Below are positions 1 through 64,000 of a stretch of DNA of 64,000 bases, one piece after another. The stretch is taken from positions 23,841 through 87,840 of the IMG/VR virus record IMGVR_UViG_3300042008_000003. One strand, written 5' to 3'. Positions within the stretch are counted from its first letter, which is position 1. The number at the start of each line of letters is the position of its first letter. The position numbers were made by a program, and so were the translations under genes. The notes beneath the pieces were generated by a model that was not told the DNA's origin, did no database searches, and worked only from the letters and a program-made list of their open reading frames with translations. This stretch comes from a virus.

Positions 1-45
1 CATTCAATAAAACTGTAAAATAGTTAAAATAAATTAGAGAAATAC

Positions 46-74
46 TTGACTTATTATAGTTGAATTGCTACACT
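46..74 (+). promoter_or_regulatory. sigma70-type promoter for HNH gene
   Basis: TTGACT-17 bp-TACACT. Confidence 0.65.
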
Positions 75-105
75 AACCCCTTATTTGTAAGTTAAGGGGT
101 TTAAA

Positions 106-858
106 ATGTTGCGTGATAATGAAAGGTGGGTGCCAGGCCTAGAGAGCAAGTATGCTGCTGATACAGATGGGAATATTATTTCCTATATTAAGAAGCGAAT
201 TGTTATGGTCGGAGGTGTTCTCTATGACCGTAAACGTGGCTACAGAACTTATAGAATATTTACCTATAAAGTGTCAGGTAAGTCTAAGCTAGAGTACTTT
301 CATAGGTGTATAGCTAAAGCATTCCTAGATAATCCTGAAAATAAGCCATACGTCAATCATATTGATGGGAACAAGCTGAACAATAGATTGTCAAATCTTG
401 AATGGGCTACTCCTACAGAAAATGCACAACACGCTTGGGATACAGGTTTGATGCAAGGCGTTCTAGATTTCCACTCAAACTATGATGCATTTGTCCGCGC
501 TGGCCTCCACCGCGAAAAAGTTATTGATAAGTACTTACAAACAGGCTTATGTGAAGATGGGATCACAAATTTCACGATAGAAAACTATTTGATGAGTTAT
601 GACTTCAAGAGAAACCACATCCCTCCTGAATTTGAGGGGACTAGTATTAAAAATGGTTCTTATCTGAATGAGTGGTATTTTAGGTTTGCTGTTATGTCTT
701 TATTAGAGAATTCTAGCTATACACTAACGGAAATAAGTTCAAAGGTGAAGCTTGATCTTACGATGGTGTCTAGAATCAAAAATAAAATTCGTTGGCAAGA
801 CTCTTGGGATGTCTACAATAAATATAAAAACAATACTTGGTATAATCCACTTATTTAA
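106..858 (+). CDS. HNH homing endonuclease (NUMOD4/HNH_3-like N-terminal half)
   Basis: FHRCIAKAFLDNPENKPYVNHIDGNKLNNRLSNLEWAT..EN..HA is the classic phage HNH motif; possible C-terminal HTH. Confidence 0.85.
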   Translation: MLRDNERWVPGLESKYAADTDGNIISYIKKRIVMVGGVLYDRKRGYRTYRIFTYKVSGKSKLEYFHRCIAKAFLDNPENKPYVNHIDGNKLNNRLSNLEWATPTENAQHAWDTGLMQGVLDFHSNYDAFVRAGLHREKVIDKYLQTGLCEDGITNFTIENYLMSYDFKRNHIPPEFEGTSIKNGSYLNEWYFRFAVMSLLENSSYTLTEISSKVKLDLTMVSRIKNKIRWQDSWDVYNKYKNNTWYNPLI

Positions 859-877
859 TATTTATTTTCACCAACTA

Positions 878-907
878 TTGACAGGAAGCTTTAATTGGTG
901 ATACACT
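878..907 (+). promoter_or_regulatory. sigma70-type promoter
   Basis: TTGACA ... TG-A-TACACT (extended -10, 18-bp spacer). Confidence 0.55.
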
Positions 908-942
908 CTCTTTTATGAATTGAACACAACAGGAGAGATTAA

Positions 943-1287
943 ATGAATGAGTACAAGATTCTTGTTACAGGTAATGATAGTATTGGCTATAACTTCATTA
1001 AGAATGTTGTTGAGCTAGCCAGTATGGGTGCTACCCTTGAAGATGGTAAAGTGCCAACAATGCGCTTCCCTTTCTCAGCTTGGATGTATTTGAAGACTGA
1101 TAAGCTTATGGAAAGTAAACCGGGATTTCAGTTTCAGATTATGCAAGAGAACTTTACTAAAGAACAGCTTGATGAACTAGAATGGTCAGAGTTCAAAGCT
1201 GTAGTCAAGAAGAAGCATGGTATTGGAGGTCGCGACCGTCAGGTTATGACTCAGCAGTATTTGAAAGCAAGTGGTCAAGTAGAGTAA
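943..1287 (+). CDS. hypothetical phage protein upstream of terminase
   Basis: 114-aa ORF, AGGAG RBS. Confidence 0.75.
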   Translation: MNEYKILVTGNDSIGYNFIKNVVELASMGATLEDGKVPTMRFPFSAWMYLKTDKLMESKPGFQFQIMQENFTKEQLDELEWSEFKAVVKKKHGIGGRDRQVMTQQYLKASGQVE

Positions 1288-1297
1288 CGAAGTACAA

Positions 1298-1376
1298 TGA
1301 GAGCGAACGGATGGCCATCCCCGCTAACTGCCAACTCGGTTAGCTAGTTCTCACCCTATTTAATCTAGTTGGAGAT
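1298..1376 (+). ncRNA. candidate structured cis-regulatory RNA (three-way junction plus pseudoknot to the RBS)
   Basis: Stems TGAGAGC/GTTCTCA, GGAT/ATCC and GCTAACTG/CGGTTAGC; loop CCAACT is complementary to AGTTGG, which overlaps the SD. Confidence 0.55.
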
Positions 1377-1384
1377 ACAAAAGT

Positions 1385-2350
1385 TTGAACTACACTAAAA
1401 TTTACAATGCTTTGGTGGAAAAAGTTAAGATTCGTGGTCTCGATAAGAGTCAACATGAAGGTTATTATGAAATTCATCATATTCTTCCTAAATGTTTAGG
1501 TGGTAGTGATGATAAGAGTAATTTGGTAATGTTTACCGCTAGGGAGCATTATATTGCTCACATCCTATTGTGGAAAATGAACCCCGGACATGTGGGTTTG
1601 TTCACTGCTGCTTTCTTTATGAGTAAAAAGAGACTGTTTAAGTTCAGCTCGAAAATTTACGAAGTTTTAAAAATAGAGCAAGCCAAACAACTAGCTGAAT
1701 TTAATTCTAAGAATTCTGGATTCAATAGTCCTGTATTTAAAGATTTAACCGGGGAGGTTCGTGGGAGACTCACCGTAGTTTCTTTTGATGATTGGGTAAT
1801 TCAATCTAACGGCCAAAGAACTTCAACTTGGACATGTCTTTGTACTTGTGGTAATTATTCAACGGTACGTGCTGGAAATCTGACCAAGAATAGTGGTACA
1901 AGATCTTGTGGATGTGATCGTATTGAAAAGACTAAAGCCAATACTGGAGAAAATAATAAATTCTTCGGTAGAGTGCACTCAGATCAAGCAAAAGCGATAA
2001 TGAGAGAGAAGAAACTAGGTCGTGCTGAATGGAACAAAGGCTTAGTACGATCAGATGAAAATAAGATTAAAATTTCCGAGGGATTGAAAGCCAGAAATCG
2101 ACCTGCATGGGAAGCTGGTACAGTCCTTACAAAAGATGAACAGTTAACTAAGTGGTTGATGGCTGACTATTACTACGAATTATATCTTACTAATACCACA
2201 CTAACTTCTGCAAAGTTCACCACTCTGTATAATCGGCTACATAACGATAATTTGCCAGCAAGAGCTTTTACTGCAATGCACAGAGAATTTGTTAAAGGTT
2301 GGATTCCTTTAGAAGATGAAAGGTGGATTAAGTTTTCTAAGGAATATTAA
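1385..2350 (+). CDS. HNH homing endonuclease with NUMOD3 motifs
   Basis: HHILPKCLGGSDDKSNLV...REHYIAH; DLTG..GRLTV...C.C.CG...SCGC module; FFGRVHS...WNKG. Confidence 0.85.
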   Translation: MNYTKIYNALVEKVKIRGLDKSQHEGYYEIHHILPKCLGGSDDKSNLVMFTAREHYIAHILLWKMNPGHVGLFTAAFFMSKKRLFKFSSKIYEVLKIEQAKQLAEFNSKNSGFNSPVFKDLTGEVRGRLTVVSFDDWVIQSNGQRTSTWTCLCTCGNYSTVRAGNLTKNSGTRSCGCDRIEKTKANTGENNKFFGRVHSDQAKAIMREKKLGRAEWNKGLVRSDENKIKISEGLKARNRPAWEAGTVLTKDEQLTKWLMADYYYELYLTNTTLTSAKFTTLYNRLHNDNLPARAFTAMHREFVKGWIPLEDERWIKFSKEY

Positions 2351-3858
2351 TGTCAGAAGAACAGGAAATTATTGGGCCTAGTAGTGCTAAACAATCCCTA
2401 ATGTTGAATCAGCAAGCTGATACGGCTATTCTAGGGGGGGCTATGGGCTCAGGAAAATCATTCATTTCATTGCTTTATCCTTTGAAATTTGCTGACGATC
2501 CTCACCTTCGCGGTATTATCTTCCGTAAGACCACTGGTGAAATCACCGCTCAAGGTGGTCTTTGGGAGAATGCTTGTGAAATCTATTCTAAAGTCTATGG
2601 TAATGCTGAAGAACTAAGGAAACAAGGCAAGAAAGGTGGTATCAAGATTCATATCAAAGATCTTAAAATTACCTTTCCTTCTGGCGGTTCAATTAAGTTC
2701 TCTTACCTAGAAAATTCCCGTGATTTGCTCCGACACCAAGGGGCAGCTTACACTTTTGTGCTATTTGACGAAGCCACACACTTTACTCAAGAAATGATTG
2801 AGTACCTTATTAAGCGTATGCGTTCGGCCCGCGCAAAACACAAGAAGCAAATGGTTCTCACTTGTAACCCAGATCCAGACTGGTTTGGTCTTGAGTGGAT
2901 TAAACCTTATCTCACAGAAGATGGTACACCTAATACTGATAATGACGGAAAGATGCGTTATTATGCAGTAGATAACGGTGACTACGTTTGGTCAGATAGT
3001 CGTGAAGAATTAGAAGCCATTTATGGTGAAGGAACAGATTCTGGTATTCGCAGTTTCACCTTTGTGAGCGCGAATTGCATGGACAATATTCCACTTATGA
3101 CTGCCGACCCAACATATCTATCTAATTTGAAAGCTCAGAGTACCGTAGATGTCCAACGCTACCTCTATGGTAACTGGTTTGTAAGGCCAACTAACTCAAC
3201 CATGATACGTCGTGAGTGGTTTGTCGAAAAAGATCAAGAACCTGCATGGACAGAGATAGTTAAAACAGTTAGGGCATATGACTTTGCTTTCGTTTTACGT
3301 TCAGATAAGAATAGTTCTCCTGATTATACTGTATCGGTTAAGATGAGTAAGTTGAAAGATGGTAATTACTTTATTCATGACATCCGAAGAACTCGTATTC
3401 TACCCGGAGATTGGATGAAGTTTATTTTAGACGCAGCTCTAGCTGACGGACCTAAAGTAGAAATTGTATTGCCTCTTGACCCTCAAACTCGTTATAGCAA
3501 CACATTCATATCTAAAGACCTGTCATCTAAAGGTTTTCATGTACGTCAGTTCAAAACTACAGGACACAAAGAAGATCGCTTCAAACCGTTTACATCTATT
3601 GTTATGAATGGTGGAATGCAGATTCTAAAGGATTGTGGTGCTGACTATGAAAATGGAGTTTATGACGATCTTAACTTTTTCTATAAAGAGTTAGAGTCTT
3701 ATGAGGGTGGTAAAAGATCCTCTGGTACTCGCCACGACGATCTTTGTGATGCTTGTAGCGATTCATTTGCTGCGGTAGCCTCTAGTAAGACTATACCAAA
3801 CTTCCTTGCTGGTTTAAAAGGCGCAAACCTTTCATATAATAATCCCTTCAATCAATAG
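2350..3858 (+). CDS. terL: terminase large subunit
   Basis: Walker A GGAMGSGKS, Walker B FDEATHF, TCNP motif, nuclease YDFA...HDDLCDA. Confidence 0.95.
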   Translation: MSEEQEIIGPSSAKQSLMLNQQADTAILGGAMGSGKSFISLLYPLKFADDPHLRGIIFRKTTGEITAQGGLWENACEIYSKVYGNAEELRKQGKKGGIKIHIKDLKITFPSGGSIKFSYLENSRDLLRHQGAAYTFVLFDEATHFTQEMIEYLIKRMRSARAKHKKQMVLTCNPDPDWFGLEWIKPYLTEDGTPNTDNDGKMRYYAVDNGDYVWSDSREELEAIYGEGTDSGIRSFTFVSANCMDNIPLMTADPTYLSNLKAQSTVDVQRYLYGNWFVRPTNSTMIRREWFVEKDQEPAWTEIVKTVRAYDFAFVLRSDKNSSPDYTVSVKMSKLKDGNYFIHDIRRTRILPGDWMKFILDAALADGPKVEIVLPLDPQTRYSNTFISKDLSSKGFHVRQFKTTGHKEDRFKPFTSIVMNGGMQILKDCGADYENGVYDDLNFFYKELESYEGGKRSSGTRHDDLCDACSDSFAAVASSKTIPNFLAGLKGANLSYNNPFNQ

Positions 3859-3866
3859 GAGATACA

Positions 3867-5390
3867 ATGGCTGATGAAGAAGATGTCTCCTTAGATGTCG
3901 GGAACTTGCAAGCTGGTTCAAATGATATCCCTCCTCTAGCCCTTGGTGAACAAGGGTTTGGTGGGTTGACAGTTTTAGGGGGTCGCATACTCGAAGAGTG
4001 CAGTCACGAACTGCGCTGGCCTGAGTGTATTCAGACTTATAAGCGAATGGCTAAAGATGGTGCAATTGCTCCCGCTCTCGACCTCGTTGAAATGATGATA
4101 GCCCGCGTACCTTGGACTGTCAAGGTTCCTGAAGGCTATGAAGAAAAACTTAAATTCCAAGCTAACTATCTTCGTCAAGTGAAAGATGACATGGACCATT
4201 CTTGGGATTCTGCAATTAAGCAAATTGTAAGCTTTAATCGCTACGGTTTCGCTTGTGTAGAAAAGGTTTATGGGTATCGCGAGAAGGCTAAGGGTAGTAA
4301 GTATGACGACGGCTTGGTTCGCGTTAAGAAACTAGCTCTCCGTCCACAAGACACTATTGAAAGCTGGGTATACAAGAACAAGGGTCGTGATCTTGCTGGC
4401 TTGAATCAGTGCGTTGTACTACCAACTAACTCTACTATCAACGGCAGGGATTTTGTAAACAATCCCGGTCTTGTAGACTCAGGTTGGAACACAGCAACTA
4501 AGTTTCTTAAACGAGCTAAGTTCATGCTGTTCCGCCAAGGCTCTTTGAAAGACTCTCCTGAAGGTACAAGCCCATTGAATGGTGCTTGGCAAGCTTGGAA
4601 GTATAAACAAGCTTATCAAGAGTCGGAAGCTATTGCTGTAGCACAAGATAGTAATGGATTCAAGGTACTCTACCTTCCTCCTCAATATATGGCAGCTGAT
4701 GCCTCTGAAGAGGACAAGGCGGTATTTGAAGAGTACAAAAAGATCTTGGCTAACATGCACCAAGCTAAGCAGTCAGGTATGATCCTCCCACTTATCCTAG
4801 ATGAATCTGGGAATAAGATGTTTGAATTTGATATCAAAAGTATCACAGGTCAAAAGTCGTATGACACTAATGCAATCATTGGTCGATATACTTCTGAGAT
4901 TCTAACTGCACTCTTTGCTGACTTCCTTGCACTTGGCTCTAATGGCTCTGGTTCGTTCAGTCTTGCTGAAACTAAAGTAAGCATCATTGAGATGACACTT
5001 GAGTCTAAATTGAATGAGATTAAAGATCAGTTAAATAATGATTTGGTTCGCCAATTATGGGAACTGAATGGTTGGGACGCAGATGTCACGCCTTATTTTG
5101 ACTATGGCAGTATTTCTAAGGAATCTCTTGACGAGATTGGCAAGTTTGTGCAGCGAGTTGCCGCAGTATCGATGCTACCAAAAGCACCTGAGGTGGTTAA
5201 CTGGATTATGAAACAAGCTGATATCCCATATCATGTAGATGAAGGATTGAGTCCAGAAGAACTTTCAGAACAGCTTACACCAATGACTAGTGGCGCAGCA
5301 CAAGGAATGACATCTGGTCTTCCATCAGGAACTGGTGATAATACAGGATCTAGTGGCGACTCTTCCACATCAAATAACGAAAACGTTTAG
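3867..5390 (+). CDS. portal protein
   Basis: 507 aa directly after TerL; DUF935-like features (YGFACVEKVY, GSFSLAE). Confidence 0.88.
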   Translation: MADEEDVSLDVGNLQAGSNDIPPLALGEQGFGGLTVLGGRILEECSHELRWPECIQTYKRMAKDGAIAPALDLVEMMIARVPWTVKVPEGYEEKLKFQANYLRQVKDDMDHSWDSAIKQIVSFNRYGFACVEKVYGYREKAKGSKYDDGLVRVKKLALRPQDTIESWVYKNKGRDLAGLNQCVVLPTNSTINGRDFVNNPGLVDSGWNTATKFLKRAKFMLFRQGSLKDSPEGTSPLNGAWQAWKYKQAYQESEAIAVAQDSNGFKVLYLPPQYMAADASEEDKAVFEEYKKILANMHQAKQSGMILPLILDESGNKMFEFDIKSITGQKSYDTNAIIGRYTSEILTALFADFLALGSNGSGSFSLAETKVSIIEMTLESKLNEIKDQLNNDLVRQLWELNGWDADVTPYFDYGSISKESLDEIGKFVQRVAAVSMLPKAPEVVNWIMKQADIPYHVDEGLSPEELSEQLTPMTSGAAQGMTSGLPSGTGDNTGSSGDSSTSNNENV

Positions 5391-5398
5391 GAGGCTGT

Positions 5399-6763
5399 AT
5401 GGCCCACAGTCTTCTCAGACTGAAAGAAAAGATTTGTAATACTCCTCACTTGATGCACCCTGCATCTTTTGAAATTGTTATTCAATATCTTAACGAACGA
5501 AACAATGAAGACTTCAAACTGGATACAGCAGTTGAAGACAATCGTGAAAGTAATTCCCGATATTCTTTTAACAAAGATATCGGGGTTGCTGTTCTCAACA
5601 TTGACGGCCCTCTCAGTTATAAGCCTGTCACTATGATGGGCTTTGATTGTGGTGGTGCGTCTTATCAGCAGATTAAAGAAGACTTCACTTACCTTGTAGA
5701 CAGTGGTGCTAAGACTATTGCATTTAGTGTCTCCAGTGGTGGTGGCGAAGCCTTCCAGATGATGCCAACTGCTAATTACATGCGTAAATTAGCTAGTGAA
5801 AACGACGTTCGTATCATCACCTATGTAGATGGTCTGTCTGCTTCAGCAGCCTATGGATTGTCTGTAATTGCTGATGAATTGATCATGGCTCCAAGCTCGG
5901 AGGTTGGTAGTGTTGGTGTTCTGGTTCGTTTGATGAACGACTCTAAAGCACTTGAAAAAGAAGGCTACGAACGTACCTTTATCTCTGCTGGTGATGACAA
6001 AATTCCATTTGACGCTGACGGTAATTTCCGTAAAGAGTTCTTGGAAGATATTCAAGGTAAAGTTGATACACTTTACGAAGAGTTTACTGGGTTTGTTGCA
6101 GAACATCGCAACTTGTCAGTAGAAGCAGTGAAGTCCACACAGGCGCGTACCTTCTTGCCAAAAGAAGCTATTGAGCTTGGACTAGCTGACCGTGTTATGA
6201 CTCTTGAGGAGTTTTACACACATTTGGCTGATACAGCTCAAAAACAAGAAGGTGGTATGTTAAAAACCAAACTGTTTGCCCAATTTAATAAAACCGAGGA
6301 AACTCTAGAAATGACTCAACTTGCCGAACTGCAAGAACAACTTCAGGGCGCTCAATTGAGTGTTGCTGATCTTACCTCTAAATTTGAAGCCGCTTCTTTG
6401 CTGCTCAATGAAAAAGAAACTGCTCTCGCTGCTGCACTCTCTGAAGTTGCACAGATGAGAGAAGCTGTAGCCTCTGCTGAAGCTGCCGCTGTAGCCGTTA
6501 AAATGGACGCTCGTAAGTCCAAACTTGCTGCTGTTATGTCTGCTGACAAAGTGGAAGGCGTTTCTGCTTCCTTGTCCAGCCTAGACGACAGTGCATTTGA
6601 AACCGTTCTGAGTGGTTTTACTGCACAGAAACAAGCTCTTGAAGCATCTGATATGTTTACAGAACTTGGCGACCAAGGTACAGAAGTAGTTCCTGAAGCT
6701 AAAGCTTCTAAGTCTAAAGATGTTACCGAAGACCTTATCAAACAAAAACTAGGTTTGAAATAA
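5399..6763 (+). CDS. S49 prohead protease with C-terminal scaffold domain
   Basis: SSGGGE, SASAAYGL, GSVGV S49 motifs; Ala-rich coiled-coil C-terminus. Confidence 0.9.
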   Translation: MAHSLLRLKEKICNTPHLMHPASFEIVIQYLNERNNEDFKLDTAVEDNRESNSRYSFNKDIGVAVLNIDGPLSYKPVTMMGFDCGGASYQQIKEDFTYLVDSGAKTIAFSVSSGGGEAFQMMPTANYMRKLASENDVRIITYVDGLSASAAYGLSVIADELIMAPSSEVGSVGVLVRLMNDSKALEKEGYERTFISAGDDKIPFDADGNFRKEFLEDIQGKVDTLYEEFTGFVAEHRNLSVEAVKSTQARTFLPKEAIELGLADRVMTLEEFYTHLADTAQKQEGGMLKTKLFAQFNKTEETLEMTQLAELQEQLQGAQLSVADLTSKFEAASLLLNEKETALAAALSEVAQMREAVASAEAAAVAVKMDARKSKLAAVMSADKVEGVSASLSSLDDSAFETVLSGFTAQKQALEASDMFTELGDQGTEVVPEAKASKSKDVTEDLIKQKLGLK

Positions 6764-6802
6764 TTAGCCTTAGCTAATCTCTCTATTTTAAAGGAATCAA
6801 AT

Positions 6803-7267
6803 ATGCCTTTCGTTGCTGAAACTTTCACCCAACGCTTCTCTGATCTTGTTGTGCATGAGCTTGACCCATCTGTTGGTTATAGCCGCCGTGACCTCAACAT
6901 CACCCCTATTACTCCAGCTATCCGCCTCGGCACTGTAGTTTATCGCGCTAAAAATGCTGATCTAACTGCTGCTTGGACCGTACTGGCCTCTGCTACCCCT
7001 TTGGTACTTACCAACGAATTCGCTGTTGTTTATGGCGATCACTTTAGCTTCAATCCTTCTTTCGTACCTCGTGCAATTGCCGCTAACCGTTATAACGCTG
7101 TTGGCTTTGTTGGTACTTCTGGTGCTCTGCAACTGAAAGAATACTACATCAAACAAGTTGCCAAGTCTACCGCTGCTACTGGTGGTGCTGATTTGACTGA
7201 TGCTCAAGTTGAAACCCTGAAAGGTTTGCTTGAACAACAAGGCATCCAAGTACTTAAAACAGTTTAA
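6803..7267 (+). CDS. head decoration protein
   Basis: Lies between protease and capsid; codon usage typical of highly expressed genes. Confidence 0.75.
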   Translation: MPFVAETFTQRFSDLVVHELDPSVGYSRRDLNITPITPAIRLGTVVYRAKNADLTAAWTVLASATPLVLTNEFAVVYGDHFSFNPSFVPRAIAANRYNAVGFVGTSGALQLKEYYIKQVAKSTAATGGADLTDAQVETLKGLLEQQGIQVLKTV

Positions 7268-7311
7268 GACACTGTTTAACAAACTCTTTAAGCTAAGGAA
7301 ACATAAATAAT

Positions 7312-8379
7312 ATGGCTATTGTACTAGATCGTCAGAACCTCGGTAAAGTTGTTGACCGTACCGATTCCCTGATTGTAATCCCCAACACCGTAGGCATCAC
7401 CAATGCTCTGGGTCTGTTTGAGGATGTATACTCCACCCAAAAGACTATTGAGATTACTCGTAGCACTCGTAAATCCCATCTGCTTGAAGATCGTAACTGG
7501 GATGAGCGTAACCAAACTATCGCTGGTCGTGAACAAGACAGCCTGTTGCTGAAAATCCCTCACTTCCCACTGGATGATGCAATCACTCCAAACGATGTTG
7601 ACGGTATTGCTCGTGCTGGCTCTCTGGCTGAGTTTGCTGAACTGGAAACTGTTGCTGGTGTTCGTGCGGACAAGTTGATCGACGTTCGTGAAGCTCACGC
7701 ACTGACTCTTGAAGCAGCTCGTATGCAGCTTATCACCAATGGTACTGTATATGCTCCACGCGGCACCGTAGTTACTAACTTCTACACTGAATTTGGTATT
7801 ACTCGTACTGAGATTGTTACTGACCTCTCTGCCGCCGCTGATCCACGTACTGTATTCAACGAAGCTAAGAAAGCTACCCGTAATGCTCTGCGTGATGGTC
7901 AAGCTGGTACTGTCCGTGCTTTCGTCGTACTGTGCTCTGATTCGTACTACAACGCTGTTCAACAGAACGCTTATGTAACCGATGCGTTCAAGTATGTGGA
8001 CCAAGGTCAAGCCACCCGTATCCTTCTGGGTGCTGGTGGTGTTGATGTTCCTGGCCTAGATGCTCGCTTTGAAATGATGAGTGTGTTTGGTATCACCTTT
8101 ATCAATGCTGGTGCTGCTGGTTACGAGAATGCTGCTGGTACTTTCGTACCGTTCATTCCAGAAGGTGATGCTTACATGATGCCTGTTGGTATCCGTAACT
8201 TCCTGAAAACCTACTACGCCCCGGCTAACCGTTTTGGTAGCATCAACCGTCGCGCCCAGGGTAGCTACTTCTTTGAATATCTGAATGAAAAAGACGATAT
8301 CATTGAAATCATGACCGAACAGAATTTCCTGAACGCCATGCTCAACCCTGGTGCTATCCTGCGTCTGTCCTTGACCTAA
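7312..8379 (+). CDS. major capsid protein (phage cap E-like)
   Basis: 355 aa; IPHFPLDDAITPND, YYAPAN motifs; position; strong codon bias. Confidence 0.92.
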   Translation: MAIVLDRQNLGKVVDRTDSLIVIPNTVGITNALGLFEDVYSTQKTIEITRSTRKSHLLEDRNWDERNQTIAGREQDSLLLKIPHFPLDDAITPNDVDGIARAGSLAEFAELETVAGVRADKLIDVREAHALTLEAARMQLITNGTVYAPRGTVVTNFYTEFGITRTEIVTDLSAAADPRTVFNEAKKATRNALRDGQAGTVRAFVVLCSDSYYNAVQQNAYVTDAFKYVDQGQATRILLGAGGVDVPGLDARFEMMSVFGITFINAGAAGYENAAGTFVPFIPEGDAYMMPVGIRNFLKTYYAPANRFGSINRRAQGSYFFEYLNEKDDIIEIMTEQNFLNAMLNPGAILRLSLT

Positions 8380-8447
8380 TTATTAAGTTAAGAACTAAAT
8401 AAAGAAAGGGGCTTGAAATATAGCCCCAAATTCTTAGGAGTATAAAG

Positions 8448-8675
8448 ATGGCTGTAACAACTAAAAATGGTTGGATCTTCGCGGCTCGTGAGCTTGATGG
8501 TCGTATCACAGGCGCTACGGTTCCTGCCGCAACCACTACTGTAGCTGGTAAAGTAAAACAAATTACTTTCACTGCACAGCAAGGTACAACATTTGCTGAC
8601 TTGGCTGCTGTAACCACAGCATACAACGCATTGCTTACTAAATTGATTGCTGCTGGTATTATGCCTGCTGCGTAA
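8448..8675 (+). CDS. small head-fibre-like virion protein
   Basis: PAATTTVAGKVKQ...YNALLTKLIAAGIM; AGGAG RBS. Confidence 0.65.
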   Translation: MAVTTKNGWIFAARELDGRITGATVPAATTTVAGKVKQITFTAQQGTTFADLAAVTTAYNALLTKLIAAGIMPAA

Positions 8676-8700
8676 GTATAGATGGTGGTTAATTCTGCCC

Positions 8701-8729
8701 TTGTAATATAAGATATTTTGTGATAAGCT
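8701..8729 (+). promoter_or_regulatory. sigma70-type promoter for HNH-AP2 gene
   Basis: TTGTAA-17 bp-TAAGCT. Confidence 0.45.
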
Positions 8730-8759
8730 ATTCAGTCAAATTTAACTAGGAGATTGAGA

Positions 8760-9233
8760 ATGCATCACAACGCAAAACATGGTAAATACAAAACAAAGAC
8801 TTACGCTTCTTATCGAGCAATGATTCAAAGGGTTACGGATGAAAATCATAAAACTTTTGAACACACTGGAGGTAGGGGTATTAAGATTTGTGATCGTTGG
8901 CTTGATCCTGTTAATGGAGTTTTAAACTTCTTTGAGGATATGGGTGAACGCCCTGAAGGAACCACATTAGACCGTAAAGATGTTAATGGGGACTATTCCT
9001 TAGAAAATTGCAGGTGGACAACTTACTCTGAACAGAACTTCAACCAGACTCTTAAGTCCCATAATACATCAGGTAAAACTGGAGTTAGTTGGAACAAAGA
9101 AAAAGAGAAATGGGAAGTTTATATTTCAAAGAATAAGAAAGTAATCAAACTTGGTTATTTTAAATCTTTGGAAGAAGCTATCAAGGTAAGACAGGAAGCC
9201 GAACTAGAATACTATGGTTACACAAAGGAATAG
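8760..9233 (+). CDS. HNH-AP2 homing endonuclease
   Basis: GGRGIKICDRW...TLDRKDVNGDYSLENCRW; AP2 SGKTGVSW...LGYF...AIKVR; start moved to ATG 8760 (GGAG RBS). Confidence 0.88.
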   Translation: MHHNAKHGKYKTKTYASYRAMIQRVTDENHKTFEHTGGRGIKICDRWLDPVNGVLNFFEDMGERPEGTTLDRKDVNGDYSLENCRWTTYSEQNFNQTLKSHNTSGKTGVSWNKEKEKWEVYISKNKKVIKLGYFKSLEEAIKVRQEAELEYYGYTKE

Positions 9234-9235
9234 TT

Positions 9236-9673
9236 ATGGCATTAACTCCTGTCGAACAGGTTAGACTCCTTATAGGGGATATTCCAAGTAATCCGTTTTA
9301 TCCCCTATATACCGATGAAGAAATACAGCAGTTTTTAGATTTAACGAATCAAAATGTCTTTCAAGCAGCAAGATTGGCAGCAATTTCAGCGTCTTTCACA
9401 GTTGCTGGTTATAGTACAAGGGAGCGTACAGGGGACATTGAAGTTGAAAATAATTACGCCAAGAACTATCTAGCAGCCCTTGGTAACTTCATCAATAATC
9501 CTACTTTCGCCATTCCCCCAGGTTTATTCCCTTGGTCCGCTAACAAATGTCCAAGTAAGCTTATGAATATTGAAGTATGCGATGGAGATAATTGCAGGGA
9601 AGCAATTTCTTGTGAAACTGGCTGTGGATGTAATGACTGTCATGCTGTTGGTGAGACATTTGTCTACCCTTAA
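9236..9673 (+). CDS. head-tail adaptor
   Basis: VRLLIGD...YTDEEI motif; position; Cys-rich C-terminus. Confidence 0.7.
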   Translation: MALTPVEQVRLLIGDIPSNPFYPLYTDEEIQQFLDLTNQNVFQAARLAAISASFTVAGYSTRERTGDIEVENNYAKNYLAALGNFINNPTFAIPPGLFPWSANKCPSKLMNIEVCDGDNCREAISCETGCGCNDCHAVGETFVYP

Positions 9674-9682
9674 GGAGTTGAA

Positions 9683-10057
9683 ATGTTAAAACCTCAATTC
9701 CTCTTAACTCACAAAATACCACTAACAATCTTTCGTAAATCTGAAGGCTCTTATGTTAATGGTAGGTGGGTAGAAGGGTCTTTAGTTGAGATTGTACTTC
9801 AAGTCAACATCCAACCTTTAAAACCTCATGAAATTATGATGTTTCCAGAGTCAGATAGAACAAGAGCTTGGTTTAAGTTCTATTCAGCAGATTACGCCAG
9901 AACTTTGAAAGAAGGGACAAATGGTTGGTCTGCTGACGAATTTGTTTGGAAAGGTGACAGGTATAAAATTATGCGTGTTGATGATTGGACATCTGGAATG
10001 TCAATTTTGGAACACGTCAAAGTCTATGCTGCACGTATAGAACTAACACCAAACTAA
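9683..10057 (+). CDS. head closure protein
   Basis: Position; GSYVNGRWVEG, NIQP, DEFVWKGDRYKI. Confidence 0.7.
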   Translation: MLKPQFLLTHKIPLTIFRKSEGSYVNGRWVEGSLVEIVLQVNIQPLKPHEIMMFPESDRTRAWFKFYSADYARTLKEGTNGWSADEFVWKGDRYKIMRVDDWTSGMSILEHVKVYAARIELTPN

Positions 10058-10066
10058 GAGGTATCT

Positions 10067-10570
10067 ATGTCATTTAAGCTAAAGATTGATACCTCTGTTT
10101 GGGATAACCTTAAAAAAAGTCTAAAGCAAGCTGAAATATATAACATTAACTTAGGTTGGTTTGAAGGACAAAACTATGGCCCTGATAACGATAATATCTC
10201 CTATGCTCAAGTTGCCCAGTGGAATAACGAAGGTCATGTAAACGGATCTAGTTCTCTAGTCCCCGGAGCAATAACCCCGCCGAGACCCTTTATGTCTGTT
10301 GGCTTACCAGGCGCTCTTAAAGCTGGTGCTAATAAAGATGATTTCAACAAAATGGTTGAAGCTATTCTAAATGGCAAATCCGTTCTAGTCGCGATGCAAA
10401 AGAGTACTAATAACTTTGAAAGGACTTTGCGCAAAGTGATGTTAGATTGGGACACACCTCGAAATGCCCCTCTTACTGTAGAAATAAAGGGATTCGACAA
10501 CCCTTTGGTTAATTCTAGTGAATTGATTGCTAATGTTACTGCTAAAGTTGAAAAAAGGACAACCGTCTAA
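10067..10570 (+). CDS. neck/tail completion protein
   Basis: PPRPFM and NAPLTVEIKGFDNPLV motifs. Confidence 0.7.
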   Translation: MSFKLKIDTSVWDNLKKSLKQAEIYNINLGWFEGQNYGPDNDNISYAQVAQWNNEGHVNGSSSLVPGAITPPRPFMSVGLPGALKAGANKDDFNKMVEAILNGKSVLVAMQKSTNNFERTLRKVMLDWDTPRNAPLTVEIKGFDNPLVNSSELIANVTAKVEKRTTV

Positions 10571-11100
10571 TGAGCATTTACAGTGACGTAGCTGATGGAT
10601 TGATACAAGCTGCAACATCAGCATTATCTGAGTTCACAGACCCTCTTGTGATACTTAGTCATCAAAATGGTGCTGAATCTTCTCAAACTTATTGTGTTAT
10701 TAACATTCTCAATATTCAGCAGCAAGGGCACCATAGTACTTCTTCTCAGACTAGAGCTAACTTTGAATTAAACATCAGAGTTGTATATGAAGTTATGGCT
10801 CAGTTTAGTTTTATCGGTAGTCAGTCTGGGGATATGGCTCAAAGCTTTACACAACGTTTAAATAACAACCCTATTATGCTACAAACCCTCAAGAAAAATA
10901 ATCTGGGGTTTATGCGTAAGAGTCAGATTAGAAGAGCCCCACAGAAAAGAGATACCCAGTGGGTAGAGTATCACAATATAGATGCAACATTTAACTACAT
11001 TGTAAACACTACAGAAGTTAGTGATTATGTAGAATCTATTATTGTTGACTCAGAACAAACAGGTGTTTTTACAGTACCTGAAGGTATCATAATTCCGTAA
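10570..11100 (+). CDS. tail terminator/neck protein
   Basis: Position immediately before the sheath gene. Confidence 0.65.
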   Translation: MSIYSDVADGLIQAATSALSEFTDPLVILSHQNGAESSQTYCVINILNIQQQGHHSTSSQTRANFELNIRVVYEVMAQFSFIGSQSGDMAQSFTQRLNNNPIMLQTLKKNNLGFMRKSQIRRAPQKRDTQWVEYHNIDATFNYIVNTTEVSDYVESIIVDSEQTGVFTVPEGIIIP

Positions 11101-11176
11101 GAAGGCATTCGTATGCCGCAATTAAATATTAAAACAAGGATTAACGAATGTCTTTTAATTATATCGAGGTGTGCCT

Positions 11177-12466
11177 GTGAGCGAACTTGACCAGATTGTA
11201 AATATTCAAATTACACGAGAGTCTACAGCAGTAGCTACAGCAAGCTTCCAGATTCCTCTTATCCTCGCAACCTTTACAAACTTTTCTCAGCGTACTCGTA
11301 CTTATACAGATATTACCTCACTTGGTGGTGACTTCGCATCAACTAGTAATGTCTACAAAATTGGTGCGAAACTGTTTGGTCAATCATCTGTTGGTGCTGT
11401 ACCTCCTTCCGTTGTTGTAGGTCGTCGCCAAGTAGATACTGTTAATGGTAGTGTTGCTGTAGCTAACTCGACCACTTATACTCTGACAATTAATGGCACA
11501 GCCTATAGCATCACATCTGATGCGTCGGCCACAGCTATTGAAATTGTTGCGGCCTTAGATACCGCGGTAGGCACCCCGGCTGGTATTACCTTCACTGACA
11601 ATCTTGATGGTACATTTACTGTTTCTCCTACTACACCCGGTAGCCCGTGGAGTCTGACCAGTTCAAGTAATGTAGTGTTGGTCAATGCTGCCCCTACAGA
11701 AGATTGGGTAGAAGCTCTTGAAGCTGTTGAGCAAGAGAATAATGTCTGGTACGGTATTGTTGCAGAGACTCATGTAGTAGCCGATGTAGAAGCCCTCAGT
11801 GATGCCATTAACGCTCGCCGTAAGATTTACGGTACGTCTAGTGCTGACGTAGTTGTTCCTACAACTGGTACGACTGATATTGCCACAATTCTAAGTAATA
11901 AAACTGCTGACCGTACATATGGTGTTTATCTCCCAACCGCTGATACTGAGTATCCAGAAGCAGCCTGGATGGGCTCCCAAATGGCATACACTCCAGGTTC
12001 AAATGACTGGGACTTTAAGCGTGCTGTCGGTGTAACTGTAAGTAAGATCACTGATACCCAACGTGTTAATCTTCGTGCCAAAAACATGAACATGTACACT
12101 ACAGTTGCTGGTGTGAACATCTTCCAAGATGGTGATACCTTCGGCGGCTCACCCATTGATGAAGTTGTAGGTATTGACTGGTTATATGCACGGCTTCAAG
12201 AGGGTGTGTACTTCCGTCTAATCAATAGCCTTAAAGTACCAATGACAAATCCAGGTCTGGCTATTATTGAGAATGAAATCCGCTCTGTACTCTCTCAAGC
12301 TGAGGCTAATGGTTTGATTGATCGCGGATGGTCAGTCTCCACCCCAGATGTGTCCACAATCCCCGCAAACCTTCGTGCACAACGTACGGCTGGCGTGTTT
12401 GTGTTCCGTGCTCGCCTTGCTGGCTCGATTAGACGCATTCAGATCAACGGCTTCTTGTCAGTATAA
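11177..12466 (+). CDS. tail sheath protein (DUF3383-like)
   Basis: C-terminal IDEVVGIDWL...ARLAGSI..IQING; start placed at GTG 11177 (GAGGT RBS). Confidence 0.9.
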   Translation: MSELDQIVNIQITRESTAVATASFQIPLILATFTNFSQRTRTYTDITSLGGDFASTSNVYKIGAKLFGQSSVGAVPPSVVVGRRQVDTVNGSVAVANSTTYTLTINGTAYSITSDASATAIEIVAALDTAVGTPAGITFTDNLDGTFTVSPTTPGSPWSLTSSSNVVLVNAAPTEDWVEALEAVEQENNVWYGIVAETHVVADVEALSDAINARRKIYGTSSADVVVPTTGTTDIATILSNKTADRTYGVYLPTADTEYPEAAWMGSQMAYTPGSNDWDFKRAVGVTVSKITDTQRVNLRAKNMNMYTTVAGVNIFQDGDTFGGSPIDEVVGIDWLYARLQEGVYFRLINSLKVPMTNPGLAIIENEIRSVLSQAEANGLIDRGWSVSTPDVSTIPANLRAQRTAGVFVFRARLAGSIRRIQINGFLSV

Positions 12467-12470
12467 ATAC

Positions 12471-12526
12471 TTTACAGAAAACCTCTTAGATGGTATGATC
12501 TCAAGTCATTTTATTTAGGAGGTTTT
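12471..12526 (+). promoter_or_regulatory. sigma70 promoter nested in an RBS-sequestering hairpin
   Basis: TTTACA-17-TATGAT; AAAACCTCTTAGAT pairs with ATTTAGGAGGTTTT (14 bp, 2 G-U). Confidence 0.7.
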
Positions 12527-13330
12527 ATGAAGAATTGCTATCTATACAAAATTGTTAATAAAGTTAATGGTAAGCTATATATTGGAATAACCTCTGACCC
12601 TAGAAAAAGAAAACAAAGACATTTTTCTAAAACGGGTCATAGTGCAGTTTCTCTTGTACGACTTGCTATGGATAAATATGGAAGAGAGAACTTTTCTTTT
12701 GAAATTATCTGTCTTGGAAGTAAAGAATATATTCTTGATCTAGAAGTAAAAGCCATTTCTCTATACCGGACTTGTGAAAAGAAGTTTGGTTATAATATTA
12801 AACCTGGCGGTCAATCAGGGGCTGGCTACATGATAAACGGTAGCAAGAAAGACACCCCGGTTTTCGTAAGTGGTTGGTGGTTTCCTGTTCGACGTGTAGC
12901 AATTAAGGCCCTCAATATTACTACTCATATGTATAAAAACTACCAAAAGAATGGAACTTTAGGAGATATTGTACGTGGTAAAAGAGGTGCCGTTTATGTG
13001 GATGGTAATATTTACTCTCCGGTATATGTTGCTGATTTCTGGTTCACTAATCGTAAAACAGCCGCAGACAAATTAGGTCTGCCTTATTCCACAGTACAAA
13101 ATAGAATTTACAAAGGTTTTACTGGAACTAAGAAGGGGCAAAAAGATCAGTACGGGAAAAATAATAATTTCTTTGGCGTTGATCCAAAAGACCATCCAAG
13201 TTCAGTAGCAGTAATCATTAATGATATTAAATATGATAGTATTAAACAGGCCACGGAAGCTACGGGGTTTTCTAAATATATTATCAACTCAAGAATAAAA
13301 GAAAATCATATTGATTTTCGATACGCATAG
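12527..13330 (+). CDS. GIY-YIG homing endonuclease
   Basis: YLYKIVNKVNGKLYIGIT...RKQRH...E...GYNIKPGG; repeated C-terminal DNA-binding modules. Confidence 0.9.
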   Translation: MKNCYLYKIVNKVNGKLYIGITSDPRKRKQRHFSKTGHSAVSLVRLAMDKYGRENFSFEIICLGSKEYILDLEVKAISLYRTCEKKFGYNIKPGGQSGAGYMINGSKKDTPVFVSGWWFPVRRVAIKALNITTHMYKNYQKNGTLGDIVRGKRGAVYVDGNIYSPVYVADFWFTNRKTAADKLGLPYSTVQNRIYKGFTGTKKGQKDQYGKNNNFFGVDPKDHPSSVAVIINDIKYDSIKQATEATGFSKYIINSRIKENHIDFRYA

Positions 13331-13339
13331 GAAAATCTA

Positions 13340-13870
13340 ATGGCCGATAATTTTATTGGTAGCTACTCGCCGGATGACTTCACGATTGTACTGTCCAAGG
13401 GTAACTTTGTGCATACTATTACTGGGTATGCAGATGGTACTTTTGTTAGTATGGACAGACTAGTACCATCTAGTACGCCTTATCAGGGAGTTGGTGGATC
13501 GCCATTTGGTCGGGTACGTCGAAGAGTAACAGCTATGAACGTTACTATAACTCTTCACCAGTATTCACCAAGTAATACTATTCTTCAACAACTACAAATT
13601 GCCGACGCTAATACAACTAATAACGATTTTGTATTTAATTGTATGCTCAAAGATCCTAGTGGGCAGACAGTTGCATCTTCCAATAGCGCAATCATTGTTG
13701 CCCCTCCAACAGTACAATTCAGTTCTGATACAAGTACCCGAGACTGGGCTATTTATCTGTTTGGTTCAGACTTGTTTATTGGTGGTAACATTCCACTGAC
13801 TGATTCTGAAGTTGCTGCTGTGGAAGCTACTGGCGGTAATGTTGACCCTAGATGGCAGCTAAACCCATAA
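13340..13870 (+). CDS. tail tube protein (DUF3277-like)
   Basis: YSPDD...ITGYADGTFV...ITLHQYSPSN; follows the sheath. Confidence 0.8.
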   Translation: MADNFIGSYSPDDFTIVLSKGNFVHTITGYADGTFVSMDRLVPSSTPYQGVGGSPFGRVRRRVTAMNVTITLHQYSPSNTILQQLQIADANTTNNDFVFNCMLKDPSGQTVASSNSAIIVAPPTVQFSSDTSTRDWAIYLFGSDLFIGGNIPLTDSEVAAVEATGGNVDPRWQLNP

Positions 13871-13876
13871 TTGAAT

Positions 13877-13922
13877 GGGCAGATTTGATCAGATTATAAA
13901 TCTTATCTGCCCTCTCTTTTTA
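13877..13922 (+). terminator. intrinsic terminator after first tube gene
   Basis: GGGCAGAT...ATCTGCCC stem followed by TCTCTTTTT. Confidence 0.6.
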
Positions 13923-13935
13923 TTAAGGAGCTTTT

Positions 13936-14439
13936 ATGGCAGGAATTTTTAACTACTGTCCTGATGATGTGGTCTGCCTGATTGGTGGGCTTCTTTCTGT
14001 AGAAGGTTTTGTAGACGGGACTTTCATATCTATCCGTAAAGACATTCTACCATTCACTTCTGGTAGAACTTCTGATGGGCAAGTTGGAAGACTCTACCAA
14101 AGCGATCAAACTTATACAATTACTTTGACTCTGCATGCTGGCTCTTTTTCTAATGATGTGCTGACTAAGTTTTGGCAATTAGATGAAATTAGTCAAAGAG
14201 GCAAGTTCCCCCTGCTGGTGAAGGATTCCTCTGGATCTGATTTATTCTTTAGTACCAATACTTGGATTGAAGGTATTCCTACTCTCTCTAAGAGTGCTTC
14301 AGTTGACAGCAGAGTGTGGATCTTAAGAAGTTCTCAAGCAGTTATCAATATTGGCAGTAATGCTAATGAGCAAAGTATTATTCAAGATCTTCTGAATATT
14401 GCTACAGGTGCACTTCCTATTTTAGAAGGAATCCTATAA
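13936..14439 (+). CDS. tail tube-like protein 2
   Basis: YCPDDV...GFVDGTFI...TLTLHAGSFSN; paralogous to 13340. Confidence 0.75.
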   Translation: MAGIFNYCPDDVVCLIGGLLSVEGFVDGTFISIRKDILPFTSGRTSDGQVGRLYQSDQTYTITLTLHAGSFSNDVLTKFWQLDEISQRGKFPLLVKDSSGSDLFFSTNTWIEGIPTLSKSASVDSRVWILRSSQAVINIGSNANEQSIIQDLLNIATGALPILEGIL

Positions 14440-14936
14440 TGGCTAATAGCTTCACTGTAACGACATACTCCCCAAAAGATGTACAATTATCTATTGGTGG
14501 GTATCAAATTGTTGGTTGGGATAGTATTTCTATTGCTAGGAGTGTAAAAGGATTTACAACAATTAGAGGAATTAGAGGTAAACATACAAGAGTTCCCAAT
14601 GTGGACACATCTTGCACTATCACAATCCCTTTGATTCAATTCTCTCCTAGTAATGATGTCCTATCTTATATTCATAAATTAGACTTAGATAGAGGAACAG
14701 CCCGCATCTCTCTTACTTTAAAAGATAGATCAGGTGGTAGTGTATATTCATCTAATGAAGCCTATATTACAGGCTACCCTACAGCAACATACTCTGGACA
14801 GTTTGAGTACAGGAGTTGGGAGATTTTTGCACAAACTACCGATACTTACACTGTTGCAGGCAATACAAGACCATCTACTAGCATCTTTGATAGTATTGTC
14901 AATGAAGCTAGTGATTTTGTAAACAATTTAATCTGA
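14439..14936 (+). CDS. tail tube-like protein 3
   Basis: YSPKDV...PLIQFSPSN...LKDRSG...RSWEI; paralogous to 13340. Confidence 0.75.
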   Translation: MANSFTVTTYSPKDVQLSIGGYQIVGWDSISIARSVKGFTTIRGIRGKHTRVPNVDTSCTITIPLIQFSPSNDVLSYIHKLDLDRGTARISLTLKDRSGGSVYSSNEAYITGYPTATYSGQFEYRSWEIFAQTTDTYTVAGNTRPSTSIFDSIVNEASDFVNNLI

Positions 14937-14946
14937 GATAAAATAA

Positions 14947-15267
14947 ATGGCAGCTCCACAATTTGAACTACCCGAACAAACTACTATCACTCTAGATGAT
15001 ATCGAATATCTTGTACAGGCAATGCCTGCCACAGAGGGTTTGAAGTTCTTAGAGAAACACCAAGAATCTATTGATAGTGGTAAAGCAGATTTGAGTCAGA
15101 TGAAACAAATCATCTGTAAGTATGTTTCTAAGAATAATCGTACTATTACAGCAGAAACTTTTGACTCTGCTTTCTCCCGTAAGTATGGTCATTTGCAAAA
15201 GCTCTACCAAGAAGTTCTTATGTATAACTTCGCTGATGTTTTTCAACAGCCCGATTCAGAAGAGTAA
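14947..15267 (+). CDS. tail assembly chaperone
   Basis: Position before the tape measure gene; frameshift signal at its 3' end. Confidence 0.8.
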   Translation: MAAPQFELPEQTTITLDDIEYLVQAMPATEGLKFLEKHQESIDSGKADLSQMKQIICKYVSKNNRTITAETFDSAFSRKYGHLQKLYQEVLMYNFADVFQQPDSEE

Positions 15268-15515
15268 AGTCTGGGTCGGGAGATAAAAAGCCTCCTACAC
15301 CACTTGAGAAGAATATTGATGAAACGTTCTCTCAGTCTTGGCAAATATATAGAATTGCTATGCATGAAAAAGGTGGTCTTGAGATAGCTGCACAAATGGA
15401 TTCTAAGTATTCAACTAGACAGCTTTATAAGATGCTAGAACTACTTGATGTGTATGATGCACTTCAAGAACAATATGTGAACCAAGAAAAAGCAAAGAAA
15501 ACTAAAAATAAATGA
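15237..15515 (+). CDS. -1 frameshift extension of tail chaperone (G-T type)
   Basis: -1 frame is open from TGTTTTTC at 15237 to TGA 15515; hairpin at 15250-15280. Confidence 0.75.
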   Translation, partial: CFSTARFRRVKSGSGDKKPPTPLEKNIDETFSQSWQIYRIAMHEKGGLEIAAQMDSKYSTRQLYKMLELLDVYDALQEQYVNQEKAKKTKNK

Positions 15516-15529
15516 CGGAGTAATGAACA

Positions 15530-17374
15530 TTGCAAATAAGTAAGTACTTCGCAAGTTTAGGTTTCGACATTGATAAAGCCTCTGTAAAAAGAGTAGATAC
15601 GGCAATCAACAGACTTGAAGCAAGACTTAAGTCTTTTGGCAATATTGCCAACAAGCCCATTACTCTTTCATTGGGTAAATTTGATGTAGACCAAAGACGC
15701 TTAAACTTAGCTCTTGGTACAGCACTAGATATTGCGTCAGCCAGGACCACCTTTCAAATCTCAAGATTTGTCGTAGACCAGAACTATCTTAATAGGGCTA
15801 TGGTTGCTGCAACCACACAAGCTAGTAGAGTTGCAAGTCAATCAGCTACGATTAGGCCTAATGTACATGCGCAAGGTGCTGGTGTCACTGGAAGACATGC
15901 TGCTGTTGCTGGTGGTATTGCTGGTGGTATATCAAGACTTTATGGACCAGCTTTAGCACTAGGGTTGGGCGGGTATGGTCTAGGGGCTTTAAACCAAAGA
16001 AACCAGCAAGTTGTTAGTGCTCAATTACAGTCGAGTGCAGTTGTACAACAAGCTGGTGGAACTGCCGAGCAAGGTCAAGCATCTTTTGAATATCTTCGTA
16101 GTGAAGGTAATAGGATTGGCTTTAATTACCTTGATGCTTCTCAAGACTACAACAAACTTATCTCAGGTTTGACAGGCGCAGGGTTTGGTGTAAAAGATAG
16201 CCAAAAAGTATTCTCGGGGTTTGCTGAGTTATCCCGTGTAAACAAACTAGATAAAGTTACTCAGAATAGATTGTTTAGAGCTTTGTCTCAAGTTGCAGGC
16301 AAAGATCAGTTAATGGCTGAGGAATTGACAGGCCAAATCGCAGAAGCGCTTCCCGGAGGCGTTGCTTTATTTGCTCAGGCATATAAAAGGCAGACAGGAC
16401 AAGATCTTGGGCTTGGTGATGTGAGTGCAAACAGTTCTGCTGATATCAAAAGGTTACTTGCAGCAACTAAAAATAGGGAAGTCCGAGGCGAGATTCTCAT
16501 TGCAGCAGGGCAAATTGCATCTGAAAGAGCAAATAAAGGTGGGGCATTAACAGCCGCCTCAACAGCCTCACAGGCCGAACAAGCTAGGTATCAGAACACA
16601 GTAAATGACCTCGCAGTTGTAGCCTCAAACTCAGGAGTAGAAGAAGGTTTTGCCCGTATTTTCCGTACCTTAAATGGTGGGTTGAGTGAAAGCAATGGCC
16701 TAGTAAGGACTCTATCTGAGCAGTTCAATGAGGCTACCAAATTTGCCGATGATTTACTTCTTTTTCCGCAATCTTTCATTAGGGCATTGGAAGGTAAAGA
16801 CAGTCTTGTAGCTGACTTCCTTGGTATTGAGCAGACTTCTCAACTTATTGAAGACTGGAAAACAATTCAAGGTCTTTTTACAAGTATTGGCTCAATCAAG
16901 TTTGACTTTCTACCTACACTAGAAGCTACAGCAAGAGAAATAGCTGCAATCATTAATACAATTGCTGAGTTTCAGAATTGGAAAAATAACTTACTGGCTT
17001 CCCCCTCTCAACAGCAAGATGTAAGCTTTATTGACAGACCAATCACTGCAACTTATCAGACGCTTGGTAGACTTTTCGGTGGTACTGGTGATGCTATTGA
17101 TAGATCGCAAGAGAGAGGTAATGCTGTTTATGGAAACCCTGACTCAGCTTTTTATCAGAACCCTTCAGATTATGATGATAATCTGAAAAACATGCTAGCA
17201 GACTTAGCAAATCAGCAAAAGTCTCAATCTCTAACAACATCGGTTAGTCTAACCATTAGTGTAGATCCTATTACTCTGGCTAATATGGATGTTGCAGCCC
17301 AGGCTGAAGACCTTGGCAATAGACTAGTAACAATGTTTGAACAAGTTAATGTGAACTTCCCAGTAGGAGAGTAA
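15530..17374 (+). CDS. tape measure protein
   Basis: Ala/Gly-rich helical protein; RALSQVAGKDQLMAEELTGQIAE tape-measure motif. Confidence 0.88.
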   Translation: MQISKYFASLGFDIDKASVKRVDTAINRLEARLKSFGNIANKPITLSLGKFDVDQRRLNLALGTALDIASARTTFQISRFVVDQNYLNRAMVAATTQASRVASQSATIRPNVHAQGAGVTGRHAAVAGGIAGGISRLYGPALALGLGGYGLGALNQRNQQVVSAQLQSSAVVQQAGGTAEQGQASFEYLRSEGNRIGFNYLDASQDYNKLISGLTGAGFGVKDSQKVFSGFAELSRVNKLDKVTQNRLFRALSQVAGKDQLMAEELTGQIAEALPGGVALFAQAYKRQTGQDLGLGDVSANSSADIKRLLAATKNREVRGEILIAAGQIASERANKGGALTAASTASQAEQARYQNTVNDLAVVASNSGVEEGFARIFRTLNGGLSESNGLVRTLSEQFNEATKFADDLLLFPQSFIRALEGKDSLVADFLGIEQTSQLIEDWKTIQGLFTSIGSIKFDFLPTLEATAREIAAIINTIAEFQNWKNNLLASPSQQQDVSFIDRPITATYQTLGRLFGGTGDAIDRSQERGNAVYGNPDSAFYQNPSDYDDNLKNMLADLANQQKSQSLTTSVSLTISVDPITLANMDVAAQAEDLGNRLVTMFEQVNVNFPVGE

Positions 17375-17375
17375 T

Positions 17376-18173
17376 ATGTCTTTAGCCCTACGTTGGGGAA
17401 ATGATAATGAGGAGGGTGGTGGCTTTATCTATATGGATTCTGTCACTGCCTACACTCAGAATTATTCAGGTAAAGTTACTTCCCACCCTGTAGATGGTGG
17501 TGCTAATATCTCTGATCACTTTATTAAAGATAACACTAAGATTACTATTAGTGCTGTTATCACAGGTGTAGATATTTCCACAGGGACTTATCTTATTCAA
17601 GATTTGGTTGGTAATGCTCCCTCTAACAGTGAGCAGGCCCCTAATGCTGTATCAGTTAATTCCACAGACCAAAGCGTTCTAAAGAAATTTATTCCTGATA
17701 GTATTGGACAGTTCTTACCGGACAGCACACCAGAAGTTTTTGTTGATAGTAGACGTACGGATCTCCTTGAACAGATCAGGCAAGCATTAATTGACTTAAC
17801 TTCTGGGGTGCTCTTTAATGAAAAGACCAGACAGTTTGACCCTAATATTCAAGTAGTTCGTTTATTTGAATATGATAAGACATTACTTCGTAAATTTATT
17901 AATAACTTAGTAATGACCAATCTTATTTTCAAGGAAGATCCTAATACAGGATATGGTCTTTATTGTGATATGACTTTTGAGCAGATTACTTTTGCTTTCT
18001 TAAAGAAGACAACCATCCCCAAAGATATTGTAAATTCTCTCAAGAAGAAAGCATCTGATAAATCTTCTAAAGGTAAACAAGATAGTACCCCCCAGAATGT
18101 TGACGGTACTAATGCAGGAAGTAATGCTCCTAAAGATACAGACCCACTAAGGCAGGCAAGAGAAAATGGTTGA
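17376..18173 (+). CDS. baseplate/Dit-like tail protein
   Basis: VTSHPVDGGANISDH motif; follows the tape measure gene. Confidence 0.7.
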   Translation: MSLALRWGNDNEEGGGFIYMDSVTAYTQNYSGKVTSHPVDGGANISDHFIKDNTKITISAVITGVDISTGTYLIQDLVGNAPSNSEQAPNAVSVNSTDQSVLKKFIPDSIGQFLPDSTPEVFVDSRRTDLLEQIRQALIDLTSGVLFNEKTRQFDPNIQVVRLFEYDKTLLRKFINNLVMTNLIFKEDPNTGYGLYCDMTFEQITFAFLKKTTIPKDIVNSLKKKASDKSSKGKQDSTPQNVDGTNAGSNAPKDTDPLRQARENG

Positions 18174-18495
18174 TAAGTATATTTCGCTGCCTTTGTTTGC
18201 TGATCCTTACTATTCTTATCCTATTGCCTTGCAAGGTAACTCTTATATTTTAGAGTTTATCTATAACGAAAGAACTCAACTTTATTCGTTGAGTTTATAC
18301 GATTCTGAAAGTAATCCAATAGTTTTAGGTGAAGCCTTAGTTCCTAATTATCCAATATTTAAAGATTATGCAATCTTCCCTCTTACTGGATTCTTCTGGA
18401 TGGAAGAGAAAGCGGATATACTTAGTGAGCCCTATAAAGTGTATCCCGATTCTTTGGATCAGTACTATTCAATGTATTACATGTATTCTGAGTGA
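18166..18495 (+). CDS. baseplate protein
   Basis: Position; IALQGNSYILEFIYNER. Confidence 0.65.
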   Translation: MVDKYISLPLFADPYYSYPIALQGNSYILEFIYNERTQLYSLSLYDSESNPIVLGEALVPNYPIFKDYAIFPLTGFFWMEEKADILSEPYKVYPDSLDQYYSMYYMYSE

Positions 18496-18500
18496 GCTAA

Positions 18501-19397
18501 ATGGAACTTAACCTAAGACAATCAAATCGACAGTATGAACTGATAATTGGTGACTCCCAAACTGGCGATGGTCTTAGTATAACGGACCTTCAAGTACAAT
18601 TTGATATCAGTAAAAGTACAGATAACAAGAAACGTACTAACTCAGCATCTATTGAAGTTACAAACCTTTCCCTTGAACATCTCAAAGCCTTAGACACAGA
18701 TTATCCAGCCGCTGCCTTCTCTGCTGGGTATCTTGATACAGGTGGACCGAAACGTTTATTTGGTGGGCAAGTTACCCACGTAAGTACACGCAAGTCTGGT
18801 ACAGACAGAGTTACACAGATTACTCTTGGATCGGGTTACACTGAGATAAATCACCAAGTGTTATCTAGTATTGTTGCTCCCGGACAAACTGTCAGAGAAG
18901 TTGCTGAGACTTTGAGACAAGCCCTCCCAGGCGTCTCTCGCGGTGTTTACAATGGCACTAATCTGAACAATGAGATTCTTTATGGCTACCCTTTGATGGG
19001 TACTCCTAAAGAGATGTTAGATGAGTTATCTAATAAGTATGCATTGGATTGGCAGGTTGACGACGATACTTTGTATATTCATGACAATGATAGGGCAACT
19101 ACAGAGAACTTTCAAGAAGCTTATGTAATCTCAAAGTATACAGGTCTTGTAGAAAGTGCCTACAGGGTATCTGGAGATAGACAACGGTCTACTAAAGATA
19201 AGGCCAAGAAGCCTAGTATTCAGATGAAAGTGTTGCTCAATCCTGATATTAAGGCTGGGGATATTATTCGTCTTGAAGATACCTTAATTACTGGATGGCT
19301 TAGGGTTGATTCCCTCAGGCACACAGGAGGATGGCGTTCAGCAAACTGGTACACTGAGATCAAAGCATCTAGCTTAGAAAAGGTTATAAAGTCTTGA
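18501..19397 (+). CDS. baseplate hub protein
   Basis: FDISKS...NSASIEVTNL, LLNPDIKAGD motifs. Confidence 0.75.
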   Translation: MELNLRQSNRQYELIIGDSQTGDGLSITDLQVQFDISKSTDNKKRTNSASIEVTNLSLEHLKALDTDYPAAAFSAGYLDTGGPKRLFGGQVTHVSTRKSGTDRVTQITLGSGYTEINHQVLSSIVAPGQTVREVAETLRQALPGVSRGVYNGTNLNNEILYGYPLMGTPKEMLDELSNKYALDWQVDDDTLYIHDNDRATTENFQEAYVISKYTGLVESAYRVSGDRQRSTKDKAKKPSIQMKVLLNPDIKAGDIIRLEDTLITGWLRVDSLRHTGGWRSANWYTEIKASSLEKVIKS

Positions 19398-19407
19398 GGA
19401 GTTTAAA

Positions 19408-20184
19408 GTGACAGCAGAAGCTATTCAAGATGTATTAGTATCTTCTTTCCAAAGTCAGATGCAGAATGTCCATACAATCTTACCATGTATTGTTGTTGGT
19501 GTAAGAGATGGCTTAAATGGGCAGATGGTTGATATTCAACCCACCATTAATCAGAAGTATCAGGATGGCACTGTTAAAGAACGACCACCAATTCTAGGTG
19601 TTCCTGTAGCATTTCAAGTATCTAAGAAAGCTGGGTTTACTTTCCCAATTGAAGTTGGGGATACAGGCACAGCCCTGTTCTCAATGAGAAACATGGATGC
19701 TTGGAAGTCTGGTAATGGTAGACCATCTACCCCAGCAAACTTCGCTAAGATGGATAAGGGAGACGCTATTTTCCTCCCTGGAATCCAACCTCCAGGGATT
19801 GCTGTGAACAATCCAGCAAAACATATCTTAGCACATGATACTAAGGACACTGTTTTATTCGCTAATCTTGGTGGTGTTGAGAGCGAAGTGAGGTTGAAAG
19901 TTGATGGTAGTGTTGAAATAAATACTTCCAGTCAACCAGTGGTTATTAACTGCTCGCAGGCCACAATTAATGCCTCTGAAAGTATTAACCTAAACACTCC
20001 CTCAATGGTTGTGGATGCTCAAAATACCCAATGGATAGGGAATATCAATCTTCAAGGAAATCTTGTACAGATTGGTAATTATACACTTACTGGTGTTGCC
20101 ACCTTCAACGGCATCCCGTTCGACACACACAAACACCTCGGGGTCCAAACCGGGAGTGGAACTTCGGGTAATCCTACAGCTTAA
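19408..20184 (+). CDS. baseplate central spike (gpV/gp138-like)
   Basis: VDIQP...FPIEVGDTG; C-terminal HKH.GV metal-binding tip. Confidence 0.85.
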   Translation: MTAEAIQDVLVSSFQSQMQNVHTILPCIVVGVRDGLNGQMVDIQPTINQKYQDGTVKERPPILGVPVAFQVSKKAGFTFPIEVGDTGTALFSMRNMDAWKSGNGRPSTPANFAKMDKGDAIFLPGIQPPGIAVNNPAKHILAHDTKDTVLFANLGGVESEVRLKVDGSVEINTSSQPVVINCSQATINASESINLNTPSMVVDAQNTQWIGNINLQGNLVQIGNYTLTGVATFNGIPFDTHKHLGVQTGSGTSGNPTA

Positions 20185-20195
20185 GGTGATGAATA

Positions 20196-20570
20196 ATGGA
20201 CTTCAAATTAGACCCTCTTGAGCATGACATTCTCTGGAAAAACGGACCTTTGACCAAAGATTGTACCACTCAACCCTACACTGAAACAGTTGGTCAACGA
20301 TTAAAGATTAGACTTCTAACATTCATGGGTGAATGGTTTCTTGATACAACATATGGCGTCCCGTACTGGCAGAGATTGTTAGGTATCAAGCAAACATCTA
20401 AGGCTGCTATTGACCTTATATTTCAACAACAAATCTTAGCAGAGTCCGGAGTAAAAGAGATTGTAAGCTTTGATTCCACTTTTAAAAACAGACAATATTC
20501 ACTTAGTTTTAGGGTGAAGGTTGTTACAGGTCAGATCACAGCACCTATTATTGTTCAGCCGGTTAATTAA
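20196..20570 (+). CDS. baseplate wedge/sheath initiator (gp25-like)
   Basis: RLLTFMGEWFLDTTYGVPY. Confidence 0.8.
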   Translation: MDFKLDPLEHDILWKNGPLTKDCTTQPYTETVGQRLKIRLLTFMGEWFLDTTYGVPYWQRLLGIKQTSKAAIDLIFQQQILAESGVKEIVSFDSTFKNRQYSLSFRVKVVTGQITAPIIVQPVN

Positions 20571-20613
20571 TACCCTCTGTACAGACAAGTAACCAAATTC
20601 TTAAGGAAATAAA

Positions 20614-20718
20614 ATGGCGGGTATTTCTGACCAAGGCTTTACAATTAAAAGAATGACAGAGATACTTTCAGACTTACGTGCTGAAGCTACCTCTTTATTT
20701 CAAGATTGTGAGGAGTAG
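20614..20718 (+). pseudogene. stranded 5' fragment of baseplate J gene
   Basis: MAGISDQGFTIKRMTEILSDLRAEATSLFQD is 22/31 identical to the N-terminus of 21649..23091; AAGGA RBS. Confidence 0.85.
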
Positions 20719-20722
20719 CAAA

Positions 20723-21661
20723 ATGCTCTTGTCAGAATACTACTCCACGAGTAAACACAGCCTTAATGGTAATTCCTATGAAATATTATCTTATGGTAAG
20801 AATCAAAGATCTGTTTTCTTATTAAAATGTATCGTTTGTGGCGAAGAAGTAAGCATAAGACCTGCATCTGTGTTGTCTGGAAGAAAACCTTGTTCGTGTA
20901 ATAATCTAGCATCATCCCCAGAAAAGAAAATTAAACGTTTACTTCCTATCTTAAAACAGAAAAATTTAAAACTCTTGTCTGTTGAGATTCAAAGAGCCAA
21001 AGACCCTATTCAGATAGAATGTCTTGTCTGTAATAATACTTGGTCAGGTACTTATAACGGATTAGTTTTAAAGGGAACTGGTTGTAAATTCTGCGCGAAT
21101 AATGTAAGACCAACAGAAGAGCAATTTCAAGAGCAGATCGAAAAATTAGGTAGAAGTTTAGATTTTAGTTTTATTAGCATGGAATACTCCACAGACGTAA
21201 AACTTAGAAAAGTTCCAATTAAGCTAAATTGTTTGAAATGTAAAAAATCTTGGATAACTACATCTGCAAGTATTAGAAAAGGGAGTACTTGTCCGCAATG
21301 TGCGTACTCTGGATTTAATCCATTAAAACCCGCCAAGTTATATATCCTTAAAGTCATTTCCTCAGATAATATCTTACAAGGCTATAAGTACGGGATAACT
21401 TGTGATATAGAAAGAAGACTGTATGAGCATCATAGAGATTGTAAAAGTTTAGGTTTAAAATTTGAAGTTTCCTATATCTGGCAGTATGAAAACGGTGACT
21501 TGGCTCAATTTCACGAACGTTTAATTAAGTCTAAATTCGGAAGTTACTTTAACCTACAAGAACTTCCAAGTGGATTTACAGAATCTGTCCCAATATACAG
21601 CTTATCAGAATTGGTTGACTTTCAGTCCCAACAATACAGGAAGGAATTATGGCTGGATTAA
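20723..21661 (+). CDS. zinc-ribbon-repeat plus GIY-YIG-type homing endonuclease
   Basis: Three CxxC...C-rich repeats; C-terminal LYILK...YKYGIT.DIERRL..H...GFTE; start moved to ATG 20723 (GAGGAG RBS). Confidence 0.8.
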   Translation: MLLSEYYSTSKHSLNGNSYEILSYGKNQRSVFLLKCIVCGEEVSIRPASVLSGRKPCSCNNLASSPEKKIKRLLPILKQKNLKLLSVEIQRAKDPIQIECLVCNNTWSGTYNGLVLKGTGCKFCANNVRPTEEQFQEQIEKLGRSLDFSFISMEYSTDVKLRKVPIKLNCLKCKKSWITTSASIRKGSTCPQCAYSGFNPLKPAKLYILKVISSDNILQGYKYGITCDIERRLYEHHRDCKSLGLKFEVSYIWQYENGDLAQFHERLIKSKFGSYFNLQELPSGFTESVPIYSLSELVDFQSQQYRKELWLD

Positions 21662-23091
21662 CTAATTCAGGTTTTGAAATAAAAAGGATGACTCAAATCT
21701 TGTCAGATTTGAGGGCAGAAGCTGTAACTTTATTTACGGATTTGCTGGAACCCGGCGATCAGGTCGATACATCTAGTAGTTCGGCCCTAGGTCGCCTTGT
21801 GGCTCTTGTTAGCCCAAGTCTAGCAGATTTATGGGAAGTGGCACAAGCTGATTACCAGGCATTTGATCCCAACTCTGCTACAGGTATTGCTCTGGATAAT
21901 CTTGTAGCTCTTGGTGGTATCACCAGACAAGAACAGACATACTCCACGGCACAAGTAGTTGTCTCAGGGGATAACGGTACTTTGGTATCCTCGGGCCTTA
22001 CTATAGGCAGCTCAATTGACAGCAGTCAGTGGACAATTCTATCACCTGTAGCACTTTCCCCTTCTCAAGCTGTCGGTATTACAGTTACTCCTGTAACAGT
22101 TTCTAACACAAGTGTTTATAGCATAACTTATACATCTATCACCACATCAAACACTATCAACTACACTAGTGATGCTTCGGCTACAGCTGCTGAGATTGTG
22201 GCTGGTTTGAATGCTACAATTATTGCAAGCCACCCAAGCCTTGTCAGCAGCATTGAAGGAACAAGCCTTAAGATTAGTCGTGTTGATGAATTCTCAGCAG
22301 TAACCTTCACGGTAACATCTAACCTTGGTATTACAAAAGTACAAAAACTTGGTGAGGTTCGTAGTAGTGTAGTTGGAGAAGTTAACGCTGAAGCCGGTAC
22401 ACTCACTGTTATCCTTACACCTCAACTTGGTTGGGATAGTGTAACAAACCCACAAGCTGCAAGTCCAGGGCGTAATCTTGAGACTGATGAAGAACTACGT
22501 TTAAGGTTCAGAGAGACTAAGTTTGAGAGAGCATCTAATATCCTAGAAGCTCTATACTCAGCCCTGATCAACCTTGAGGGTGTTGAGGAAGTGCGTATCT
22601 ATGAGAATGATACTGATGTTATAGATGCTTTTGGTGTCCCTGCACACAGCTTCATGCCAATTATTCTTGGTGGTGTAAGTATAGATATAGCTAATACCAT
22701 ATGGGAAAATAAGCCAATGGGTATCAGAAGCTATGGTGATACCATAGTTGTAATCTTTGATACTCAAGGTTTCTCTCATAATATTGGTTTTGAAAGACCA
22801 GATCCACAGCCTGTTTATATTACTGTTAATTTAACAACAGATAGTGATTTCCCAGGAACTGGTGTTGATGATATCAAATCTGCATTAATAGCATACTTTA
22901 ATTCTAATCTTGGTATTGGTGATGATGTTATTTGGAGCAGGTTATTCACACCTATTAATACAGTGAAAGGTCATGAGGTAGATAGTTTGTTTATTGGAAC
23001 TTCTCCTAGCCCAACAGGTGTTGATAGTATCCCTATATCTTTTGATATGATCGCAAGTTTATCCTCAGATAACATAATTGTGAATACATAA
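21649..23091 (+). CDS. baseplate J-like wedge protein
   Basis: ATGIALDNL, GRNLETDEELRLR, LEGVEEVRIYEN. Confidence 0.9.
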   Translation: MAGLTNSGFEIKRMTQILSDLRAEAVTLFTDLLEPGDQVDTSSSSALGRLVALVSPSLADLWEVAQADYQAFDPNSATGIALDNLVALGGITRQEQTYSTAQVVVSGDNGTLVSSGLTIGSSIDSSQWTILSPVALSPSQAVGITVTPVTVSNTSVYSITYTSITTSNTINYTSDASATAAEIVAGLNATIIASHPSLVSSIEGTSLKISRVDEFSAVTFTVTSNLGITKVQKLGEVRSSVVGEVNAEAGTLTVILTPQLGWDSVTNPQAASPGRNLETDEELRLRFRETKFERASNILEALYSALINLEGVEEVRIYENDTDVIDAFGVPAHSFMPIILGGVSIDIANTIWENKPMGIRSYGDTIVVIFDTQGFSHNIGFERPDPQPVYITVNLTTDSDFPGTGVDDIKSALIAYFNSNLGIGDDVIWSRLFTPINTVKGHEVDSLFIGTSPSPTGVDSIPISFDMIASLSSDNIIVNT

Positions 23092-23103
23092 GAGGGGCAT
23101 ACA

Positions 23104-23919
23104 ATGTTAAACCCTTTTATCGAGCAAGACTATCTCAGTGAAGCCCGTGAGCGGGTGACAGAGCAATTCAAGTACGACCCTACAAGTGATACCGGGGCAA
23201 AAGTTTTTGATAAATATCTACAACTTCTTATTAATGCTCAAGTAGAGATACAGAAAGTATTTAAAGACTTGATGCAACTAAGAAGTCTTGATACTGCCAC
23301 CGGCGCTCAACTTGATGTTATTGGTAGGATTGTTGGTCAAGAACGTGTTCTTTTGAATGCTGACTTCTACGACTTCTTTGGTTTCCAAGGGGCAACTAAA
23401 GCTGCAAGTTTTGGTGAATTAGGTAATCCAACTGTTGGTGGTATGTTCTATGATTATGGTAAACCACTTGGTGGTAACATAGAACTTGACGACACTACTT
23501 ACAGACTTTTCATAAAAGCTAAGATATTTAAAAACACCACCTCATCTACCCCAGAAGAATTTTTAGCTGTAATTAACCTTGTTTTCGGGACCGATACGAC
23601 AGTATTAACTGAGGAGGGTGATGCATCTATCACCGTTTTGTTGTCTAGGGCTCTGACTGATTTTGAGCGGGCATTAATTTTCTATATTAGTAATGATCCC
23701 GGATATCCTTCAAGGTTAATCCCTAAAACAGTTGGAGTCAGGATAAATTTTGGTGAATACAATGGAGATAGCTTCTTTGCATTTGAAGGTGTCCCTGGTG
23801 CTAAAGGCTTTGGGGAATTTACAGGAACATATGGGTATGGTCTTGGTTGGGGCTTAAGCTATGGCGACAGCGATTTTATCATTACTGGAGATGGCGGAAC
23901 CTTCGCCACCCTATTTTAA
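23104..23919 (+). CDS. baseplate wedge protein (DUF2612-like)
   Basis: LDTATGAQLDVIGRIVG, LDDTTYRLFIKAKI. Confidence 0.85.
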   Translation: MLNPFIEQDYLSEARERVTEQFKYDPTSDTGAKVFDKYLQLLINAQVEIQKVFKDLMQLRSLDTATGAQLDVIGRIVGQERVLLNADFYDFFGFQGATKAASFGELGNPTVGGMFYDYGKPLGGNIELDDTTYRLFIKAKIFKNTTSSTPEEFLAVINLVFGTDTTVLTEEGDASITVLLSRALTDFERALIFYISNDPGYPSRLIPKTVGVRINFGEYNGDSFFAFEGVPGAKGFGEFTGTYGYGLGWGLSYGDSDFIITGDGGTFATLF

Positions 23920-23950
23920 AGATTTTATTAACTATCTAGGATAAACTTTT

Positions 23951-24841
23951 ATGGCTGAGATTACCAAGCCTTCTGACATTAACAAAATTTGGGCTTCGGC
24001 AGGTGATGTCCTAGCTCCATCTGATAGTAAGATTGCGACAGGCTGGGCCGTTGAGATTCCGCCCCGTCAGTGGTTTAATTACATTGATCAAAAACAAGAT
24101 CAAGCCATTGCTCACATCAACCAGCACGGTATTCCTGTCTGGGACAACACCACAGAATATCAATACAGTCTCAGCGGTACTAAATCAATCTGCATGGGCT
24201 CTGACGGCACAATCTATCGTGCAAAACAAGTTAGTATAAACCAAAACCCAGTTACAGATACTTCTGATACTTATTGGGAAATTGCTTTTGCTAACGTTGC
24301 AGACTTCTACACTCAAACACAAAGTGATGCAAGATATCTACAAAAATCTGCAAATTTATCCGATTTAACAAACACAGCAACAGCTCGTACAAATCTGTCT
24401 GTTTATTCTCAAGCTCAGACTTACACAAAGACAGAAGTTGATGCTAAAACTACAGTAGCGTCAACCGCACAGGCCCAAGCTCAATCTAGCAACACTGTGT
24501 TAATTAGCGCACTACGGCTTGCTGAATCTTTTATGGGGGCAAATCAACTACTTACTGGCGCAGGCTATCAGAAACTACCCGGCGGCTTGATACTACAATG
24601 GAAAGCAGGTGTGTTTACAACTACAGGTGATAGTACCCAGACTATCACCTTCCCAATTGCTTTCCCAAACCAAACGCTTATGGTTGTTCCATCTACTATT
24701 GCTGGTAACTCAGTTACTTCTGACCTATGGGCGGCAGTATTATCCACGACCCAAACTTCCGCACTGATCTCTATGCAATGGAACGGCTCAGGGTCAATTG
24801 CCGGTGGTGCAACACCCCAAATTCTTGCTATAGGTTTTTAA
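23951..24841 (+). CDS. tail fibre protein
   Basis: PPRQWFN baseplate anchor; NLSDL..TATARTNL; GYQKLPGGLILQW...FPIAFPN C-terminus. Confidence 0.85.
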   Translation: MAEITKPSDINKIWASAGDVLAPSDSKIATGWAVEIPPRQWFNYIDQKQDQAIAHINQHGIPVWDNTTEYQYSLSGTKSICMGSDGTIYRAKQVSINQNPVTDTSDTYWEIAFANVADFYTQTQSDARYLQKSANLSDLTNTATARTNLSVYSQAQTYTKTEVDAKTTVASTAQAQAQSSNTVLISALRLAESFMGANQLLTGAGYQKLPGGLILQWKAGVFTTTGDSTQTITFPIAFPNQTLMVVPSTIAGNSVTSDLWAAVLSTTQTSALISMQWNGSGSIAGGATPQILAIGF

Positions 24842-24850
24842 GGAATTCTA

Positions 24851-27010
24851 ATGACTCAATTAACATCTCCTTTTGTTGATAGTAAATATGGTTGGAATTA
24901 TGGAGAGAGTGGGTGGAACACAGGGATGGACGAAAATCTTTTAAAGTTTTCCTACCTGTTTGATAGAAATATTACTTCTATTGTTAACTCATTACCCTCA
25001 GCAGTGAACGGCCAATCTTATTTCCTCACTACAGATAATAGACTATACTTTGCAATAAATAATACATACTATTCATCCCCAACTCCTAAATGGTTTACTT
25101 TTTTTATAAGGTCTTCTGGGGACACCTACCAGTTTAATGGTACAGCAGCAGTACAGATACCCAGCGCCAGCTCGGTCGGCTCAAGACTTGATACTGTTGA
25201 ACTAACCTTGTCCACATTAGGTACAGCAGCATTTCAGAACTCCACCGCATTTGCTACCCCATCCCAGCTTGATATTGTAGCAGGACAGTCTCAAACTTAT
25301 ACAGATTCAGCAGTAAACCTTCGGGTTTTAAAAACTGATCTTAGTAACACAGCAGATCCAACTAAAGGTGCTGCTCTTGTTGGTAATGCTACAAGACAAG
25401 TGGCTACAATAGCTGTGCTAAGGACTCAGGCTGGATTATTCTCTGGTGAGCAAGTACTTCTAAAACAATACTCAACGGCTGCTGTTTCTGGTGGTGGCGG
25501 TTTTTGGTGGGATTCTGCAAGTACACAGGCTGATAACAGCGGTACAATTATTGCTGTAACTGGTGTACCTACAGGTAGGTGGAAACGTATCTTCACTAAA
25601 CACTTAGAGTTCAACGCGACAGATTTTGGTGTGGTTGGTAATGCTTTTTATAGAGACGCAGTAAATAAAGTATTTTGGCAGGACGCTGCAAAAACCTTAG
25701 CCCCAACAGACGACACAGCGGCAATGACCGCTTTGTTTGCAGCTGCTCACACCTTGACAACATCTGTACCAGATAAAATTTGGATTGATCTTAATGGAAG
25801 ATCTTGCTATATTACTGATAATATCGTTATCAGTAAAAGCTACATTGGTGTAAAGAATGGTAGCATCAAGCAAGGTACTGAGGCAAAAGATGCGCTCCAA
25901 ATTGGGGGATCAGTTGCAGGTGTGCAATTACAGTATAATACTCTTGATGGCGTATCTTTGCATAAATGCCACTCAACTGTTGGAGCTGGGGTACTACTTA
26001 ACCTCTTAACAAATGGTGTAGGTAATTTTATATGGAACTCTTATAATAATATTAATGAGGGTGGTTTTAACGGGTTCAAGATGTATGGTTCATGTTTTAT
26101 GATGGATCTTAACAATATCTGGATTAATGATACCTATAGCTCCGCTTTCTATATGCCTGGTGGTGGTGGTACGACACAACCTCCTGTACAATTGGGCGGC
26201 AGTACCACCACAGTAATGCGCAGGCCCTATGTAACTAATGTAAGAACCAAAGACCCTGCCTTTGATATAGGTACAGGATATGATGGTATTACAATGGTTT
26301 CTCCCGCAGCAGATCATATTACTCAGTTTGGACGATTTAAAGTTAACGGACTTAAAATCGTTGGTATTGGTTACTCTGAGAATATTCGTAAGCCTATTGA
26401 AGGTGCTGCTCTTGTTGACCATAAATTTCTAGAAATTCAGAACGCTTCTGGCTTTTCTATTGATGGGTTTTATGCTTCAATGGCAGGTGATTTTGGTACA
26501 TCGCCAACAGGTATTAAAGCATTTTTGGATGCTGATTTTATTCCTGGTAGTATTGGAATGGTCCGTGGAGGATTCCCTACTGACTACTCTTTCGTCCGCA
26601 CACAAGGGGGTAATGTTGAGTATTTCAATCTACTCCCAGGAATAACTACAAATACAGAGCTGTCTAATGGGAGAGCACTACTTAAGTTCAGAAGCCCTCT
26701 TAAGTTTTTTGGTACTTATGGAGGCACTGGGGCAGTTGCTATATTCACGATCCCCGGACTCGCGGCGGTATCTGAGGCACATACTTACCTTGTGACAAAA
26801 ACATACAGTTTCGCAGGAAAATATGTGTCTAATACTTGGCTAGTTTCCGCAGGCAATGGTAAGTCGGTAGTTACTCAGCTACAAGCCGGTCCTGATGAAC
26901 CTACAGCGTTTACTTTAACGGTTGCTTCAACTGGTGTTGTAACGTTAAATAACACAGGGCCCAACAACTTGTCTGGTCCGTGGACTGCTGTTGAGTTCAA
27001 CGTTTTCTAG
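24851..27010 (+). CDS. tail spike / putative depolymerase
   Basis: GGGFWWD...DNSGTII...GRWKR, then ATDFGVVG...DDTAAM opening a beta-helix-like region. Confidence 0.75.
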   Translation: MTQLTSPFVDSKYGWNYGESGWNTGMDENLLKFSYLFDRNITSIVNSLPSAVNGQSYFLTTDNRLYFAINNTYYSSPTPKWFTFFIRSSGDTYQFNGTAAVQIPSASSVGSRLDTVELTLSTLGTAAFQNSTAFATPSQLDIVAGQSQTYTDSAVNLRVLKTDLSNTADPTKGAALVGNATRQVATIAVLRTQAGLFSGEQVLLKQYSTAAVSGGGGFWWDSASTQADNSGTIIAVTGVPTGRWKRIFTKHLEFNATDFGVVGNAFYRDAVNKVFWQDAAKTLAPTDDTAAMTALFAAAHTLTTSVPDKIWIDLNGRSCYITDNIVISKSYIGVKNGSIKQGTEAKDALQIGGSVAGVQLQYNTLDGVSLHKCHSTVGAGVLLNLLTNGVGNFIWNSYNNINEGGFNGFKMYGSCFMMDLNNIWINDTYSSAFYMPGGGGTTQPPVQLGGSTTTVMRRPYVTNVRTKDPAFDIGTGYDGITMVSPAADHITQFGRFKVNGLKIVGIGYSENIRKPIEGAALVDHKFLEIQNASGFSIDGFYASMAGDFGTSPTGIKAFLDADFIPGSIGMVRGGFPTDYSFVRTQGGNVEYFNLLPGITTNTELSNGRALLKFRSPLKFFGTYGGTGAVAIFTIPGLAAVSEAHTYLVTKTYSFAGKYVSNTWLVSAGNGKSVVTQLQAGPDEPTAFTLTVASTGVVTLNNTGPNNLSGPWTAVEFNVF

Positions 27011-27019
27011 TGAGAGACT

Positions 27020-27097
27020 ATGATAAACTATTCAGAAGCTGCAAAGCTCTTGGGTGTAGAGGAGGCAGCCGTAAAGGCTGTCGCTTCTTTTAAATAG
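27020..27097 (+). pseudogene. N-terminal relic of DUF3380-type muramidase endolysin
   Basis: MINYSEAAKLLGVEEAAVKAVAS; stops just before the expected VES motif. Confidence 0.6.
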
Positions 27098-27108
27098 AGA
27101 GGCGGTAT

Positions 27109-27627
27109 ATGGCTGAGACTAAATCCAGTCTAACAAAGAAGCTCTTAGCATATGGATTTACAGCAGCCGTGGCTATGAGTGGTGGTTATCTTGTTGCCCC
27201 GAATGAGGGTAAAGTAAATTCCACTTACCTTGATCCTGTAGGCATTGCAACCAGTTGTTATGGACATACAGGTCCAGAACTTAAGCTTGGTCAGAAGTAT
27301 ACAGATACAGAATGTCTAGACCAGCTTGCTAAAGACCTTTCAAGTCACGATAAGCAAATGATGAACCTTATCCGTGTACCCCTTACTGATTACCAACATG
27401 CTGCATTTTTAAGTTTTACTTACAATGTTGGTGTTAGTAACTTTAAGAGTTCTACACTTCTTAGGAAATTAAACTCCAAAGATTATAACGGAGCTTGTCA
27501 AGAATTGGTGAAATGGGTGTATGCAAAAGGTAAGAAATTAAATGGACTTGTGAATAGGCGTCAGGATGAGTTGAGCATGTGTCTTGGAGAAACCAAAATT
27601 GAGATTACAAAAACCAACCCTAGTTGA
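27109..27627 (+). CDS. SAR endolysin (GH24 lysozyme)
   Basis: Basic N-terminus, Gly/Ala-rich hydrophobic SAR segment, E-x8-D-x5-T triad (EGKVNSTYLDPVGIAT), SFTYNVG, GLVNRR. Confidence 0.92.
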   Translation: MAETKSSLTKKLLAYGFTAAVAMSGGYLVAPNEGKVNSTYLDPVGIATSCYGHTGPELKLGQKYTDTECLDQLAKDLSSHDKQMMNLIRVPLTDYQHAAFLSFTYNVGVSNFKSSTLLRKLNSKDYNGACQELVKWVYAKGKKLNGLVNRRQDELSMCLGETKIEITKTNPS

Positions 27628-27859
27628 AGGCTGGAAGAAGTTATGGAAGTCTTATTCTGTAATATTCAGTTTGGCTAATATCCTTCAAGCTATATCTGTC
27701 TCAGCCCTATCTATCCTAGGTGTTATAAACGTTTACTTTGCATTTAAAGTCGTTATTGGATTAGCTATTTTATTTGGTTTATTAGGCCTTGCTGGCAGGC
27801 TTCTGAGACAAGGTGTTCTTGTTAAAGATCCAGATGTGGAGAATACAGATGTTCAGTAA
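27584..27859 (+). CDS. putative holin/pinholin
   Basis: Small, two hydrophobic segments, overlaps the endolysin. Confidence 0.65.
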   Translation: MEKPKLRLQKPTLVEGWKKLWKSYSVIFSLANILQAISVSALSILGVINVYFAFKVVIGLAILFGLLGLAGRLLRQGVLVKDPDVENTDVQ

Positions 27860-28292
27860 CCTGTTCTCTGGCGCTACGCTCTACATTATCATAGCCCTAT
27901 TAGCTTCAACAGCAGGGTTTGGCTATCTTTCGTACTCATTGTACGGCGACAGGGCTGTAGCAGTGGCTCAGCTTAAAGATGCTAATGATGCGATTGTAGG
28001 GTATCAAAACTCCCTTAACTTAAAGGAGTCTTCTTGTAAGATTGATGACACCTCAGTGGTTGAAGTTGAAACCGAGAAGAAAGACCTTCAAAATAAAGTT
28101 GATGCTGTATCTGACAAATTTGATAAGCTAAAAGTTATTACGGCCACTAAGCCTTCAGTCAAACAAGAGATAATTAACCATGAAACTAATGTCTTGCCTG
28201 ATGATGGGATTCTTAGTCCTAACATTACAAGCTTGCTCAATGAAGGGTGGTGTGACTCCTTCCCCACAGATGACATATGTCGGGCCAAGTGA
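27849..28292 (+). CDS. i-spanin (Rz-like)
   Basis: N-terminal TM plus coiled coil; start moved to ATG 27849 (GGAG RBS). Confidence 0.7.
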   Translation: MFSNLFSGATLYIIIALLASTAGFGYLSYSLYGDRAVAVAQLKDANDAIVGYQNSLNLKESSCKIDDTSVVEVETEKKDLQNKVDAVSDKFDKLKVITATKPSVKQEIINHETNVLPDDGILSPNITSLLNEGWCDSFPTDDICRAK

Positions 28293-28464
28293 CGCATTGT
28301 TGATGCGACCTTGCAAAGCTACTCCTGCTGGTGAAAGTCTTATTGATCTAGCTAAAGCTCAGAATAAGAATGTGTCATGCATCAGTATGTATCAGAAACA
28401 GTTAGACGCAATCAAAAAGAATAGAGACAAGCAAAAGGAATTGTATAATGTCAAACCCAAGTGA
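28180..28464 (+). CDS. o-spanin (Rz1-like lipoprotein)
   Basis: Lipobox LQAC; overlaps the i-spanin in another frame; Pro-rich. Confidence 0.75.
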   Translation: MKLMSCLMMGFLVLTLQACSMKGGVTPSPQMTYVGPSDALLMRPCKATPAGESLIDLAKAQNKNVSCISMYQKQLDAIKKNRDKQKELYNVKPK

Positions 28465-28759
28465 TGCTGGGCATCGTATTAATAACTTAATGGAACGTTG
28501 TGCTATTGCATTGCTTGGACTTCTGTTTTCTATCCTCTTCACTGTTTATCAGTATCAACGAACTGACTTCAAAACTTTAGAAGAGAAAGTTTTAGTGATG
28601 CAGATGAACAAGGTAAACAAGGAAGATTTAAAAGATGTTGAGAGTAGATTAAATTTGAAAATGGATGCAATGGCTATCAACATGAGTCAAGAGGTAAGAA
28701 ACACTCGTGCTGATATCATTGACAGGATTGAACTGCTGTTTGGGAAAATAAAGAAGTAG
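28448..28759 (+). CDS. single-TM membrane protein (holin-like?)
   Basis: One TM segment plus coiled-coil tail, within the lysis cluster. Confidence 0.5.
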   Translation: MSNPSDAGHRINNLMERCAIALLGLLFSILFTVYQYQRTDFKTLEEKVLVMQMNKVNKEDLKDVESRLNLKMDAMAINMSQEVRNTRADIIDRIELLFGKIKK

Positions 28760-28764
28760 GGGGA

Positions 28765-29112
28765 ATGTCAATGGGGTGGGTGATCATCAGAAGGGTTGCA
28801 GATTTATTGACGTTAGTACTGCTGATTATAATGATTTCCATCGTAATGACAAACAGTAAAAGCTCAGAAGATTTTGGTAACTTTGCATTAAAGCTTGATA
28901 AGTACAAACAAGAATCAGCTAAAGTTATGGCTTCAAATATTGAGTATATGGATAAAAGAGTTAACGGATTAGCTGAAACTCAAGATAGATATCAAGTTAG
29001 TACAGATCAAAGAGTGTATGTATTAGAACAAAGGATTCTTCAATTACTGTCTGATAAGAAAGCTAGCCAGAAAGTTATCAACAATAACATAAATACTCTA
29101 ACCACTAACTAG
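28765..29112 (+). CDS. single-TM membrane protein
   Basis: N-terminal TM plus coiled coil. Confidence 0.55.
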   Translation: MSMGWVIIRRVADLLTLVLLIIMISIVMTNSKSSEDFGNFALKLDKYKQESAKVMASNIEYMDKRVNGLAETQDRYQVSTDQRVYVLEQRILQLLSDKKASQKVINNNINTLTTN

Positions 29113-29185
29113 AAAGAATAAAAATAAGTACTGCCCTAGCAGCAGACATTTGAGGTTACGCCATTAACCTTATCTTAGATACTTT

Positions 29186-29224
29186 AAAGCCCAGCTATCC
29201 GTTTAGGACGCTGGGCTTTCTTTT
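29186..29224. terminator. probable bidirectional intrinsic terminator between convergent modules
   Basis: AAAGCCCAGC...GCTGGGCTTT followed by CTTTT. Confidence 0.75.
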
Positions 29225-29366
29225 ACCTGTTATTTATGTTTCTCAACTTCTACTTTAAACTCAGACAAGAATGTAGATAACCGACTACGCAATTGTTGAG
29301 TATCTTTGAACTTCAGTACCAACTCTTTAAGTTCATTGACTTGTTCTCTGAATTCGTGGTCTTTCA

Positions 29367-29576
29367 TCATTCCTCCAAATTAGTAACTTTGACGCTGCTC
29401 TCGAAAGATTTTTCCAAATCCTTCAAACTCTTATCAATCACTTGTTTCTTCTGTTCGATTACACTCACACCACGCTCAATCTGAGACTTCTTCCAGTCAA
29501 GCCAGAGGTATCCACCTAGTAGCACTGTGGCTAAGAGGAAGAGTGTGGCGGCGATGTCTGTCAATGGTGCTTTCAT
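29367..29576 (-). CDS. hypothetical membrane protein
   Basis: GGAGGA RBS, one TM segment. Confidence 0.6.
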   Translation of the reverse strand: MKAPLTDIAATLFLLATVLLGGYLWLDWKKSQIERGVSVIEQKKQVIDKSLKDLEKSFESSVKVTNLEE

Positions 29577-29586
29577 ACTATCCTCC

Positions 29587-30225
29587 TCAATTCCACCAAG
29601 ACAGAAGCTTACGCTCCATCAATTTACAAGCCAATTCTAGATCATCCTTACGCTGTTGTCCAGTTAATTTGTAGAATTGTCGAGGCGTTCTATAGCTTGG
29701 AAGGGTGTTAGGTTTATTGGTGAACACACCCATGCCAAACCCATCCCCACGGCTGTAATCAAGCTTATCTTGCGTATAACTGTCATCACGTACACGTTCA
29801 AGGACATGAGCAAACACTTTCAATTCTTTAGCAGTCTTCAAATGTCCAACGTGATGGCCATATTTCTCTTGAACCTCTGACATATCCTTAGCAGACGTAA
29901 TCATGAAATTCATCATTCCTGAATAATCCCATGAGCGATAGTTCCAAAGACACTTACGGAATAGCCATAAATTCTTGAAGAACTTCCAAATTGTAGCTGT
30001 GCGAATGTTGAACCAAAGGTCTGGGGCGAACATTACAACATTCTGTAGTTTGTCAAATCCCTTAGTGGTGATCCAATTAATGATTGGGGATTTCTCAGCA
30101 GATTCCTTCTTGTGTTTAGCCCAATCCTGTACAGACAGGGCATAAGGGTTGTCTAGTCCGAATTTAGTACGGATATATTTGGAGAATCGGCTAAGACTCC
30201 AGTACTGGTAACGTTGACGATACAT
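29587..30225 (-). CDS. hypothetical phage protein
   Basis: AGGAG RBS at ATG 30225. Confidence 0.75.
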   Translation of the reverse strand: MYRQRYQYWSLSRFSKYIRTKFGLDNPYALSVQDWAKHKKESAEKSPIINWITTKGFDKLQNVVMFAPDLWFNIRTATIWKFFKNLWLFRKCLWNYRSWDYSGMMNFMITSAKDMSEVQEKYGHHVGHLKTAKELKVFAHVLERVRDDSYTQDKLDYSRGDGFGMGVFTNKPNTLPSYRTPRQFYKLTGQQRKDDLELACKLMERKLLSWWN

Positions 30226-30303
30226 TTTATTTCTCCTAATCAAAAGAAAGCCCCAGCCAATTGCTTGGACATGGGGCTAAGGATAGCACATCAGGTTATT
30301 TTG

Positions 30304-30816
30304 TCAAGCTTTTGTTAGGCAATTTTTACACATACAGACGTCATTCATTTCCAACCCTTTACTCTGTACACAATAAGTCTGAATAACCCATTCAGCAAAC
30401 AAAATAAGCTGCTCAGGATTAGCTGAACTCTTCATACAATTTGCAAGGTGGCTGATAACCTGAACATTTCCCTTGACATACCCAAGCTCGTTGTCAATCC
30501 TGTCAAGAGCAGGTGAATGGTTTTCTCCACCAGCCCTACCTTTGTGGACGACTAAAGGAATTCCAAGAATAGGGCAGAATTCAGGAATGATAATATCTGA
30601 CACTTCAATATCAAACGGCACACCAGACTTAACAACTCTAGACTTGGCACGTCTCCACATTTTGATTTCTGGTGACTGACTCTTAACTCTACCGGAGTTA
30701 CAGACGCCACAAAGAGTTACTGTAGGACTTGTTCTCTCGTAAATGACTAAACAATTTGTACACTGTCTGTGTGTTTCATTTGTTAACCAACCTTCTCTGT
30801 TCTTAATTAATTCCAT
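30304..30816 (-). CDS. HNH-type homing endonuclease
   Basis: CPILGIPL...SPALDRIDNELGYVKGNVQVISHLANCMK; N-terminal CxxC pairs. Confidence 0.8.
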   Translation of the reverse strand: MELIKNREGWLTNETHRQCTNCLVIYERTSPTVTLCGVCNSGRVKSQSPEIKMWRRAKSRVVKSGVPFDIEVSDIIIPEFCPILGIPLVVHKGRAGGENHSPALDRIDNELGYVKGNVQVISHLANCMKSSANPEQLILFAEWVIQTYCVQSKGLEMNDVCMCKNCLTKA

Positions 30817-30861
30817 TTTAAACCTTAAATAAAAATAGCCCCACTTAAGGGGCTTTAAAAG

Positions 30862-32556
30862 TTACTGACAAGCTAGGCACTCATCCTTGTCACTTGAAGC
30901 TTGTACCCCTGCCATACTGTAAACATAATACAAACCAAGAATATTAGGGTCTAGGAATGCCGCCTTATGAACATCGTTGATGTAGCTTTCGTCTTCCCCG
31001 GCGGCGAAGAACAAATTCAACGATTGCCATTGATCCATAAACTTACCACGAGCAGCAGCTAGCCGTAAGATTGTGTGTTGATTAATTTCAAATGCTGTAC
31101 GGAACACTAGTTTTTCTTCATCAGTCAGCCAATCAACATGCTGTACACTACCCATCTTGTCACGAATATCTTCCACATTCTTCTTACTGAATACTCCTTT
31201 TTCTTTCATTAATTTCAGAAGATAAGGATTAACTCGGTCAACTTCACCACCAGCACTTTTTTGTGTGTAAACCATAGCAGTATCAGGACTAATACCCTCA
31301 CTAACACCACCCATAATCAACGCTGTAGATTTAGTTGGTGCAATTGCAATCAAGTGGGTATTGGCACGACCATAACCTTTCATCCACTTCGGCTCACCCC
31401 AAACACTTGCAAGCCACTCAGAAGCTTTAATTGCTTCGTCTTGAATGTACTTAGCAATCTTATTGTTTAGCATATGAGCTTCAAAGCTTTCAAATGCAAC
31501 CATCTTCTTTTGCATGTAAGAATGTAGACCACATTGCCCGAGCCCCAAAGCTCTAGAGTTCTTTGTGAATGCAACAGCTTTCTCAAGGCCCGGAATATTC
31601 TTAGCCCGTTCAATGAATTCTTGGCATACGGCATCAAGGAAGACAATAGCTGTGAATACCGCATCTGTACCTTGCCACTCATCAAACAGTTCATCGTTCA
31701 TTGAGGCTAGAACACAAGTGTAAGTGTAATCCTTACTTGAGTGTAACATGATTTCATTACAGAGCTGTGGAGCTTTCACATCAAGATTCTGATCTACATA
31801 CCATTGTGGACGTTTACGTTCCGCTTTGCCTGGAAAGAAGAAATATCCTTTACCACTGACCATCTTAGTCTTTAGTGCTTTACCATATCGACGAATAGCT
31901 TCCGGGTCTTTATCTTCCAGCTTCTGAATAAATTCATCTGAAATATTCCAACCAATGTTGTTACCGTCTGGATGTTGTTCTAGATAGGTACAGACTTCAT
32001 CAAAATCTCCATGATCCATCGGTAGATAACCTGCCCAAGAACCACGTCTTGCTGTACCTTGAGCGACATACTCCATATCATCTTGGAAGCCCTCAATGAC
32101 TTGTAAAACCCCAGTACTTTTACCCCCTACGCTGATAATAGAACCTCGTGGTCGGATATCACCTAAATAACCAGCAGTACCAAATCCCATCTTAGTCAGC
32201 ATTGCTGTTTCATGCTTTGCTTTATAGATACCATCTATGCTGTCTGGAATATAACTACCAGCACAACTTACTGGCAATCCACGATTAGTGCCCGTATTAG
32301 CTAAAATCGGAGTCGAAGGGCTCAACCAGCCTTTCCACATAATGTCAAAGAACTTCTCTTTCCACAAAGCTGGGTCAGGTGTATGTACAGCAAGAGTTGC
32401 AGCAATACGTTGGTACTGTTCTTTTGGGTTTGCAGCCTGATACAGATATTTATTCTTAAATAATTGCCAAGATCCCGTAGACCAGTGTGCAGGCATAAGA
32501 CCATCTTCTTGCAACTTCTTACGTTCATCACTTAATGCACGATAACTATTTGTCAC
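30862..32556 (-). CDS. nrdA: ribonucleotide reductase class Ia alpha subunit
   Basis: SPSTPILAN, PVSC, QLCNEI, RALGLG, IAIAPT, C-terminal ECLACQ. Confidence 0.95.
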   Translation of the reverse strand: MTNSYRALSDERKKLQEDGLMPAHWSTGSWQLFKNKYLYQAANPKEQYQRIAATLAVHTPDPALWKEKFFDIMWKGWLSPSTPILANTGTNRGLPVSCAGSYIPDSIDGIYKAKHETAMLTKMGFGTAGYLGDIRPRGSIISVGGKSTGVLQVIEGFQDDMEYVAQGTARRGSWAGYLPMDHGDFDEVCTYLEQHPDGNNIGWNISDEFIQKLEDKDPEAIRRYGKALKTKMVSGKGYFFFPGKAERKRPQWYVDQNLDVKAPQLCNEIMLHSSKDYTYTCVLASMNDELFDEWQGTDAVFTAIVFLDAVCQEFIERAKNIPGLEKAVAFTKNSRALGLGQCGLHSYMQKKMVAFESFEAHMLNNKIAKYIQDEAIKASEWLASVWGEPKWMKGYGRANTHLIAIAPTKSTALIMGGVSEGISPDTAMVYTQKSAGGEVDRVNPYLLKLMKEKGVFSKKNVEDIRDKMGSVQHVDWLTDEEKLVFRTAFEINQHTILRLAAARGKFMDQWQSLNLFFAAGEDESYINDVHKAAFLDPNILGLYYVYSMAGVQASSDKDECLACQ

Positions 32557-32566
32557 TTAATTCCCC

Positions 32567-33550
32567 TTAAAATTTAAATCCTTCAGAATCCCAATCTCGT
32601 TGGTATTGGTTGCCTTGGCTGTTAAAAAAGTCAATAGAACTGTAACCATTAATACCTTTGTAAAACCAATCCGCAACGGGGTTGTATTCAACCTTGTAAA
32701 GATTTTCATAACCGAGATTACGGAGGCACAGGTTAATACGACTCTGAGCAAAGTGTTCAAGTTGTTTATCTGTAATCCCTTCAATACGCCCCTTCTCAAA
32801 GATCTTACCAATAATTGCTTTCTCATGCTCCATGACTGTTTCAGCAGCAAGGTAAATATCTTTCTTCAATTCTTCTTCAAATACATTGTCAATCAAACCT
32901 GCATCTTTCTTTTCTTTAAGCAGTGTTCGGAACAACCAAGCCGCTGCTTCAGAGTGTAGATTCTCATCACGGGCGGAGAAGTTAATACCACTCACAACGT
33001 TAAGAAGTTTGTTTTTACCTTGGCTCTGAAAGTGCTTTAAGAAAGCAAAACTAGAGTAGAGAATAGCCCCTTCCCCGAAGGTAAAAGAACCTAGAGCCCG
33101 CAAGTCATCTTTATTACCAATACTTTCTTCCAAAAACTCTACACGAGCTTTAAGGTCTTCATCTTCAAGATATTCATTATAGAATGAATCTGTAGCAAGA
33201 CCAAGTTCTTCGTTCAGTGTACTATAGAATTTACCATGTACTGCCAATTCCATTGCACCAAACATTGCAGCCATTGGTTGAATATCAGCAGCACGTGGAA
33301 ATTTGTTAAAGACAAAACCAAGCCAAAACTCATCCCCGATAATCTGTTCGTACTTAGTAAACAGTTTGAGTGTTGTGATTGTACCGTGTCGTTCTGCCGG
33401 TGTCATGTTTACCAGAATGTCTTGCTTATCCTTGTGTACTTTTACTTCAAAGTGCGGCCAGAATACCGCAGCTTGTTGGTCAGTAAATTCGCAAGCCTCT
33501 GGATAGTCAACTGTAAACTCTGTCTTAGGCGTTTGAATTCGCGTTAGCAT
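32567..33550 (-). CDS. nrdB: ribonucleotide reductase beta subunit
   Basis: ELAVH..FY, EG..LYSSF, RDENLH di-iron motifs. Confidence 0.95.
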   Translation of the reverse strand: MLTRIQTPKTEFTVDYPEACEFTDQQAAVFWPHFEVKVHKDKQDILVNMTPAERHGTITTLKLFTKYEQIIGDEFWLGFVFNKFPRAADIQPMAAMFGAMELAVHGKFYSTLNEELGLATDSFYNEYLEDEDLKARVEFLEESIGNKDDLRALGSFTFGEGAILYSSFAFLKHFQSQGKNKLLNVVSGINFSARDENLHSEAAAWLFRTLLKEKKDAGLIDNVFEEELKKDIYLAAETVMEHEKAIIGKIFEKGRIEGITDKQLEHFAQSRINLCLRNLGYENLYKVEYNPVADWFYKGINGYSSIDFFNSQGNQYQRDWDSEGFKF

Positions 33551-33562
33551 TATATCCCCTTA

Positions 33563-33934
33563 TTAATTATCTGACTGAATCCCATGCTTCTGAGCATAAT
33601 CTAGCGAATCGCCTGTTGACCACATCTTACTCATATTCTTAAGGTCAATTCGTAGGTCTAAACTAGAGTGCTCCACAACGTTACTCCACGTCGCATTACC
33701 GCTACTAAGCCATTCAGGTGAGCTAAGTTCATGGCCTTGGTACATCAAACAATTAACCACCTTACCTTGAAGGTTACGGTGTTGACAGACAACTTCCTCA
33801 ACTCCCATAGACACATCAAACCCGTTCTGTTCAAGAATCTTATAGATGGTTTGTTTATCGTCTTTACCAAACGCTTCAGCAAAGTTATCCACTAGCATCA
33901 AGTCACTAAGTGAAAGATTAAATCCAATACTCAT
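33563..33934 (-). CDS. hypothetical phage protein
   Basis: 123-aa ORF in operon. Confidence 0.7.
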   Translation of the reverse strand: MSIGFNLSLSDLMLVDNFAEAFGKDDKQTIYKILEQNGFDVSMGVEEVVCQHRNLQGKVVNCLMYQGHELSSPEWLSSGNATWSNVVEHSSLDLRIDLKNMSKMWSTGDSLDYAQKHGIQSDN

Positions 33935-34296
33935 TCTTCACACTCCAAATGAACAACACTTAAAATAGCATCTTGTACATCATTGAAACTATCTGTTTCA
34001 TGGAATGCATTTTCAATAGTTTTACGGTCAAGTCCGTGTTGAGCAAAAATGTCTAGGAAACTATCCCAAGCTTCTTGTTGAACTTCTTGATATTTTTCGT
34101 AATTCACTCTGTGTACTCCTCAAAAGCTTCTTGTGGTGAACTACCACCTTCATACAACTCAATAAATTCTACGATATTCTCTTGTACAACTAGCCAAGCA
34201 TCCTCTTTCTTCATAAGGAAGCCACGCTTCTTTAGGATGTTGATTAAATCTGAAATCCATGCAGATACATCATAGTCATCACGCTCAATAATCATT

Positions 34297-35058
34297 TTAT
34301 TTCTCCACCAAAGCCTTATAAGAAACTGGGAACAACTGCTTAACAATCTCTGCTACTTGCTGTGCTACCAATCGCGTTTCATATTGAGTGTGTTCATCCA
34401 AACGTAATACTAGCATATCACAGAATGCCCCCAATGTTCCACTCCAGATCCATGTCGTCATCATTGACTGGGGAAGAACTATGCGTGCTTCTTCGGCACA
34501 AACCCCGCTCTCAATCATAGAGTCATAGAGATTAAGTGCATCATCGGCTACACACTTATAGGCTTCAAATGGATCATGTCGTTTGGATGAATCATATTTA
34601 AGACAACTAATCTTTTTAACAGTCTGATCTTTACTGCTACCTTGCTTCACATTATCAGCAGCCTTCCGCCAAGATTCAGGAGTGTAAAATTCAGGTTCAT
34701 CCTTTACATACCGCCGACTAACTTCATTCCAAGGCATAAACTTATGCTTTACAAGCTGACGTGCTACAAACACTGGGGCTTTTACACGAACACTAATAAA
34801 GCTATGATTGAATGGTGAAAGATGCTTGTGTGTCGCAAGGTACTTAATCAACTTCTCATCTGATAGCTTTAGACGTTGAAAACCACCCAACTCATTCTTG
34901 TAAAACCGGCTCTCAGGGCTGGTATAATCTTCCTCAGGGAATTTTGATGGATATTCCCAATTACTCTGTTTATCAAAAGAACACCTTGCCGCATCTACCA
35001 CAGAAAGATCATCACCACAATGGTTAATATACTCTACTTCAATCTCACTCATCCCCAT
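34297..35058 (-). CDS. thyX: flavin-dependent thymidylate synthase
   Basis: VDAARCSF, HLSPF, ARQLVKH...NEVSRRY, EEARIVLP. Confidence 0.92.
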   Translation of the reverse strand: MGMSEIEVEYINHCGDDLSVVDAARCSFDKQSNWEYPSKFPEEDYTSPESRFYKNELGGFQRLKLSDEKLIKYLATHKHLSPFNHSFISVRVKAPVFVARQLVKHKFMPWNEVSRRYVKDEPEFYTPESWRKAADNVKQGSSKDQTVKKISCLKYDSSKRHDPFEAYKCVADDALNLYDSMIESGVCAEEARIVLPQSMMTTWIWSGTLGAFCDMLVLRLDEHTQYETRLVAQQVAEIVKQLFPVSYKALVEK

Positions 35059-35196
35059 TCTCCTCTAATTCTTCCAAGCACTCTTCCCAGCTAAGTGGCA
35101 TCGAAGGATAAAGCTCCCAAGCTAACCCTGTAGCAACTAATTCATTATAGTATTCTTTTGTTCTTACGTCAACCTTCCAATTCATTGTGGGCTTAG

Positions 35197-35691
35197 TCAT
35201 TGAAGTTCCTTTGGGATAAATTTATCTAGTTCTACAGCAACAAATCCTACGGGTTTAGCAATTTTACCTGAAGGTTGTCGTACAGTGTAGAAAGAAAGAT
35301 TATTCAAAACAGAAGTTTCAATATAATACTCTTTATCATCACGTTTTTCAAGTTTCTCTTTGGCTTCACAAGCTTCGCAGAAAGAGTTGAAAATCTTATT
35401 TTGATTGTTGTTAATGATTTGTTGAATACCACCCTCTACATCAAACCCAGCTTTCTCAAGCATATCTAGAAGTTTAGATAGGATAACGAAGACATCAACT
35501 GCACCATCCAACAACTCAGTCATATCTCCATACTTGATTGCATCGACTGTTTCTTGTGTCTCTTCAAGCAAAAGAGCAGTCTGTAGGATTACTGCACTAT
35601 CCCAATCAATCGTCCCAAACTCATGATCTTTTACACCAGCTTTCTTGTTCCAGTCCACAATTTGATTGTAGTAGTCTTGCAAGTTGTTCAC
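35197..35691 (-). CDS. MazG-like nucleoside triphosphate pyrophosphohydrolase
   Basis: EETQE...ELLDGAVD; C-terminal GKIAKP.GF. Confidence 0.75.
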   Translation of the reverse strand: MNNLQDYYNQIVDWNKKAGVKDHEFGTIDWDSAVILQTALLLEETQETVDAIKYGDMTELLDGAVDVFVILSKLLDMLEKAGFDVEGGIQQIINNNQNKIFNSFCEACEAKEKLEKRDDKEYYIETSVLNNLSFYTVRQPSGKIAKPVGFVAVELDKFIPKELQ

Positions 35692-35890
35692 ACCTTCTCC
35701 TTAATTCAACGCTTCAAATACTGATTTCATAACTTCAATTGTATCATTAAAGTTCTCAAGTGTTGCATCAAAATCTTCTTCGTCCATGTCTGCATGAAGA
35801 TCCATAAATAATTCTTTCTCGAACTCAACGAAGCTTACCAATTCTTCAGCTCGTTGTTTACTAATGTTCATTACACTCATCTCACTCTCC

Positions 35891-36340
35891 TTAATTTAAA
35901 TATTGATCACAGAAATCTTTCACACTGAAGCTTTCCCAATCTTTGTATTCACCTTTACCAAAAAGCACACGTTTTTCAGAATCAAACTTGACTAAATTAT
36001 CCTCCAAATCGTCCACCATCGCAAGCAGTGAATCATTTAAAATATACTTTTCATGTGTACCGACAAATCCAGCCATAAAGGGGAAATGTTTCTTTAGGAA
36101 GTATACCTTACTCCTATGATGATTTCCTTTCAGCCTTGACACAAACACAATATTAAAATATTGACTCAAAGCCTCCAGCTTCTCTACAGCACCCTTCATT
36201 GGTTCTAGGTTATCGTAAAGAGTTTCATCACGCCAGAAGTCCAAGGGATCATCTAGGAATGGTGAAGCTTTCTTGTAGAGAGTGAGAGTATCAACTACCA
36301 CACCATCTACGTCAATTCCAATCTGGCGTTTGTTTGTCAT
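35891..36340 (-). CDS. HAD-family 5'(3')-deoxyribonucleotidase
   Basis: IDVDGVVVD, PMKGAVE, MVDD. Confidence 0.8.
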   Translation of the reverse strand: MTNKRQIGIDVDGVVVDTLTLYKKASPFLDDPLDFWRDETLYDNLEPMKGAVEKLEALSQYFNIVFVSRLKGNHHRSKVYFLKKHFPFMAGFVGTHEKYILNDSLLAMVDDLEDNLVKFDSEKRVLFGKGEYKDWESFSVKDFCDQYLN

Positions 36341-36846
36341 TTAATTTTACCAACCAAAGCAAGTTCTAGCAACGCAAGTACGTTGAACGCCTCGTGTGCA
36401 AGGTGGGTGATATTACTCTCTTCGTCGGTGCATTCTAGCAAATCTTCCCCAAAACTACGTTGCATATTCTGTTTTACACGATGTCGTGCTGCTGCACCTT
36501 TGAAGGCATTTTCTGCATTAGGAATGGTTTTCCAATCGTTATCTTTATAACCTTTATTCTCATTAGCCCAAGTCATTACTTTTGCAATTTCATATACTGC
36601 ATTGGGGAATCCAGAATCAAAAAGTTCCATTCGCACCTTACCAATTTTACGTTCTTCTAGGCTAGGGCGTTGTATGCTTGGTTCTACCAAAGTTAAATCA
36701 TCATAACCAAACTGAAATTCTTGCCCAGTTTCATCTACAACTAAAGCATAATTACAATTTAAATAACTCTTACCTTGATAGGTAAACTCTCCCATATAAG
36801 GTTCAAATGAACTGTAAACTTTATCCCCTACTTTAAACTTACTCAT
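36337..36846 (-). CDS. dATP/dGTP diphosphohydrolase-like (DUF5664) protein with extra N-terminal domain
   Basis: GKVRMEL...KGY...W...AAARH...DEESNITHLAHEAFN. Confidence 0.75.
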   Translation of the reverse strand: MSKFKVGDKVYSSFEPYMGEFTYQGKSYLNCNYALVVDETGQEFQFGYDDLTLVEPSIQRPSLEERKIGKVRMELFDSGFPNAVYEIAKVMTWANENKGYKDNDWKTIPNAENAFKGAAARHRVKQNMQRSFGEDLLECTDEESNITHLAHEAFNVLALLELALVGKIK

Positions 36847-37014
36847 CAATCCTCTCCTCATTCTGTTTAGCAATATTCTTCAATTTCTGTATTTGGTCGA
36901 GCATGTTCTCTTGTTGCTGTCTAATATTGTATAACTCTTTGGTCAATCCGTCAACCTCAATCTGAAGCCGGTCAACGGTGCGTAGTAGCTTAAAGTTTTC
37001 TATTTCTGCTCTCC

Positions 37015-37923
37015 TTATACGATATTACGAAGTAAACTTTCTTTCTTTTCCTTGCTTAACAGATTCTTATGACCTCGACGATACTGACCAGTTTTAATAT
37101 TTCGGTATTGATCATATTTACCAAGATTGCTGTAAACAAATCCTTCTTTAACCCAGCCCGACATATCCGCAACTTCATCTTCATAAACTTCAAAAACAGG
37201 CAAGGTAGTTGACCATGGTGCAATCAGTTCATAAAGTTCTTGCAATGAAACAACATCAATAATGTTGTAATCTCGCATTTCTTGGATAGCTTCAGGATTT
37301 CCTTTACAGAACTCTTTCCATAAATTAAAGCCAGCAAACTTACCGTGATCTGATTTCTCAGTTTTACACAGCTTACGAGTAAGTGCAATAAGTTTGTTAC
37401 TTGAGAATCCAAACTCTTTTTTACAAATCTCAAGCGTATCCAAAACACGAACAGGACTGTGGGGTGGCAGACCATAAGTGACCATGAAGCTTCTAATTTT
37501 TTTCATGTCAAAACGGCGGCCGTTATGGGCAATAATAAAATGTGCTTCATTCAAAAGTTCATGGAGTTTTTCCAAAAGCTCTAGCTCTGTGTACTCACTT
37601 ACATCAAAATACATAACCTCTTCATCCTCAATCCATTTGGCTGCAAATGAAAGCAAAGAAATATCTTCTTCAATTTGATCTACAGAGAAGTTTTGATTAA
37701 ATAAGCCAAATCCTTGTAGTGTCATGTACTTTGTTTCGATATCCAGTACAAGAACTCTTGGACCTTTTTTCTCTGCCGTTTGTTCAACAGTTTTAGAGAA
37801 CATAGATTTAAAGAAGTCATTAACTTGAGACTTACTTTTACCAATGATATTGGCCACTGCACGACCACTAAAACCTTTGTCACGAAGACTCAAAGCCTCT
37901 TTATGCCATTCTTTATTAATCAA
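37015..37923 (-). CDS. HTH plus RNase H-like (DnaQ-type) exonuclease
   Basis: N-terminal HTH; LDIET, AHNGRRFD, YNIIDV. Confidence 0.8.
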   Translation of the reverse strand: MINKEWHKEALSLRDKGFSGRAVANIIGKSKSQVNDFFKSMFSKTVEQTAEKKGPRVLVLDIETKYMTLQGFGLFNQNFSVDQIEEDISLLSFAAKWIEDEEVMYFDVSEYTELELLEKLHELLNEAHFIIAHNGRRFDMKKIRSFMVTYGLPPHSPVRVLDTLEICKKEFGFSSNKLIALTRKLCKTEKSDHGKFAGFNLWKEFCKGNPEAIQEMRDYNIIDVVSLQELYELIAPWSTTLPVFEVYEDEVADMSGWVKEGFVYSNLGKYDQYRNIKTGQYRRGHKNLLSKEKKESLLRNIV

Positions 37924-38129
37924 TCCAATTTCCCCTTTAATTTCAAAACAAGTTCATATAACTCGTTATTAATTTTCAAAACAGTATCCAGTGTCTGCTG
38001 CTTCTCCCACACTGAACTGGTTACAAAGCTATCAGAAATAATCTCATTCCTAGACAACCAGTAAGCTAGAGCTTCTTCACCAGTCTCAGCAACATATTTC
38101 TTAGGAAATAACTCTCTGACGTCTCCCAT
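37920..38129 (-). CDS. hypothetical protein
   Basis: Stop coupled to the start of the next gene. Confidence 0.55.
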   Translation of the reverse strand: MGDVRELFPKKYVAETGEEALAYWLSRNEIISDSFVTSSVWEKQQTLDTVLKINNELYELVLKLKGKLD

Positions 38130-38277
38130 AGCTAAAACCCAAACAAATAAGTGTCAATGCAACTTAGCCACACATAAGCAAATGTATAATATTGAACCAG
38201 ACTATTGATAACCAGATAATGTCCGTCAAAGTTATCAATCTGTGACATTGATAGAGTAATGTTATCTTTAAGGGACA

Positions 38278-38508
38278 TTATTTATAAGCCTCATCAAATT
38301 CTTCACTACTGAGTTGCCTAAAATAGGCAATATTTTTATCTATGTCTTTTTCAGATAAATTTCCTAGACCTTTAATTTCTAAAGGATCAACCATTACATT
38401 AAGCCTGTTTTCAAGGAGTAGTTCAAGGATCTTATCAACCTTGGCTTCTAATACACCAATTAGAATACTCAGTTCTGTATACATGGTTTCTTTACTTAGC
38501 TTGCTCAT
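38278..38508 (-). CDS. hypothetical protein
   Basis: GGAG RBS, in operon. Confidence 0.6.
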   Translation of the reverse strand: MSKLSKETMYTELSILIGVLEAKVDKILELLLENRLNVMVDPLEIKGLGNLSEKDIDKNIAYFRQLSSEEFDEAYK

Positions 38509-39043
38509 TGTATTTCTCCTGTTCTAGCACTTTACGAACAGCATCACGCCTACTTTTTGCATTCTTAGCTACTACAACATTACGTTCTTTAAGCCAAGAA
38601 TCAATCTGTGATGCTTTCAGTTTCATAATAATTAATACCTCTTTTTCAATGAATGCAGATTTAATATCAATCCCCAACCTTTGACTAAGAGAGACAGCCG
38701 CATGGCAGTCAGGGCACAACTCTCTAATATCATCGAATGTGACCCATAGTATCATTTTAGACCATTCACAGAAGCTTGTCCAGTCTTTAAATCCATATCC
38801 TCCGTGTAAATGATCCACTTCACAAGCTCTGTGCTGCTTACCACACATCTCGCAGTCACTTACAAACACCTCCTTGTTATTCTTTCCCACTGGAGCTTTA
38901 TACCGTCTGGACATCTTATAAGCAATCTTCACTGGTGCTCGTGACCAAATGCGACGAATCTGAGAGCGTAGCCAATTAAAATAAGCTTTCTCGTCTTTAA
39001 ATATGTGTGGTACATCCTCCCAAGGTTGACGCTGATTATCCAT
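38492..39043 (-). CDS. HNH/Zn-finger endonuclease (resident replication-module nuclease)
   Basis: WLRSQIRRIW; CEMCG...EVDH...LCPDCH; start placed at ATG 39043. Confidence 0.75.
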   Translation of the reverse strand: MDNQRQPWEDVPHIFKDEKAYFNWLRSQIRRIWSRAPVKIAYKMSRRYKAPVGKNNKEVFVSDCEMCGKQHRACEVDHLHGGYGFKDWTSFCEWSKMILWVTFDDIRELCPDCHAAVSLSQRLGIDIKSAFIEKEVLIIMKLKASQIDSWLKERNVVVAKNAKSRRDAVRKVLEQEKYNEQAK

Positions 39044-39554
39044 GGTTTGCGTACTCGCCATGAAAATCCTCTCGTTTAGTCTTCAGAACTTCTTGAGCAG
39101 CCTCTACAGTCGAAAATAGCCCAAGATTGTGCATTACCTTGTCTACTTGGATTCTTGCTGCGTACTTACCAGTTGCTGGGTGGTAGGTTACACCCTTAAC
39201 TCCTGTTTGACTATTATAATTAATCTTAGCGTTCTGTGCATTTTTACCTTGAGCTAAGCGAAGATTTGATTTTGAATTATCAGATCTGTCGGTATTTATA
39301 TGATCAATTTCATCCTCTGGCAGCTCACCGTAGCAGAACAACCAAGCTAGACGGTGAGCTGCATATCGTTCACCATCAATTTGTATCCTATAATAACCGC
39401 TGCCCTTGTGTAGTTTATCAGCCCGTTGTCCAATCTTCACAGGAGAAAATTTACTTGATTTGTTTATCCAAGTAAACATCCCGGTGTATTCATCATAAGA
39501 TAACAAGTACTTTAACCTATCTTCGGTTATACCTCTGAGTTTAATTTTATCCAT
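39036..39554 (-). CDS. HNH-AP2 homing endonuclease
   Basis: AHRLAW...IDHINTDRSDNSKSNLR; TGVKGV...LGLF...FHGEYANHG. Confidence 0.9.
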   Translation of the reverse strand: MDKIKLRGITEDRLKYLLSYDEYTGMFTWINKSSKFSPVKIGQRADKLHKGSGYYRIQIDGERYAAHRLAWLFCYGELPEDEIDHINTDRSDNSKSNLRLAQGKNAQNAKINYNSQTGVKGVTYHPATGKYAARIQVDKVMHNLGLFSTVEAAQEVLKTKREDFHGEYANHG

Positions 39555-40612
39555 CAATAATCAATCCCCAATTTATCTAATGTTGTAAAAACATGATACA
39601 TCTCACCTTCCTCCCTTCGCAGATACAGAAGCTGGGCACTATCTTGCAAGAAGTCTAGGTAGTCCCACATCAGACACTGCCCTGTGTGACTAACCAACTC
39701 TTGTTTCTCAATACCATAATAGCTCTTATAAGCTTCAACAACTCGCTCAAACAAATCCTTAATTGTCTCACAACTTTCAAGGTACTTCAGAGCAGTAGCC
39801 TTACCAATTCCACGAGTTCCACCTAACTTATATTTCTCTTGAATCTCTTTTGTAAAGTTAGGAAGTCCAAGAATATTGTCCGTAGAGAGATCCCCACTTA
39901 GACATTGGCTTGCAAAACATTTAGCAGCTTCAAACGGTGTTGGAATAATTACTTCTGGAAACTGATCATCAAAGTTAAACTGAGGAGAAATTACTTGTTT
40001 GATATCTTTGTCCAAGAACCCAAGAACATATTTCCACTTGCCAGTTTTAAGAAAGTGTTTATAGTTTTCGTAACCTTTGATTGAACACCAATCGTCAACT
40101 TCCTCATCATCAACTACAACAACTTTGTTTCGATACTTCTTGATGATAGCTTCTTTAATCTCAAGGAACAATAATGGCTTGTCTTTTCGAGCGCCTTTAT
40201 AGGGTAGTTGTTGGGCTATTTCGTAGCGAAAGTTACCACTCCCACCAATGCCTAGCCTGTAGTCTTGAGCAAGGTTTAAGCCCTTAATTTTACCTACAAA
40301 TCGGTCAAATTGCTCTACTCCTGCGGCTACGTGATGCTCAATTTCAGGGACTAACTCAGCACACTCTTCTACTTCATAATCTTCTGGTTTATTTGGCTCA
40401 AGTCCTCTCTCAATACGTATAAGATTGTTCTTTGCAAGCTCACCACCTTCTTTCTTTTTATGGTGCCCCCAGAATGTAGTCTTGTTAGGGTAGCGTTTAG
40501 TTGCACCATCAGACTTACGGGTTACGATAATGTAATCTTGTTGCACAGACTTTGCAGCTTTAAAGACTGGAGTATCAGCATCCAGTAAGACTAGTTCGTA
40601 TTTATCACTCAC
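39554..40612 (-). CDS. 5'-3' exonuclease (T7 gp6/T5 D15-like)
   Basis: LLDAD, NFRY...YKGARK, EVDD, DKD, GD..DNI.G, GIGKATA. Confidence 0.88.
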   Translation of the reverse strand: MSDKYELVLLDADTPVFKAAKSVQQDYIIVTRKSDGATKRYPNKTTFWGHHKKKEGGELAKNNLIRIERGLEPNKPEDYEVEECAELVPEIEHHVAAGVEQFDRFVGKIKGLNLAQDYRLGIGGSGNFRYEIAQQLPYKGARKDKPLLFLEIKEAIIKKYRNKVVVVDDEEVDDWCSIKGYENYKHFLKTGKWKYVLGFLDKDIKQVISPQFNFDDQFPEVIIPTPFEAAKCFASQCLSGDLSTDNILGLPNFTKEIQEKYKLGGTRGIGKATALKYLESCETIKDLFERVVEAYKSYYGIEKQELVSHTGQCLMWDYLDFLQDSAQLLYLRREEGEMYHVFTTLDKLGIDY

Positions 40613-40663
40613 ATAAATCCCCTTTAAACAAAAGCCCCGTTACCGAGGCCATGTTATTAAATC

Positions 40664-40915
40664 TTATTTTGAATATAGATCTTGAATCTCTTGTAGCTTA
40701 CTAAATTCTTCAGCCTTAGCTTTCAAGTCATCTTCTCGCACTTTGGCCTTAGCTGCTTTCATAATATCTGCAACATCAGCTTTAGGGAAACCATCAGTAT
40801 TGTATTCTTTCTCGTAAGTGAACTCTGATTTCAATTCTTTCAGGTCTTCTTGTAGAACCAAGATTTCTTGTTCTAGTTGATATGCTCGGTCGTACAGGGC
40901 TTGTTTCTCTTTCAC
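40664..40915 (-). CDS. small DNA-binding protein (GapR/DUF2312- or T4 DsbA-like)
   Basis: LEQEILVLQEDLKEL..E......GF.K..V..I pattern. Confidence 0.5.
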   Translation of the reverse strand: MKEKQALYDRAYQLEQEILVLQEDLKELKSEFTYEKEYNTDGFPKADVADIMKAAKAKVREDDLKAKAEEFSKLQEIQDLYSK

Positions 40916-41100
40916 AGTGTTTCTCCTTTAAGTTTTGCAATACCAAAATTAATACCATCAATGTCAGATGAGCATGTACGAATCTGTGTTTTCAGGATTT
41001 CTGCTTGTTTCTCATACTCTTCAAGATCATACTTAAAACCTTCTAGACGCTTCTCTAACGTTTGCTTAGTCGTATTAAGATAAACTACACCAATGCTCAT
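40912..41100 (-). CDS. hypothetical coiled-coil protein
   Basis: AGGAG RBS; paralogous to 42728..42910. Confidence 0.6.
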   Translation of the reverse strand: MSIGVVYLNTTKQTLEKRLEGFKYDLEEYEKQAEILKTQIRTCSSDIDGINFGIAKLKGETL

Positions 41101-41477
41101 GATTTCTCCTTATCGTAGTCGTTGAATTGCTGAACTAAGCACGCTAATCAAATCAGCTTGTTCATTTGCAATAGCTGCATTAAATGCAGCATACAGATTC
41201 TTGAGTGTTTGTGCTTCTGTTTCTGTGTTCAAGGTTACTTCAGGCATTTTGAATCCTCTAATTAATGTATAGTTTTAGATTCTTGAGCAACAATCCACTC
41301 AAGATACATTTGATGCGTTTCTTCATCAAGTTCAATACGACCATCTGAAATTAATCCTCGGTCTTGTGCCTGTTGCAGCCAAGGAACTAGAACACCATCA
41401 TCTGTTACAACTTTCATAAATCTCTCCTTAAATAAGTGGCACAATCCCTGTGCCTTGTATGTTACTAAGTGCTTGAT

Positions 41478-42200
41478 TTAGAAAGGAATATCGTCATCAA
41501 AGCTGTCAAAGTCTTTTGCTGGCTGTGGAGCAGCCTTTGCTTTTGGTTTAGCTGCTGGAGTAGGAGCTTGTGGTTCCTCTTCTTTTTCAGCAGGTTTGGC
41601 CACAGACTTCTTCAGTTTATAGCTGCCGAGAATATCGTCCTCGACACTATCAGACGAACCCTTTCCTTCAAACGGAACATGTTCAACAATTTGCATGGTG
41701 TCCAGAGTAACAGTAAGTTGACCATCCTGATTCTTATAACCAAACAACTTCAGGTTAACAACAGAGCCATTACCCACGTTCTCAGTGAATGCATTACCTT
41801 CTGTATCAATCACGTTAACGTTCATTGGCAGACCCTTCTTGCTAAACTCAGGTTTGGCAATGTTGAAGCCCCACAAACCACCTACCAGATCATAATTAGC
41901 TTTGCCTTCTTCCACTTGTGAAGATAAGGCGTATTTGATTTTCCGTGGTGGCTTACTAGTCTTGGTGATACCTACTTGTGAAAATGATTTGTTAACCATC
42001 ACTTCATCCAACAAGCGATCCTTGGCCTCTTCATCCACAAAGACTGTAGCACTGAACTCTTTGTCCACGCTTTGATATTTAAGCTTTGGCTCATGCACCG
42101 CTGCATAGAAGACTACAGCATTTTTGATATAGACGTTAGCTGTCTCTAGGGTGCCAGACTTCGGCAAGTCACGAACGATCACTTCAGTTTTATTAGTCAT
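41478..42200 (-). CDS. single-stranded DNA-binding protein
   Basis: T7 gp2.5-like (VGNGSVVNL); acidic tail FDDDIPF. Confidence 0.8.
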   Translation of the reverse strand: MTNKTEVIVRDLPKSGTLETANVYIKNAVVFYAAVHEPKLKYQSVDKEFSATVFVDEEAKDRLLDEVMVNKSFSQVGITKTSKPPRKIKYALSSQVEEGKANYDLVGGLWGFNIAKPEFSKKGLPMNVNVIDTEGNAFTENVGNGSVVNLKLFGYKNQDGQLTVTLDTMQIVEHVPFEGKGSSDSVEDDILGSYKLKKSVAKPAEKEEEPQAPTPAAKPKAKAAPQPAKDFDSFDDDIPF

Positions 42201-42291
42201 TTATTTCTCTCTATTTTGGTGTGTATTTTATATGTTCACAATATTGTGAGATGTTCCCTTACTGTTGCAACATCCTATCGCTAGGAATTCT

Positions 42292-42549
42292 TTAATGTTT
42301 CGTTGGTTCTGTTTTCTTACTCTTCCCAACAGAAATATCTACAATCTCTGCCTGAGTTTCTTCCCGTTGAAGAACATCTTCGACATCTCCAAGTCCACCA
42401 AAGATATCCATCAGAGAATCTTTCAGTTGTTTACTTTGATGATCTTTCCAAGCTATGAAATCAGAATACTCCTCAAAGACATATTCTACAGTGCCGATAG
42501 AGCATTCACCAACCTTCTCTACAGTATCACGAATAGTTACTGAGCCCAT
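42292..42549 (-). CDS. hypothetical protein
   Basis: ORF in operon. Confidence 0.55.
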   Translation of the reverse strand: MGSVTIRDTVEKVGECSIGTVEYVFEEYSDFIAWKDHQSKQLKDSLMDIFGGLGDVEDVLQREETQAEIVDISVGKSKKTEPTKH

Positions 42550-42727
42550 GATTCATCGAACCTGCTTTTCAGACAGCAGTACAAACTCTTGCTGATAAAT
42601 CTTAGCAGCGGTTTTACCAAGTTCTTGCTTTACAGTTTTAAGATATGTACGAGCATCTTTACGAGTTGATGCATTAGCATACACGTTTTGTTCATCTGCT
42701 ACTACGTATTGGATTAATGTGTTCATT

Positions 42728-42910
42728 TTATTCTCCTTTCAGTTTAGAAATAGCTTCTTCAAGCTCTTTTGCTGCCTTCTCTGCTAAGGCAAGATCCCGA
42801 ACAGTGATATTCAAATCATTGCCATAATCCTCAATGTCAAACTTAAACCTTTCAATCTTTTTCACTGTTGAAACCAAGACCTCTTCCAGCTTCTTGATAG
42901 CATAACTCAT
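42728..42910 (-). CDS. hypothetical coiled-coil protein
   Basis: GGAGAGG RBS; paralogous to 40912..41100. Confidence 0.6.
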   Translation of the reverse strand: MSYAIKKLEEVLVSTVKKIERFKFDIEDYGNDLNITVRDLALAEKAAKELEEAISKLKGE

Positions 42911-42986
42911 CTTCCCTCTCCTTCATTCAGCTTGATATTTAATTTACACGTATATTATCGCATGATAATGGTGTTGTGTAAAGCTT

Positions 42987-43613
42987 TTATACATAATTTT
43001 CGTATCTATCGATCAAAGCTCTAGCAACTCTCTCATCTGTTTGCTCAGCGGCTAGAATATACGCTTGTTTTAATTTGAAGTCAAGCCAAACCTTGTGAGC
43101 TTCTTCTGGTGTTTCATAAGCTCCTAAATTTGTATTCTTACCTGTCTCTACTGATTTACACTGCGCACGGTAAAATTCTCCTTTTTTATCATAGCTCACC
43201 CCAATAGGATAATCACCCCTACGTTTATCATGTTCTACAATAAAACTGTTAACTCTAGATTCAACAAATAAACACGTATCAGGAGAATATACCTTATTTC
43301 CAGGAATAAGTAAATCTTTATCAAGCTGCTTATTTTTCCAATCTTGTGCCATCATCCAAGTTTTAAAGACACTCAGTCTCAACCAAGATTCACACACCAG
43401 ACATCCGATGTAGGTTGGGTAAACTTGTTCCGAATAACAGCGACTAAGCATATCTTGCCACTTTCTATAAAATGGACAGATCCAAATTAATTTCTGATAT
43501 CTCTTACCATTTACCTTTGGACCTTCTTCGTAAAGTTTAACATTATAATCTACATCATTGATACCCACTCCAAATAGTTTTGGTTTATTCTTCTGTGTGC
43601 GTAACGCGTTCAC
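42987..43613 (-). CDS. HNH-type homing endonuclease with AP2-like C-terminus
   Basis: FGVGIND...W..ML.RCY...LDKDLL..GNKVYSPDTC...PIGVS; overlaps the polymerase 3' end. Confidence 0.85.
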   Translation of the reverse strand: MNALRTQKNKPKLFGVGINDVDYNVKLYEEGPKVNGKRYQKLIWICPFYRKWQDMLSRCYSEQVYPTYIGCLVCESWLRLSVFKTWMMAQDWKNKQLDKDLLIPGNKVYSPDTCLFVESRVNSFIVEHDKRRGDYPIGVSYDKKGEFYRAQCKSVETGKNTNLGAYETPEEAHKVWLDFKLKQAYILAAEQTDERVARALIDRYENYV

Positions 43614-45801
43614 AGTTCCTCCCTTGTTTATCTGTTACGTCCTCAGACACCGCTTCAATTAGCTTAGCTGCCTGATCAATGTAATATTTATAGTCAACTC
43701 CCCAAGAGAAGTCATTAATGTTGTTGCATGTCTTTACATTCCACTCTGTATCAATACCCAACCTACGAACCTCACCGCCCTCAACCAATGCAGGCATGAG
43801 TTTAACCAGTTTACCACCGCCCTCTTTCGCTGGATAATAACGACAGATATTCTGCTGTGGAACATCCTCTTCATCTACAACCAGTACCAGATTACTACTA
43901 CGAGGTACTTTCGTGCGTAACATGAAGTCAAATTTATTCTCATGTAGGCGGATAAACTCCTCAAAGTCAATTCCATCAATCAAATGAGCCTTTACAGCCA
44001 TCGGAACTACCATCGCTGAATGGTTCTTGTGCCATCCAAGTTTGTCAAAATCCATAAACTCATAAGCGCCCTTAAGCTTCACCTTACCAGACTCTGTTAC
44101 AGAAATATAGTTATTCACATCACGAATAAACATCTGGCTGTATGTATCACCTTCCATTTCAAGCTTTGTAACTTCTTCCCACCACTTTACCCATTTATCA
44201 GCTTCTTCAAATTGATCAACATCAATAATGTATTCAAAACCATCAGTATTACACATGATAATACGAGCATTACAATGATCAATTAGCTTTTCCATAAGCA
44301 TGCAGAGAGAGAGTTGACCACCAATAGTAATTGCCATTGTGTACGCTGGATCAAGCAAAGGACTGAACTCGTTGTTGCTATCACCATAAACACCGTTAAG
44401 TGCCAATTTCAATGCTGCGTTAGCTGCTGACCCTTTTGGTGTTGACTTACGTTGCTTATACAAATCAGAGTAAACCTTACAAAAAGTCTTACCTAAATGT
44501 TCTGGATAAGTCTGATTTGAAATAGCCATATTTGGGTAATAGCTTGCAACGTCAAGCGTCCTAATCTTACGTTTATCAGTGCTGCGAATTTGACCTTGTG
44601 TGGCTCCATGAATACCACCAACGCCGTAGTCATAACGAAAGCCATTAATCACCACGTTCAAAGTCTCAGCAACATTCCAGCACCAATAATAGCTTTTGGC
44701 TCCCTTTGGTGATTTAAGTTTCTTCTCTTCAATCCAACCCATTGGTTGTTCTTTCTTCAACTCTGTAATTTGTTCTTCTTTAGGGAAGAATGTTTTACTA
44801 CGCGTTCCTTTGTAATCATCAAATCCGTACTTGGTGCAGTCGGCAAGATTACCGAGTTTCTTTTTCTTCACAACCATCTCAGCGTACTTGGCAACATCTC
44901 CAATCTGGTGTTCCATCAAATCACTAAACACACCTTTGGTCTCAGTGATTACTTGAGTTTGAAACCATTTGTGTACTGCTTGAAACTCTGGTCGATCAAA
45001 TTGAATATAAGGAAACAAGCAATCCTTAATTACAATTTTGTCACGTTTAGTTTGTCGAACTTCTTTCCCAAACTCAGTTTTCCTATAGCAGCTACCGGGA
45101 GCTTCTTTCTCCAAGGTACGGATAAACAATTCCTTACCAATTTTGGTATCATTAAAGTTAGTGCAATCAAATCCAAATTGTGTAGTCAGGTCTGCACGAA
45201 GTTTTAGGTTTTCATACGAATACCAATAGAACTTTAGTGTCTCACTAACGTCATGTTTGTTATATTTGATTAATATATCTTTTTCAGCATCAGTTAACAC
45301 TGTTCCAACAGGAAAAGGTAAATCCTCGATGTTCGTGGACCGCATATTGTATTCAAGCATCTTAAGAGATGTAGAGCGTGCTTTGTTATCGAAATGGTGA
45401 ACCTTGAACAAATCAACCTGTTGAATAACCACGTCTTTCTCTTTGATTGCTGAACCAAACTTATTTTCTTTGCTTGAGTTAATAAGCTTCATTGCAACAT
45501 CATAAAGCTCTTTTGCTGTTACTTTGAGCTTCTTATCAGTGCCATGAACCTTGCGAGCTTTCTGCAAGATGTGATGAATTACTGGATAGTCAAAGTTGTT
45601 ATTGTTAAATCCTACAAAACGATGACCAGCAGATTTTACCTTGCGAAAGAATTCAAGCAGTTCTTCTACTTCATTTTTACGATCACTAATTTCAAACGCC
45701 CGCATTCCTTTACCGTTAGAGTAAACGGTAGCGAAAGTGAATGTGTTCGGGAATGTTTCAATATCAAAAATCCAATCCCCCTCAAAGAATTTCTTTTCCA
45801 A
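43585..45801 (-). CDS. DNA polymerase (family B-type)
   Basis: Exo DIET / FN..FD / YN.HD; polymerase DVASYYPN, KLALNGVYG, NTDG. Confidence 0.92.
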   Translation of the reverse strand: MEKKFFEGDWIFDIETFPNTFTFATVYSNGKGMRAFEISDRKNEVEELLEFFRKVKSAGHRFVGFNNNNFDYPVIHHILQKARKVHGTDKKLKVTAKELYDVAMKLINSSKENKFGSAIKEKDVVIQQVDLFKVHHFDNKARSTSLKMLEYNMRSTNIEDLPFPVGTVLTDAEKDILIKYNKHDVSETLKFYWYSYENLKLRADLTTQFGFDCTNFNDTKIGKELFIRTLEKEAPGSCYRKTEFGKEVRQTKRDKIVIKDCLFPYIQFDRPEFQAVHKWFQTQVITETKGVFSDLMEHQIGDVAKYAEMVVKKKKLGNLADCTKYGFDDYKGTRSKTFFPKEEQITELKKEQPMGWIEEKKLKSPKGAKSYYWCWNVAETLNVVINGFRYDYGVGGIHGATQGQIRSTDKRKIRTLDVASYYPNMAISNQTYPEHLGKTFCKVYSDLYKQRKSTPKGSAANAALKLALNGVYGDSNNEFSPLLDPAYTMAITIGGQLSLCMLMEKLIDHCNARIIMCNTDGFEYIIDVDQFEEADKWVKWWEEVTKLEMEGDTYSQMFIRDVNNYISVTESGKVKLKGAYEFMDFDKLGWHKNHSAMVVPMAVKAHLIDGIDFEEFIRLHENKFDFMLRTKVPRSSNLVLVVDEEDVPQQNICRYYPAKEGGGKLVKLMPALVEGGEVRRLGIDTEWNVKTCNNINDFSWGVDYKYYIDQAAKLIEAVSEDVTDKQGRNCERVTHTEE

Positions 45802-45846
45802 AGCAAAATCTCCTAAATTGAATGGAGGATTTTACTCCTCCTTATT

Positions 45847-47595
45847 TCAAAAGTCAACCATATGTGCAGGAACTTCCAATGATTCTACAGAAGGTGGCTC
45901 CAAGAACTCTTCAATGTAAGGATCAGATGTTGCAAACAAGTGAGTTGTGTTGTGATCGTAACGCAACCATCCAGCTTCACCAGTATTACCAGTACGGCGA
46001 CACTTAACCAACTGTAGCTTAGTAGCTGATTTTTTAATTGGGCATTCGTTCATCTTATCACGGCTCAACAGAATAGTGTTGAATGCAATTTGGTTCAAGC
46101 TTGAGGAACCCATGAGTGAATATTCCGTCACTGCGTGCGGATTCTCTTCAGAAGGCTTGCGCATGTGGCTTACTGCCACTACACAAGTATCTGTTTCCTT
46201 TGCAAACTTGAGCAAAGTATCCATGAACTCAATGATTGCACCATTATCACTACTATTAACACCAGCCTGAACAGGGTCAATAATAATCACATCGCAATTC
46301 TCAGCTTTGGCAAGATAGTTGAGTTTATCAAAAATCTCAGATGTTGAGATGCTGCCTTGGTGATCCACATACACAAACTGATCTTTATTTGCAAGGTTCT
46401 CAAAGAATCGACTCTTAAGCGCATCAATATCTACATTGTCACGATTTACTGTACGCAGGTTCGTGCCAGCATCAAGTGATAAAAGATCACGAACTACTTC
46501 ACGTTTTGTACCTTCTAGGTACATTGCGCCTACTTTGAAAGGCGTATTTTCAATCAGTGAGTAAACAACGTTGTTGATAATTGAAGACTTACCAATAGAT
46601 GTCAAAGCACCAATGATAGTAATTTCACCCTTCTCCATACCACCATTCATCATCTCATTAAGATGCGACCAAGAAGACGGAAAAGGAATCTTTACGTTGT
46701 TGTCCTCACTCTCAAAGTCATCCCACATCTGACTAAGGTGTAACACGTCTACACGACTAAACGGTGTGGCTTTCCAGAAGAGTTGTTTTAGTTCTCCTGA
46801 ACGACCAGCTTTAACCATATCCGATGCATCTTTAACGCCTTGTGGGAATTTTACAATAAAGCCTTTACCCGGACTCAAAAGACGCGCTGCTTCCTCAACA
46901 TATTTTTGAGCAGAATCATCATTATCAAAAGCTAGAACAACTTTATCAAAAGAGTTGATATATTCAAAGTTAGCCTTAAACTGCTTGATGATACTTCCGT
47001 CACCACACGTTACACTGACAACCGGCGTCCAATATTCTGTGCTTTCTTTCTTAGAGTAAAGAGCTTGTGCGAAAGCTAGGGCGTCTTCTTCGCCAGTTGT
47101 CACCACAAGGTATTTCTGACCAGCTTCAAATACTGACTGGCCAAACAGTTCATTTACTGCTTTAGTGCTACCAATACCAACAAAGTCCTTTGGATTCAAA
47201 CGTTTCTTAAACCCTACAACTTTACCGTCAGATGTTGATGGATAGTATCGAGCAACTACATCGAAATTGTTTTCTACTTCTGTATGGACACCATACTTTG
47301 TACTTACTGGTTGACCAATACCACGTTCTTTCCAACCGCGAAATGGAATTGATTGAATACTTGAAAAGTCTACTACTTCGGACACTTTATTCCTCCCCTC
47401 TTTAATTTTAATACCAACTTCTTCCAACTGTGAATGGTTGAAATAGTTAGTGCAAACGAAGCAGAAAGCATCATTTACCTTCTTACCGTCAATTTCTTTT
47501 TCATAGACAGCCATCCCATCAGAGGATGAACAGTCATCTCCAATACAGGCGGCGTGATAAAGAAGCTCTCCATCTGGTCGCTCTTGCTTACTCAA
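45847..47595 (-). CDS. primase-helicase (T7 gp4-like)
   Basis: N-terminal Zn finger; TOPRIM GEEDAL/FDND; Walker A GALTSIGKS; IIIDP; VSHMRK; KCRRTG. Confidence 0.93.
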   Translation of the reverse strand: MSKQERPDGELLYHAACIGDDCSSSDGMAVYEKEIDGKKVNDAFCFVCTNYFNHSQLEEVGIKIKEGRNKVSEVVDFSSIQSIPFRGWKERGIGQPVSTKYGVHTEVENNFDVVARYYPSTSDGKVVGFKKRLNPKDFVGIGSTKAVNELFGQSVFEAGQKYLVVTTGEEDALAFAQALYSKKESTEYWTPVVSVTCGDGSIIKQFKANFEYINSFDKVVLAFDNDDSAQKYVEEAARLLSPGKGFIVKFPQGVKDASDMVKAGRSGELKQLFWKATPFSRVDVLHLSQMWDDFESEDNNVKIPFPSSWSHLNEMMNGGMEKGEITIIGALTSIGKSSIINNVVYSLIENTPFKVGAMYLEGTKREVVRDLLSLDAGTNLRTVNRDNVDIDALKSRFFENLANKDQFVYVDHQGSISTSEIFDKLNYLAKAENCDVIIIDPVQAGVNSSDNGAIIEFMDTLLKFAKETDTCVVAVSHMRKPSEENPHAVTEYSLMGSSSLNQIAFNTILLSRDKMNECPIKKSATKLQLVKCRRTGNTGEAGWLRYDHNTTHLFATSDPYIEEFLEPPSVESLEVPAHMVDF

Positions 47596-47630
47596 ATCAT
47601 CTCTCCCATAATCTCTAATCCCACCTTAAT

Positions 47631-47879
47631 TCAAATGCTTTCAAGAATAGCTAATGCTTCCTTAACACTCTCACGAACATTCTCAAGAGTGTCTTCAGCA
47701 TCTTGACCTTCCTCAACAGCCTTATCCAATTCCTCTTGACTACACATCCCCTCCATAATCTTGCTAACAAACTCAGTCAAATCCATATTCCCACAAAACA
47801 GAATACCAGAATTAGAGAGACTTAGCAACTCATCTTTGGAATAGATGTTGAGGTTAATTTGTGAGATGTCAATCATCAC
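47631..47879 (-). CDS. hypothetical protein
   Basis: ORF in operon. Confidence 0.55.
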   Translation of the reverse strand: MMIDISQINLNIYSKDELLSLSNSGILFCGNMDLTEFVSKIMEGMCSQEELDKAVEEGQDAEDTLENVRESVKEALAILESI

Positions 47880-48081
47880 AGCCTTCCAATAAAATTAAAG
47901 GTTGTAGAATGTAGATACTCTGTTCATTGAATTTCTTTTCAGAAAATTCATCATCCTTATAAAGCCACTTACTCCAATTCCAAAAGCTTGACTTTGCACC
48001 TGCTTCTGATTCATACAAACCTCCCCAACGGGAGCCATCTCGTGAATCAATAATACACCAACCTTCAATTCGATGTGTCAT
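47869..48081 (-). CDS. hypothetical protein
   Basis: GAGG RBS. Confidence 0.55.
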   Translation of the reverse strand: MTHRIEGWCIIDSRDGSRWGGLYESEAGAKSSFWNWSKWLYKDDEFSEKKFNEQSIYILQPLILLEGCDD

Positions 48082-48262
48082 GAGCTATCCTCTTAAATAC
48101 TACAAGGTTTATTTAGCAATTGTTCATCGCAACGTTTTAACCTAACCTGTTCTTCCATACTTTCATCAAGCTCTCGTTGACGGATTCTAGCTTGCTCTAA
48201 TCTCTCTAAACCCTCTTCATTCAATTCCTCTATTTTTGCAAGCTCAATTAGTTTAGATAACG

Positions 48263-49237
48263 TCATTGCAAAATCTCCTTATTAACACTGTCAAGTAATT
48301 TATTCAACTGAGCCAAAGCACTACGTTTACTAGTCTCAGACTTCACCTTAACATCCATTGTATTTACATAATTAATGCAAGTCTTGACACCAGCACTCAC
48401 TTCAGATAGTAGCACAGAAGATGCGCCAGAATTACGAAAGTGAAGATTATAACCCACTTGAATCAAATCTTCAATCCATTGCTTATCTTCCTTGTAAATA
48501 TTCTCAAGGTATTCAAACGATCCTTTAAACTCACCCCGAGTTTTAGGAACAAGATTCTTCCCAATGAGATATTTACCGAAGGCTGTCACATACTCAAGAC
48601 CAGAATGAGTGGAATTACTCCAGACCTTCTTACCTTCTGTTTGTGAATAACTCAAACCTTCTTTGAATTCCATACCAAGGCTTTCAAACTTCTTAGCCAA
48701 CAATGATGCTACAGCATTTGAACGAGAATAGCTGTACAAAGGAACGTCAGAACGTCCCGTAAGAAATCCTGCAACAATGTAAGGATTACCTGAATCTTGA
48801 CGAATGTGACTACGATCAATCAGCAGAGGTTCTGAATATGTCAATTCCTCTTTGTATTGAGCTTTCCATTTCTGAATAAACTTACGGTATGCAAATTCTT
48901 CTTCCAAAGAATCCCAAGTACGTTCGTCCTCATCTGCCCCATCAAAAGTGTTATAAGTGCTGAGCTTTTCAAGCTGTTCTTGATACTCCCCAACAGAAAT
49001 ACTCTCACCTTCGTCAGAACGATACTCAATAAGAACGTTTGTGGTATTGATAGAGCGAACATTCTCAACATCTTTAGCTGCAATCTGGTGTTTATTGTTG
49101 TAAGAGCCGTAGCCAGTATTACTGACAACTTCACCATCCACAAGGAAGTTGCCATATGGAAGCTCAACGATGTTTACGCCAAGATCATCAATAGAAATTA
49201 CTTTCAATACTTGTGTTACTGATTGTGGTACGCTCAT
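48263..49237 (-). CDS. hypothetical protein
   Basis: 324-aa ORF, GAGGAG RBS. Confidence 0.8.
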   Translation of the reverse strand: MSVPQSVTQVLKVISIDDLGVNIVELPYGNFLVDGEVVSNTGYGSYNNKHQIAAKDVENVRSINTTNVLIEYRSDEGESISVGEYQEQLEKLSTYNTFDGADEDERTWDSLEEEFAYRKFIQKWKAQYKEELTYSEPLLIDRSHIRQDSGNPYIVAGFLTGRSDVPLYSYSRSNAVASLLAKKFESLGMEFKEGLSYSQTEGKKVWSNSTHSGLEYVTAFGKYLIGKNLVPKTRGEFKGSFEYLENIYKEDKQWIEDLIQVGYNLHFRNSGASSVLLSEVSAGVKTCINYVNTMDVKVKSETSKRSALAQLNKLLDSVNKEILQ

Positions 49238-49400
49238 TACTGATTCTCCTCTTTAAGCCTTTCAAGAATTTGATGAAAAATATCTGTCCCTGCGAACCAC
49301 TCTTTAGTGTTCTCTACATTCAGACCTTCATAGTCCAAACCTTCCCACATTTGGCTTAGTTCCTCATCCAGAAGTTCTTGAATGGAATTACAAACTCTCA

Positions 49401-49691
49401 TCACATATTCCCCTTGTACAATGGGTCAGCCAAATAAATCTCTTCTGGTGCATCAGGCCACTCTTCACGCAATGCATCGAAGTCCCCTTCATTCCAGCAG
49501 CGTAGGAATTCTAGAGGCTCTTGATTGTAACCTTTACAAAGCATGTAATCAATCACAGCATTGTAAGTGGCTTCTGTCTTACCCAACTCATCAAGAGCTT
49601 CTGTGTGTAGACTAAAGAACATATCGTCATCCGGTCCACCAGCCTCAACAAGCTTGTGGATTTCTTCTTCACTCATGTCTAGGTAGTTCAT
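49401..49691 (-). CDS. hypothetical protein
   Basis: Coupled ORF. Confidence 0.6.
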   Translation of the reverse strand: MNYLDMSEEEIHKLVEAGGPDDDMFFSLHTEALDELGKTEATYNAVIDYMLCKGYNQEPLEFLRCWNEGDFDALREEWPDAPEEIYLADPLYKGNM

Positions 49692-49984
49692 TCTTCAATC
49701 TCTATTCCCAAAAGTTTCATAGCTTTATGTTTCCCATCAATCCAATATTGATTCTCAGGATCGCCTTCATTGATTTCATCTTCTTCAACGTACCAACGAA
49801 GCATCTCCTCAAGATCATCAATCCGGTTCAGCATAGCTGCTGTCAGATTATCACCAATCATGTTCTGCCAAAACTCACCGTGTCGATAAGCCTTTAGAGA
49901 GCTTCCATCATGAGCTGCTTGAACTTCGTATTTACCATCATCAAATGCGTACTTTTTGATTTCCATCACATTTCTCCTCACCAA
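49688..49984 (-). CDS. hypothetical protein
   Basis: ORF; true start probably a few codons downstream (GAGGAG RBS). Confidence 0.6.
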   Translation of the reverse strand: MVRRNVMEIKKYAFDDGKYEVQAAHDGSSLKAYRHGEFWQNMIGDNLTAAMLNRIDDLEEMLRWYVEEDEINEGDPENQYWIDGKHKAMKLLGIEIEE

Positions 49985-50027
49985 TTAATTTCAATACGAT
50001 CAATAATACTCGTAAAATTCTGTGCAG

Positions 50028-50444
50028 TCAAGGCATTTTGATTTCAAGACCTTTGTCTGTCAGGTAGTACATTGTAGGCTCATCGGACTCTTCATAAAGC
50101 TCATAGCCGATGAACTGTTTATCTGAATTCTGTTCAGCATACGGAGCAACCCAGTCAAAGAAAGATTCGATTTCTCCCTCGTAATTTTTAAGGTCACTCC
50201 GGTTCAACAGAAACCATTGCTTTGCAATATCATCATACCAAAATTTACCAACGCAGCTAGGCATATGGTAGTAGGAGCTGCAACGGAGCATGAAGCACCA
50301 ACGAGCTTTTGTGAACAGCCCGTGATCTGGTAATGTTTCAGGATCTTCTTTTTCACCCATCATTGCAGCGATTGTGTCAATCACGCTTTGTGGAGTCTCT
50401 GGTTTAAAGCTAATTTTTACGTAAATTTCTGTGTACATACCCAT
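50028..50444 (-). CDS. hypothetical phage protein
   Basis: GGGAG RBS; MGMYTE start; first gene after the leftward promoter. Confidence 0.75.
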   Translation of the reverse strand: MGMYTEIYVKISFKPETPQSVIDTIAAMMGEKEDPETLPDHGLFTKARWCFMLRCSSYYHMPSCVGKFWYDDIAKQWFLLNRSDLKNYEGEIESFFDWVAPYAEQNSDKQFIGYELYEESDEPTMYYLTDKGLEIKMP

Positions 50445-50478
50445 GTTGTCTCTCCCATCTATTGATTAACGTAGACCA

Positions 50479-50571
50479 AGATTATACCCCATCCCCATAC
50501 CTGTCAACACTCCTATGCAAAATAATTTCTCTAAATTTCCTCTTGACTCCTGTTGGTTTGTTGGGTACTAT
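50479..50571. promoter_or_regulatory. back-to-back divergent sigma70 promoters at the strand switch
   Basis: Minus strand: TTGACA at 50507 with TATAAT/TAATCT; plus strand: TTGACT-17-TACTAT (50543-50571). Confidence 0.7.
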
Positions 50572-50803
50572 GAGGGCTGTTGGATAAATTGATGAGGAGA
50601 ATTTTTATGGAAGACAAGAAAACAGTATACGCTTTCAACAAAGGTGACTTGAAGGATCTTTTTGAGTCAATGTCCTATGATGGCTGGATTCACCTACCTC
50701 TGTACATCTATGAACGGTTGCAAGAGGAAAGTTTTAAAGATAAAGCTTGGAAAAAGACTTGTGAAGACAACGGCTGGCAGTTTCCCACAAAGGAGAATAT
50801 GAA

Positions 50804-51013
50804 ATGAAACGAGAAATTGAATACTGGTACAACACTGTTGACCAAAGCTGTGGTTGCTGTCACATGAGCTTTTCTGAATACTCTGTGTGGGAAGATGGGA
50901 TTTTGGTCACAGATGACTATAGCATTGAAGTATGTGAGAATGAAGAGGATCTGAGAAAATATCTGGCTCACCTAGAACCTTTCAGTGTTTCTCCTAATAG
51001 TCGGTGGTTTTGA
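50804..51013 (+). CDS. hypothetical Cys-containing protein
   Basis: Coupled ORF, CGCC. Confidence 0.55.
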   Translation: MKREIEYWYNTVDQSCGCCHMSFSEYSVWEDGILVTDDYSIEVCENEEDLRKYLAHLEPFSVSPNSRWF

Positions 51014-51015
51014 TT

Positions 51016-51207
51016 ATGAAACAAATCACAGCAGAAGATGTTCGCAAGCTTCGTGAGGAGACTGGTGAAGGACTGATGGCTTGCAAGAAGATTCTTGAAG
51101 AAAGGTGTGCAGCGGAAGACAAGCAAGAGATTATTAATATACTTTATAAAATGGAGTTTAGTGAAGATATGTTAAAAGTGCTGGGTTATTTGGTGAGGAA
51201 AGCATAA
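51016..51207 (+). CDS. EF-Ts N-terminal (UBA-like) domain protein
   Basis: ITAEDVRKLREETGEGLMACKKIL matches the EF-Ts consensus ITA..VK.LRE.TG.GMM.CKKAL. Confidence 0.75.
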   Translation: MKQITAEDVRKLREETGEGLMACKKILEERCAAEDKQEIINILYKMEFSEDMLKVLGYLVRKA

Positions 51208-51491
51208 TGAACAATCTTAAAGCTTGGCACGTTACACATCTACACGCAGGAAAGAAATACTGATCTGTTGTCTTGAGTAAGTCTCGATACCTAGCCTCAA
51301 CATATGTTGAAGGTGAGGTGCTGAATGTAGAAGAATCTTGGGGTAAACCTATCCGTGAAGGTGGTATCATTAGTAGCAGTGGTTGGGCTATGTATTTCTT
51401 TGACAACCACACAAAGAAAGATTATGAAGTGAGTGATGAGTGGAAACAATACTTGATTCGTAGGAATTTTGATGATGGGGTCGAGGATTAA
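51207..51491 (+). pseudogene. ORF interrupted by a single in-frame TGA
   Basis: ATG 51207 is coupled to the upstream TAA; TGA at 51261; same frame continues to TAA 51491. Confidence 0.55.
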
Positions 51492-51493
51492 CT

Positions 51494-51810
51494 GTATGGC
51501 TTTTATACCCACAGACGTTGGGCATTTTAACCCCATGGCTCGTGGGTATAAACACCTCAATAGTTATATTGAATAAAATAGATAGAAGTAATAAGATTGA
51601 AAAGAAAAGAAGAGTGAAATTTAAGATCGGAGTAAGGCATGAGCAAAGCGAAGATCTTTTTCTTTTGATTGCATATCAGCATTATTTTACTTGTGCAAGG
51701 CTTTAGATTGTTGTATGATTCACCATTGTTTGGTGCAAGAACGAAGTGAAGAGATATAAATAAGCCGTGGGTATTTTAACCCTACGGTATAGGTACAGAA
51801 TCCTTACGGA
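51494..51810. repeat. iteron-like repeats and AT-rich tract (candidate replication origin)
   Basis: GGGCATTTTAACCC/GGGTATTTTAACCC and related copies at 22-24-bp spacing; 11-bp inverted repeat TTTATACCCAC/GTGGGTATAAA. Confidence 0.45.
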
Positions 51811-51818
51811 GAAATAAA

Positions 51819-51944
51819 ATGAGTCTTTTTGTCCCAAAACACCTACTTATGTGGATAGATCAGAATCGTGGAACCCAGTCACGGCAGTCATTTATCCTAC
51901 AGTGTGTTTTCAAAATTATGGAGGAACCAGTGAATAATAAATAA
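51819..51944 (+). CDS. ribbon-helix-helix-like small protein (not in ORF track)
   Basis: GGAG RBS; MSLFVPKHLLMWIDQNRGTQSRQSFILQCVFKIMEE fits the beta-helix-G.SR-helix pattern. Confidence 0.55.
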   Translation: MSLFVPKHLLMWIDQNRGTQSRQSFILQCVFKIMEEPVNNK

Positions 51945-52005
51945 AATCAATTAGTATATAAAAGATAATAGAAAATGAAAAGAACTTTAAGTACTGGAGT
52001 AATAT

Positions 52006-52473
52006 ATGAAAGACAATTCAAATCAATTTTTAATGGTTCCCTATAATCTACTAAGTGCAGCTGGATACGTAAAACCTGATGGCGAGTGCAAAAAGATGAA
52101 CTTGACAGACAAGATTATCTATGCACACATTCGTAACCGTTTTCAATTCTTTAAAAGTTTAGGTAAAGAATACTTTGACACACAGCAAGCTATTGCCTCT
52201 GTGTGCAATATGGATATTAAGGCTACCGGAAACATCCTACGTAAGTTTATTAAAGAAGACTTGACAAAAATATACAAAAAACCTTACGGAAACTTTGTCA
52301 AGAATGTTTACATTGATGTGCCGCCCTTACATCTTTGGTGGAAAGACAAGCCTGTTAGCGCAATATTTATTGACGATTATGAATACAAAACACCAGAAGA
52401 TTTTGTTGACAACCTTCCTGATGTGAATTACTATCCTGAAAGTGTTTTCAAAGCGGACGATTTGGAGTATTAA
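52006..52473 (+). CDS. winged-HTH DNA-binding protein (replication-initiator-like)
   Basis: FLMVP...LTDKIIYAHI...YFDTQQAIASVCNMD.KA...ILRKF. Confidence 0.6.
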   Translation: MKDNSNQFLMVPYNLLSAAGYVKPDGECKKMNLTDKIIYAHIRNRFQFFKSLGKEYFDTQQAIASVCNMDIKATGNILRKFIKEDLTKIYKKPYGNFVKNVYIDVPPLHLWWKDKPVSAIFIDDYEYKTPEDFVDNLPDVNYYPESVFKADDLEY

Positions 52474-52675
52474 AATGACCAAACAAGAACTAAAACAATT
52501 TGACGAATCCTACAAATGGTGGGCTGACTTTCTAGCTGCTCGTAGGGAAGCTATCCATGCTATGCATCGTCTAGGTAAATCGTTTGAGGATATTCAATCG
52601 ACTTTAAGTCTTACCTATCCAGAACACGCTAAGGCTATTTGGACTGGTACAAGCTCTATTCATGAGGAAGAATAA

Positions 52676-52903
52676 ATGAAATCTAATATGAGTGTAGCTG
52701 TAAAGTTTCTTGCTGGCACATCTATTGAGCAAGCTGTTGAAGAAGCTAAGATTAAAGCATCCGATTGGTCAGTGGCCTATATCACTTTTGACTTTAATGG
52801 TGTTAAGATGAACATTAGGTCAAACACAAGTCTTATTGAAGCTGTGGATAAATTCCATGAAGAGTTGCAGTCAGGAAAAGATCATAAATTTGTATGTTGT
52901 TAA
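52676..52903 (+). CDS. hypothetical protein
   Basis: GAGG RBS. Confidence 0.6.
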   Translation: MKSNMSVAVKFLAGTSIEQAVEEAKIKASDWSVAYITFDFNGVKMNIRSNTSLIEAVDKFHEELQSGKDHKFVCC

Positions 52904-53213
52904 TCAAGCTCTAAATAACCGTATAAATCAAAATTATTCTAGGATTTATGCGGTAAAATATACCCTAGAAGCCTTGCAAAGCTATTCTCTGTGGGATAGA
53001 CTGTGTTGGTCAATTAAACGTATTTGGGAGGTGTGAAATGAGCAGGAAAGAAGAACTAATCGAGTGGTATAAAGATGCCTTTGATTACTATGGTGAAGCC
53101 CTACAAGAAACTGTATCAGATTATTGGCAAGAGAAATATGGTGATGATTCTTGGGAAGAGTTTCATAGCTTAGATGGAAAGCTTAAAGTTAAATTCTATT
53201 ATGAAGGAGAAGA

Positions 53214-53600
53214 ATGATGAATCCAGAATATAAAATTAAGTACGCAATCCTTTCTCTTGATTTTGCTTGGGATGAAAAAGAAATTCCAAATAATCTGACA
53301 GAAGAACAGATTGAAGAGTTGTGGGATGAAGCTGAATGTCTTACAGACGCTAAGAGCGAGATTCGTTGTTCAGGTATTCCCACAGGGCTTCCTTGTGATT
53401 ACTCTCGACATTACGAATCAGAAGCTGTAGCTATTCAATGTCCAAATGGTGAATGGGTTGGATTTACCTATTGGTCAGGTGGTGGTAAGTGGGGTGAACC
53501 AGACGCAATTGATTGGATTCAAGACGCATATGATGTAGACTGTGTATCTGAGGAAAAGCTTGTGATGGTACACACATTCAGTAAGAAAGATTCAGAATGA
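53214..53600 (+). CDS. hypothetical phage protein
   Basis: AGGAG RBS; SRHYESEAVA...WVGFTYWSGGGK.GEP. Confidence 0.75.
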   Translation: MMNPEYKIKYAILSLDFAWDEKEIPNNLTEEQIEELWDEAECLTDAKSEIRCSGIPTGLPCDYSRHYESEAVAIQCPNGEWVGFTYWSGGGKWGEPDAIDWIQDAYDVDCVSEEKLVMVHTFSKKDSE

Positions 53601-53779
53601 CTCAGCTAAGTCAATGCCAAGGCACATCCTGCCCCGTAAAACATAAATGTCAACGCTACCTACAAACCCCTCTTGTGAAATATCAGAGTTACTTATGCAT
53701 GATTGTAGCTTGTAAGGATATGAACGAGAATGGGTGTAAATTCTTTATAGAGAGTGAGGAGAAAGAGAATGCAGACTGA
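53597..53779 (+). CDS. small Cys-rich hypothetical protein
   Basis: CQGTSCPVKHKCQRY. Confidence 0.6.
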   Translation: MTQLSQCQGTSCPVKHKCQRYLQTPLVKYQSYLCMIVACKDMNENGCKFFIESEEKENAD

Positions 53780-54000
53780 ACTAGAAAGGCTTCGTCAAGA
53801 AAATCAACTACTTCGTAATGCATTCAGTAGTGATTTTGACCTAGATGCATGGTTAGATTGGAAAGTGCAAGTCAAGGAGCTTATCAAGAAAACAAAGTAC
53901 AACGAGTGCCTTTCTTGTGCAGAAGATGCAGAGGCTTTAGGTGCCCAACATGTTGCGGATTATTTGAGAAATTATGCAGAAAATAGGCTAATAGTAATCC

Positions 54001-54029
54001 TTGACACACCCCTAAAAACCACCTAAGCT
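54001..54029 (+). promoter_or_regulatory. sigma70-type promoter
   Basis: TTGACA-17-TAAGCT. Confidence 0.6.
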
Positions 54030-54047
54030 ATCCCTACACACAGAATA

Positions 54048-55481
54048 TTGAGGAGAGATGTTATGAAAATTGGTGATGAAGTACTGGTTGTAGCTAAATA
54101 TTTACCTTCGTGCTGTCTAATTGGTACGATTATACGTATCGAAAGTGAAACATTAACACCTTACGTGGTACAATTTGATATTGATGGCTACATAGATCAT
54201 GATTATTTTCAAAAAGACGAATTGGAGCTAGTGCCATGAAACAACCACGTAAATCAGCCACTGTGTCCGTCAAAGCATCTCAACAACAAATCCTAGATGC
54301 ACAGAAATGGCTACAGTTTGTAGCCCATTGCCAAATTGCATGGCAAGATCTTTCACCAGCTTGGCAAGAGTTTTATTTTGCTATGGGAACGACAGAATGC
54401 ACTTCTGATGAACTGAACAGTCTTATTACGATTGCTATTGAAGGAGATAAAGAATGAACATTGATCTTGGTTGGCTCGGTAAAGTTGTACTGCAAGAACT
54501 TGAAACACCTTGGCTTGAATCAGACCACGGGGAAGTTTTCGAGATTACACACGATGGATACACAGAATCAGGCATCCGTGTTCACGCTGTCCTTGATAGA
54601 CACACCCACCGAACTTACCCAACAATTTGGAATAACGCTATATTGATTAAGGACTGGATGCAATGAAATTCTTAATCTGTTTCTTCAAACCTTGTGATAA
54701 AGTTATTGAAGCCAGCGTAGAAACTCATGTATACTGGTCTTGTTCACGCTGTTCCAACGATAATTACAGAGATAGATAACCATGAACATCCTACAATTAC
54801 GTGACACACTTCGCCAAGCAGAACAAGCATACGCTAAAGCTAAAACTAGCTTGGACGGGAGTGTAGAACTGATTAATGCAAAGTCAGCTTTGAAAGATGC
54901 AAGGTTTAATTATGCAGAGGCTTGCCAAGATGTTGTTGAAGAGATGATAATGATGGGGGAATTGAAATGAATCCTAAATATTCAGAAGGGGAATCTGTTA
55001 TTTTACAAAGTGTATCTTCACCAGAAAGTAATGGTGAGTATACAATTCGTCAAGTAGTAAAAGAAGGTGAAATGTACAAGTGTAGGTATGCTGGATGGGA
55101 AGTTATTAATGCTGAGGGCTTAGGCTATATTCTTGAGGAAATTATAGATGTTTCACAAGCTGATGATGGTACACCCATTGAAGGTATGTGGGCAGAGTCA
55201 GCCTTACGCAAAAAACACGAACCTTCACAAATGTCTTTCCAATCTCTTATCCAAAGTGTCAACAGTCCAGTGAAACAAGAGAGTTAGCCATGAAACTCCT
55301 AAAAGATATAACAACAATATTCATTATTCTATTCACATCTATCATAGCCTTGGGAGCAATTGTTGTTCTCTTTAAGGCTATTTTTGGTTCAATGGCTAAT
55401 CTATTTGTGTGTATTGTGCTTGTGTTGGTGGTGAGTGTGGTGTATTCTCTTGGAAGGTTGATTGTTAGGGAATATAAGTGA
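54048..55481 (+). other. run of small, tightly coupled hypothetical early genes
   Basis: ORFs at 54048, 54236, 54454, 54782, 54967 and 55188 (the last with TM segments), with RBSs or overlapping stop-starts. Confidence 0.6.
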
Positions 55482-55837
55482 TGGACATTCAGTATTGTTT
55501 GGAGAAGGCTAAGACAATCCCTTTCGTTAAGGGACAGAAGCGTTTGTGGACAATAATTCTTGACAAACGCAACAGATTAGTCAGCGAATCAGGAAATAGC
55601 TATTCTCAAACACATACGCAAATGTTTCATTATGCTAGACGTACAGGTACACCAAATAAATGTTACCTTCACTCAGAGATTGCAGCTTTGCTAAAAGATC
55701 GTAACAGAAAAGGTTGCAAGATCATTACAGGACGTGTAGACTCTTTGGACAAGGCTTGCTTGGCAGCACCTTGTCTAGCCTGTCAGCTTGCAATTAAAGA
55801 GTTTACTAACATAAAATCCGTGGAGTATTCGTTATGA
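55478..55837 (+). CDS. cytidine/dCMP deaminase-fold protein
   Basis: HSE...PCxxC zinc motif (LHSEIAAL...APCLACQ). Confidence 0.75.
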   Translation: MMDIQYCLEKAKTIPFVKGQKRLWTIILDKRNRLVSESGNSYSQTHTQMFHYARRTGTPNKCYLHSEIAALLKDRNRKGCKIITGRVDSLDKACLAAPCLACQLAIKEFTNIKSVEYSL

Positions 55838-56141
55838 AACTATCTTTTGAAGAGATTGAAGAGCTACTAAGCCTTTTACCTTTTGTTGCTGTAGAGTTGT
55901 GGGGAAATTCTGGACACGTTTTACAAGAACGAGCTAAGAAATTAAGTAAAACTATCGAAGATCGTCGTCTTTCAAATAGTTCAACTGGAGAAGCTTAATG
56001 ACTCCCCTAAAATCCCTAAAACAAATTCTCCAAGAACATCTAGAAGTGTGTCAAGAAAGCGAAGCATACAAAGAGAGCATTTGTGATCCTCAGATGCAGT
56101 CACGTCAGACATCAATGAGCTTGATTTTAGGAGTGGAATGA

Positions 56142-57966
56142 ATGACACGTAAAATTATTCAAATCTGTATGACAGGGGTTGAGAATGTACAAGAAACTCA
56201 GTGCAATTTCGTGATGACGGCCTTGTGCAATGACGGTACGGTGTGGAATCGTTACGGCCACCAAAGTAATTGGCTTAGGATCGAGGATATACCACAAGAC
56301 TTGCGCAGAGAACCTTATGCGGATCTACCACCAACCATAGTACGGGGTTAATAAATGCACGACTTTTCAGATTATGACATTGATTGTGAAATTAGTGGCT
56401 ACGCAGAGTATAATAAAGATTACAATGACTATGTAGTGAAAGTTCAGTTCCTAGAGGCTGTTAGCCTTGTGTTCTTTACTAAAGAAGATTTGCTACATCT
56501 ATTGAAAATGCTAGAAGAAGGAGAAGACCGGTGATTATTTGGAATAGTTGTAAAGATGTTATGCCAGATACAGTTGGAGAGTACCTAATCTCTTATGACT
56601 ATCTTGGTCGCCAGTATTTGGATATCGCTTATATTGAGGATGATGTGTTTGTAATTGATGATAAAGAAGAACAGCCTGAGAATGTTACACATTGGTCAGA
56701 ACTTAACAAACCACTTGGAGTTGTGACATGCACAAACAATATACACTGGGAGATGTAGAGAAATTACAGGAATCCCTCAAAGAACGTGTATTTCTAAACA
56801 AATCACGTCAGGTATTTGAAGAGCTTTTACTAACCCGTTGGGAATACCATTGTGATCCAGATTTTGAAATCAATGAAGACACCGGTGAATACGAAGATGA
56901 GCTTGTGAGATTGGCTTGGATAGGTTATTATTTAGCTTGGAATAAGTGGAGTAAATAAATGAGTTACAAAATTGTTTGGCTTGAAGATCAACATGAGTGT
57001 GAGACCTGTGGTTATTCATATGCACAGGGTTATAAGATTTATAAAGATGACATTCTTGTGGTCGACAAAGAACCAGGTGCCTCATGTTTTAATTCTTTAA
57101 ATTATGATCATAGCAACGCAGCATTTGATATTCTGAATCTTGAGAGTATTCAGATTGAAATTGTAGACGGAGAAAATGAAGAATGAAATATTATGTCTAT
57201 ACTTATCGCCAATACAGTGAGTGTGATGTAAACACATTTGACACTAAAGATGAAGCCTTAGAATACGTAAGTAAACAAGATCCTGAAGACGGTGATGGTT
57301 GGTGTCAGATTATTCACGGGGAAGAGGTGAAATATCGCATCAAGCGTGTAGCTTATGAGGATCTGGAATGAAAACCCACTATGAAATTGTAATCTTTGAA
57401 GGTACTGAATCTGATCCAGAAGAATACTCACAGATTGCTTGTGGTATGCAGGTTGTTAATAAAATGACAAAGTATTCTGATCAAGTTACGTGTAAGAAAT
57501 GCTTGAAAGTCATTCAGAAGCGTGTTATAGCTAGTCTTGTAACCCTTGGTAATGATGGTATTGGTGGGGCCAAGATGACTAGTAATAAAGCAGAAAATTC
57601 AAAACTAATTCTTGAACTATTGGAAAGGAGTAAGCTAAAATGAACAGCACACAAATAGCTTGTATACAAAAACTTATCAACACTCTTCAGGAGTGTGAAG
57701 GCAACGGATTGACATTCTCTCATACATCCCTCCGATTAGATGTTGAAGATGATGAGAGTCATTATTTAAGTTATCTATCTGCCCAAAAGCTATTTGAACT
57801 TCTTGATTTTATTGATGGGTGCGGTGTGTTTAAGAATAAAAACGAGGATATTGTTAGGGATGCGCAATACCAAATCTTTTGTGATGATGGTAGTCGCGTG
57901 GGCGATAACATAGCCTATGCCGAATTTAAAAATAACGTGTTGACTAATATTGAAATTATAAAGTGA
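56142..57966 (+). other. run of small hypothetical early genes (56531..56758 DUF551-like)
   Basis: Coupled ORFs at 56142, 56531 (W.SCKD.MP...VTHW), 56728, 56959, 57183, 57368 and 57640. Confidence 0.6.
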
Positions 57967-58522
57967 AGAATTAAAATCCTAAACCTCCAGCAATGCGGCA
58001 ATGTAGATCAGTAAAAAAGCTGACTTTAATAACATGGAAATCTATCAAAGACTGACTACCAATAGATATTATTGTGTTGAGCAGTCTTTTTCTTTTGGGT
58101 ATTATTAATCCATCGAAAGCAGACAATCATTGAGGAATTCAAAATGACAAACTTCAAATTCTATGTTCAATCCAAGATTGGTGCTGTCAAAGGTAAAGAC
58201 GGCCTGAACTATGACACTTGGAGCTTTGATACTAAAGACCAAGCACAAGCCGATAAGAAGATGCAAGACTTGATTCGTAAAGAAGGGCTTGATCCAAGCC
58301 GTGTTAAGAAGGAAGTTTAAATGAAATACACTTGGTCATCAAACATCCTATCCCAACTAAAAGACAGCGGCTTCACTGTCCACAAAGACTTGAAAGAGAA
58401 TCAATGGGGAGTCTACAATGATAGTAACAAGGATAGTAATTCTCTATTGATTCGTTCACGTTCATTAGGGGATCTTATGAGAGTGGCGAGTAAAGAGTTT
58501 GGATTAAAGTGAAAAGAAAGGG

Positions 58523-58550
58523 TTGACAGGTGTTCTGTGTGGAGTATACT
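58523..58550 (+). promoter_or_regulatory. sigma70-type promoter
   Basis: TTGACA-16-TATACT. Confidence 0.6.
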
Positions 58551-58597
58551 TAAGCCATAGGAAAGGAAAAGCCTTTCTAAAGATAGGAATCACAGCC

Positions 58598-58888
58598 ATG
58601 AAATGCTCAATCGAAGACAAACGCAAAATCCTCGACTCTGCCAACGGACGTATCTTTTCTTGTGTTTTTATAAAGAAAGATGGTAGTATGCGCGAGATGA
58701 CAGCTAAAGCTTGGATGGAAAAATCTTTCACGTATGGCTCTGCCAATGCACGGGCTAATACAGTGGCAGCACGTCCAGAATATTACACTGCTGCTGAGAT
58801 TGGTTCTGGTGAGTTTAGGAATATTAATTTGTCAAGCATGATTGAAGCTAAAGTTAATGGTGTTTGTTATAAATTTGGAGAAGAGTGA
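58598..58888 (+). CDS. SH3/WYL_2-like small protein
   Basis: FSCVFIKKDGSMREM...FRNINL; start moved to ATG 58598. Confidence 0.55.
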   Translation: MKCSIEDKRKILDSANGRIFSCVFIKKDGSMREMTAKAWMEKSFTYGSANARANTVAARPEYYTAAEIGSGEFRNINLSSMIEAKVNGVCYKFGEE

Positions 58889-59083
58889 TGATTAAATTAA
58901 CATGCATCAAAGACGTAATCATGAACACTGGAGTAGTTGCTTTCAAAGCTGGAGAGGATTATAATTTCAATATGAATTGTCATGGGGAAATCTCTAGGAC
59001 AACTGAAAACGGTGTTCATATGTTTAGCCCAAAAGGCATTGATGCTTGGACAATTTATTTTAAATATTCTATGGAGGTGGGTA

Positions 59084-59434
59084 ATGAGTGAAATGATGCG
59101 GTACCACGCTGGAAACATTGATAAGGATCGCGAGGTTTACCTGGCATCCGACTTTGACCGGGTAACCGCCGAGCGTGACGCCCTGCAAGCCCTGCTGACC
59201 GCAACGGATGAGCGTAATGATGAGCGCGATACTGAGATTTCTGCGCAGGTAGAGAGAGCCCTTCGTAGATCGTTCAGCCTGGGCCAAATCTATTGGCAGC
59301 AGGCGGATTCAGATTTTACATACCAGCAGAACAAATCCAATCAGACGATGGAAGTTCAACAGCAGCATATTTTGAATGTGCTGAAGTCATTGAGTGCGGC
59401 ACTCAAGCCAGCAGAGGGTGGTGGTGATGACTAA
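59084..59434 (+). CDS. hypothetical protein of temperate-phage type (GC-rich)
   Basis: GGAGG RBS; DFDRVTAERDALQALLT; GC-rich codons. Confidence 0.65.
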   Translation: MSEMMRYHAGNIDKDREVYLASDFDRVTAERDALQALLTATDERNDERDTEISAQVERALRRSFSLGQIYWQQADSDFTYQQNKSNQTMEVQQQHILNVLKSLSAALKPAEGGGDD

Positions 59435-59969
59435 CACAGTGAAAGTGCCGCGTGAGCTTCTGGTGCGGCTGTGCAACCTTCACGCTACAGGATGGGAAGA
59501 CATAGAGCCTGAGATTAAAGAGCTGCGCGCCCTGCTGGATGCGCCTGCCGACCCATTCAACGCGCAAGGCTGGAGCATCGACCACTCCGCAGGGCGTCCG
59601 ATCCTGATGCACAACAGTTGCAGCGTGATCGAGGCGGAACAGGCGTATGGCCTTCTGGAGCTGATCAAGTCAGCCGCCCAGCCCCAGGGCGAGCCGGTGG
59701 CGCACTGCCTACTCCGGCTGAATGGTGCAGGTGAATGGATAAATGATGCCAAGTCGTGGGCAGATGGAGCCCCGTGCCAAGAGATTGTGTCGGAATGCGA
59801 AAAGCATTCCGAGCTTTACCGCGTGCGCCTGGCCTACGCCGAGCAGCCCGCGCCGGTAGCGGTGGTGATGCCTGAGCATCGTGATTCTAGTCTGGACAAT
59901 CCTAACTACAGTCATGCACGGGGCTGGAACGCCTGCCTTGATGAAGTAACCAGACTGAACCCTAAATAA
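59427..59969 (+). CDS. hypothetical protein of temperate-phage type (GC-rich)
   Basis: VPRELL, AQPQGEPVA, YAEQPAPVAVVMPE, GWNACLDEV.RLN. Confidence 0.7.
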   Translation: MTNTVKVPRELLVRLCNLHATGWEDIEPEIKELRALLDAPADPFNAQGWSIDHSAGRPILMHNSCSVIEAEQAYGLLELIKSAAQPQGEPVAHCLLRLNGAGEWINDAKSWADGAPCQEIVSECEKHSELYRVRLAYAEQPAPVAVVMPEHRDSSLDNPNYSHARGWNACLDEVTRLNPK

Positions 59970-60063
59970 CGATTGACAACCCCTAAATCTATGCCATACT
60001 ACACCACATAAAGAGAAGGAAATAAGTCTTTCTCTGTTGATACCGTAAGTTTAGGAGGTTTTT

Positions 60064-60240
60064 GTGTCTGGTATGGGTCATTTTGTTTGGTTTATTCTTA
60101 CTTTGCTTACAGGCTTTATTGCACTACCGTTCTGGATTTTGGCTGCATTGATCTGTGGAAGTAGTCGTAAGAAAGAAGAACGAGCTATGAATAAAGAACA
60201 GCTTGAGTTATTGAGGCAGTTGGTTAAGGAGAAAAAGTGA
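60064..60240 (+). CDS. small membrane protein (not in ORF track)
   Basis: AGGAGG RBS, GTG start, hydrophobic hairpin then charged tail; lies after the TTGACA promoter at 59973. Confidence 0.55.
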   Translation: MSGMGHFVWFILTLLTGFIALPFWILAALICGSSRKKEERAMNKEQLELLRQLVKEKK

Positions 60241-60574
60241 TGAGTATGAAATATGTAGCTGTGTCAACTATTACTGAGTTTGGGGATAGTGATGTATTCT
60301 GTATTGACTTCTATAAACCTGAAGATGTAGTTGTTTCAGTTGAAGACATGATGGACGAAGAGTTTGCATGGGTAACTGAATTCAAAGTACATTGCTCATG
60401 GGGACAAGACATAGAAATTGACATTGTAAAGGCTCTAAATAAAGCACGAGATAAGGCTAAAGAGCAACAAACATAACAGAAATAATCTGAAATTTCTTCC
60501 AAAGGGCCCTTGCGGCCCTTCTTTTGTTTGTGTAGAATTATCCTAACGAAACAGAAAAGCTTTTGAGGTGTGTC

Positions 60575-61165
60575 ATGACAGCAGGTCGTTTGTATTGCAT
60601 TCAGAGCTGGAACAACGCCAGTGAGACGAGTGGTGAGCAGATTGGGAATCGCCTTGCTCAGTCTCGTGGCTTGCACTTCAATCGTGACGGCTCGGCTAAC
60701 GTTGCCTTGTATGCAGAAGATCAAGACAACAAACGTAAAACCTCTATCCCTTTGTCTGATAGGATTCTCCCACAGAAGAAACGTCTGTCTACACTCCGTG
60801 ACCAACTGATCGAGTTGGAAACAGAATACAAAACCACAGACATGTCAATAGAAGAATATAGCACTCTTCGTGACATTTTGATGGTGAAGATTAATCGTGC
60901 AGAGGTGCTTTACAAGAAAGCTGTGTCAGTCCGTCCTACACAGCCTCAAGAATCAATCGGAGAAGATGAATTACCGATAGAATCAACCTATGAAATCAAC
61001 GATATCCATTCAGCTAACTCAGTGTGTGGTGTAGGGATTATCGACGATTTGAGTGATGAAAATTGCCTGAAACTATTTTTACAAAAGGCTTGCACAACAG
61101 TTAAAACTTTAGTAAAGTGGTGTCAACAGGCAAAAGCCTATTACCAAACGCTTAAAGAGGTGTAA
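60575..61165 (+). CDS. hypothetical protein
   Basis: GAGGT RBS at ATG 60575; coiled coil. Confidence 0.7.
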   Translation: MTAGRLYCIQSWNNASETSGEQIGNRLAQSRGLHFNRDGSANVALYAEDQDNKRKTSIPLSDRILPQKKRLSTLRDQLIELETEYKTTDMSIEEYSTLRDILMVKINRAEVLYKKAVSVRPTQPQESIGEDELPIESTYEINDIHSANSVCGVGIIDDLSDENCLKLFLQKACTTVKTLVKWCQQAKAYYQTLKEV

Positions 61166-61166
61166 A

Positions 61167-61487
61167 ATGAAAGGTTATAAACTATACAAAACTGAGCCTC
61201 ATTCCTACGGCGAGACTAAATATTACCAACGTCGAGTGGATACTGATGAGGGCTTTAAATACCCATTGTGTCTGTGCAATGATCGTGTACATATCAATAT
61301 TGAGGTATGGTCTCTTAACATTTCTGGTACTGATAAAATCAGTTGCAGCATTGAACTTGTCCACGAAAATAAAGAAGGTCAGTGGTGTGATCTTAAGATT
61401 TATTCTTTGACAGAAGACGAGCTTTGGAATAATATTAAATCGCTGGAAGATAAACTGTTGGCTATGTGGGGAGTATTTAGTAAATGA
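61167..61487 (+). CDS. hypothetical protein
   Basis: GAGGT RBS. Confidence 0.65.
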   Translation: MKGYKLYKTEPHSYGETKYYQRRVDTDEGFKYPLCLCNDRVHINIEVWSLNISGTDKISCSIELVHENKEGQWCDLKIYSLTEDELWNNIKSLEDKLLAMWGVFSK

Positions 61488-61960
61488 ACATCCTCCCAAA
61501 TGACATTGTATACGTCTCAAATAAATCCTCTACAGCTGTTGTATTGTGTACGTATGGGGTTTACAATAAGCACAACAAGACACAAGCTTGCCTTAGGACT
61601 CCAATCGACGGTAAGCGTTATTGGAACATTAACGATTTGAATAAGGTGGTGTGAGATGATTACGGTTTAGCTACTATCCTTTGCTCCATTGCTTTAGGGA
61701 TTCATGTTACAGAAGAAAACTGGTGGGGGACGGCGATAATGTTTGTGTTGATTACCATGAATACTTTACTTCTGACAGAACTATTACCTTAAAGGAACAA
61801 ACCAAATGAAACACATCCAACAATACACTGAACACGCTACATTCCAGAAATTCGTTAAGACATCTAAGCGAGATGGTGTAGAAGATTATAGTGATAAGAG
61901 CAGTAAGCGTAATGGCTACAGCAAGCAACGATCATTTAAACGAGATATGTGGAGTGTTGA

Positions 61961-62559
61961 GTGATGATTAGTTACGAAGAATTTCTTAAAGCACCGAATG
62001 ATGTGTTGGAATTTCGTACACAGTATTGTGGAGTTTTCAAGAAAGACAACCGTGCGAGACAGAGCCTTAATAATACTCTTGAAACAAATTGTGTGGCTGT
62101 GTATAGGCACGAGAGTAAATATAAACAGCAATGGGTGAAAGATCATATTGACTGGGATGGTGAGACATTCTATGTTGTAACAGCTAAAGGGAAGATTCTC
62201 CACCATATGAACTCAGAGTGGGGCGGAATAGGTGTAGCAAAATGACTATCAAATTCATTGAAAACAACACATACACTTTACAAACTGACAAGGGGCTTGC
62301 CCCATACAACAGTGTTAAAGTAGTGTGCACGTGGGTGACATATAACACAGCTTACTTTAAACTGTCTACAGACGATCAATCGTTAGGTTCAGATTATAGG
62401 GTTGATCTCCAAAGTAAGAAGTTGCACAAGTGGAATAGCAAAGTGTGTTCATGGGATTTGATTGAGAATACATTGTCTGAGGATACAGTAGAGGATGTGT
62501 GGTCAAAAAGGATGGGTAATGACTCTGATTATTATTCTGGGATTGGGCAAGGAGACTAA
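61961..62559 (+). other. two hypothetical early genes (61961..62245 and ~62242..62559)
   Basis: Coupled ORFs. Confidence 0.55.
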
Positions 62560-62751
62560 GAATGAATACAATTGACAATGGTGTAGAAAAGTTTATCAGT
62601 GCTGTAAAGATTGATACAGAAGAGCGCTTAGGTTGGGAAGTGACTTTTATTGATTATTATGGTAAGGAATGTAAACGTCTGTTGAGTCACTGGCAGGATG
62701 TTGAACGATTTAAGTCTGAGAAATATTACTGGACAGAGTGAAAATAAACAC

Positions 62752-62780
62752 TTGACAACATCTTAATCCTACTCTAGAAT
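62752..62780 (+). promoter_or_regulatory. sigma70-type early promoter with A-rich UP element
   Basis: AAAATAAACAC-TTGACA-17-TAGAAT. Confidence 0.75.
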
Positions 62781-62951
62781 TCACCTATCAGAAACACAAT
62801 TCTTAGGGGATTACACAATGTCAATTGTTCCTGTGACACTTCAAATCTTAGATCAACTTTTTAGCTTCCCAACAGGCTTTGACATTATTGCTTCTTGTAT
62901 TGAGGATTGGTGGGAATCTTATAAATTTATCCAGAGATTGAAAATAGTAGG

Positions 62952-62980
62952 TTGACAACAGCATAGCTCTGTATTAGTAT
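62952..62980 (+). promoter_or_regulatory. sigma70-type early promoter
   Basis: TTGACA-17-TAGTAT. Confidence 0.7.
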
Positions 62981-63193
62981 ATCTATACAGACAAAACAAA
63001 CGAGAACAAAGACCATGAAGCAGTTAAGAACCCCAATGTTTACAATGCTTGATGGCTCAGAAGTTGTTCTATTCCAACCGTATTGGAATGCTTATACACA
63101 TAAGCTGTTCTTAGTGTTAGGAGACCACGGGATGTATTGTCCAGTCGTATTCGACTGATCCTGTAGTTTTTGATTAATTAAAGGAGGTTTGGT

Positions 63194-63466
63194 ATGCAAA
63201 TTCTTACTGATGAGATTAGGACAGCAAGAAAACATCATAAGTGTGATGCTTGTTATTGGTGGGATAGAAGCAACTTCGGTAAGGAAGATGTTACAGCAGA
63301 CGAGTGGTTAATTGTTGAGGGATGTAAAGCTGATAACTATAAAGTAATACCACAATCAAAATATAAGTATACATCATTTGTTTATGATGGTATGATTCAG
63401 GTATTCAAAGGCAGACTAGATATGGACAAGATCTGTATTAAGTATGACCTGTATCCAGAGGAATAA
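63194..63466 (+). CDS. hypothetical Zn-binding protein
   Basis: AGGAGG RBS; RTARKHHKCDAC. Confidence 0.7.
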   Translation: MQILTDEIRTARKHHKCDACYWWDRSNFGKEDVTADEWLIVEGCKADNYKVIPQSKYKYTSFVYDGMIQVFKGRLDMDKICIKYDLYPEE

Positions 63467-63653
63467 CTCATGTACTCCCTAAAAGACATTGTACGAATCA
63501 ATGACATCCTTTCTGACTATCACGGTGTTAAGTGTGTTGTTGTGAAGAAAGGAAAGAAGTATTATGATGTAGAGACATTGAACACAAAGACTCGGATTAG
63601 AGTGGTGCAAGAGCAGATTATTGGGAGTGTTAAAAATAAATCAAAATAAACAG

Positions 63654-63681
63654 TTGACACACAAAGCCAGCGGTGTAGAAT
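63654..63681 (+). promoter_or_regulatory. sigma70-type early promoter with UP element
   Basis: AAAATAAACAG-TTGACA-16-TAGAAT. Confidence 0.7.
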
Positions 63682-64000
63682 AGAACACATAGGAAGAAGG
63701 AACAGAATGTTCCATAAGAAAACTCCTAAACCATAAGAGAATGCGACCATGGCACTTAAAGAGAATATCTATTCAGTCGATAAGAAAACAAACACAATTG
63801 TTCGTGTATCTCGTACATATCTTTCAGCCATCCAATTTGCTGATTATGACACTATGTACATTTGCACTTCTGTGTTTCAAAACCTTAAGAAAGGTGATGT
63901 GATGGTTGATGTTAAGGAAGTGCTGTGATGAACACTGAATCTTGGACACCACTTTATCTTGACTACATCACCCACTATGGCGATACACAGAAGTCTTTTA

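What the first reader, a model, noticed from the sequence alone, without database searches (positions are those of the whole stretch)
106..43613. Eight homing endonucleases with recurring start-capture and self-silencing designs
Seen: free-standing HNH/GIY-YIG genes at 106, 1385, 8760, 12527, 20723, 30304, 39036 and 42987. Seven sit beside essential genes (terL, head-tail adaptor, sheath/tube, baseplate J, nrdA, exo/endonuclease, DNA polymerase). Two duplicate the start of the downstream gene (31 codons at 20614; 8 bp at 39554), with a possible third scar at 11148. At least three have an anti-SD structure over their own RBS (75-101, 1331-1372, 12478-12526). Established: T4 seg/mob-type intronless homing and I-TevI RBS hairpins. 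Inference: unrelated nuclease families converged on a splicing-free way to occupy essential operons. They insert at a gene's 5' end, supply a replacement start, and stay untranslated on read-through mRNA.
Basis: partly seen in the sequence, partly recalled or inferred. Interest (0 to 1): 0.7.

Follow-up and report, generated by a model that had tools for sequence, protein, structure and literature searches.

The report
Endonuclease cassette carrying spare gene start
This phage carries eight selfish DNA-cutting-enzyme genes; one sits inside the start of an essential tail gene and keeps that gene whole by bringing a re-spelled copy of its first 31 codons, while the others are ordinary insertions between genes.

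Summary
The window is part of an 87.8-kb uncultured myovirus. All eight homing-endonuclease genes (HEGs) are real. For seven of the eight sites, relatives with an empty site were found.

The 31-codon duplication at 20614 is real and the strongest result. A 107-nt stretch (baseplate-J ribosome site plus codons 1-31) matches HE-less relative L005 at 107 of 107 nt. The working J start behind the nuclease matches it at only 61 of 93 nt. Of 11 other contigs with this CapR/T5orf172-like nuclease, all hold it at the same site, and 3 carry their own J-start relic broken at the same codon. This is a site-specific cassette that replaces a gene start, mirroring fungal mitochondrial mORF "gene hybrids".

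The rest of the claimed design mostly fails:
- The 8-bp repeat is near chance.
- The 11148 scar is not supported.
- HE2, HE3 and HE4 are intergenic; HE6 and HE9 sit at gene 3' ends.
- RBS-hiding hairpins hold for HE1 and HE4 but not HE2, and are not clearly enriched.

This scan noted similar spare-start cassettes before on other DNA.

The parts
20601..20707 (+). Displaced native start of baseplate-J gene: RBS plus codons 1-31 and 1 nt. This is the relic left of the cassette.
   Evidence: 107/107 nt identical to HE-less L005. 106/107 to L006, L007, L010 and L023.
20614..20718 (+). Relic ORF of 34 codons: J residues 1-31 plus CEE and a stop. It ends 5 nt before the HE5 ATG and could act as a coupling leader.
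   Evidence: Relic ORFs in L070, L071 and L072 also stop between 6 nt before and 14 nt after the nuclease ATG.
20708..21745 (+). HE5 cassette of about 1.04 kb: a 15-nt leader, the nuclease ORF, a new RBS and re-coded J codons 1 to about 33.
   Evidence: Left junction. The right edge is where J returns to the HE-less type, 31/33 nt against L010. A contig of run X2 joins 20705 to 21746, skipping 1040 nt, with 5 other letters between.
20723..21661 (+). HE5 nuclease gene, 312 aa: CapR zinc-finger DNA-binding repeats plus a C-terminal T5orf172/MUG113-like (GIY-YIG superfamily) domain. Its stop overlaps the J start by 13 nt.
   Evidence: CapR is above cut-off in 8/8 homologues tested. T5orf172/MUG113 is sub-threshold in 8/8 (at least one of the two).
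21649..23091 (+). Functional baseplate-J gene. Its first ~33 codons are the cassette-borne copy.
   Evidence: Pfam Baseplate_J. The first 60 nt are 65% identical to L005, against about 85% further in.
106..858 (+). HE1, an HNH_3 endonuclease gene.
   Evidence: The site is empty in L029 (gap 146 nt).
75..101 (+). Hairpin that pairs the HE1 Shine-Dalgarno (AAGGGG). The promoter-like site 46-74 ends at its 5' arm.
   Evidence: (third-lowest SD accessibility of 120 genes).
1385..2350 (+). HE2, an HNH+NUMOD3 endonuclease gene with a TTG start. Its stop overlaps the TerL ATG.
   Evidence: The g943|TerL site is empty in 2 of 9 loci and occupied by various HEGs in 7.
8760..9233 (+). HE3, an HNH+AP2 endonuclease gene at the centre of an island of high identity to L028 and L029.
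   Evidence: Identity to L028 is 88-100% from about 8550 to 9550 and 45-65% outside. The site is empty in 3 of 4 loci.
12527..13330 (+). HE4, a GIY-YIG endonuclease gene between sheath and tube.
   Evidence: The site is empty in 17 of 23 loci and holds an HNH-AP2 gene in 3 and a GIY-YIG gene in 3.
12478..12526 (+). Long hairpin that pairs the HE4 Shine-Dalgarno (AGGAGG). The promoter-like site 12471-12499 lies over its 5' arm.
   Evidence: z -4.4; rank 2 of 120. The L019 homologue has an analogous hairpin (z -4.0).
30304..30816 (-). HE6, an EndoVII/HNH-like endonuclease gene inserted directly after the nrdA stop. It is preceded by its own terminator-like hairpin (30837-30856), and its ORF runs into the native TTGACA promoter-like box.
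   Evidence: The empty site is L049 (nrdA 99% aa, gap 79 nt).
39036..39554 (-). HE8, an HNH_3 endonuclease gene between the exonuclease gene and the conserved phrog_1985 gene. ATGGATAA occurs at both its ends.
   Evidence: The site is empty in L046 and L050, where the downstream ATG overlaps the exo stop as ATGnnTAA.
42987..43613 (-). HE9, an HNH+AP2 endonuclease gene. Its GTG start lies 29 nt inside the 3' end of the DNA polymerase gene.
   Evidence: The last 14-20 pol residues have no counterpart in relatives.

Best explanation
The genome is heavily colonised by free-standing homing endonuclease genes. Each occupies a site that is empty or differently occupied in related phages.

Seven are ordinary insertions between genes or at gene ends.

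The eighth, HE5, is an intragenic mobile cassette of about 1.04 kb. It lies after nt 94 (codon 31/32) of the baseplate-J gene. It contains the nuclease gene followed by a new ribosome site and a re-coded copy of J codons 1 to about 33. J therefore stays whole without any splicing, and the native start is left upstream as a 34-codon relic.

Inferred mechanism: the nuclease cuts HE-less J alleles near codon 31/32. Repair from an HE-bearing genome uses the relic plus W25 as left homology and J from about codon 34 as right homology, and so copies the cassette in. The roughly 34% nucleotide divergence of the new copy protects it from cleavage and from deletion by repeat recombination. The relic ORF may couple translation of the nuclease to the native J ribosome site.

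HE1 and HE4 also carry I-TevI-style hairpins over their ribosome sites.
For: SHOWN:
- The relic is identical to HE-less alleles (107/107 L005; 106/107 L006, L007, L010, L023), and identity stops exactly at 20707|20708.
- The working J start shares only 61/93 nt and 22/31 aa with the relic. From about codon 34, J matches HE-less alleles again (31/33 nt against L010).
- 19 of 21 related loci have W25 directly followed by J, with a gap of 12-48 nt.
- All 11 nuclease homologues found in viral contigs lie just downstream of W25, and J follows in 10 of them. L070, L071 and L072 have their own relics ending at the same LFQ(D/E)/IFG position, 7-15 nt before the nuclease ATG.
- The L072 relic is 107/109 identical to HE-less L017.
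- Relic-bearing members are not one clade in the nuclease tree. The window groups (support 99/98) with relic-free L062-L065.
- An independent assembly of run X1 spans 20100-22038 with 0 differences. A contig of run X2 shows the HE-less junction.
- HE3 lies in an identity island that fits recent co-conversion.
- No Rfam family match at gathering scores anywhere in the window, so no recognisable group I intron.

INFERRED: the cleavage position, the repair route and the translational coupling.
Against: - No nuclease activity or cut site has been measured.
- 8 of 12 contigs with the nuclease lack a relic, so the family also spreads, or persists, as a plain intergenic gene. The direction of change (relic gained or lost) is unresolved: the tree has open forks and no root.
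- The near-identity of the relic to HE-less alleles could come from later recombination in the left flank rather than from a recent insertion. The first 107 nt of J are unusually uniform among HE-less relatives, so they are a poor clock.
- For L070 and L071 no near-identical HE-less allele was among the fetched loci (best 68-83%).
- T5orf172/MUG113 matches are below Pfam cut-offs.
- Hairpin enrichment is marginal, and promoter-like sites are at chance level.
Confidence: 0.8

Rival explanations
1. Unrelated nuclease families in this genome have converged on one design: insertion in the first codons of an essential gene, a replacement start, and silence on read-through mRNA.
For: HE5 fits. HE8 starts and ends with ATGGATAA. 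In empty sites the downstream ATG overlaps the exo stop, and in L049 another HNH gene uses that very ATG position. HE1 and HE4 have RBS hairpins. This scan noted similar cassettes with HNH genes on other DNA (unchecked notes).
Against: Only 1 of 8 duplications beats shuffles. The 8-mer is near chance. The 11148 scar fails. HE2, HE3 and HE4 are intergenic, and HE6 and HE9 sit at 3' ends. Only 2 of 8 have strongly hidden SDs, and HE3, HE6 and HE9 are among the most open (ranks 82, 113 and 119 of 120).
Confidence: 0.12
2. The J-start relic is a one-off scar of an illegitimate repair event, with no defined cassette and no role.
For: 8 of 12 contigs carrying the nuclease lack a relic. The junction shows no obvious homology.
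Against: Four contigs with nucleases only 41-55% identical to each other break J within about 5 nt of the same position and 7-15 nt before the nuclease ATG. They fall in at least two separate parts of the tree.
Confidence: 0.07
3. Assembly chimera between an HE-less and an HE-bearing strain.
For: The genome is a metagenome assembly, and run X2 holds both HE-less and nuclease-bearing pieces.
Against: No repeat is shared at the junction that could mislead an assembler. A second assembler's contig spans the junction with 0 differences, though possibly from the same sample. The same architecture occurs in three other contigs from other records.
Confidence: 0.01

Closest known systems
Mobile endonuclease ORFs (mORFs) of fungal mitochondria that make 'gene hybrids': Allomyces macrogynus atp6; Glomus atp6, atp9, cox2, nad3 (PMC3630166, passages read; partial C-terminal duplications beside free HEGs also in PMC6279837 and PMC7487136, passages read)
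   Same: An endonuclease ORF travels with a diverged copy of a gene end. The displaced native piece stays beside it and is (near-)identical to element-free relatives. No splicing is needed.
   Different: Here the 5' end (RBS and N-terminus) is replaced rather than the C-terminus. The host is a phage rather than a mitochondrion. The nuclease is CapR/T5orf172-like rather than LAGLIDADG or a classical GIY-YIG.
Free-standing HEGs of phages: T4 seg/mob genes and intron-less homing (recalled: Belle et al. 2002), and ICP1 T5orf172/CapR HEGs at recombination boundaries near essential genes (PMC10448857, passages read)
   Same: Nuclease families, domain architecture (CapR + T5orf172), presence/absence polymorphism, position beside essential genes, and identity islands around the HEG (HE3).
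   Different: Those elements are described as intergenic. The passages I searched for duplication, duplicated, truncated, remnant and pseudogene in PMC10448857 mention no duplicated start of a flanking gene.
T4 mobA-gene 60 cassette and Aeh1 mobE in nrdA ('genes in pieces') (recalled: Bonocora et al. 2011, Friedrich et al. 2007; only later papers citing the former were listed)
   Same: An HEG cassette inserted inside an essential coding sequence brings new translation signals, so the host function survives without splicing.
   Different: There the host gene is split into two polypeptides. Here it stays in one piece, because the cassette duplicates the N-terminal codons.
I-TevI / mobE-type control: an RBS-sequestering hairpin with a late promoter inside it (recalled: Gott et al. 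1988; Gibb & Edgell 2007)
   Same: HE1 and HE4 have hairpins over the SD, with a promoter-like site placed so that its transcript would lack the 5' arm. The L019 homologue has the same layout with a different sequence.
   Different: The promoters are consensus matches only and no expression data exist. This applies to 2 of the 8 HEGs.

Membership tests
Free-standing homing endonuclease gene (intron-less homing type) | Encodes a nuclease domain of a known HE family together with a DNA-binding module | tested here: met
   Above Pfam cut-off: HNH_3 (HE1, HE8), NUMOD3 (HE2), GIY-YIG (HE4), CapR (HE5). Only sub-threshold Pfam matches: HNH (HE2), AP2 (HE3, HE9) and T5orf172/MUG113 (HE5). HE3, HE6 and HE9 are called endonucleases from PHROG matches only; HE6 has no Pfam hit.
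Free-standing homing endonuclease gene (intron-less homing type) | Presence/absence polymorphism at the same site among related genomes | tested here: met
   Empty sites were found for HE1 (L029) and for HE2, HE3, HE4, HE5, HE6 and HE8. For HE9 only a distant comparison was possible (L059, pol 63%).
Free-standing homing endonuclease gene (intron-less homing type) | Not inside an intron or intein | tested here: met
   No Rfam family match at gathering scores anywhere in the window, while relatives L045 and L032 gave three group I intron hits in the same run. The flanking genes are intact ORFs.
Free-standing homing endonuclease gene (intron-less homing type) | Cleaves the HEG-less allele and is copied in by repair | not testable with these tools
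   Indirect evidence only: the identity island around HE3 and the relic identical to HE-less alleles.
mORF-type 'gene hybrid' cassette (endonuclease plus replacement gene end) | Endonuclease ORF flanked by two copies of one gene end, one of them fused to the working gene | tested here: met
   Met for HE5 only: score 31.5 against 9.8+-1.7. Not met for the other 7 HEGs.
mORF-type 'gene hybrid' cassette (endonuclease plus replacement gene end) | The displaced copy matches element-free relatives and the in-use copy is diverged | tested here: met
   107/107 nt to L005 against 61/93 nt between the two copies. L072 relic 107/109 to L017.
mORF-type 'gene hybrid' cassette (endonuclease plus replacement gene end) | Same insertion point in independent genomes | tested here: met
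   4 of 12 nuclease-bearing contigs have relics, and all four end at J codon 31/32.
mORF-type 'gene hybrid' cassette (endonuclease plus replacement gene end) | The endonuclease cuts at the insertion point | not testable with these tools
   Needs an in vitro cleavage assay.
T5orf172/CapR HEGs (ICP1 type) | CapR zinc-finger DNA-binding domain plus a T5orf172 nuclease domain | tested here: inconclusive
   CapR is above cut-off in 8/8. T5orf172 (7 of 8) and MUG113 (6 of 8) match the C-terminal ~70 residues only below the cut-offs, at 15-20 bits.
I-TevI-type translational silencing | Stable hairpin that pairs the Shine-Dalgarno sequence | tested here: met
   Met for HE1 and HE4. Not met for HE2 (z -1.6), and not met for HE3, HE6, HE8 or HE9.
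I-TevI-type translational silencing | Promoter inside the hairpin whose transcript frees the SD | tested here: inconclusive
   Promoter-like sites at 46-74 and 12471-12499 are placed correctly. However, such sites are at chance level overall (35 found against 33 expected) and are not enriched before HEGs (3/8 against 20/115, p=0.17).

The most novel reading that the evidence does not exclude
HE5-type cassettes home directly into codon 31/32 of the baseplate-J gene, carrying a re-coded replacement start. The displaced native start serves as a short leader ORF that feeds ribosomes from the host gene's own ribosome site to the nuclease. Start replacement would then be a general, so far undescribed phage counterpart of mitochondrial mORF gene hybrids: a third way, beside introns and inteins, for a homing endonuclease to live inside an essential coding sequence.
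Probability: 0.45. Interest if true: 0.65.

Novelty: new variant of a known kind. Interest (0 to 1): 0.55.

Why it matters
Homing endonucleases are thought to avoid harming their host either by hiding in introns or inteins or by staying between genes. This cassette shows a third solution in a phage: it sits inside an essential structural gene and brings a spare, re-coded gene start.

Three practical consequences follow:
- The relic marks the likely cleavage site of an uncharacterised CapR/T5orf172-type nuclease to within a few bases. That gives a direct biochemical test and a candidate sequence-specific nuclease.
- It explains a class of short "orphan" ORFs in front of HEGs that annotation pipelines call as genes.
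- It explains local mosaic boundaries in phage structural genes.

The negative part matters too. Most of the apparent common design across the eight genes does not survive comparison with empty-site relatives.

Tried and rejected
- Megablast of 24 kb against named phages gave no match. The nearest named TerL is 42% identical.
- No RNA holder is listed for the stretch, so nothing can be said on expression.
- The apparent TerL N-terminal duplication in L045 turned out to be two group I introns. It is not a start duplication.
- The HE6 upstream hairpin and RBS resemble those of the downstream gene (p=0.024). This does not survive correction for 8 tests, and GGGGCT-T-run hairpins are common.
- A by-eye likeness between the HE6 3' end and the nrdA 3' end (about 15/28 nt) was dropped as chance.
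- A tube-start relic in front of HE4 (ATGG..ATTTTATT) was considered and rejected (p=0.90).
- CGAATGTC, shared between 11143-11150 and the L005 sheath start, is only 8 nt and was not pursued.
- Promoter scans were at chance level.
- Start codons for the L011 and L023 GIY-YIG genes were mis-picked by my script, so their leaders were not evaluated.
- Papers that describe a duplicated start of a flanking gene beside a phage HEG were looked for in six searches. None was found. Subscription journals are largely outside that library.


Full report
**What the window is.** The window is bases 23841-87840 of an 87,840-bp viral contig rated 99% complete. Gene content is that of a contractile-tailed phage:
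- a + strand structural block: TerL, Mu-type portal, S49 protease, capsid protein E, DUF3383 sheath, tape measure, baseplate J and lysozyme;
- a - strand replication and nucleotide block: nrdAB, thyX, MazG, exonucleases and DNA polymerase.

No named phage matches at DNA level, and the best named TerL is 42% identical. Uncultured relatives are plentiful in IMG/VR. Seventy-one of their loci and one metagenome locus (L073, the same record as L070) were fetched with J, TerL, the exonuclease and the HE5 nuclease as queries. Some loci come from the same contig: L013/L029, L008/L039, L025/L026, L011/L049, L012/L066, L016/L072 and L037/L064. Locus counts below are therefore slightly larger than contig counts.

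**The eight nuclease genes.** All eight are real.

| Gene | Coordinates | Family evidence |
|---|---|---|
| HE1 | 106-858 | HNH_3 |
| HE2 | 1385-2350 | TTG start, HNH+NUMOD3, phrog_655 "homing endonuclease" |
| HE3 | 8760-9233 | HNH+AP2 |
| HE4 | 12527-13330 | GIY-YIG |
| HE5 | 20723-21661 | CapR, plus weak T5orf172/MUG113 |
| HE6 | 30304-30816 (-) | phrog_3322/EndoVII-like, no Pfam hit |
| HE8 | 39036-39554 (-) | HNH_3 |
| HE9 | 42987-43613 (-) | HNH+AP2 |

A ninth gene annotated "HNH endonuclease" by PHROGs (38492-39043) follows the exonuclease gene in all 14 comparable relatives at 26-46% identity. It is a core gene, not a mobile one. None of 16 further ORFs tested between 27.8 and 62.6 kb is a nuclease. 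Rfam finds no match to any RNA family in the window, although the same run found group I introns in relatives.

**Empty sites (unless stated).**
- W25|J: 19 of 21 loci are empty (gap 12-48 nt) and 2 hold an HE5 homologue.
- Sheath|tube: 17 of 23 are empty (18-117 nt), 3 hold an HNH-AP2 gene and 3 a GIY-YIG gene.
- g943|TerL: 2 of 9 are empty (63 nt) and 7 hold HNH-NUMOD3 or HNH-AP2 genes.
- g8448|g9236: 3 of 4 are empty (49-52 nt).
- nrdA|next gene: L049 (nrdA 99% aa) is empty, with a gap of 79 nt.
- exo|phrog_1985 gene: L046 (exo 96%) and L050 are empty.
- HE1: L029 is empty, with a gap of 146 nt.
- HE9: only a distant comparison was possible (L059, pol 63%).

HE3 also shows the classic sign of recent spread. 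It is 99% identical (aa) to the L028 copy, while the capsid gene two genes upstream (g8448 lies between) is 56% identical. DNA identity is 88-100% from about 8550 to 9550 and 45-65% outside that range.

**The J-start duplication.**
- The ORF at 20614-20718 encodes MAGISDQGFTIKRMTEILSDLRAEATSLFQD+CEE. J (21649) begins MAGLTNSGFEIKRMTQILSDLRAEAVTLFTD. The two share 22/31 aa and 61/93 nt.
- The local alignment score is 31.5 against 9.8+-1.7 in shuffles. None of the other seven HEGs beats shuffles after correction.
- The stretch 20601-20707 (RBS plus 31 codons and 1 nt) is 107/107 identical to HE-less L005, and 106/107 to L006, L007, L010 and L023. Identity ends abruptly at 20707|20708.
- Downstream of about codon 33, the working J again resembles the HE-less alleles (31/33 nt against L010).
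- The first 60 nt of J are 65% identical to L005, against about 85% further in.
- The structure is therefore native start (1-31), then a 15-nt leader, the nuclease, a new RBS with re-coded codons 1 to about 33, and then native J from about codon 34.
- A contig in run X2, from a different study, joins 20705 to 21746 with five other letters between. That is the HE-less arrangement. A second assembler's contig of run X1, which the tool marks as a possible source of this DNA, spans the junction without a difference.

**The same architecture elsewhere.**
- A scan with an alignment of three nucleases found 11 viral contigs. In all 11 the gene lies just after W25, and in 10 it lies before J (L067 is rearranged or cut).
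- Three of them (L070, L071, L072) have a J-start relic of their own. Together with the window, that makes 4 of 12.
- Each relic ends at the same place in the J protein...LFQE|...LFQE|...IFG|, and ...LFQD| in the window. Each lies 7-15 nt before the nuclease ATG, and each is about 60-66% identical in nt to its own working J start.
- The L072 relic is 107/109 identical to the J start of HE-less L017.
- The four nucleases are 41-55% identical and do not form one clade. The window groups with relic-free L062-L065 (support 99/98), L070 and L071 pair together, and L072 sits on a long branch.
- A constant break point in diverged lineages, with relics matching local HE-less alleles, is what a cassette that homes into a fixed site inside J would leave.
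- The eight relic-free contigs show that the family can also persist as a plain W25|J intergenic gene. Which form came first is open.

**Possible role of the relic.** In all four cases the relic ORF stops between 6 nt before and 14 nt after the nuclease ATG. In L070-L072 the nuclease has no good SD of its own (read). Translational coupling to the native J ribosome site is therefore plausible, but it is untested.

**Other claimed duplications.**
- ATGGATAA does stand at both ends of HE8.
- In empty sites the downstream gene's ATG overlaps the exo stop as ATGTTTAA or ATGAATAA. In L049 a different HNH gene starts at exactly that ATG. An insertion just inside the start codon region is therefore conceivable.
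- However, 8-nt shared prefixes occur in 0.24% of gene pairs and in 2 of 120 adjacent pairs. The local alignment is not significant.
- The 11148 "scar" is part of a spacer shared with L037, and the sheath simply starts at GTG 11177.

**HE6 and HE9 are at 3' ends.**
- HE6 is inserted directly after the nrdA stop codon.
- HE6 brings its own terminator-like hairpin.
- The HE6 ORF runs on into the native TTGACA-N17-TATCCT region, which in L049 follows nrdA directly.
- HE9 starts 29 nt inside pol. The last 14-20 pol residues have no counterpart in any relative, and L059 pol ends about 20 residues earlier. The insertion seems to have given pol a new tail.
- Neither element is at the 5' end of an essential gene.

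**Ribosome-site hairpins.**
- I folded -60..+30 around the starts of 123 automatically chosen genes; 120 could be scored for SD accessibility, of which 8 are HEGs.
- HE4 and HE1 have the 2nd and 3rd lowest SD accessibility.
- HE5 ranks 15th, HE2 33rd and HE8 47th. HE3, HE6 and HE9 rank 82nd, 113th and 119th.
- Accessibility below 0.01 is seen in 2/8 HEGs against 4/112 others (Fisher p=0.05). The rank test on SD accessibility gives p=0.24, and on the -15..+3 region p=0.026.
- Single folds: HE1 -15.4 kcal/mol (z -2.9), HE4 -23.8 (z -4.4), and the HE2 leader z -1.6 without the proposed pairing.
- For HE1 and HE4 a promoter-like site lies so that its transcript would start inside or after the 5' arm and so free the SD. 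The GIY-YIG gene at the same site in L019 (34% identical) has an analogous hairpin (z -4.0), with a TTGCAA-N17-TAGAAT box in its 5' arm (read from that output).
- This is the I-TevI layout (recalled). Promoter-like sites are at chance level overall, however, and are not enriched before HEGs.

**Comparison with what is known.**
- HEGs clustering beside essential genes, and T5orf172+CapR HEGs, are described for ICP1 and other phages (PMC10448857, passages read).
- The closest described architecture is the mitochondrial mORF "gene hybrid". It consists of an inserted foreign C-terminus plus an endonuclease ORF plus the displaced native C-terminus. In Allomyces the displaced piece is identical to the element-free sister species (PMC3630166, passages read). 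HE5 is the mirror image at the N-terminus, in a phage, with another nuclease family.
- Six literature searches found no description of this in phages. Subscription journals are poorly covered.
- Earlier notes of this scan report similar spare-start cassettes with HNH or GIY-YIG genes in other phage genomes. They are unchecked and are not used as evidence.

**Verdict.** The window holds one well-documented start-replacement cassette, which is a new variant of a known kind, plus seven ordinary free-standing HEGs. Two of those seven have known-type translational hairpins.

Noticed in passing
L045:10062-10276 and 10638-10854; L032:17992-18282: Relatives carry group I introns in TerL (two in L045, at the Walker A and Walker B motifs; L043 and L044 have the second position split too) and in the sheath gene (L032, with an HNH-like ORF behind it). 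The window's own TerL and sheath are uninterrupted.
   Followed up: partly
L047:2334-5043: The DNA polymerase of a close relative (93% aa) is interrupted at about residue 570 by an HNH_3-like gene. Rfam finds no intron there, so this may be a gene in pieces or an unrecognised intron.
   Followed up: no
window 38492-39043 (-): A gene called 'HNH endonuclease' by phrog_1985 is syntenic behind the exonuclease gene in all 14 comparable relatives at only 26-46% identity. In empty sites its ATG overlaps the exo stop as ATGnnTAA. It is probably a core replication or repair nuclease and not a homing gene.
   Followed up: partly
window 43585-43644 (-): The last 14-20 residues of the DNA polymerase have no counterpart in any relative, and they overlap the HE9 ribosome site and start. 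The HE9 insertion seems to have given pol a new C-terminal tail.
   Followed up: partly
J 5' end in L002-L007, L010, L011, L023 (for example L005:9988-10094): The RBS and first ~94 nt of J are 96-100% identical among 10 HE-less loci whose J genes otherwise differ. L023 J is only 62% identical in aa overall and diverges after about nt 300. This points to a recombination hot spot at the presumed nuclease target.
   Followed up: partly
window 20571-20600: About 34 nt lie between the W25 stop and the J ribosome site that are absent from the closest relative L006. Their origin is unknown.
   Followed up: no
window 20100-22300 in run X2: One aquatic metagenome run holds an HE-less J junction contig (depth 11.4). 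It also holds pieces of the HE5 gene with 1-3 differences per ~180 nt (depth 2), while its W25 pieces differ at 15-18 positions per ~200 nt. HE-bearing and HE-less relatives may co-occur, and the nuclease gene is better conserved than its flank.
   Followed up: no
window 13340-14936: Three adjacent paralogous tube-like genes (13340, 13936, 14439) hit each other at 25-39% identity in all relatives.
   Followed up: no
window 58001-60000: G+C rises to 0.459 against about 0.38-0.40 elsewhere. ORFs there have no Pfam match and there are no tRNAs.
   Followed up: no
window 46-74 and 878-907: HE1 and the next gene (g943) are each preceded by a TTGAC(T/A)-N17/18-TG-n-TACACT box. This may be the phage's promoter type for this region.
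   Followed up: no

Follow-up and report, generated by a model that had tools for sequence, protein, structure and literature searches.

Phages have to put up with homing endonucleases, which are selfish nucleases, and to our knowledge the restraint of endonuclease expression is understood in detail for only a few T-even genes. The window analysed here, a 64,000-nucleotide stretch of a viral genome, raises this question of restraint anew, since an RNA fold of about 90 bases stands directly 5′ of an endonuclease gene that itself overlaps the gene for the large terminase subunit. A sequence-only reading had taken the fold for an uncharacterised structured RNA travelling with the endonuclease, either a translational switch or an RNA partner of the nuclease, which could also tune terminase output. 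Which of these roles does the leader play, and what does it belong to?

The leader fold spans positions 1298-1376 of the window on the + strand, on which all features described below also lie, and its core is a three-way junction (1298-1353) identified by sequence pairing, RNAfold and covariation. P1 joins TGAGAGC (1298-1304) to GTTCTCA (1347-1353), including one G-U pair, and encloses in turn J1/2 (GAAC, 1305-1308), P2 (GGAT-GGCC-ATCC, 1309-1320, recognised by sequence pairing), P3 (GCTAACTG, 1323-1330, paired with CGGTTAGC, 1337-1344, including one U-G pair) and J3/1 (TA, 1345-1346); at the DNA level, P2 of the window is a perfect 12-bp palindrome. The P3 loop CCAACT (1331-1336) forms the 5′ strand of a long-range helix whose 3′ strand is its exact complement, AGTTGG (1367-1372). 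Between the core and this partner lies the linker CCCTATTTA (1354-1362), which is A/U-rich, single-stranded and of near-constant length (columns 64-73 of alignment A8), and which may act as a ribosome standby site. The helices, the loop and its partner, the Shine-Dalgarno sequence GGAG and the TTG start at 1385 had all been located by the sequence-only reading and are present in the sequence at those positions. To this we add that AGTTGG is itself the loop of a fourth hairpin, P4 (ATCT[AGTTGG]AGAT, 1363-1376, with the stem ATCT/AGAT), which is drawn in the minimum free energy fold, so that the long-range contact is a loop-loop kiss. The Shine-Dalgarno sequence (1371-1374) spans the end of the P4 loop and the 3′ arm of P4.

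The gene 5′ of the leader (943-1287) encodes a conserved protein of 114 aa with 157 homologues at E ≤ 1e-3, with 10 nt between its stop codon and P1. The protein has no Pfam or PHROG match, a Foldseek search of its AF2 model (pLDDT 84.3) against the PDB returns nothing at E ≤ 0.001, and tblastn gives weak matches in two Pseudomonas phages; an assignment as terS receives no support from the Pfam, PHROG or Foldseek/PDB searches. Further 5′, a sigma-70-like promoter (878-907; TTGACA, 18 nt, TACACT, with a TG before the -10 element), which reaches 10 of 12 matches in a consensus scan only, is the likely source of the transcript carrying the leader. The gene 3′ of the leader (1385-2350) encodes an HNH and NUMOD3 protein of 321 aa from a TTG start (phrog_655, E 6e-53) and is, as judged by sequence, a Mob-like free-standing homing endonuclease. 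It is followed by terL (2350-3858), with the domains Terminase_6N and Terminase_6C, and the two genes overlap in TAATG (2348-2352), as had been described earlier. Since terL has its own Shine-Dalgarno sequence, AAGGA, within the 3′ end of the endonuclease gene, the suggestion that the leader tunes terminase output finds no support. Within 1288-1385, no promoter-like site was found by a sigma-70 consensus, which may not be the late type of this phage group, and the words of the linker, considered as an internal promoter motif, are neither enriched nor repeated in the genome. A terminator was likewise rejected, as no T run follows P3 and the scan of 1288-1385 gave no terminator-like site.

Folding of 1296-1355 with RNAfold returns exactly the three-way junction (-19.5 kcal/mol, z -2.57), a result matched by 2 of 200 shuffles; in a 103-nt context z falls to just -0.83, and 36 of 200 shuffles do as well. 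Our own scan of both strands of the 87.8-kb genome for stems of at least 6 bp that carry a 6-nt loop and an exact loop complement 5-49 nt downstream yields nine such hairpins, that of the window included; the loop and partner pattern in a single genome is thus, by itself, not beyond chance. The calculated duplex of the P3 and P4 loops ranges from -4 to -9 kcal/mol, and the kiss together with the 4-bp P4 is marginally stable. The structure is nevertheless considered real, because, among homologous elements, compensatory changes preserve every helix.

These homologous leaders comprise 31 instances, 29 of them distinct, gathered from related uncultured phage contigs and compared in alignment A8. 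Among the 29 distinct sequences, P1 is paired in 99.5% of cells, with changes on both sides in 5 of 7 pairs, and P3 in 97.2%, with such changes in 7 of 8 pairs; P2 is paired in 76.3%. For the kiss, the value is 99.4% (173 of 174 cells) against 73.8% in shuffles, and 5 of 6 pairs have changed on both sides, whereas P4, at 92.2% against 85.3%, shows a modest excess, with 3 of 4 pairs changed on both sides and the stem variants ATCT/AGAT, ACCT/AGGT, ATTC/GAAT and ATCA/TGAT. All helices together are paired in 93.5% of cells, compared with 75.8% in shuffles (0 of 500 as high) and 30-43% when the partners are slid, although, the sequences being mutually related, there were fewer independent events than the cell counts suggest. 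Neither the kiss nor P4 belongs to model R1, so that neither shaped the alignment, and a plain MAFFT alignment gives an equivalent picture. Taken alone, the kiss is no better than shuffles in two of five measures, namely both-side changes (reached by 223 of 500) and further pair types (418 of 500). There are 11 distinct pairs of loop and partner, which are exact complements in 28 of the 29 distinct sequences; in L166, L167 and L168 the P1, P2 and P3 stems of the window are retained while loop, partner and P4 are altered together. G-U pairs are frequent in P1, P3 and P4, in agreement with an RNA of the + strand. The long-range pairing of the loops is thus kept by compensatory changes, the hallmark by which a kissing-loop RNA is recognised; the structure is under selection, and the earlier proposal of a structured RNA is borne out by the homologous leaders.

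The unpaired positions are conserved as well. The G-A after P1, the U-A before the 3′ arm of P1 and the C-C after P1 are invariant or nearly so in the 29 sequences, and the P2 loop hexamer occurs in two states only, TTGCAA (19 sequences) and TGGCCA (10), without intermediates, both of which are self-complementary. The partner 6-mer always abuts or overlaps the Shine-Dalgarno sequence, with the start codon 6-10 nt beyond, the exception being L081, in which GGAG lies 16 nt away from the ATG.

The element is single-copy wherever it occurs, never more, and is present in 9 of 18 complete genomes of a phage group of about 88 kb. An endonuclease-type ORF lies directly 3′ of it in 30 of the 31 instances, with four best-hit PHROG families among them, and only in L040 does the element lead straight into terL. 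Two instances (L027 and L029) lie 3′ of terL with a different endonuclease gene, and that of L081 lies in a non-terminase context outside the packaging module. The notion that the RNA travels with the endonuclease thus holds in so far as the element precedes endonuclease-type ORFs, also away from its usual place, but fails for the HNH family of the window: the element is missing from 71 of 80 loci with relatives of this family and is, therefore, no general companion of it. The idea of an RNA partner of the nuclease is unsupported in turn, because one RNA is common to unrelated nuclease families. The slot beside the terminase gene is a hot spot of endonuclease gain and loss, occupied in related genomes by unrelated endonucleases or by none, and a packaging-associated HNH protein was rejected, the gene being a 321-aa HNH and NUMOD3 protein in a slot so variably filled. 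Other leader types at the same locus likewise bury the Shine-Dalgarno sequence in hairpins. The element may belong either to the endonuclease cassette or to the phage locus.

The context 5′ of the element is variable. In many instances an ORF stop lies 4-17 nt before P1, a spacing taken only from entries whose upstream ORF reaches 100 aa or more and from inspection of the sequences; however, a tRNA-Thr precedes the element by about 12 nt in L038 and L058, and a promoter-like site with a hairpin stands there in L054, L060 and L020. Searches beyond the collected instances added little. A scan of metagenomes gave nothing beyond duplicates of two viral loci, a search of 88 loci with the improved model R2 yielded no new instance (its sole match, L081, belonging to its own training set), and patterns of the N-terminal peptide led to three additional loci, none with the motif. 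Model search also served to remove false positives of the DNA pattern (L041, L169 and 27 of 28 genome-contig matches). Megablast of positions 900-2700 against 50,697 phage records gave no match, and the 69 records matched by blastn cover the HNH coding part only, none of them the leader. The RNA-labelled runs (4 of 12 listed) are contigs from relatives without transcript ends, and the parts that they leave uncovered are uninformative.

No Rfam family accounts for the element, as the sequence-only reading had anticipated. The covariance models of Rfam 15 give no match in the whole window at the gathering threshold, and at E ≤ 10 over 1100-1600 they give only two chance snoRNA-like matches, both outside the element; across 15 related loci the matches are confined to a group I intron and a tRNA, both away from it. 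A tRNA, tmRNA or tRNA-like gene was dismissed, ARAGORN finding none in the window, and so were hammerhead, twister, pistol, hatchet and HDV ribozymes, three of which had already been discounted by eye, with no Rfam match even at E ≤ 10. The junction strands, which measure 4, 0-2 and 2 nt across instances, presumably match no small-ribozyme core. Structured-RNA candidates predicted from IMG/VR 3 (the DNAVirus_N set, 8495 candidates) include some upstream of terminase genes and derive from the same kind of data and method as the present element; the main text of that report, which is the basis of this comparison, contains no mention of HNH and uses the word endonuclease once (PMC10690425).

We propose that the leader is probably a cis-acting translational attenuator of the free-standing homing endonuclease gene. 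A transcript from the promoter-like site before the 114-aa gene would span the leader, the endonuclease gene and terL. The three-way junction would position the P3 hairpin for pairing between its loop and that of P4, each of 6 nt; stacked end to end, P3, the kiss and P4 could make up a continuous helix of about 18 bp, hiding the Shine-Dalgarno sequence, with two of its bases in the kiss and the remainder in the 3′ arm of P4. With this site buried, 30S subunits would seldom initiate on the endonuclease gene, the weak TTG start would lower initiation further, and terL, keeping its own Shine-Dalgarno sequence, would escape the silencing. The earlier suggestion of translational control through the Shine-Dalgarno sequence fits this anatomy. 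A steric objection to a fully paired 6-nt loop is answered by HIV TAR-TAR* and ColE1 RNA I/RNA II, in which the 6-7-nt loops of two hairpins are paired along their full length; these are, however, contacts between two molecules, whereas the hairpins here lie 30 nt apart in one mRNA and are tied by a three-way junction.

The closest known logic is that of the T-even phages, in which sequestration of the ribosome-binding site by RNA structure is an established means of limiting I-TevI, I-TevII, I-TevIII, segB and mobE (PMC2988022), and the leader is best read as a new, more elaborate version of those hairpins. In both, the leader of a polycistronic phage message covers the Shine-Dalgarno sequence of a homing endonuclease gene (mobE being that of Aeh1), nuclease translation is, or here would be, kept low, and the endonuclease of the window is Mob-like (HNH) (PMC2988022); the predicted fold places the endonuclease Shine-Dalgarno sequence inside a conserved RNA helix, as is characteristic of the T-even type. 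The T-even hairpins differ in being single, stable and gene-specific, and a late promoter that lies within them provides a bypass. By comparison, the present leader is a conserved multi-helix module, common to four endonuclease families. Unlike in the T4 cases, neither the sigma-70 scan nor the linker words reveal an internal promoter by which the structure could be bypassed, which tells against attenuation, as do the one or two Shine-Dalgarno bases held in the kiss and the 4-5 mostly A-U pairs of P4. Since a plain hairpin is enough for sequestration, attenuation does not account for the invariant junction bases or the conserved P2 loop.

It is these features that speak for a regulated switch, in which a protein of phage or host, a small ligand or temperature would make or break the kiss through the junction or the P2 loop and so time translation: the invariant unpaired bases are needless for a simple occluding hairpin, the P2 hexamer is confined to two states, and the energy of the loop duplex falls in a range suited to a switch or thermosensor. 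A mutually exclusive alternative fold was not found, however, nor was any likeness to an Rfam riboswitch, and no candidate binding protein co-occurs with the element, the 114-aa gene being missing 5′ of it in L040, L081, L038 and L058; we consider a switch unlikely. Conserved structure in a phage mRNA leader also exerts translational control in the T4 gene 32 pseudoknot (PMC10690425), yet this autogenous operator lies far 5′ of the ribosome-binding site, nucleates cooperative protein binding and forms no pairs with the Shine-Dalgarno region. A further matter is the sign of the effect. In the leader pseudoknots of repZ (ColIb-P9) and repA (IncB), on IncI-alpha and IncB plasmids, a few bases just 5′ of the ribosome-binding site of the regulated gene are paired with a hairpin loop, and the pseudoknot activates translation (PMC8383071). 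By this geometry, the contact could open the Shine-Dalgarno sequence or recruit ribosomes, possibly triggered by those ending the upstream ORF, whose stop lies close to P1 in many instances, and the A/U-rich linker could be the standby site. Such activation is somewhat less probable than a switch, given that the Shine-Dalgarno sequence is paired by P4 and not freed, that a terminating ribosome, to judge from the size of its footprint, would barely touch P1 across a 10-nt spacer, and that the plasmid systems need translation of a leader peptide and are blocked by an antisense RNA, neither of which is evident in the phage leader. Translational coupling to the upstream ORF is ruled out as a general mechanism because the 5′ context varies, from tRNA-Thr to promoter-like sites and, in L027 and L029, terL. 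Loop pairing beside a ribosome-binding site can activate, as in repZ, and repression by the phage leader, rather than activation, is therefore inferred, as are its constitutive action and the stacking of P3, kiss and P4.

The remaining readings depart from control of initiation. As an element of processing or stability, whether a site of the RNase III, RNase E or RNase P type, a fold protecting the 5′ end or an as yet undescribed self-cleaving ribozyme by which the endonuclease message would be cut free of the transcript upstream, the compact junction with its invariant unpaired bases would suit a polycistronic transcript in which it has neither terminator nor promoter of its own, and in two lineages it follows a tRNA by about 12 nt, where processing happens anyway. 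This is improbable, for neither a ribozyme in Rfam at E ≤ 10 nor a tRNA-like gene in ARAGORN was matched, and covariation extending onto the Shine-Dalgarno sequence would be left unexplained. Very improbable is an action between molecules, by dimerisation through the P2 loop or by pairing of a P3 loop with the P4 loop of another molecule, which would create specificity groups, with a packaging-associated RNA next to terL as its extreme form. The self-complementarity of the P2 hexamer in both states, the differing kissing specificities on otherwise identical scaffolds and the place within the packaging module would agree with it; but no dimer is needed in the TGGCCA class, since P2 is there simply a hairpin, with a 4-nt loop and every stem base paired, as in the window, and the element, being part of an mRNA leader that carries a Shine-Dalgarno sequence, has no Rfam match of any kind and, in L081, lies outside the packaging module. 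Scarcely credible, finally, is a DNA-level element, such as a recognition or recombination site of the endonuclease or a protein operator, with the RNA structure as a by-product. The palindromic P2 and the hot spot of endonuclease gain and loss invite this reading, yet the common G-U pairs of P1, P3 and P4 would be mispaired in DNA or on the opposite strand, compensatory changes between loops 30 nt apart have no rationale in DNA, and the element is common to unrelated endonuclease families.

A more speculative extension of the attenuator, which we hold to be possible although rather doubtful, is a portable 'lock-and-key' translational operator, in which a constant scaffold of P1, P2 and junction would carry a fast-evolving kiss that matches the P4 and Shine-Dalgarno sequence of each incoming cassette, and in which a factor, or a second copy of the RNA, might be bound at the invariant junction or at the palindromic P2 loop and time the opening of the kiss. 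If this were true, the nuclease would be de-repressed by a mismatch left when cassettes are exchanged, as in L028; complementarity would then be selected anew, and the leader would be the regulated riboregulator of a truce between the packaging operon and its resident selfish nucleases.

For the fold itself, the covariation support reaches textbook quality and extends to an intramolecular kiss between two loops at a ribosome-binding site. The leader is a small natural system for kissing-loop control of initiation, a candidate for a new Rfam RNA family and potentially a tunable part for translational attenuation. For the phage group of about 88 kb, one compact RNA module would, by inference, restrain endonucleases of four unrelated families where these sit at the packaging locus, and, because its kiss differs in specificity between scaffolds that are otherwise identical, it shows the co-evolution of a regulatory RNA with mobile genes.

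The window covers 23841-87840 of a viral record of 87.8 kb that comes from an uncultured source. The 97-nt spacer between a conserved 114-aa gene (943-1287) and the HNH gene (1385-2350) contains a leader RNA (1298-1376), in which three helices, P1, P2, and P3, form a three-way junction and the 6-nt loop of P3 (CCAACT, 1331-1336) pairs with a downstream 6-mer (AGTTGG, 1367-1372). Each of the pairings listed in the sequence-only reading was recovered on inspection of the sequence, and RNAfold, applied to 1296-1355, yields the same three-way junction at -19.5 kcal/mol (z -2.57; 2 of 200 shuffles equal it). Since the z-score of the 103-nt context is only -0.83 and a scripted scan of both genome strands returned nine hairpins with an exact loop complement downstream, the element counted, the evidence from this one sequence is suggestive and not beyond chance. 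ARAGORN found no tRNA in the window. The Rfam search proposed in the same reading gave 0 matches in Rfam 15, both for the window at gathering thresholds and for the element at E ≤ 10, and no Rfam family for the element emerged when the related loci were scanned as well.

Relatives were gathered through the 114-aa protein, the large terminase subunit (terL), the HNH endonuclease family, and two DNA patterns derived from conserved positions, with genome contigs scanned in addition. R1, the covariance model of the element, served as the filter, which kept true instances and dropped false positives of the patterns; the candidates discarded by it comprise two loci (L041 and L169) and 27 of 28 pattern matches in genome contigs. 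The final set holds 31 instances, 29 of them distinct. When 13 sequences were aligned with plain MAFFT, pairing in the four helices first proposed came to 93.9%, compared with 73.0% in shuffles and 26-43% with slid partners. Across the 29 distinct sequences, P1 is 99.5% paired with both sides changed in 5 of 7 pairs, P3 97.2% (7 of 8 pairs), and the long-range contact of the P3 loop with the 6-mer 99.4% (5 of 6 pairs); in P2, where A-G is frequent among the inner pairs, the value drops to 76.3% on that account. With regard to the stem and loop-Shine-Dalgarno covariation put forward earlier as a check, the helices, this contact included, covary in the collected leaders.

Tested alone, the contact is paired in 173 of 174 cells (shuffles 73.8%, none of 500 reaching the observed value; slid partners 10-46%), and two count-type measures show no excess over shuffles, which reach them in 223 and 418 of 500 cases. 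Loop and partner occur in 11 combinations and are exact complements in 28 of the 29 distinct sequences. The exception, locus L028, sets a CCGATA loop against an AGTTGG partner (5 of 6 pairs via two wobbles) and looks like a recombinant, since another locus, L042, has the identical loop with an exact partner. G-U pairs are frequent in the element, which fits a plus-strand RNA.

Two short arms, complementary to each other (ATCT/AGAT in the window, 1363-1366 and 1373-1376), border the 6-mer partner; RNAfold draws them as a small hairpin, P4, and they covary as ATCT/AGAT, ACCT/AGGT, ATTC/GAAT, and ATCA/TGAT. The arms are 92.2% paired; shuffles give 85.3%, with none of 500 attaining the observed value, and sliding gives 21-66%. 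Support for P4 is moderate, most of it coming from a single covarying pair. Since the arms are paired and covary, the long-range contact is, to judge from the alignment, a loop-loop kiss between P3 and P4, a geometry in which all six loop nucleotides can pair without the steric difficulty that an H-type pseudoknot would pose. Kissing loops paired over their full length are known. Three loci (L166, L167, and L168) combine the P1, P2, and P3 stems of the window with a different loop, the partner and P4 being changed to match, a pattern that is not easily accounted for unless complementarity is under selection. The Shine-Dalgarno sequence (GGAG, GAGG, AAGGA, or GGTGA) always straddles the boundary between the loop of P4 and its 3' arm, with the start codon 6-10 nt past it, except in locus L081.

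The HNH gene starts at a TTG codon and encodes 321 aa, with HNH and NUMOD3 signatures and a match to phrog_655 ("homing endonuclease", E 6e-53), and its DNA resembles genes for Mob-type homing endonucleases in T4-like phages; these features mark its product as a homing endonuclease of the free-standing kind and not as a packaging HNH. The stop of the gene and the start of terL (2350-3858; Terminase_6N and Terminase_6C domains) overlap as TAATG. The 114-aa protein has 157 homologues, most on contigs of 84-94 kb, no match in Pfam and PHROG searches, and, from a confident AF2 model, no Foldseek match at E ≤ 0.001. A sigma-70-like promoter lies at 878-907, and no promoter-like or terminator-like site was found within 1288-1385, so the leader is probably an internal stretch of a polycistronic mRNA. 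Farther upstream (46-858) lies one more gene for a free-standing endonuclease (HNH_3, 106-858), which is devoid of a copy of the leader RNA and has its own sigma-70-like promoter (TTGACT, 17 nt, TACACT, TG before the -10), of the same type as that at 878-907.

The covariance model places the element in 9 of 18 complete genomes of the phage group (2 of 5 and 7 of 13). Its upstream neighbour varies (an ORF stop 4-17 nt away, a tRNA-Thr, a promoter-like site plus hairpin, or terL); in one lineage, tRNA-Asn and tRNA-Thr genes lie ~12 nt 5' of the leader (L038 8388-8545, L058 1248-1403). A true copy also occurs on a contig of phage-genome size (83,902 bases, L156) that was placed in the bin of a Sediminibacterium MAG, which gives a weak host hint at best and could be a binning artefact.

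These settings support two views, one in which the element belongs to endonuclease cassettes and one in which it resides at the packaging locus. An endonuclease-type gene is next downstream in 30 of 31 instances (called directly from Pfam or PHROGs in 18, by homology in 10, and from identical N-termini in 2), which favours the cassettes, as do copies in other surroundings: L027 and L029 have it 3' of terL, ahead of another HNH-type gene, and L081 holds a divergent copy (25.6 bits with R1, loop exactly complementary to its partner) followed by an HNH gene among unrelated genes. Absence of the element from the endonuclease-free junction of L029 points the same way; a remnant of the HNH gene, from its 3' end, is still present in this junction as the footprint of a lost endonuclease. 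Residence is favoured by copy number, exactly one where present and never more in the 18 complete genomes, by one scaffold at one slot serving four nuclease families (best PHROG families downstream: 655, 681, 953, and 374), and by absence from most relatives of the HNH family, with the element in only 9 of 80 loci with relatives and no further instances among them under the refined covariance model. It also accords with L040, which carries the element and no free-standing endonuclease gene, directly before a terL (1011-3590, minus strand) split by an intein that carries a LAGLIDADG homing endonuclease domain (Pfam LAGLIDADG_3, Hom_end). Compared with L028 (3940-3990), the "empty" junction of L029 between the 114-aa gene and terL (3938-3995) shows ~45 nt homologous to the HNH gene 3' end, and the remnant forms a hairpin over the terL Shine-Dalgarno.

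At the same slot in other genomes, endonuclease genes have different structured leaders, with the Shine-Dalgarno likewise buried. At least two other leader types (~100-130 nt, G+C-rich, well-folding) precede homologous endonuclease genes there (L002 3343-3460; L004, L008, and L047 1385-1500; L049 and L056 1375-1500; L020 2510-2735); they have words in common, among them GGTGAAC..GTAA and AACGGCCTCTG, match nothing in Rfam, and may be further undescribed RNA families. A small hairpin with the conserved loop CT[CT]GTCGGGAGAC or GATGAC recurs 5' of leaders (L010 ~620-700; L020 ~2580-2610; L055 ~780-810; just 5' of the motif in L054 and L060), followed in some by a T run, and could be a terminator or a protein site. 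In L053, a group I intron (1213-1436; RF00028, 81 bits) lies directly 3' of an HNH endonuclease gene related to that of the window, and the structured "leader" at this locus may itself belong to an intron.

The most economical reading, and a reasonably probable one, is that the element is a cis translational attenuator, with a direction of effect that we infer: the junction would present P3, the kiss would lock the weak P4 hairpin closed, and the Shine-Dalgarno would thereby be hidden. Such hiding would match the strategy documented in T-even phages for I-TevI, I-TevII, I-TevIII, segB, and mobE (PMC2988022). Unlike those leaders, the element has a more elaborate architecture, one module serves endonucleases that are unrelated, and neither a promoter scan nor the occurrence of linker words in the genome revealed a promoter that would bypass it. 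The repZ pseudoknot is similar in geometry, yet it activates translation (PMC8383071). The suggestion that the element also tunes terminase output is not favoured; terL keeps a Shine-Dalgarno of its own, located inside the 3' end of the HNH gene, and an effect on terminase therefore need not follow. The attenuator reading leaves unexplained the invariant junction bases and the palindromic P2 hexamer, which occurs in two states among the 29 distinct sequences (TTGCAA in 19, TGGCCA in 10, no intermediates); these leave room for a factor-responsive switch, which we regard as improbable, and for dimerisation through the hexamer, which is less likely still.

The literature searched yielded no account of homing endonuclease genes with a junction or kissing-loop leader. 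The motif may be among the 8495 candidate RNAs that a 2023 catalogue reports from IMG/VR 3 (PMC10690425). Relative to known RBS-sequestering endonuclease leaders, the putative attenuator stands out for its unusually clean covariation and its intramolecular kiss.

Follow-up and report, generated by a model that had tools for sequence, protein, structure and literature searches.

The start of a baseplate gene occurs twice in a viral genome fragment of 64,000 nucleotides (the window; positions 23,841 to 87,840 of IMG/VR record IMGVR_UViG_3300042008_000003), with an endonuclease gene between the two copies, and this locus raises the question of which copy is the phage's own, which one is in use and how the arrangement arose. 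The reading that we favor, with a probability of roughly 0.68, is that a free-standing homing endonuclease, whose gene resides at the boundary between the baseplate wedge gene W and the baseplate gene J of tailed phages of roughly 85-90 kb, invaded this genome, and that one-sided repair left the former start of J behind as a stub.

The features of the locus are collected in the table. The stub ORF starts at ATG 20614 and consists of 31 J-like codons (20614-20706) followed by Cys-Glu-Glu and a TAG at 20716-20718, which closes it 4 bases 5′ of the nuclease ATG; there is no in-phase fusion of host gene and nuclease. The joint between stub and insert can be placed anywhere in 20703-20707, with 4 ambiguous bases. 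In addition to this TAG, the leader holds a GAGGAG ribosome site (20710-20715), located 7 nt 5′ of the nuclease ATG at 20723. At its other end, the nuclease ORF overlaps the ATG of J (21649) by 13 nt in a different frame, and the nuclease C-terminus overlaps the J start likewise in L017/L033. The working J aligns over its full length to 24 related loci, and deletion of 20707-21741 (1035 bp) gives an in-frame fusion of the stub to J. An earlier, sequence-only reading of this DNA had described the stub, the GAGGAG, the nuclease gene, the overlap and J, all of which were confirmed at the coordinates that it gave, and its 1035-bp in-frame fusion was reproduced here.

Table. Features of the W-J region, in positions of the window.
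Feature	Position	Strand	Basis or remark
Baseplate wedge gene W (gp25-like, 124 aa)	20196..20570	+	PHROG 120 baseplate wedge subunit, E 1e-27
34-nt insert in the W-J spacer, flanked by a 4-nt TTAA repeat	20567..20600	+	
Native J ribosome-binding spacer, retained 5′ of the stub	20601..20613	+	Identical in all nuclease-free relatives within the clade
Stub, probable first 94 nt of the recipient phage's own J (31 codons + 1 nt)	20614..20707	+	
15-nt leader, probably arrived with the nuclease gene	20708..20722	+	Read from sequence
Homing endonuclease gene (312 aa)	20723..21661	+	Stop at 21659-21661
Working J ribosome-binding site, within the last nuclease codons	21638..21646	+	Read from sequence
Probable foreign (donor) J start, J bases 1 to about 90-108	21649..21756	+	Identity drop vs relatives
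Working baseplate J gene (480 aa)	21649..23091	+	Pfam Baseplate_J 48.4 bits; PHROG 6, E 2.7e-63

The spacer between W and the stub holds an insertion of its own, of 34 nt, which is missing from relatives. Contigs in sequencing runs X2 and X3 join 20566 to 20601, that is, without these 34 nt, and no second copy of them was found in the window or in the 40 loci compared.

The allele that preceded the insertion could be recognized in nuclease-free relatives. Among the loci related by J, those lacking the nuclease gene have W followed directly by J, and both states, with and without the nuclease, are seen at the W|J boundary. The 31 residues of the stub are the J N-terminus in 9/9 closest relatives (L002-L007 and L014-L016, all nuclease-free). 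At the DNA level, the stub matches L005 at 94/94 nt, and eight relatives are 96-100% identical over the first 90 nt. Furthermore, a contig from another sample (run X3, depth 84) joins 20703 to 21739, a skip of exactly 1035 bases, and contigs 98-99% identical to the nuclease gene are present in runs X2, X3 and X4 at a depth of 2-4. The empty allele anticipated by the sequence-only reading, with the upstream copy joined to codon 32, is therefore carried by the nuclease-free relatives, and the same skip is found in the X3 contig. These comparisons support the view that the upstream copy is the phage's own former J start.

The two J starts share 22/31 residues in an ungapped alignment and 61/93 bases, with a longest identical run of 8 nt. 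Their resemblance is one of homology, not of chance, as the match of the stub to the J N-terminus of the nine closest relatives and to the DNA of L005 shows. Different codons are used at 12/20 identical non-Met residues. These counts agree with those of the sequence-only reading, which had taken the codon differences as recoding of the replacement start. The differences are real, but nothing special: 12.1 would be expected from two independent draws from the codon usage of the family, and the corresponding values in J bodies of 71-77% identity are 0.53-0.57. Judged by these values, what looks like recoding is the ordinary, saturated divergence of a donor allele from a recipient allele. A further case, L047, has two copies identical at 29/29 residues, with all 28 base differences synonymous and 23/28 codons different, which indicates that the copies diverged as working genes, before the insertion event. 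The stub of L036 differs from nuclease-free L020 at three positions, all of them synonymous, and the downstream copies of L035 and L047 have the same 30/30 residues with 11 codons different, at synonymous sites only. Since J starts immediately behind the nuclease gene in eight lineages that have no stub, and since L035 and L047 differ only synonymously, the downstream copy is supported as the working J start.

The downstream copy is also the divergent one with respect to relatives. Identity of the window J to its closest relatives is 64-66% over bases 1-90 and 84-86% over bases 100-300, the last dense differences being at bases 96, 97, 99 and 108. The J of L018/L036 compared with L020 gave 61% (1-90), 90% (100-300) and 93% (300-600), with a stub 97% identical to L020, and that of stub-free L031 compared with nuclease-free L021 gave 54%, 76% and 89% over the same intervals. 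Co-conversion of flanking sequence, as looked for around homing endonuclease genes, was thus observed in the window, L018 and L031, each against a nuclease-free relative. These data support a joint arrival of the nuclease gene and the foreign J start, as had been proposed from the sequence. The right edge of the foreign tract varies, from about base 100 in the window to about 125 in L018 and about 205 in L031, and this variation fits homologous resolution and not a fixed cassette end. No donor was found; the nearest nuclease among the compared loci is that of L027, 55% identical.

The nuclease gene matches PHROG 681 (endonuclease, E 8e-45). The N-terminal part of its product carries zinc fingers of the CapR type (PF21817, residues 24-59, 36.7 bits vs a Pfam cut-off of 24.2) and further zinc ribbons (DUF4379, 26.6 bits vs a cut-off of 24.5), and its C-terminal part, residues ~200-312 (nt ~21320-21658), a GIY-YIG domain of the T5orf172/MUG113 kind. 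In the Pfam search MUG113 (PF13455) reached 20.1 bits (E 9.5e-4), below its cut-off of 22.3, and T5orf172 (PF10544) was not listed. In a comparison of residues 200-312 of the AlphaFold model (mean pLDDT of the nuclease 84.6) with 48,161 chains, the best match was At-HIGLE (Z 6.7, rmsd 2.7 over 86 residues), followed by two Slx1 entries (Z 6.5 each) and EF2693 (Z 5.2), all modest Z values, with I-TevI in row 17 (Z 4.0); these entries are GIY-YIG proteins. An alignment of 26 homologues shows no variation at K222, G224, R232 and E265 and almost none at Y221, I225 and E287, in accordance with the Tyr/Gly motif, the Arg and the acidic residue that are conserved in GIY-YIG nucleases; by analogy, they are presumably the catalytic ones. 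The homologue alignment also contains eleven invariant Cys. Fold and domain matches thus give modest support to the assignment of the predicted protein to the CapR zinc-finger + T5orf172/GIY-YIG homing endonucleases.

The arrangement of the window is not unique. Stubs were identified in five contigs: the window, L034 (=L044), L035, L036 (=L018) and L047. All five stubs end within codons 30/31, and they are followed by leaders of 8-15 nt that are mutually unrelated. The nuclease proteins of L035 and L047 are 79% identical, and their unrelated leaders and different stubs indicate separate events. By sequence comparison, at least four phages besides that of the window have thus had their J start replaced, always at one and the same codon and with a dead stub left behind. 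Codon 30 is other than CAA in 7/11 nuclease-linked alleles vs 3/18 nuclease-free ones (Fisher P 0.017, relatedness ignored).

On the other hand, eight lineages with W, nuclease gene and J in this order carry no stub (L027, L028, L029, L031, L033, L037, L038 and L046), the W stop and the nuclease ATG being only 2-24 nt apart, and the window nuclease groups with those of stub-free L027-L030 (support 99/98). With eight stub-free lineages vs five with a stub, the usual home of the nuclease family is, on the loci compared, the W|J intergenic spacer. Its presence there, between W and J and with no stub, marks the nuclease gene as that of a free-standing homing endonuclease, and the stub is more plausibly a by-product of repair lacking left-hand homology than part of the element's design. 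W is the left neighbor of this usual insertion point; the identity of its protein to relatives ranges from 58% to 90%, even with J at 91-92%.

In the mechanism that we propose, the enzyme would cut nuclease-free J alleles within codons 30/31, near J base 90-94, the stub junction being a probable mark of the cut site, although known free-standing phage endonucleases can cut far from their own genes. Repair would use as template a co-infecting phage with the nuclease gene just 5′ of J, and since the first ~90 bases of J lie between that gene and the cut, they would always be copied too. On the right side, homology within J would resolve the repair, in the window within ~15 bases of the cut. On the left side, W is so variable that donor and recipient would lack usable homology, and the intact broken end would consequently be joined without homology, a few bases 5′ of the nuclease start codon. 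The product would have the order observed: the phage's own first 94 bases of J as a dead stub, the 15-base leader, the nuclease gene, the donor J start and, behind it, the body of the phage's original J. Translation of J would now begin at the donor start, with a ribosome site in the last nuclease codons, and the stub ORF, which would keep the old ribosome site of J, may supply the nuclease gene with ribosomes. For T4, a review (PMC2988022) summarizes a one-sided repair of a homing cut in which the ends were joined at microhomology.

It has to be noted that the shortness of the leaders in all five cases (8-15 nt) is unexplained by random non-homologous joining, which should often take in more of the donor W end. 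A candidate explanation is that longer copies would regain homology to W and be resolved without leaving a stub.

Several other origins of this locus were weighed against the repair mechanism. Stub, leader, nuclease gene and foreign J start could be a dedicated gene-start replacement cassette that, once formed, homes as a unit into nuclease-free J alleles, with the stub as left homology arm and the J body as right one. Such a cassette would occupy its own cut site as an intron does, though unspliced, and loci with no stub would be later deletions. The five junctions at one codon and the uniformly short leaders would fit such a cassette, and the position of the stub ORF ends, from 5 nt before to 14 nt after the nuclease ATG, would make coupled translation possible. 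In the window, moreover, the stub is closer to relatives (96-100%) than are its flanks (W 3′ half ~92-94% vs L006, J body ~85%), which could mean that it arrived inside the cassette from a previous host. However, the leaders of L035 and L047 are unrelated though the adjoining nuclease 5′ ends are ~91% identical, the window nuclease is, as indicated by its grouping, sister to stub-free loci, and no two loci have a common cassette with different stubs. The W-nuclease spacer of stub-free L027 begins like the W-J spacer of nuclease-free L023, as would fit insertion into the spacer and not deletion of a stub, and an exact scan of viral contigs for the left junction of the window found none. We consider this origin rather unlikely. 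The sequence-only reading had also described a mobile cassette landing inside J; the co-transfer that it implied holds, but the usual home in the W|J spacer and the variable right edge do not agree with the rest.

Two in-register copies of the same 31 codons, 1035 bp apart, might also suggest a local tandem duplication of the J start, with the nuclease gene inserted between the copies and one of them diverging later. This origin is contradicted by the identity of the upstream copy to working alleles of relatives (up to 94/94 bases), beside a downstream copy that is saturated synonymously, for which there would have been too little time, and by the 28 exclusively synonymous differences of L047, impossible if one copy had been dead during divergence; we regard it as very improbable. 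The restoration of an in-frame J by removal of 20707-21741 is what would be seen if these 1035 bases were a self-splicing intron, or otherwise removed from the RNA, with the stub as first exon of J, and the terminase of phage ICP1 is reported to have short unannotated first exons beside homing endonuclease genes (PMC10448857). Nevertheless, the downstream copy is equipped with a ribosome site and a start codon of its own and is the sole J start in the eight stub-free lineages, the identity of the L035 and L047 downstream copies in residues but not in codons is that of conservation at the protein level, and a search of 19500-23000 for intron families gave no match at E up to 1. Splicing is thus hardly probable, in agreement with the repair without splicing first proposed, this being judged from sequence. 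An intein would be an in-frame insertion, and here a stop codon and a change of frame lie between stub, nuclease and J. As for an assembly error, nuclease-free and nuclease-bearing relatives do co-occur in metagenomes, and a chimera of two strains in one sample could be imagined. Yet an assembler could not have bridged the joint on the 4 bases common there, a second assembly (X1, from a run that is possibly that of the source sample) reproduces 20300-22038 with zero differences, and the layout recurs in four unrelated contigs from other samples. Such an error is unlikely, and a chimera of this kind has in our view almost no probability.

The repair mechanism places the locus close to several known systems. 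The Seg proteins of T4-type phages are free-standing GIY-YIG homing endonucleases with co-conversion of flanking markers, and, as in the window, their genes lie between conserved essential genes, vary in presence among close relatives, replace the adjacent stretch of the neighboring gene, use the expression signals of the host gene and supply new ones downstream (PMC2988022). In contrast, the window nuclease would bind through predicted CapR-type zinc fingers and has a domain of the T5orf172/MUG113 kind, and the window keeps the replaced gene start of the recipient as a stub; the word "duplication" is absent from that review. Closer in protein type are the CapR + T5orf172 homing endonucleases of vibriophage ICP1 and other phages described by Barth, Dunham and Seed in 2023 (PMC10448857), with repeated CapR-like zinc fingers (CxxC...CxC) and a C-terminal GIY-YIG domain of the T5orf172/MUG113 type, which likewise adjoin essential structural genes and lie at boundaries of genetic exchange. 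That paper covers free-standing, intron-borne and intein-borne genes as well as collaborative homing, and the passages compared with the window describe no duplicated gene end that results from insertion of such an enzyme gene, unlike the situation in the window.

The nearest parallel for the duplicated gene end, already pointed to by the sequence-only reading and apt, is that of endonuclease ORFs in fungal mitochondria, namely in Allomyces atp6 and in Glomus atp6, atp9, cox2 and nad3 (PMC3630166). As reported there, the ORF brings along a foreign gene end that replaces the native one in function, a native relic remains nearby and the amino acids are largely conserved; identities to relatives of relic and inserted end are 91-98% and 64-81% in the fungi, and 96-100% and 64-66% here. 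On the contrary, the window is the mirror image, with a 5′ gene end instead of a 3′ one and in a phage instead of an organelle, its nuclease has an ORF and a start codon to itself instead of the in-phase fusion of Allomyces and Glomus atp6, and most of the Glomus cases are LAGLIDADG enzymes, with a GIY-YIG one in atp9 (PMC3630166).

We found in the literature no phage description of gene-start duplication with a homing nuclease. Tolerance of endonuclease insertions by other means is known in phages: the insertion of T4 mobA is reportedly tolerated through translational bypass, with the gene 60 bypass element. In the mobE-split nrdA of Aeh1, a free-standing endonuclease lies in or at the edge of an essential gene that works without RNA splicing, as here, but nrdA is split into two polypeptides (PMC2988022), while J stays whole because its start is replaced. 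As in the one-sided repair described for T4 (PMC2988022), homology on one side of the cut would suffice and the other side would be joined at microhomology, which allows entry without full homology; in contrast to the T4 laboratory intron assay, such products here seem to have become fixed in nature, in five or more phage lineages, with function kept through a replacement start.

As a tentative extension that we hold to be possible rather than likely, the nuclease gene may form, together with the first 30 J codons, a self-sufficient module for gene-start replacement, which would enter phages without upstream homology, need homology only 3′ of the cut, and repair the broken essential gene with a working start. 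The abandoned start would serve the module as a ramp for translation and, perhaps, as the left arm of homology in its further spread, the stub layout would be selected as an intron-free way of life inside a gene, and drive would maintain the deep synonymous divergence that separates J starts linked to the nuclease from those without it.

Altogether, the locus suggests how selfish nuclease genes could cross between divergent phages, through one-sided repair and a carried-in start, in an essential virion gene and with neither intron nor intein, an outcome described until now for fungal mitochondria and for 3′ ends of genes. With five independent stubs that share their end codon, the cut site of an uncharacterized enzyme family can be predicted at the level of bases. 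With regard to annotation, a short "hypothetical" ORF 5′ of a nuclease gene in a phage may be what is left of the neighboring gene, and the true N-terminus of a structural protein may be foreign. The window is also a further case in favor of the view that, in the structural modules of phages, the limits of mosaic exchange are set by nuclease genes.

Re-reading of the sequence around the baseplate J gene (J) of the window, which belongs to a virus record of 87.8 kb with a completeness rating of 99%, revealed two copies of the J start on either side of a nuclease gene. The product of a short ORF located downstream of the baseplate wedge gene (W) aligns over 31 residues, without gaps, with J residues 1-31, and then continues with three extra residues and a TAG stop. 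This upstream copy (the stub) and the downstream one (the working start) are identical at 22 of 31 residues and, in DNA, at 61 of 93 bases, the longest identical run being 8 bases, and different codons are used at 12 of the 20 identical residues other than Met. A GAGGAG motif (20710-20715) precedes the nuclease ATG by 7 nt, the nuclease ORF extends 13 nt into J, and removal of 20707-21741 (1035 bp) restores J in frame. The coordinates, copies, codon counts and fusion described in the sequence-only reading were all confirmed in this way.

Features of the W to J region in the window
Feature	Position or length	Strand
W, baseplate wedge gene	20196-20570	plus
Spacer between W and the short ORF	43 nt	plus
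Short ORF (stub)	20614-20718	plus
Nuclease ORF, 312 codons	20723-21661	plus
Baseplate J	21649-23091	plus

The W-J spacer of the window also carries a 34-nt insert (20567-20600) flanked by a TTAA repeat, which is absent from relatives and from contigs of two public sequencing runs (X2 and X3). Its sequence occurs only once in the window and in none of the other loci compared; a further scar of repair, or what is left of a different W end, might explain it. Promoters and terminators were no richer than in shuffled sequences (7 found vs 4.4 expected, and 1 vs 1.1, respectively). A predicted hairpin at 20685-20716, pairing the nuclease GAGGAG site with stub codons 26-27, has only a weak signal (z −2.2), with 6 of 200 shuffles doing as well; if real, it would be opened by translation of the stub.

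The identity of the three genes was examined by profile and structure searches. J matched Pfam Baseplate_J and PHROG 6, and W matched PHROG 120, a baseplate wedge subunit. The nuclease matched PHROG 681, annotated as endonuclease, with an E value of 8e-45, and contains a CapR homology zinc finger above the Pfam cut-off, additional zinc ribbons (DUF4379, HypA-like) and, at residues 221-275, a weak MUG113 match below the cut-off. An AlphaFold model built with 26 homologues reached a mean pLDDT of 84.6. When residues 200-312 of this model were used in a wide structural search, At-HIGLE, two Slx1 entries and EF2693 ranked as the best four among 48,161 chains, with Z scores from 6.7 down to 5.2, and I-TevI was matched with Z 4.0; as modelled, the C-terminal domain is a GIY-YIG domain. 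Foldseek with the whole model, which has the shape of beads on a string, returned no match with an E value of 0.001 or lower, and a profile search against sequences of solved structures gave only chance cysteine-rich matches. K222, G224, R232 and E265 are invariant and E287 is nearly invariant in the alignment of the 26 homologues. The window nuclease shares its domain plan with a group of homing endonucleases described by Barth, Dunham and Seed (2023; PMC10448857), in which a T5orf172 domain is combined with repeated CapR-like zinc fingers.

A scan of viral contigs with J yielded 24 loci, and in the nuclease-free ones J directly follows W. In the nine closest (L002-L007 and L014-L016, J protein 91-92% identical), J residues 1-31 are those of the window stub. 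At the DNA level, one of them (L005) equals the stub at each of the 94 bases that precede the joint, and the other close relatives differ from it by 1-4 bases. The working start of the window is only 64-66% identical to these relatives over bases 1-90, vs 84-86% from base 100 onwards, with the last dense differences at J bases 96, 97, 99 and 108. These data indicate that the upstream copy is the native one and that the downstream copy came from elsewhere. The empty allele predicted in the sequence-only reading, with the upstream copy joined to codon 32, is present in the nuclease-free relatives. The same joint was found among public contigs covering 20300-22100: in an X3 contig with a depth of 84, 20703 is followed directly by 21739, so that 1035 bases are absent and 4 bases at the joint are ambiguous, and X2 contains a similar joint. 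The nuclease gene itself was represented in X2, X3 and X4 (another such run) by short contigs of 98-99% identity at depths of 2-4, and the protein cluster of the nuclease at 98% identity has six members. The window stub is nearer to relatives (96-100%) than the window flanks are (about 85-94%). An unusually conserved native 5′ block in nuclease-free relatives was considered and dropped, its identity of 94-96% being only slightly above the average of the J body in those relatives (about 84-95%). A distant DNA search of a phage collection gave three weak matches to Pseudomonas phages with 4-6% coverage, uninformative for this locus, and no donor of the window's nuclease and J start was found among the nuclease loci scanned.

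The genome to which the window belongs contains one copy of the nuclease gene. Viral contigs yielded no other locus when scanned with the single protein, and an exact scan of viral contigs for the left junction of the window found none. Scans based on an alignment of the nuclease recovered 14 loci from viral contigs and 8 from metagenomes, with some contigs represented in both sets. Nine loci identical or nearly identical to kept ones (L004, L019, L030, L032, L041-L045), two with no J start on the contig (L013, L025) and two distant paralogues in other contexts (L040, L048) were dropped, and the truncated L038 was left out of the nuclease tree.

Gene order at loci carrying the nuclease or its relatives
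Arrangement	Loci
W, nuclease, J, no stub; W stop to nuclease ATG 2-24 nt	L027, L028, L029, L031, L033 (=L017), L037, L038 (cut), L046 (cut)
Stub present	window, L034 (=L044), L035, L036 (=L018), L047
Related nuclease genes at neighbouring boundaries	V-W in L011/L039; opposite strand in L009; J-I in L027, L037

The genes at neighbouring boundaries encode, in other phages of this group, zinc-finger/GIY-YIG relatives of the nuclease within the same baseplate module, that of L009 lying between V and W. All five stubs end in J codons 30/31 in a common register, the end being preceded by TTTCAAG, TTTCAAGA, TTTCAAGATT or TTTGGT, and are followed by mutually unrelated leaders of 8-15 bases and then by the nuclease ATG. 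The J ribosome site lies inside the last codons of the nuclease gene in every locus reaching that far, and in the window and L033 these codons overlap the J ATG. The stub of L018/L036 is 97% identical to the J start of the nuclease-free relative L020, with three differences, all synonymous. The working J of L018/L036 is 61% identical to that of L020 over bases 1-90 and then 90% and 93% further on, placing the right edge of the foreign tract near base 125. For the stub-free L031 compared with the nuclease-free L021, the same three stretches gave 54%, 76% and 89%, with the right edge near base 205. The J start thus travels with the nuclease gene, with or without a stub, and the variable right edge is what resolution by homology is expected to give. 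The proposal that a cassette of nuclease and gene start had entered J is right as regards the foreign start, which came with the nuclease; its wording needs to be changed, since the usual home of the nuclease family is the W-J boundary.

In the nuclease tree, the window groups with the stub-free L027-L030 (support 99/98), and no resolved position was obtained for the other stub loci. The nucleases of L035 and L047 share 79% identity, with 5′ ends about 91% identical in DNA, and these two loci carry unrelated leaders and different stubs. Based on the tree and on these unrelated leaders, stubs formed independently at least three times, and probably five. In a further contig, L045 (3017-3030), one extra T in a T-run at J bases 94-97 shifts the J frame exactly where stubs end, the upstream 2931 bases being identical to L042; this could be a homopolymer sequencing error or a scar of imprecise repair at the predicted cut site.

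The working start had also been described as recoded. The two copies do diverge strongly in codons, but no more than saturation predicts: under a null of two independent draws from family codon usage, 12.1 codon differences are expected for the window copies and 12 were observed, so special recoding in the window was rejected. In the window J body, compared with relatives at 71-77% protein identity, a fraction of 0.53-0.57 of identical residues differ in codon. The copies of the window differ as much as synonymous sites allow. L047 showed 23 codon differences vs 17.7 expected (P 0.02), with other pairs at or slightly above the ceiling; the pooled excess (78 of 112 vs 68.8, P 0.04) is marginal, driven by L047 and not relied on here. 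L047 provides the cleanest natural case in the set of one peptide encoded twice in neighbouring, synonymous versions: stub (1904-1990) and working start (2930-3016) share 29 of 29 residues, their 28 base differences are all synonymous, and 23 of 28 codons differ. A dead stub would gather amino acid changes, and L047 has none; the copies therefore diverged in different phage lineages, each as a working start, and came together only recently. The match of the window stub to a relative over its whole length leads to the same inference. The divergence thus predates the insertion, as an allelic difference between J starts linked to the nuclease and those free of it, and does not stem from post-insertion editing. 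The lack of shared runs longer than 8 bases would leave little substrate for recombination between copies. The site region differs as well, and 7 of 11 nuclease-linked alleles have a changed codon 30, vs 3 of 18 nuclease-free ones (Fisher P 0.017, relatedness ignored).

A stepwise repair model could account for these loci. The nuclease would cut nuclease-free J near bases 90-94, a position predicted because the five stubs end there. The right-hand broken end would then invade donor J, and synthesis would copy the donor J start and the nuclease gene. If copying reached a W matching that of the recipient, repair would be completed by homology and no stub would be left. If the donor W were too different, the intact left end would be joined non-homologously at a point shortly before the nuclease gene, so that the first 90-94 bases of the recipient J would survive. 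Such joining is plausible given that W is strikingly variable: in most phages with 91-92% identity in J, the W protein is only 58-61% identical to that of the window (90% in L006). A review (PMC2988022) reports that, in T4, a homing cut has been shown to be repaired from one side, with joining at microhomology. The spacer between W and J is identical across at least three W types. In L012 (2490-2533), the spacer past the W stop holds an apparent second, degenerate W 3′ end of the L006 type, which may be a relic on the other side of the boundary.

Stepwise repair has its weak point in the leaders, which are very short in all five cases. This shortness would be explained if the stub-bearing unit itself homed via the stub; the leaders are mutually unrelated, however, and the nuclease tree opposes this explanation, which we regard as unlikely. 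An intron around the nuclease gene was rejected: the region 19500-23000, scanned with Rfam at E up to 1, produced no matches beyond two at chance level (mir-50 and snoR113), and J has a conserved start of its own. A local duplication of the J start is excluded by the identity pattern, in which the stub and not the working start matches the relatives. As to an assembly chimera, the bases shared at the joint are only 4, a second assembly agrees, and the same layout occurs in four other contigs.

The closest match in outcome to the window locus is the mobile endonuclease ORF of fungal mitochondria, which brings in a foreign gene C-terminus and leaves the native one as a relic; there, identity to relatives is 91-98% for the relic and 64-81% for the inserted end (PMC3630166). 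The fungal analogy drawn in the sequence-only reading is apt in this respect, with the relic near relatives and the inserted end divergent. The window locus is the mirror image of the fungal one, affecting the 5′ end of a gene in a phage, with the ORF separate rather than fused. It also resembles the free-standing Seg and Mob genes of T4 in the co-conversion of neighbours (PMC2988022), and by domain plan it falls within the CapR/T5orf172 group (PMC10448857). The sequence-only reading knew of no description for a phage baseplate gene, and our search of the literature, of incomplete coverage, found no phage gene-end duplication left by a homing endonuclease. Altogether, the interpretation given in that reading is right in outline, the stub layout recurs well across loci, and the mosaic of W types may itself be the product of repeated homing at the W-J boundary.
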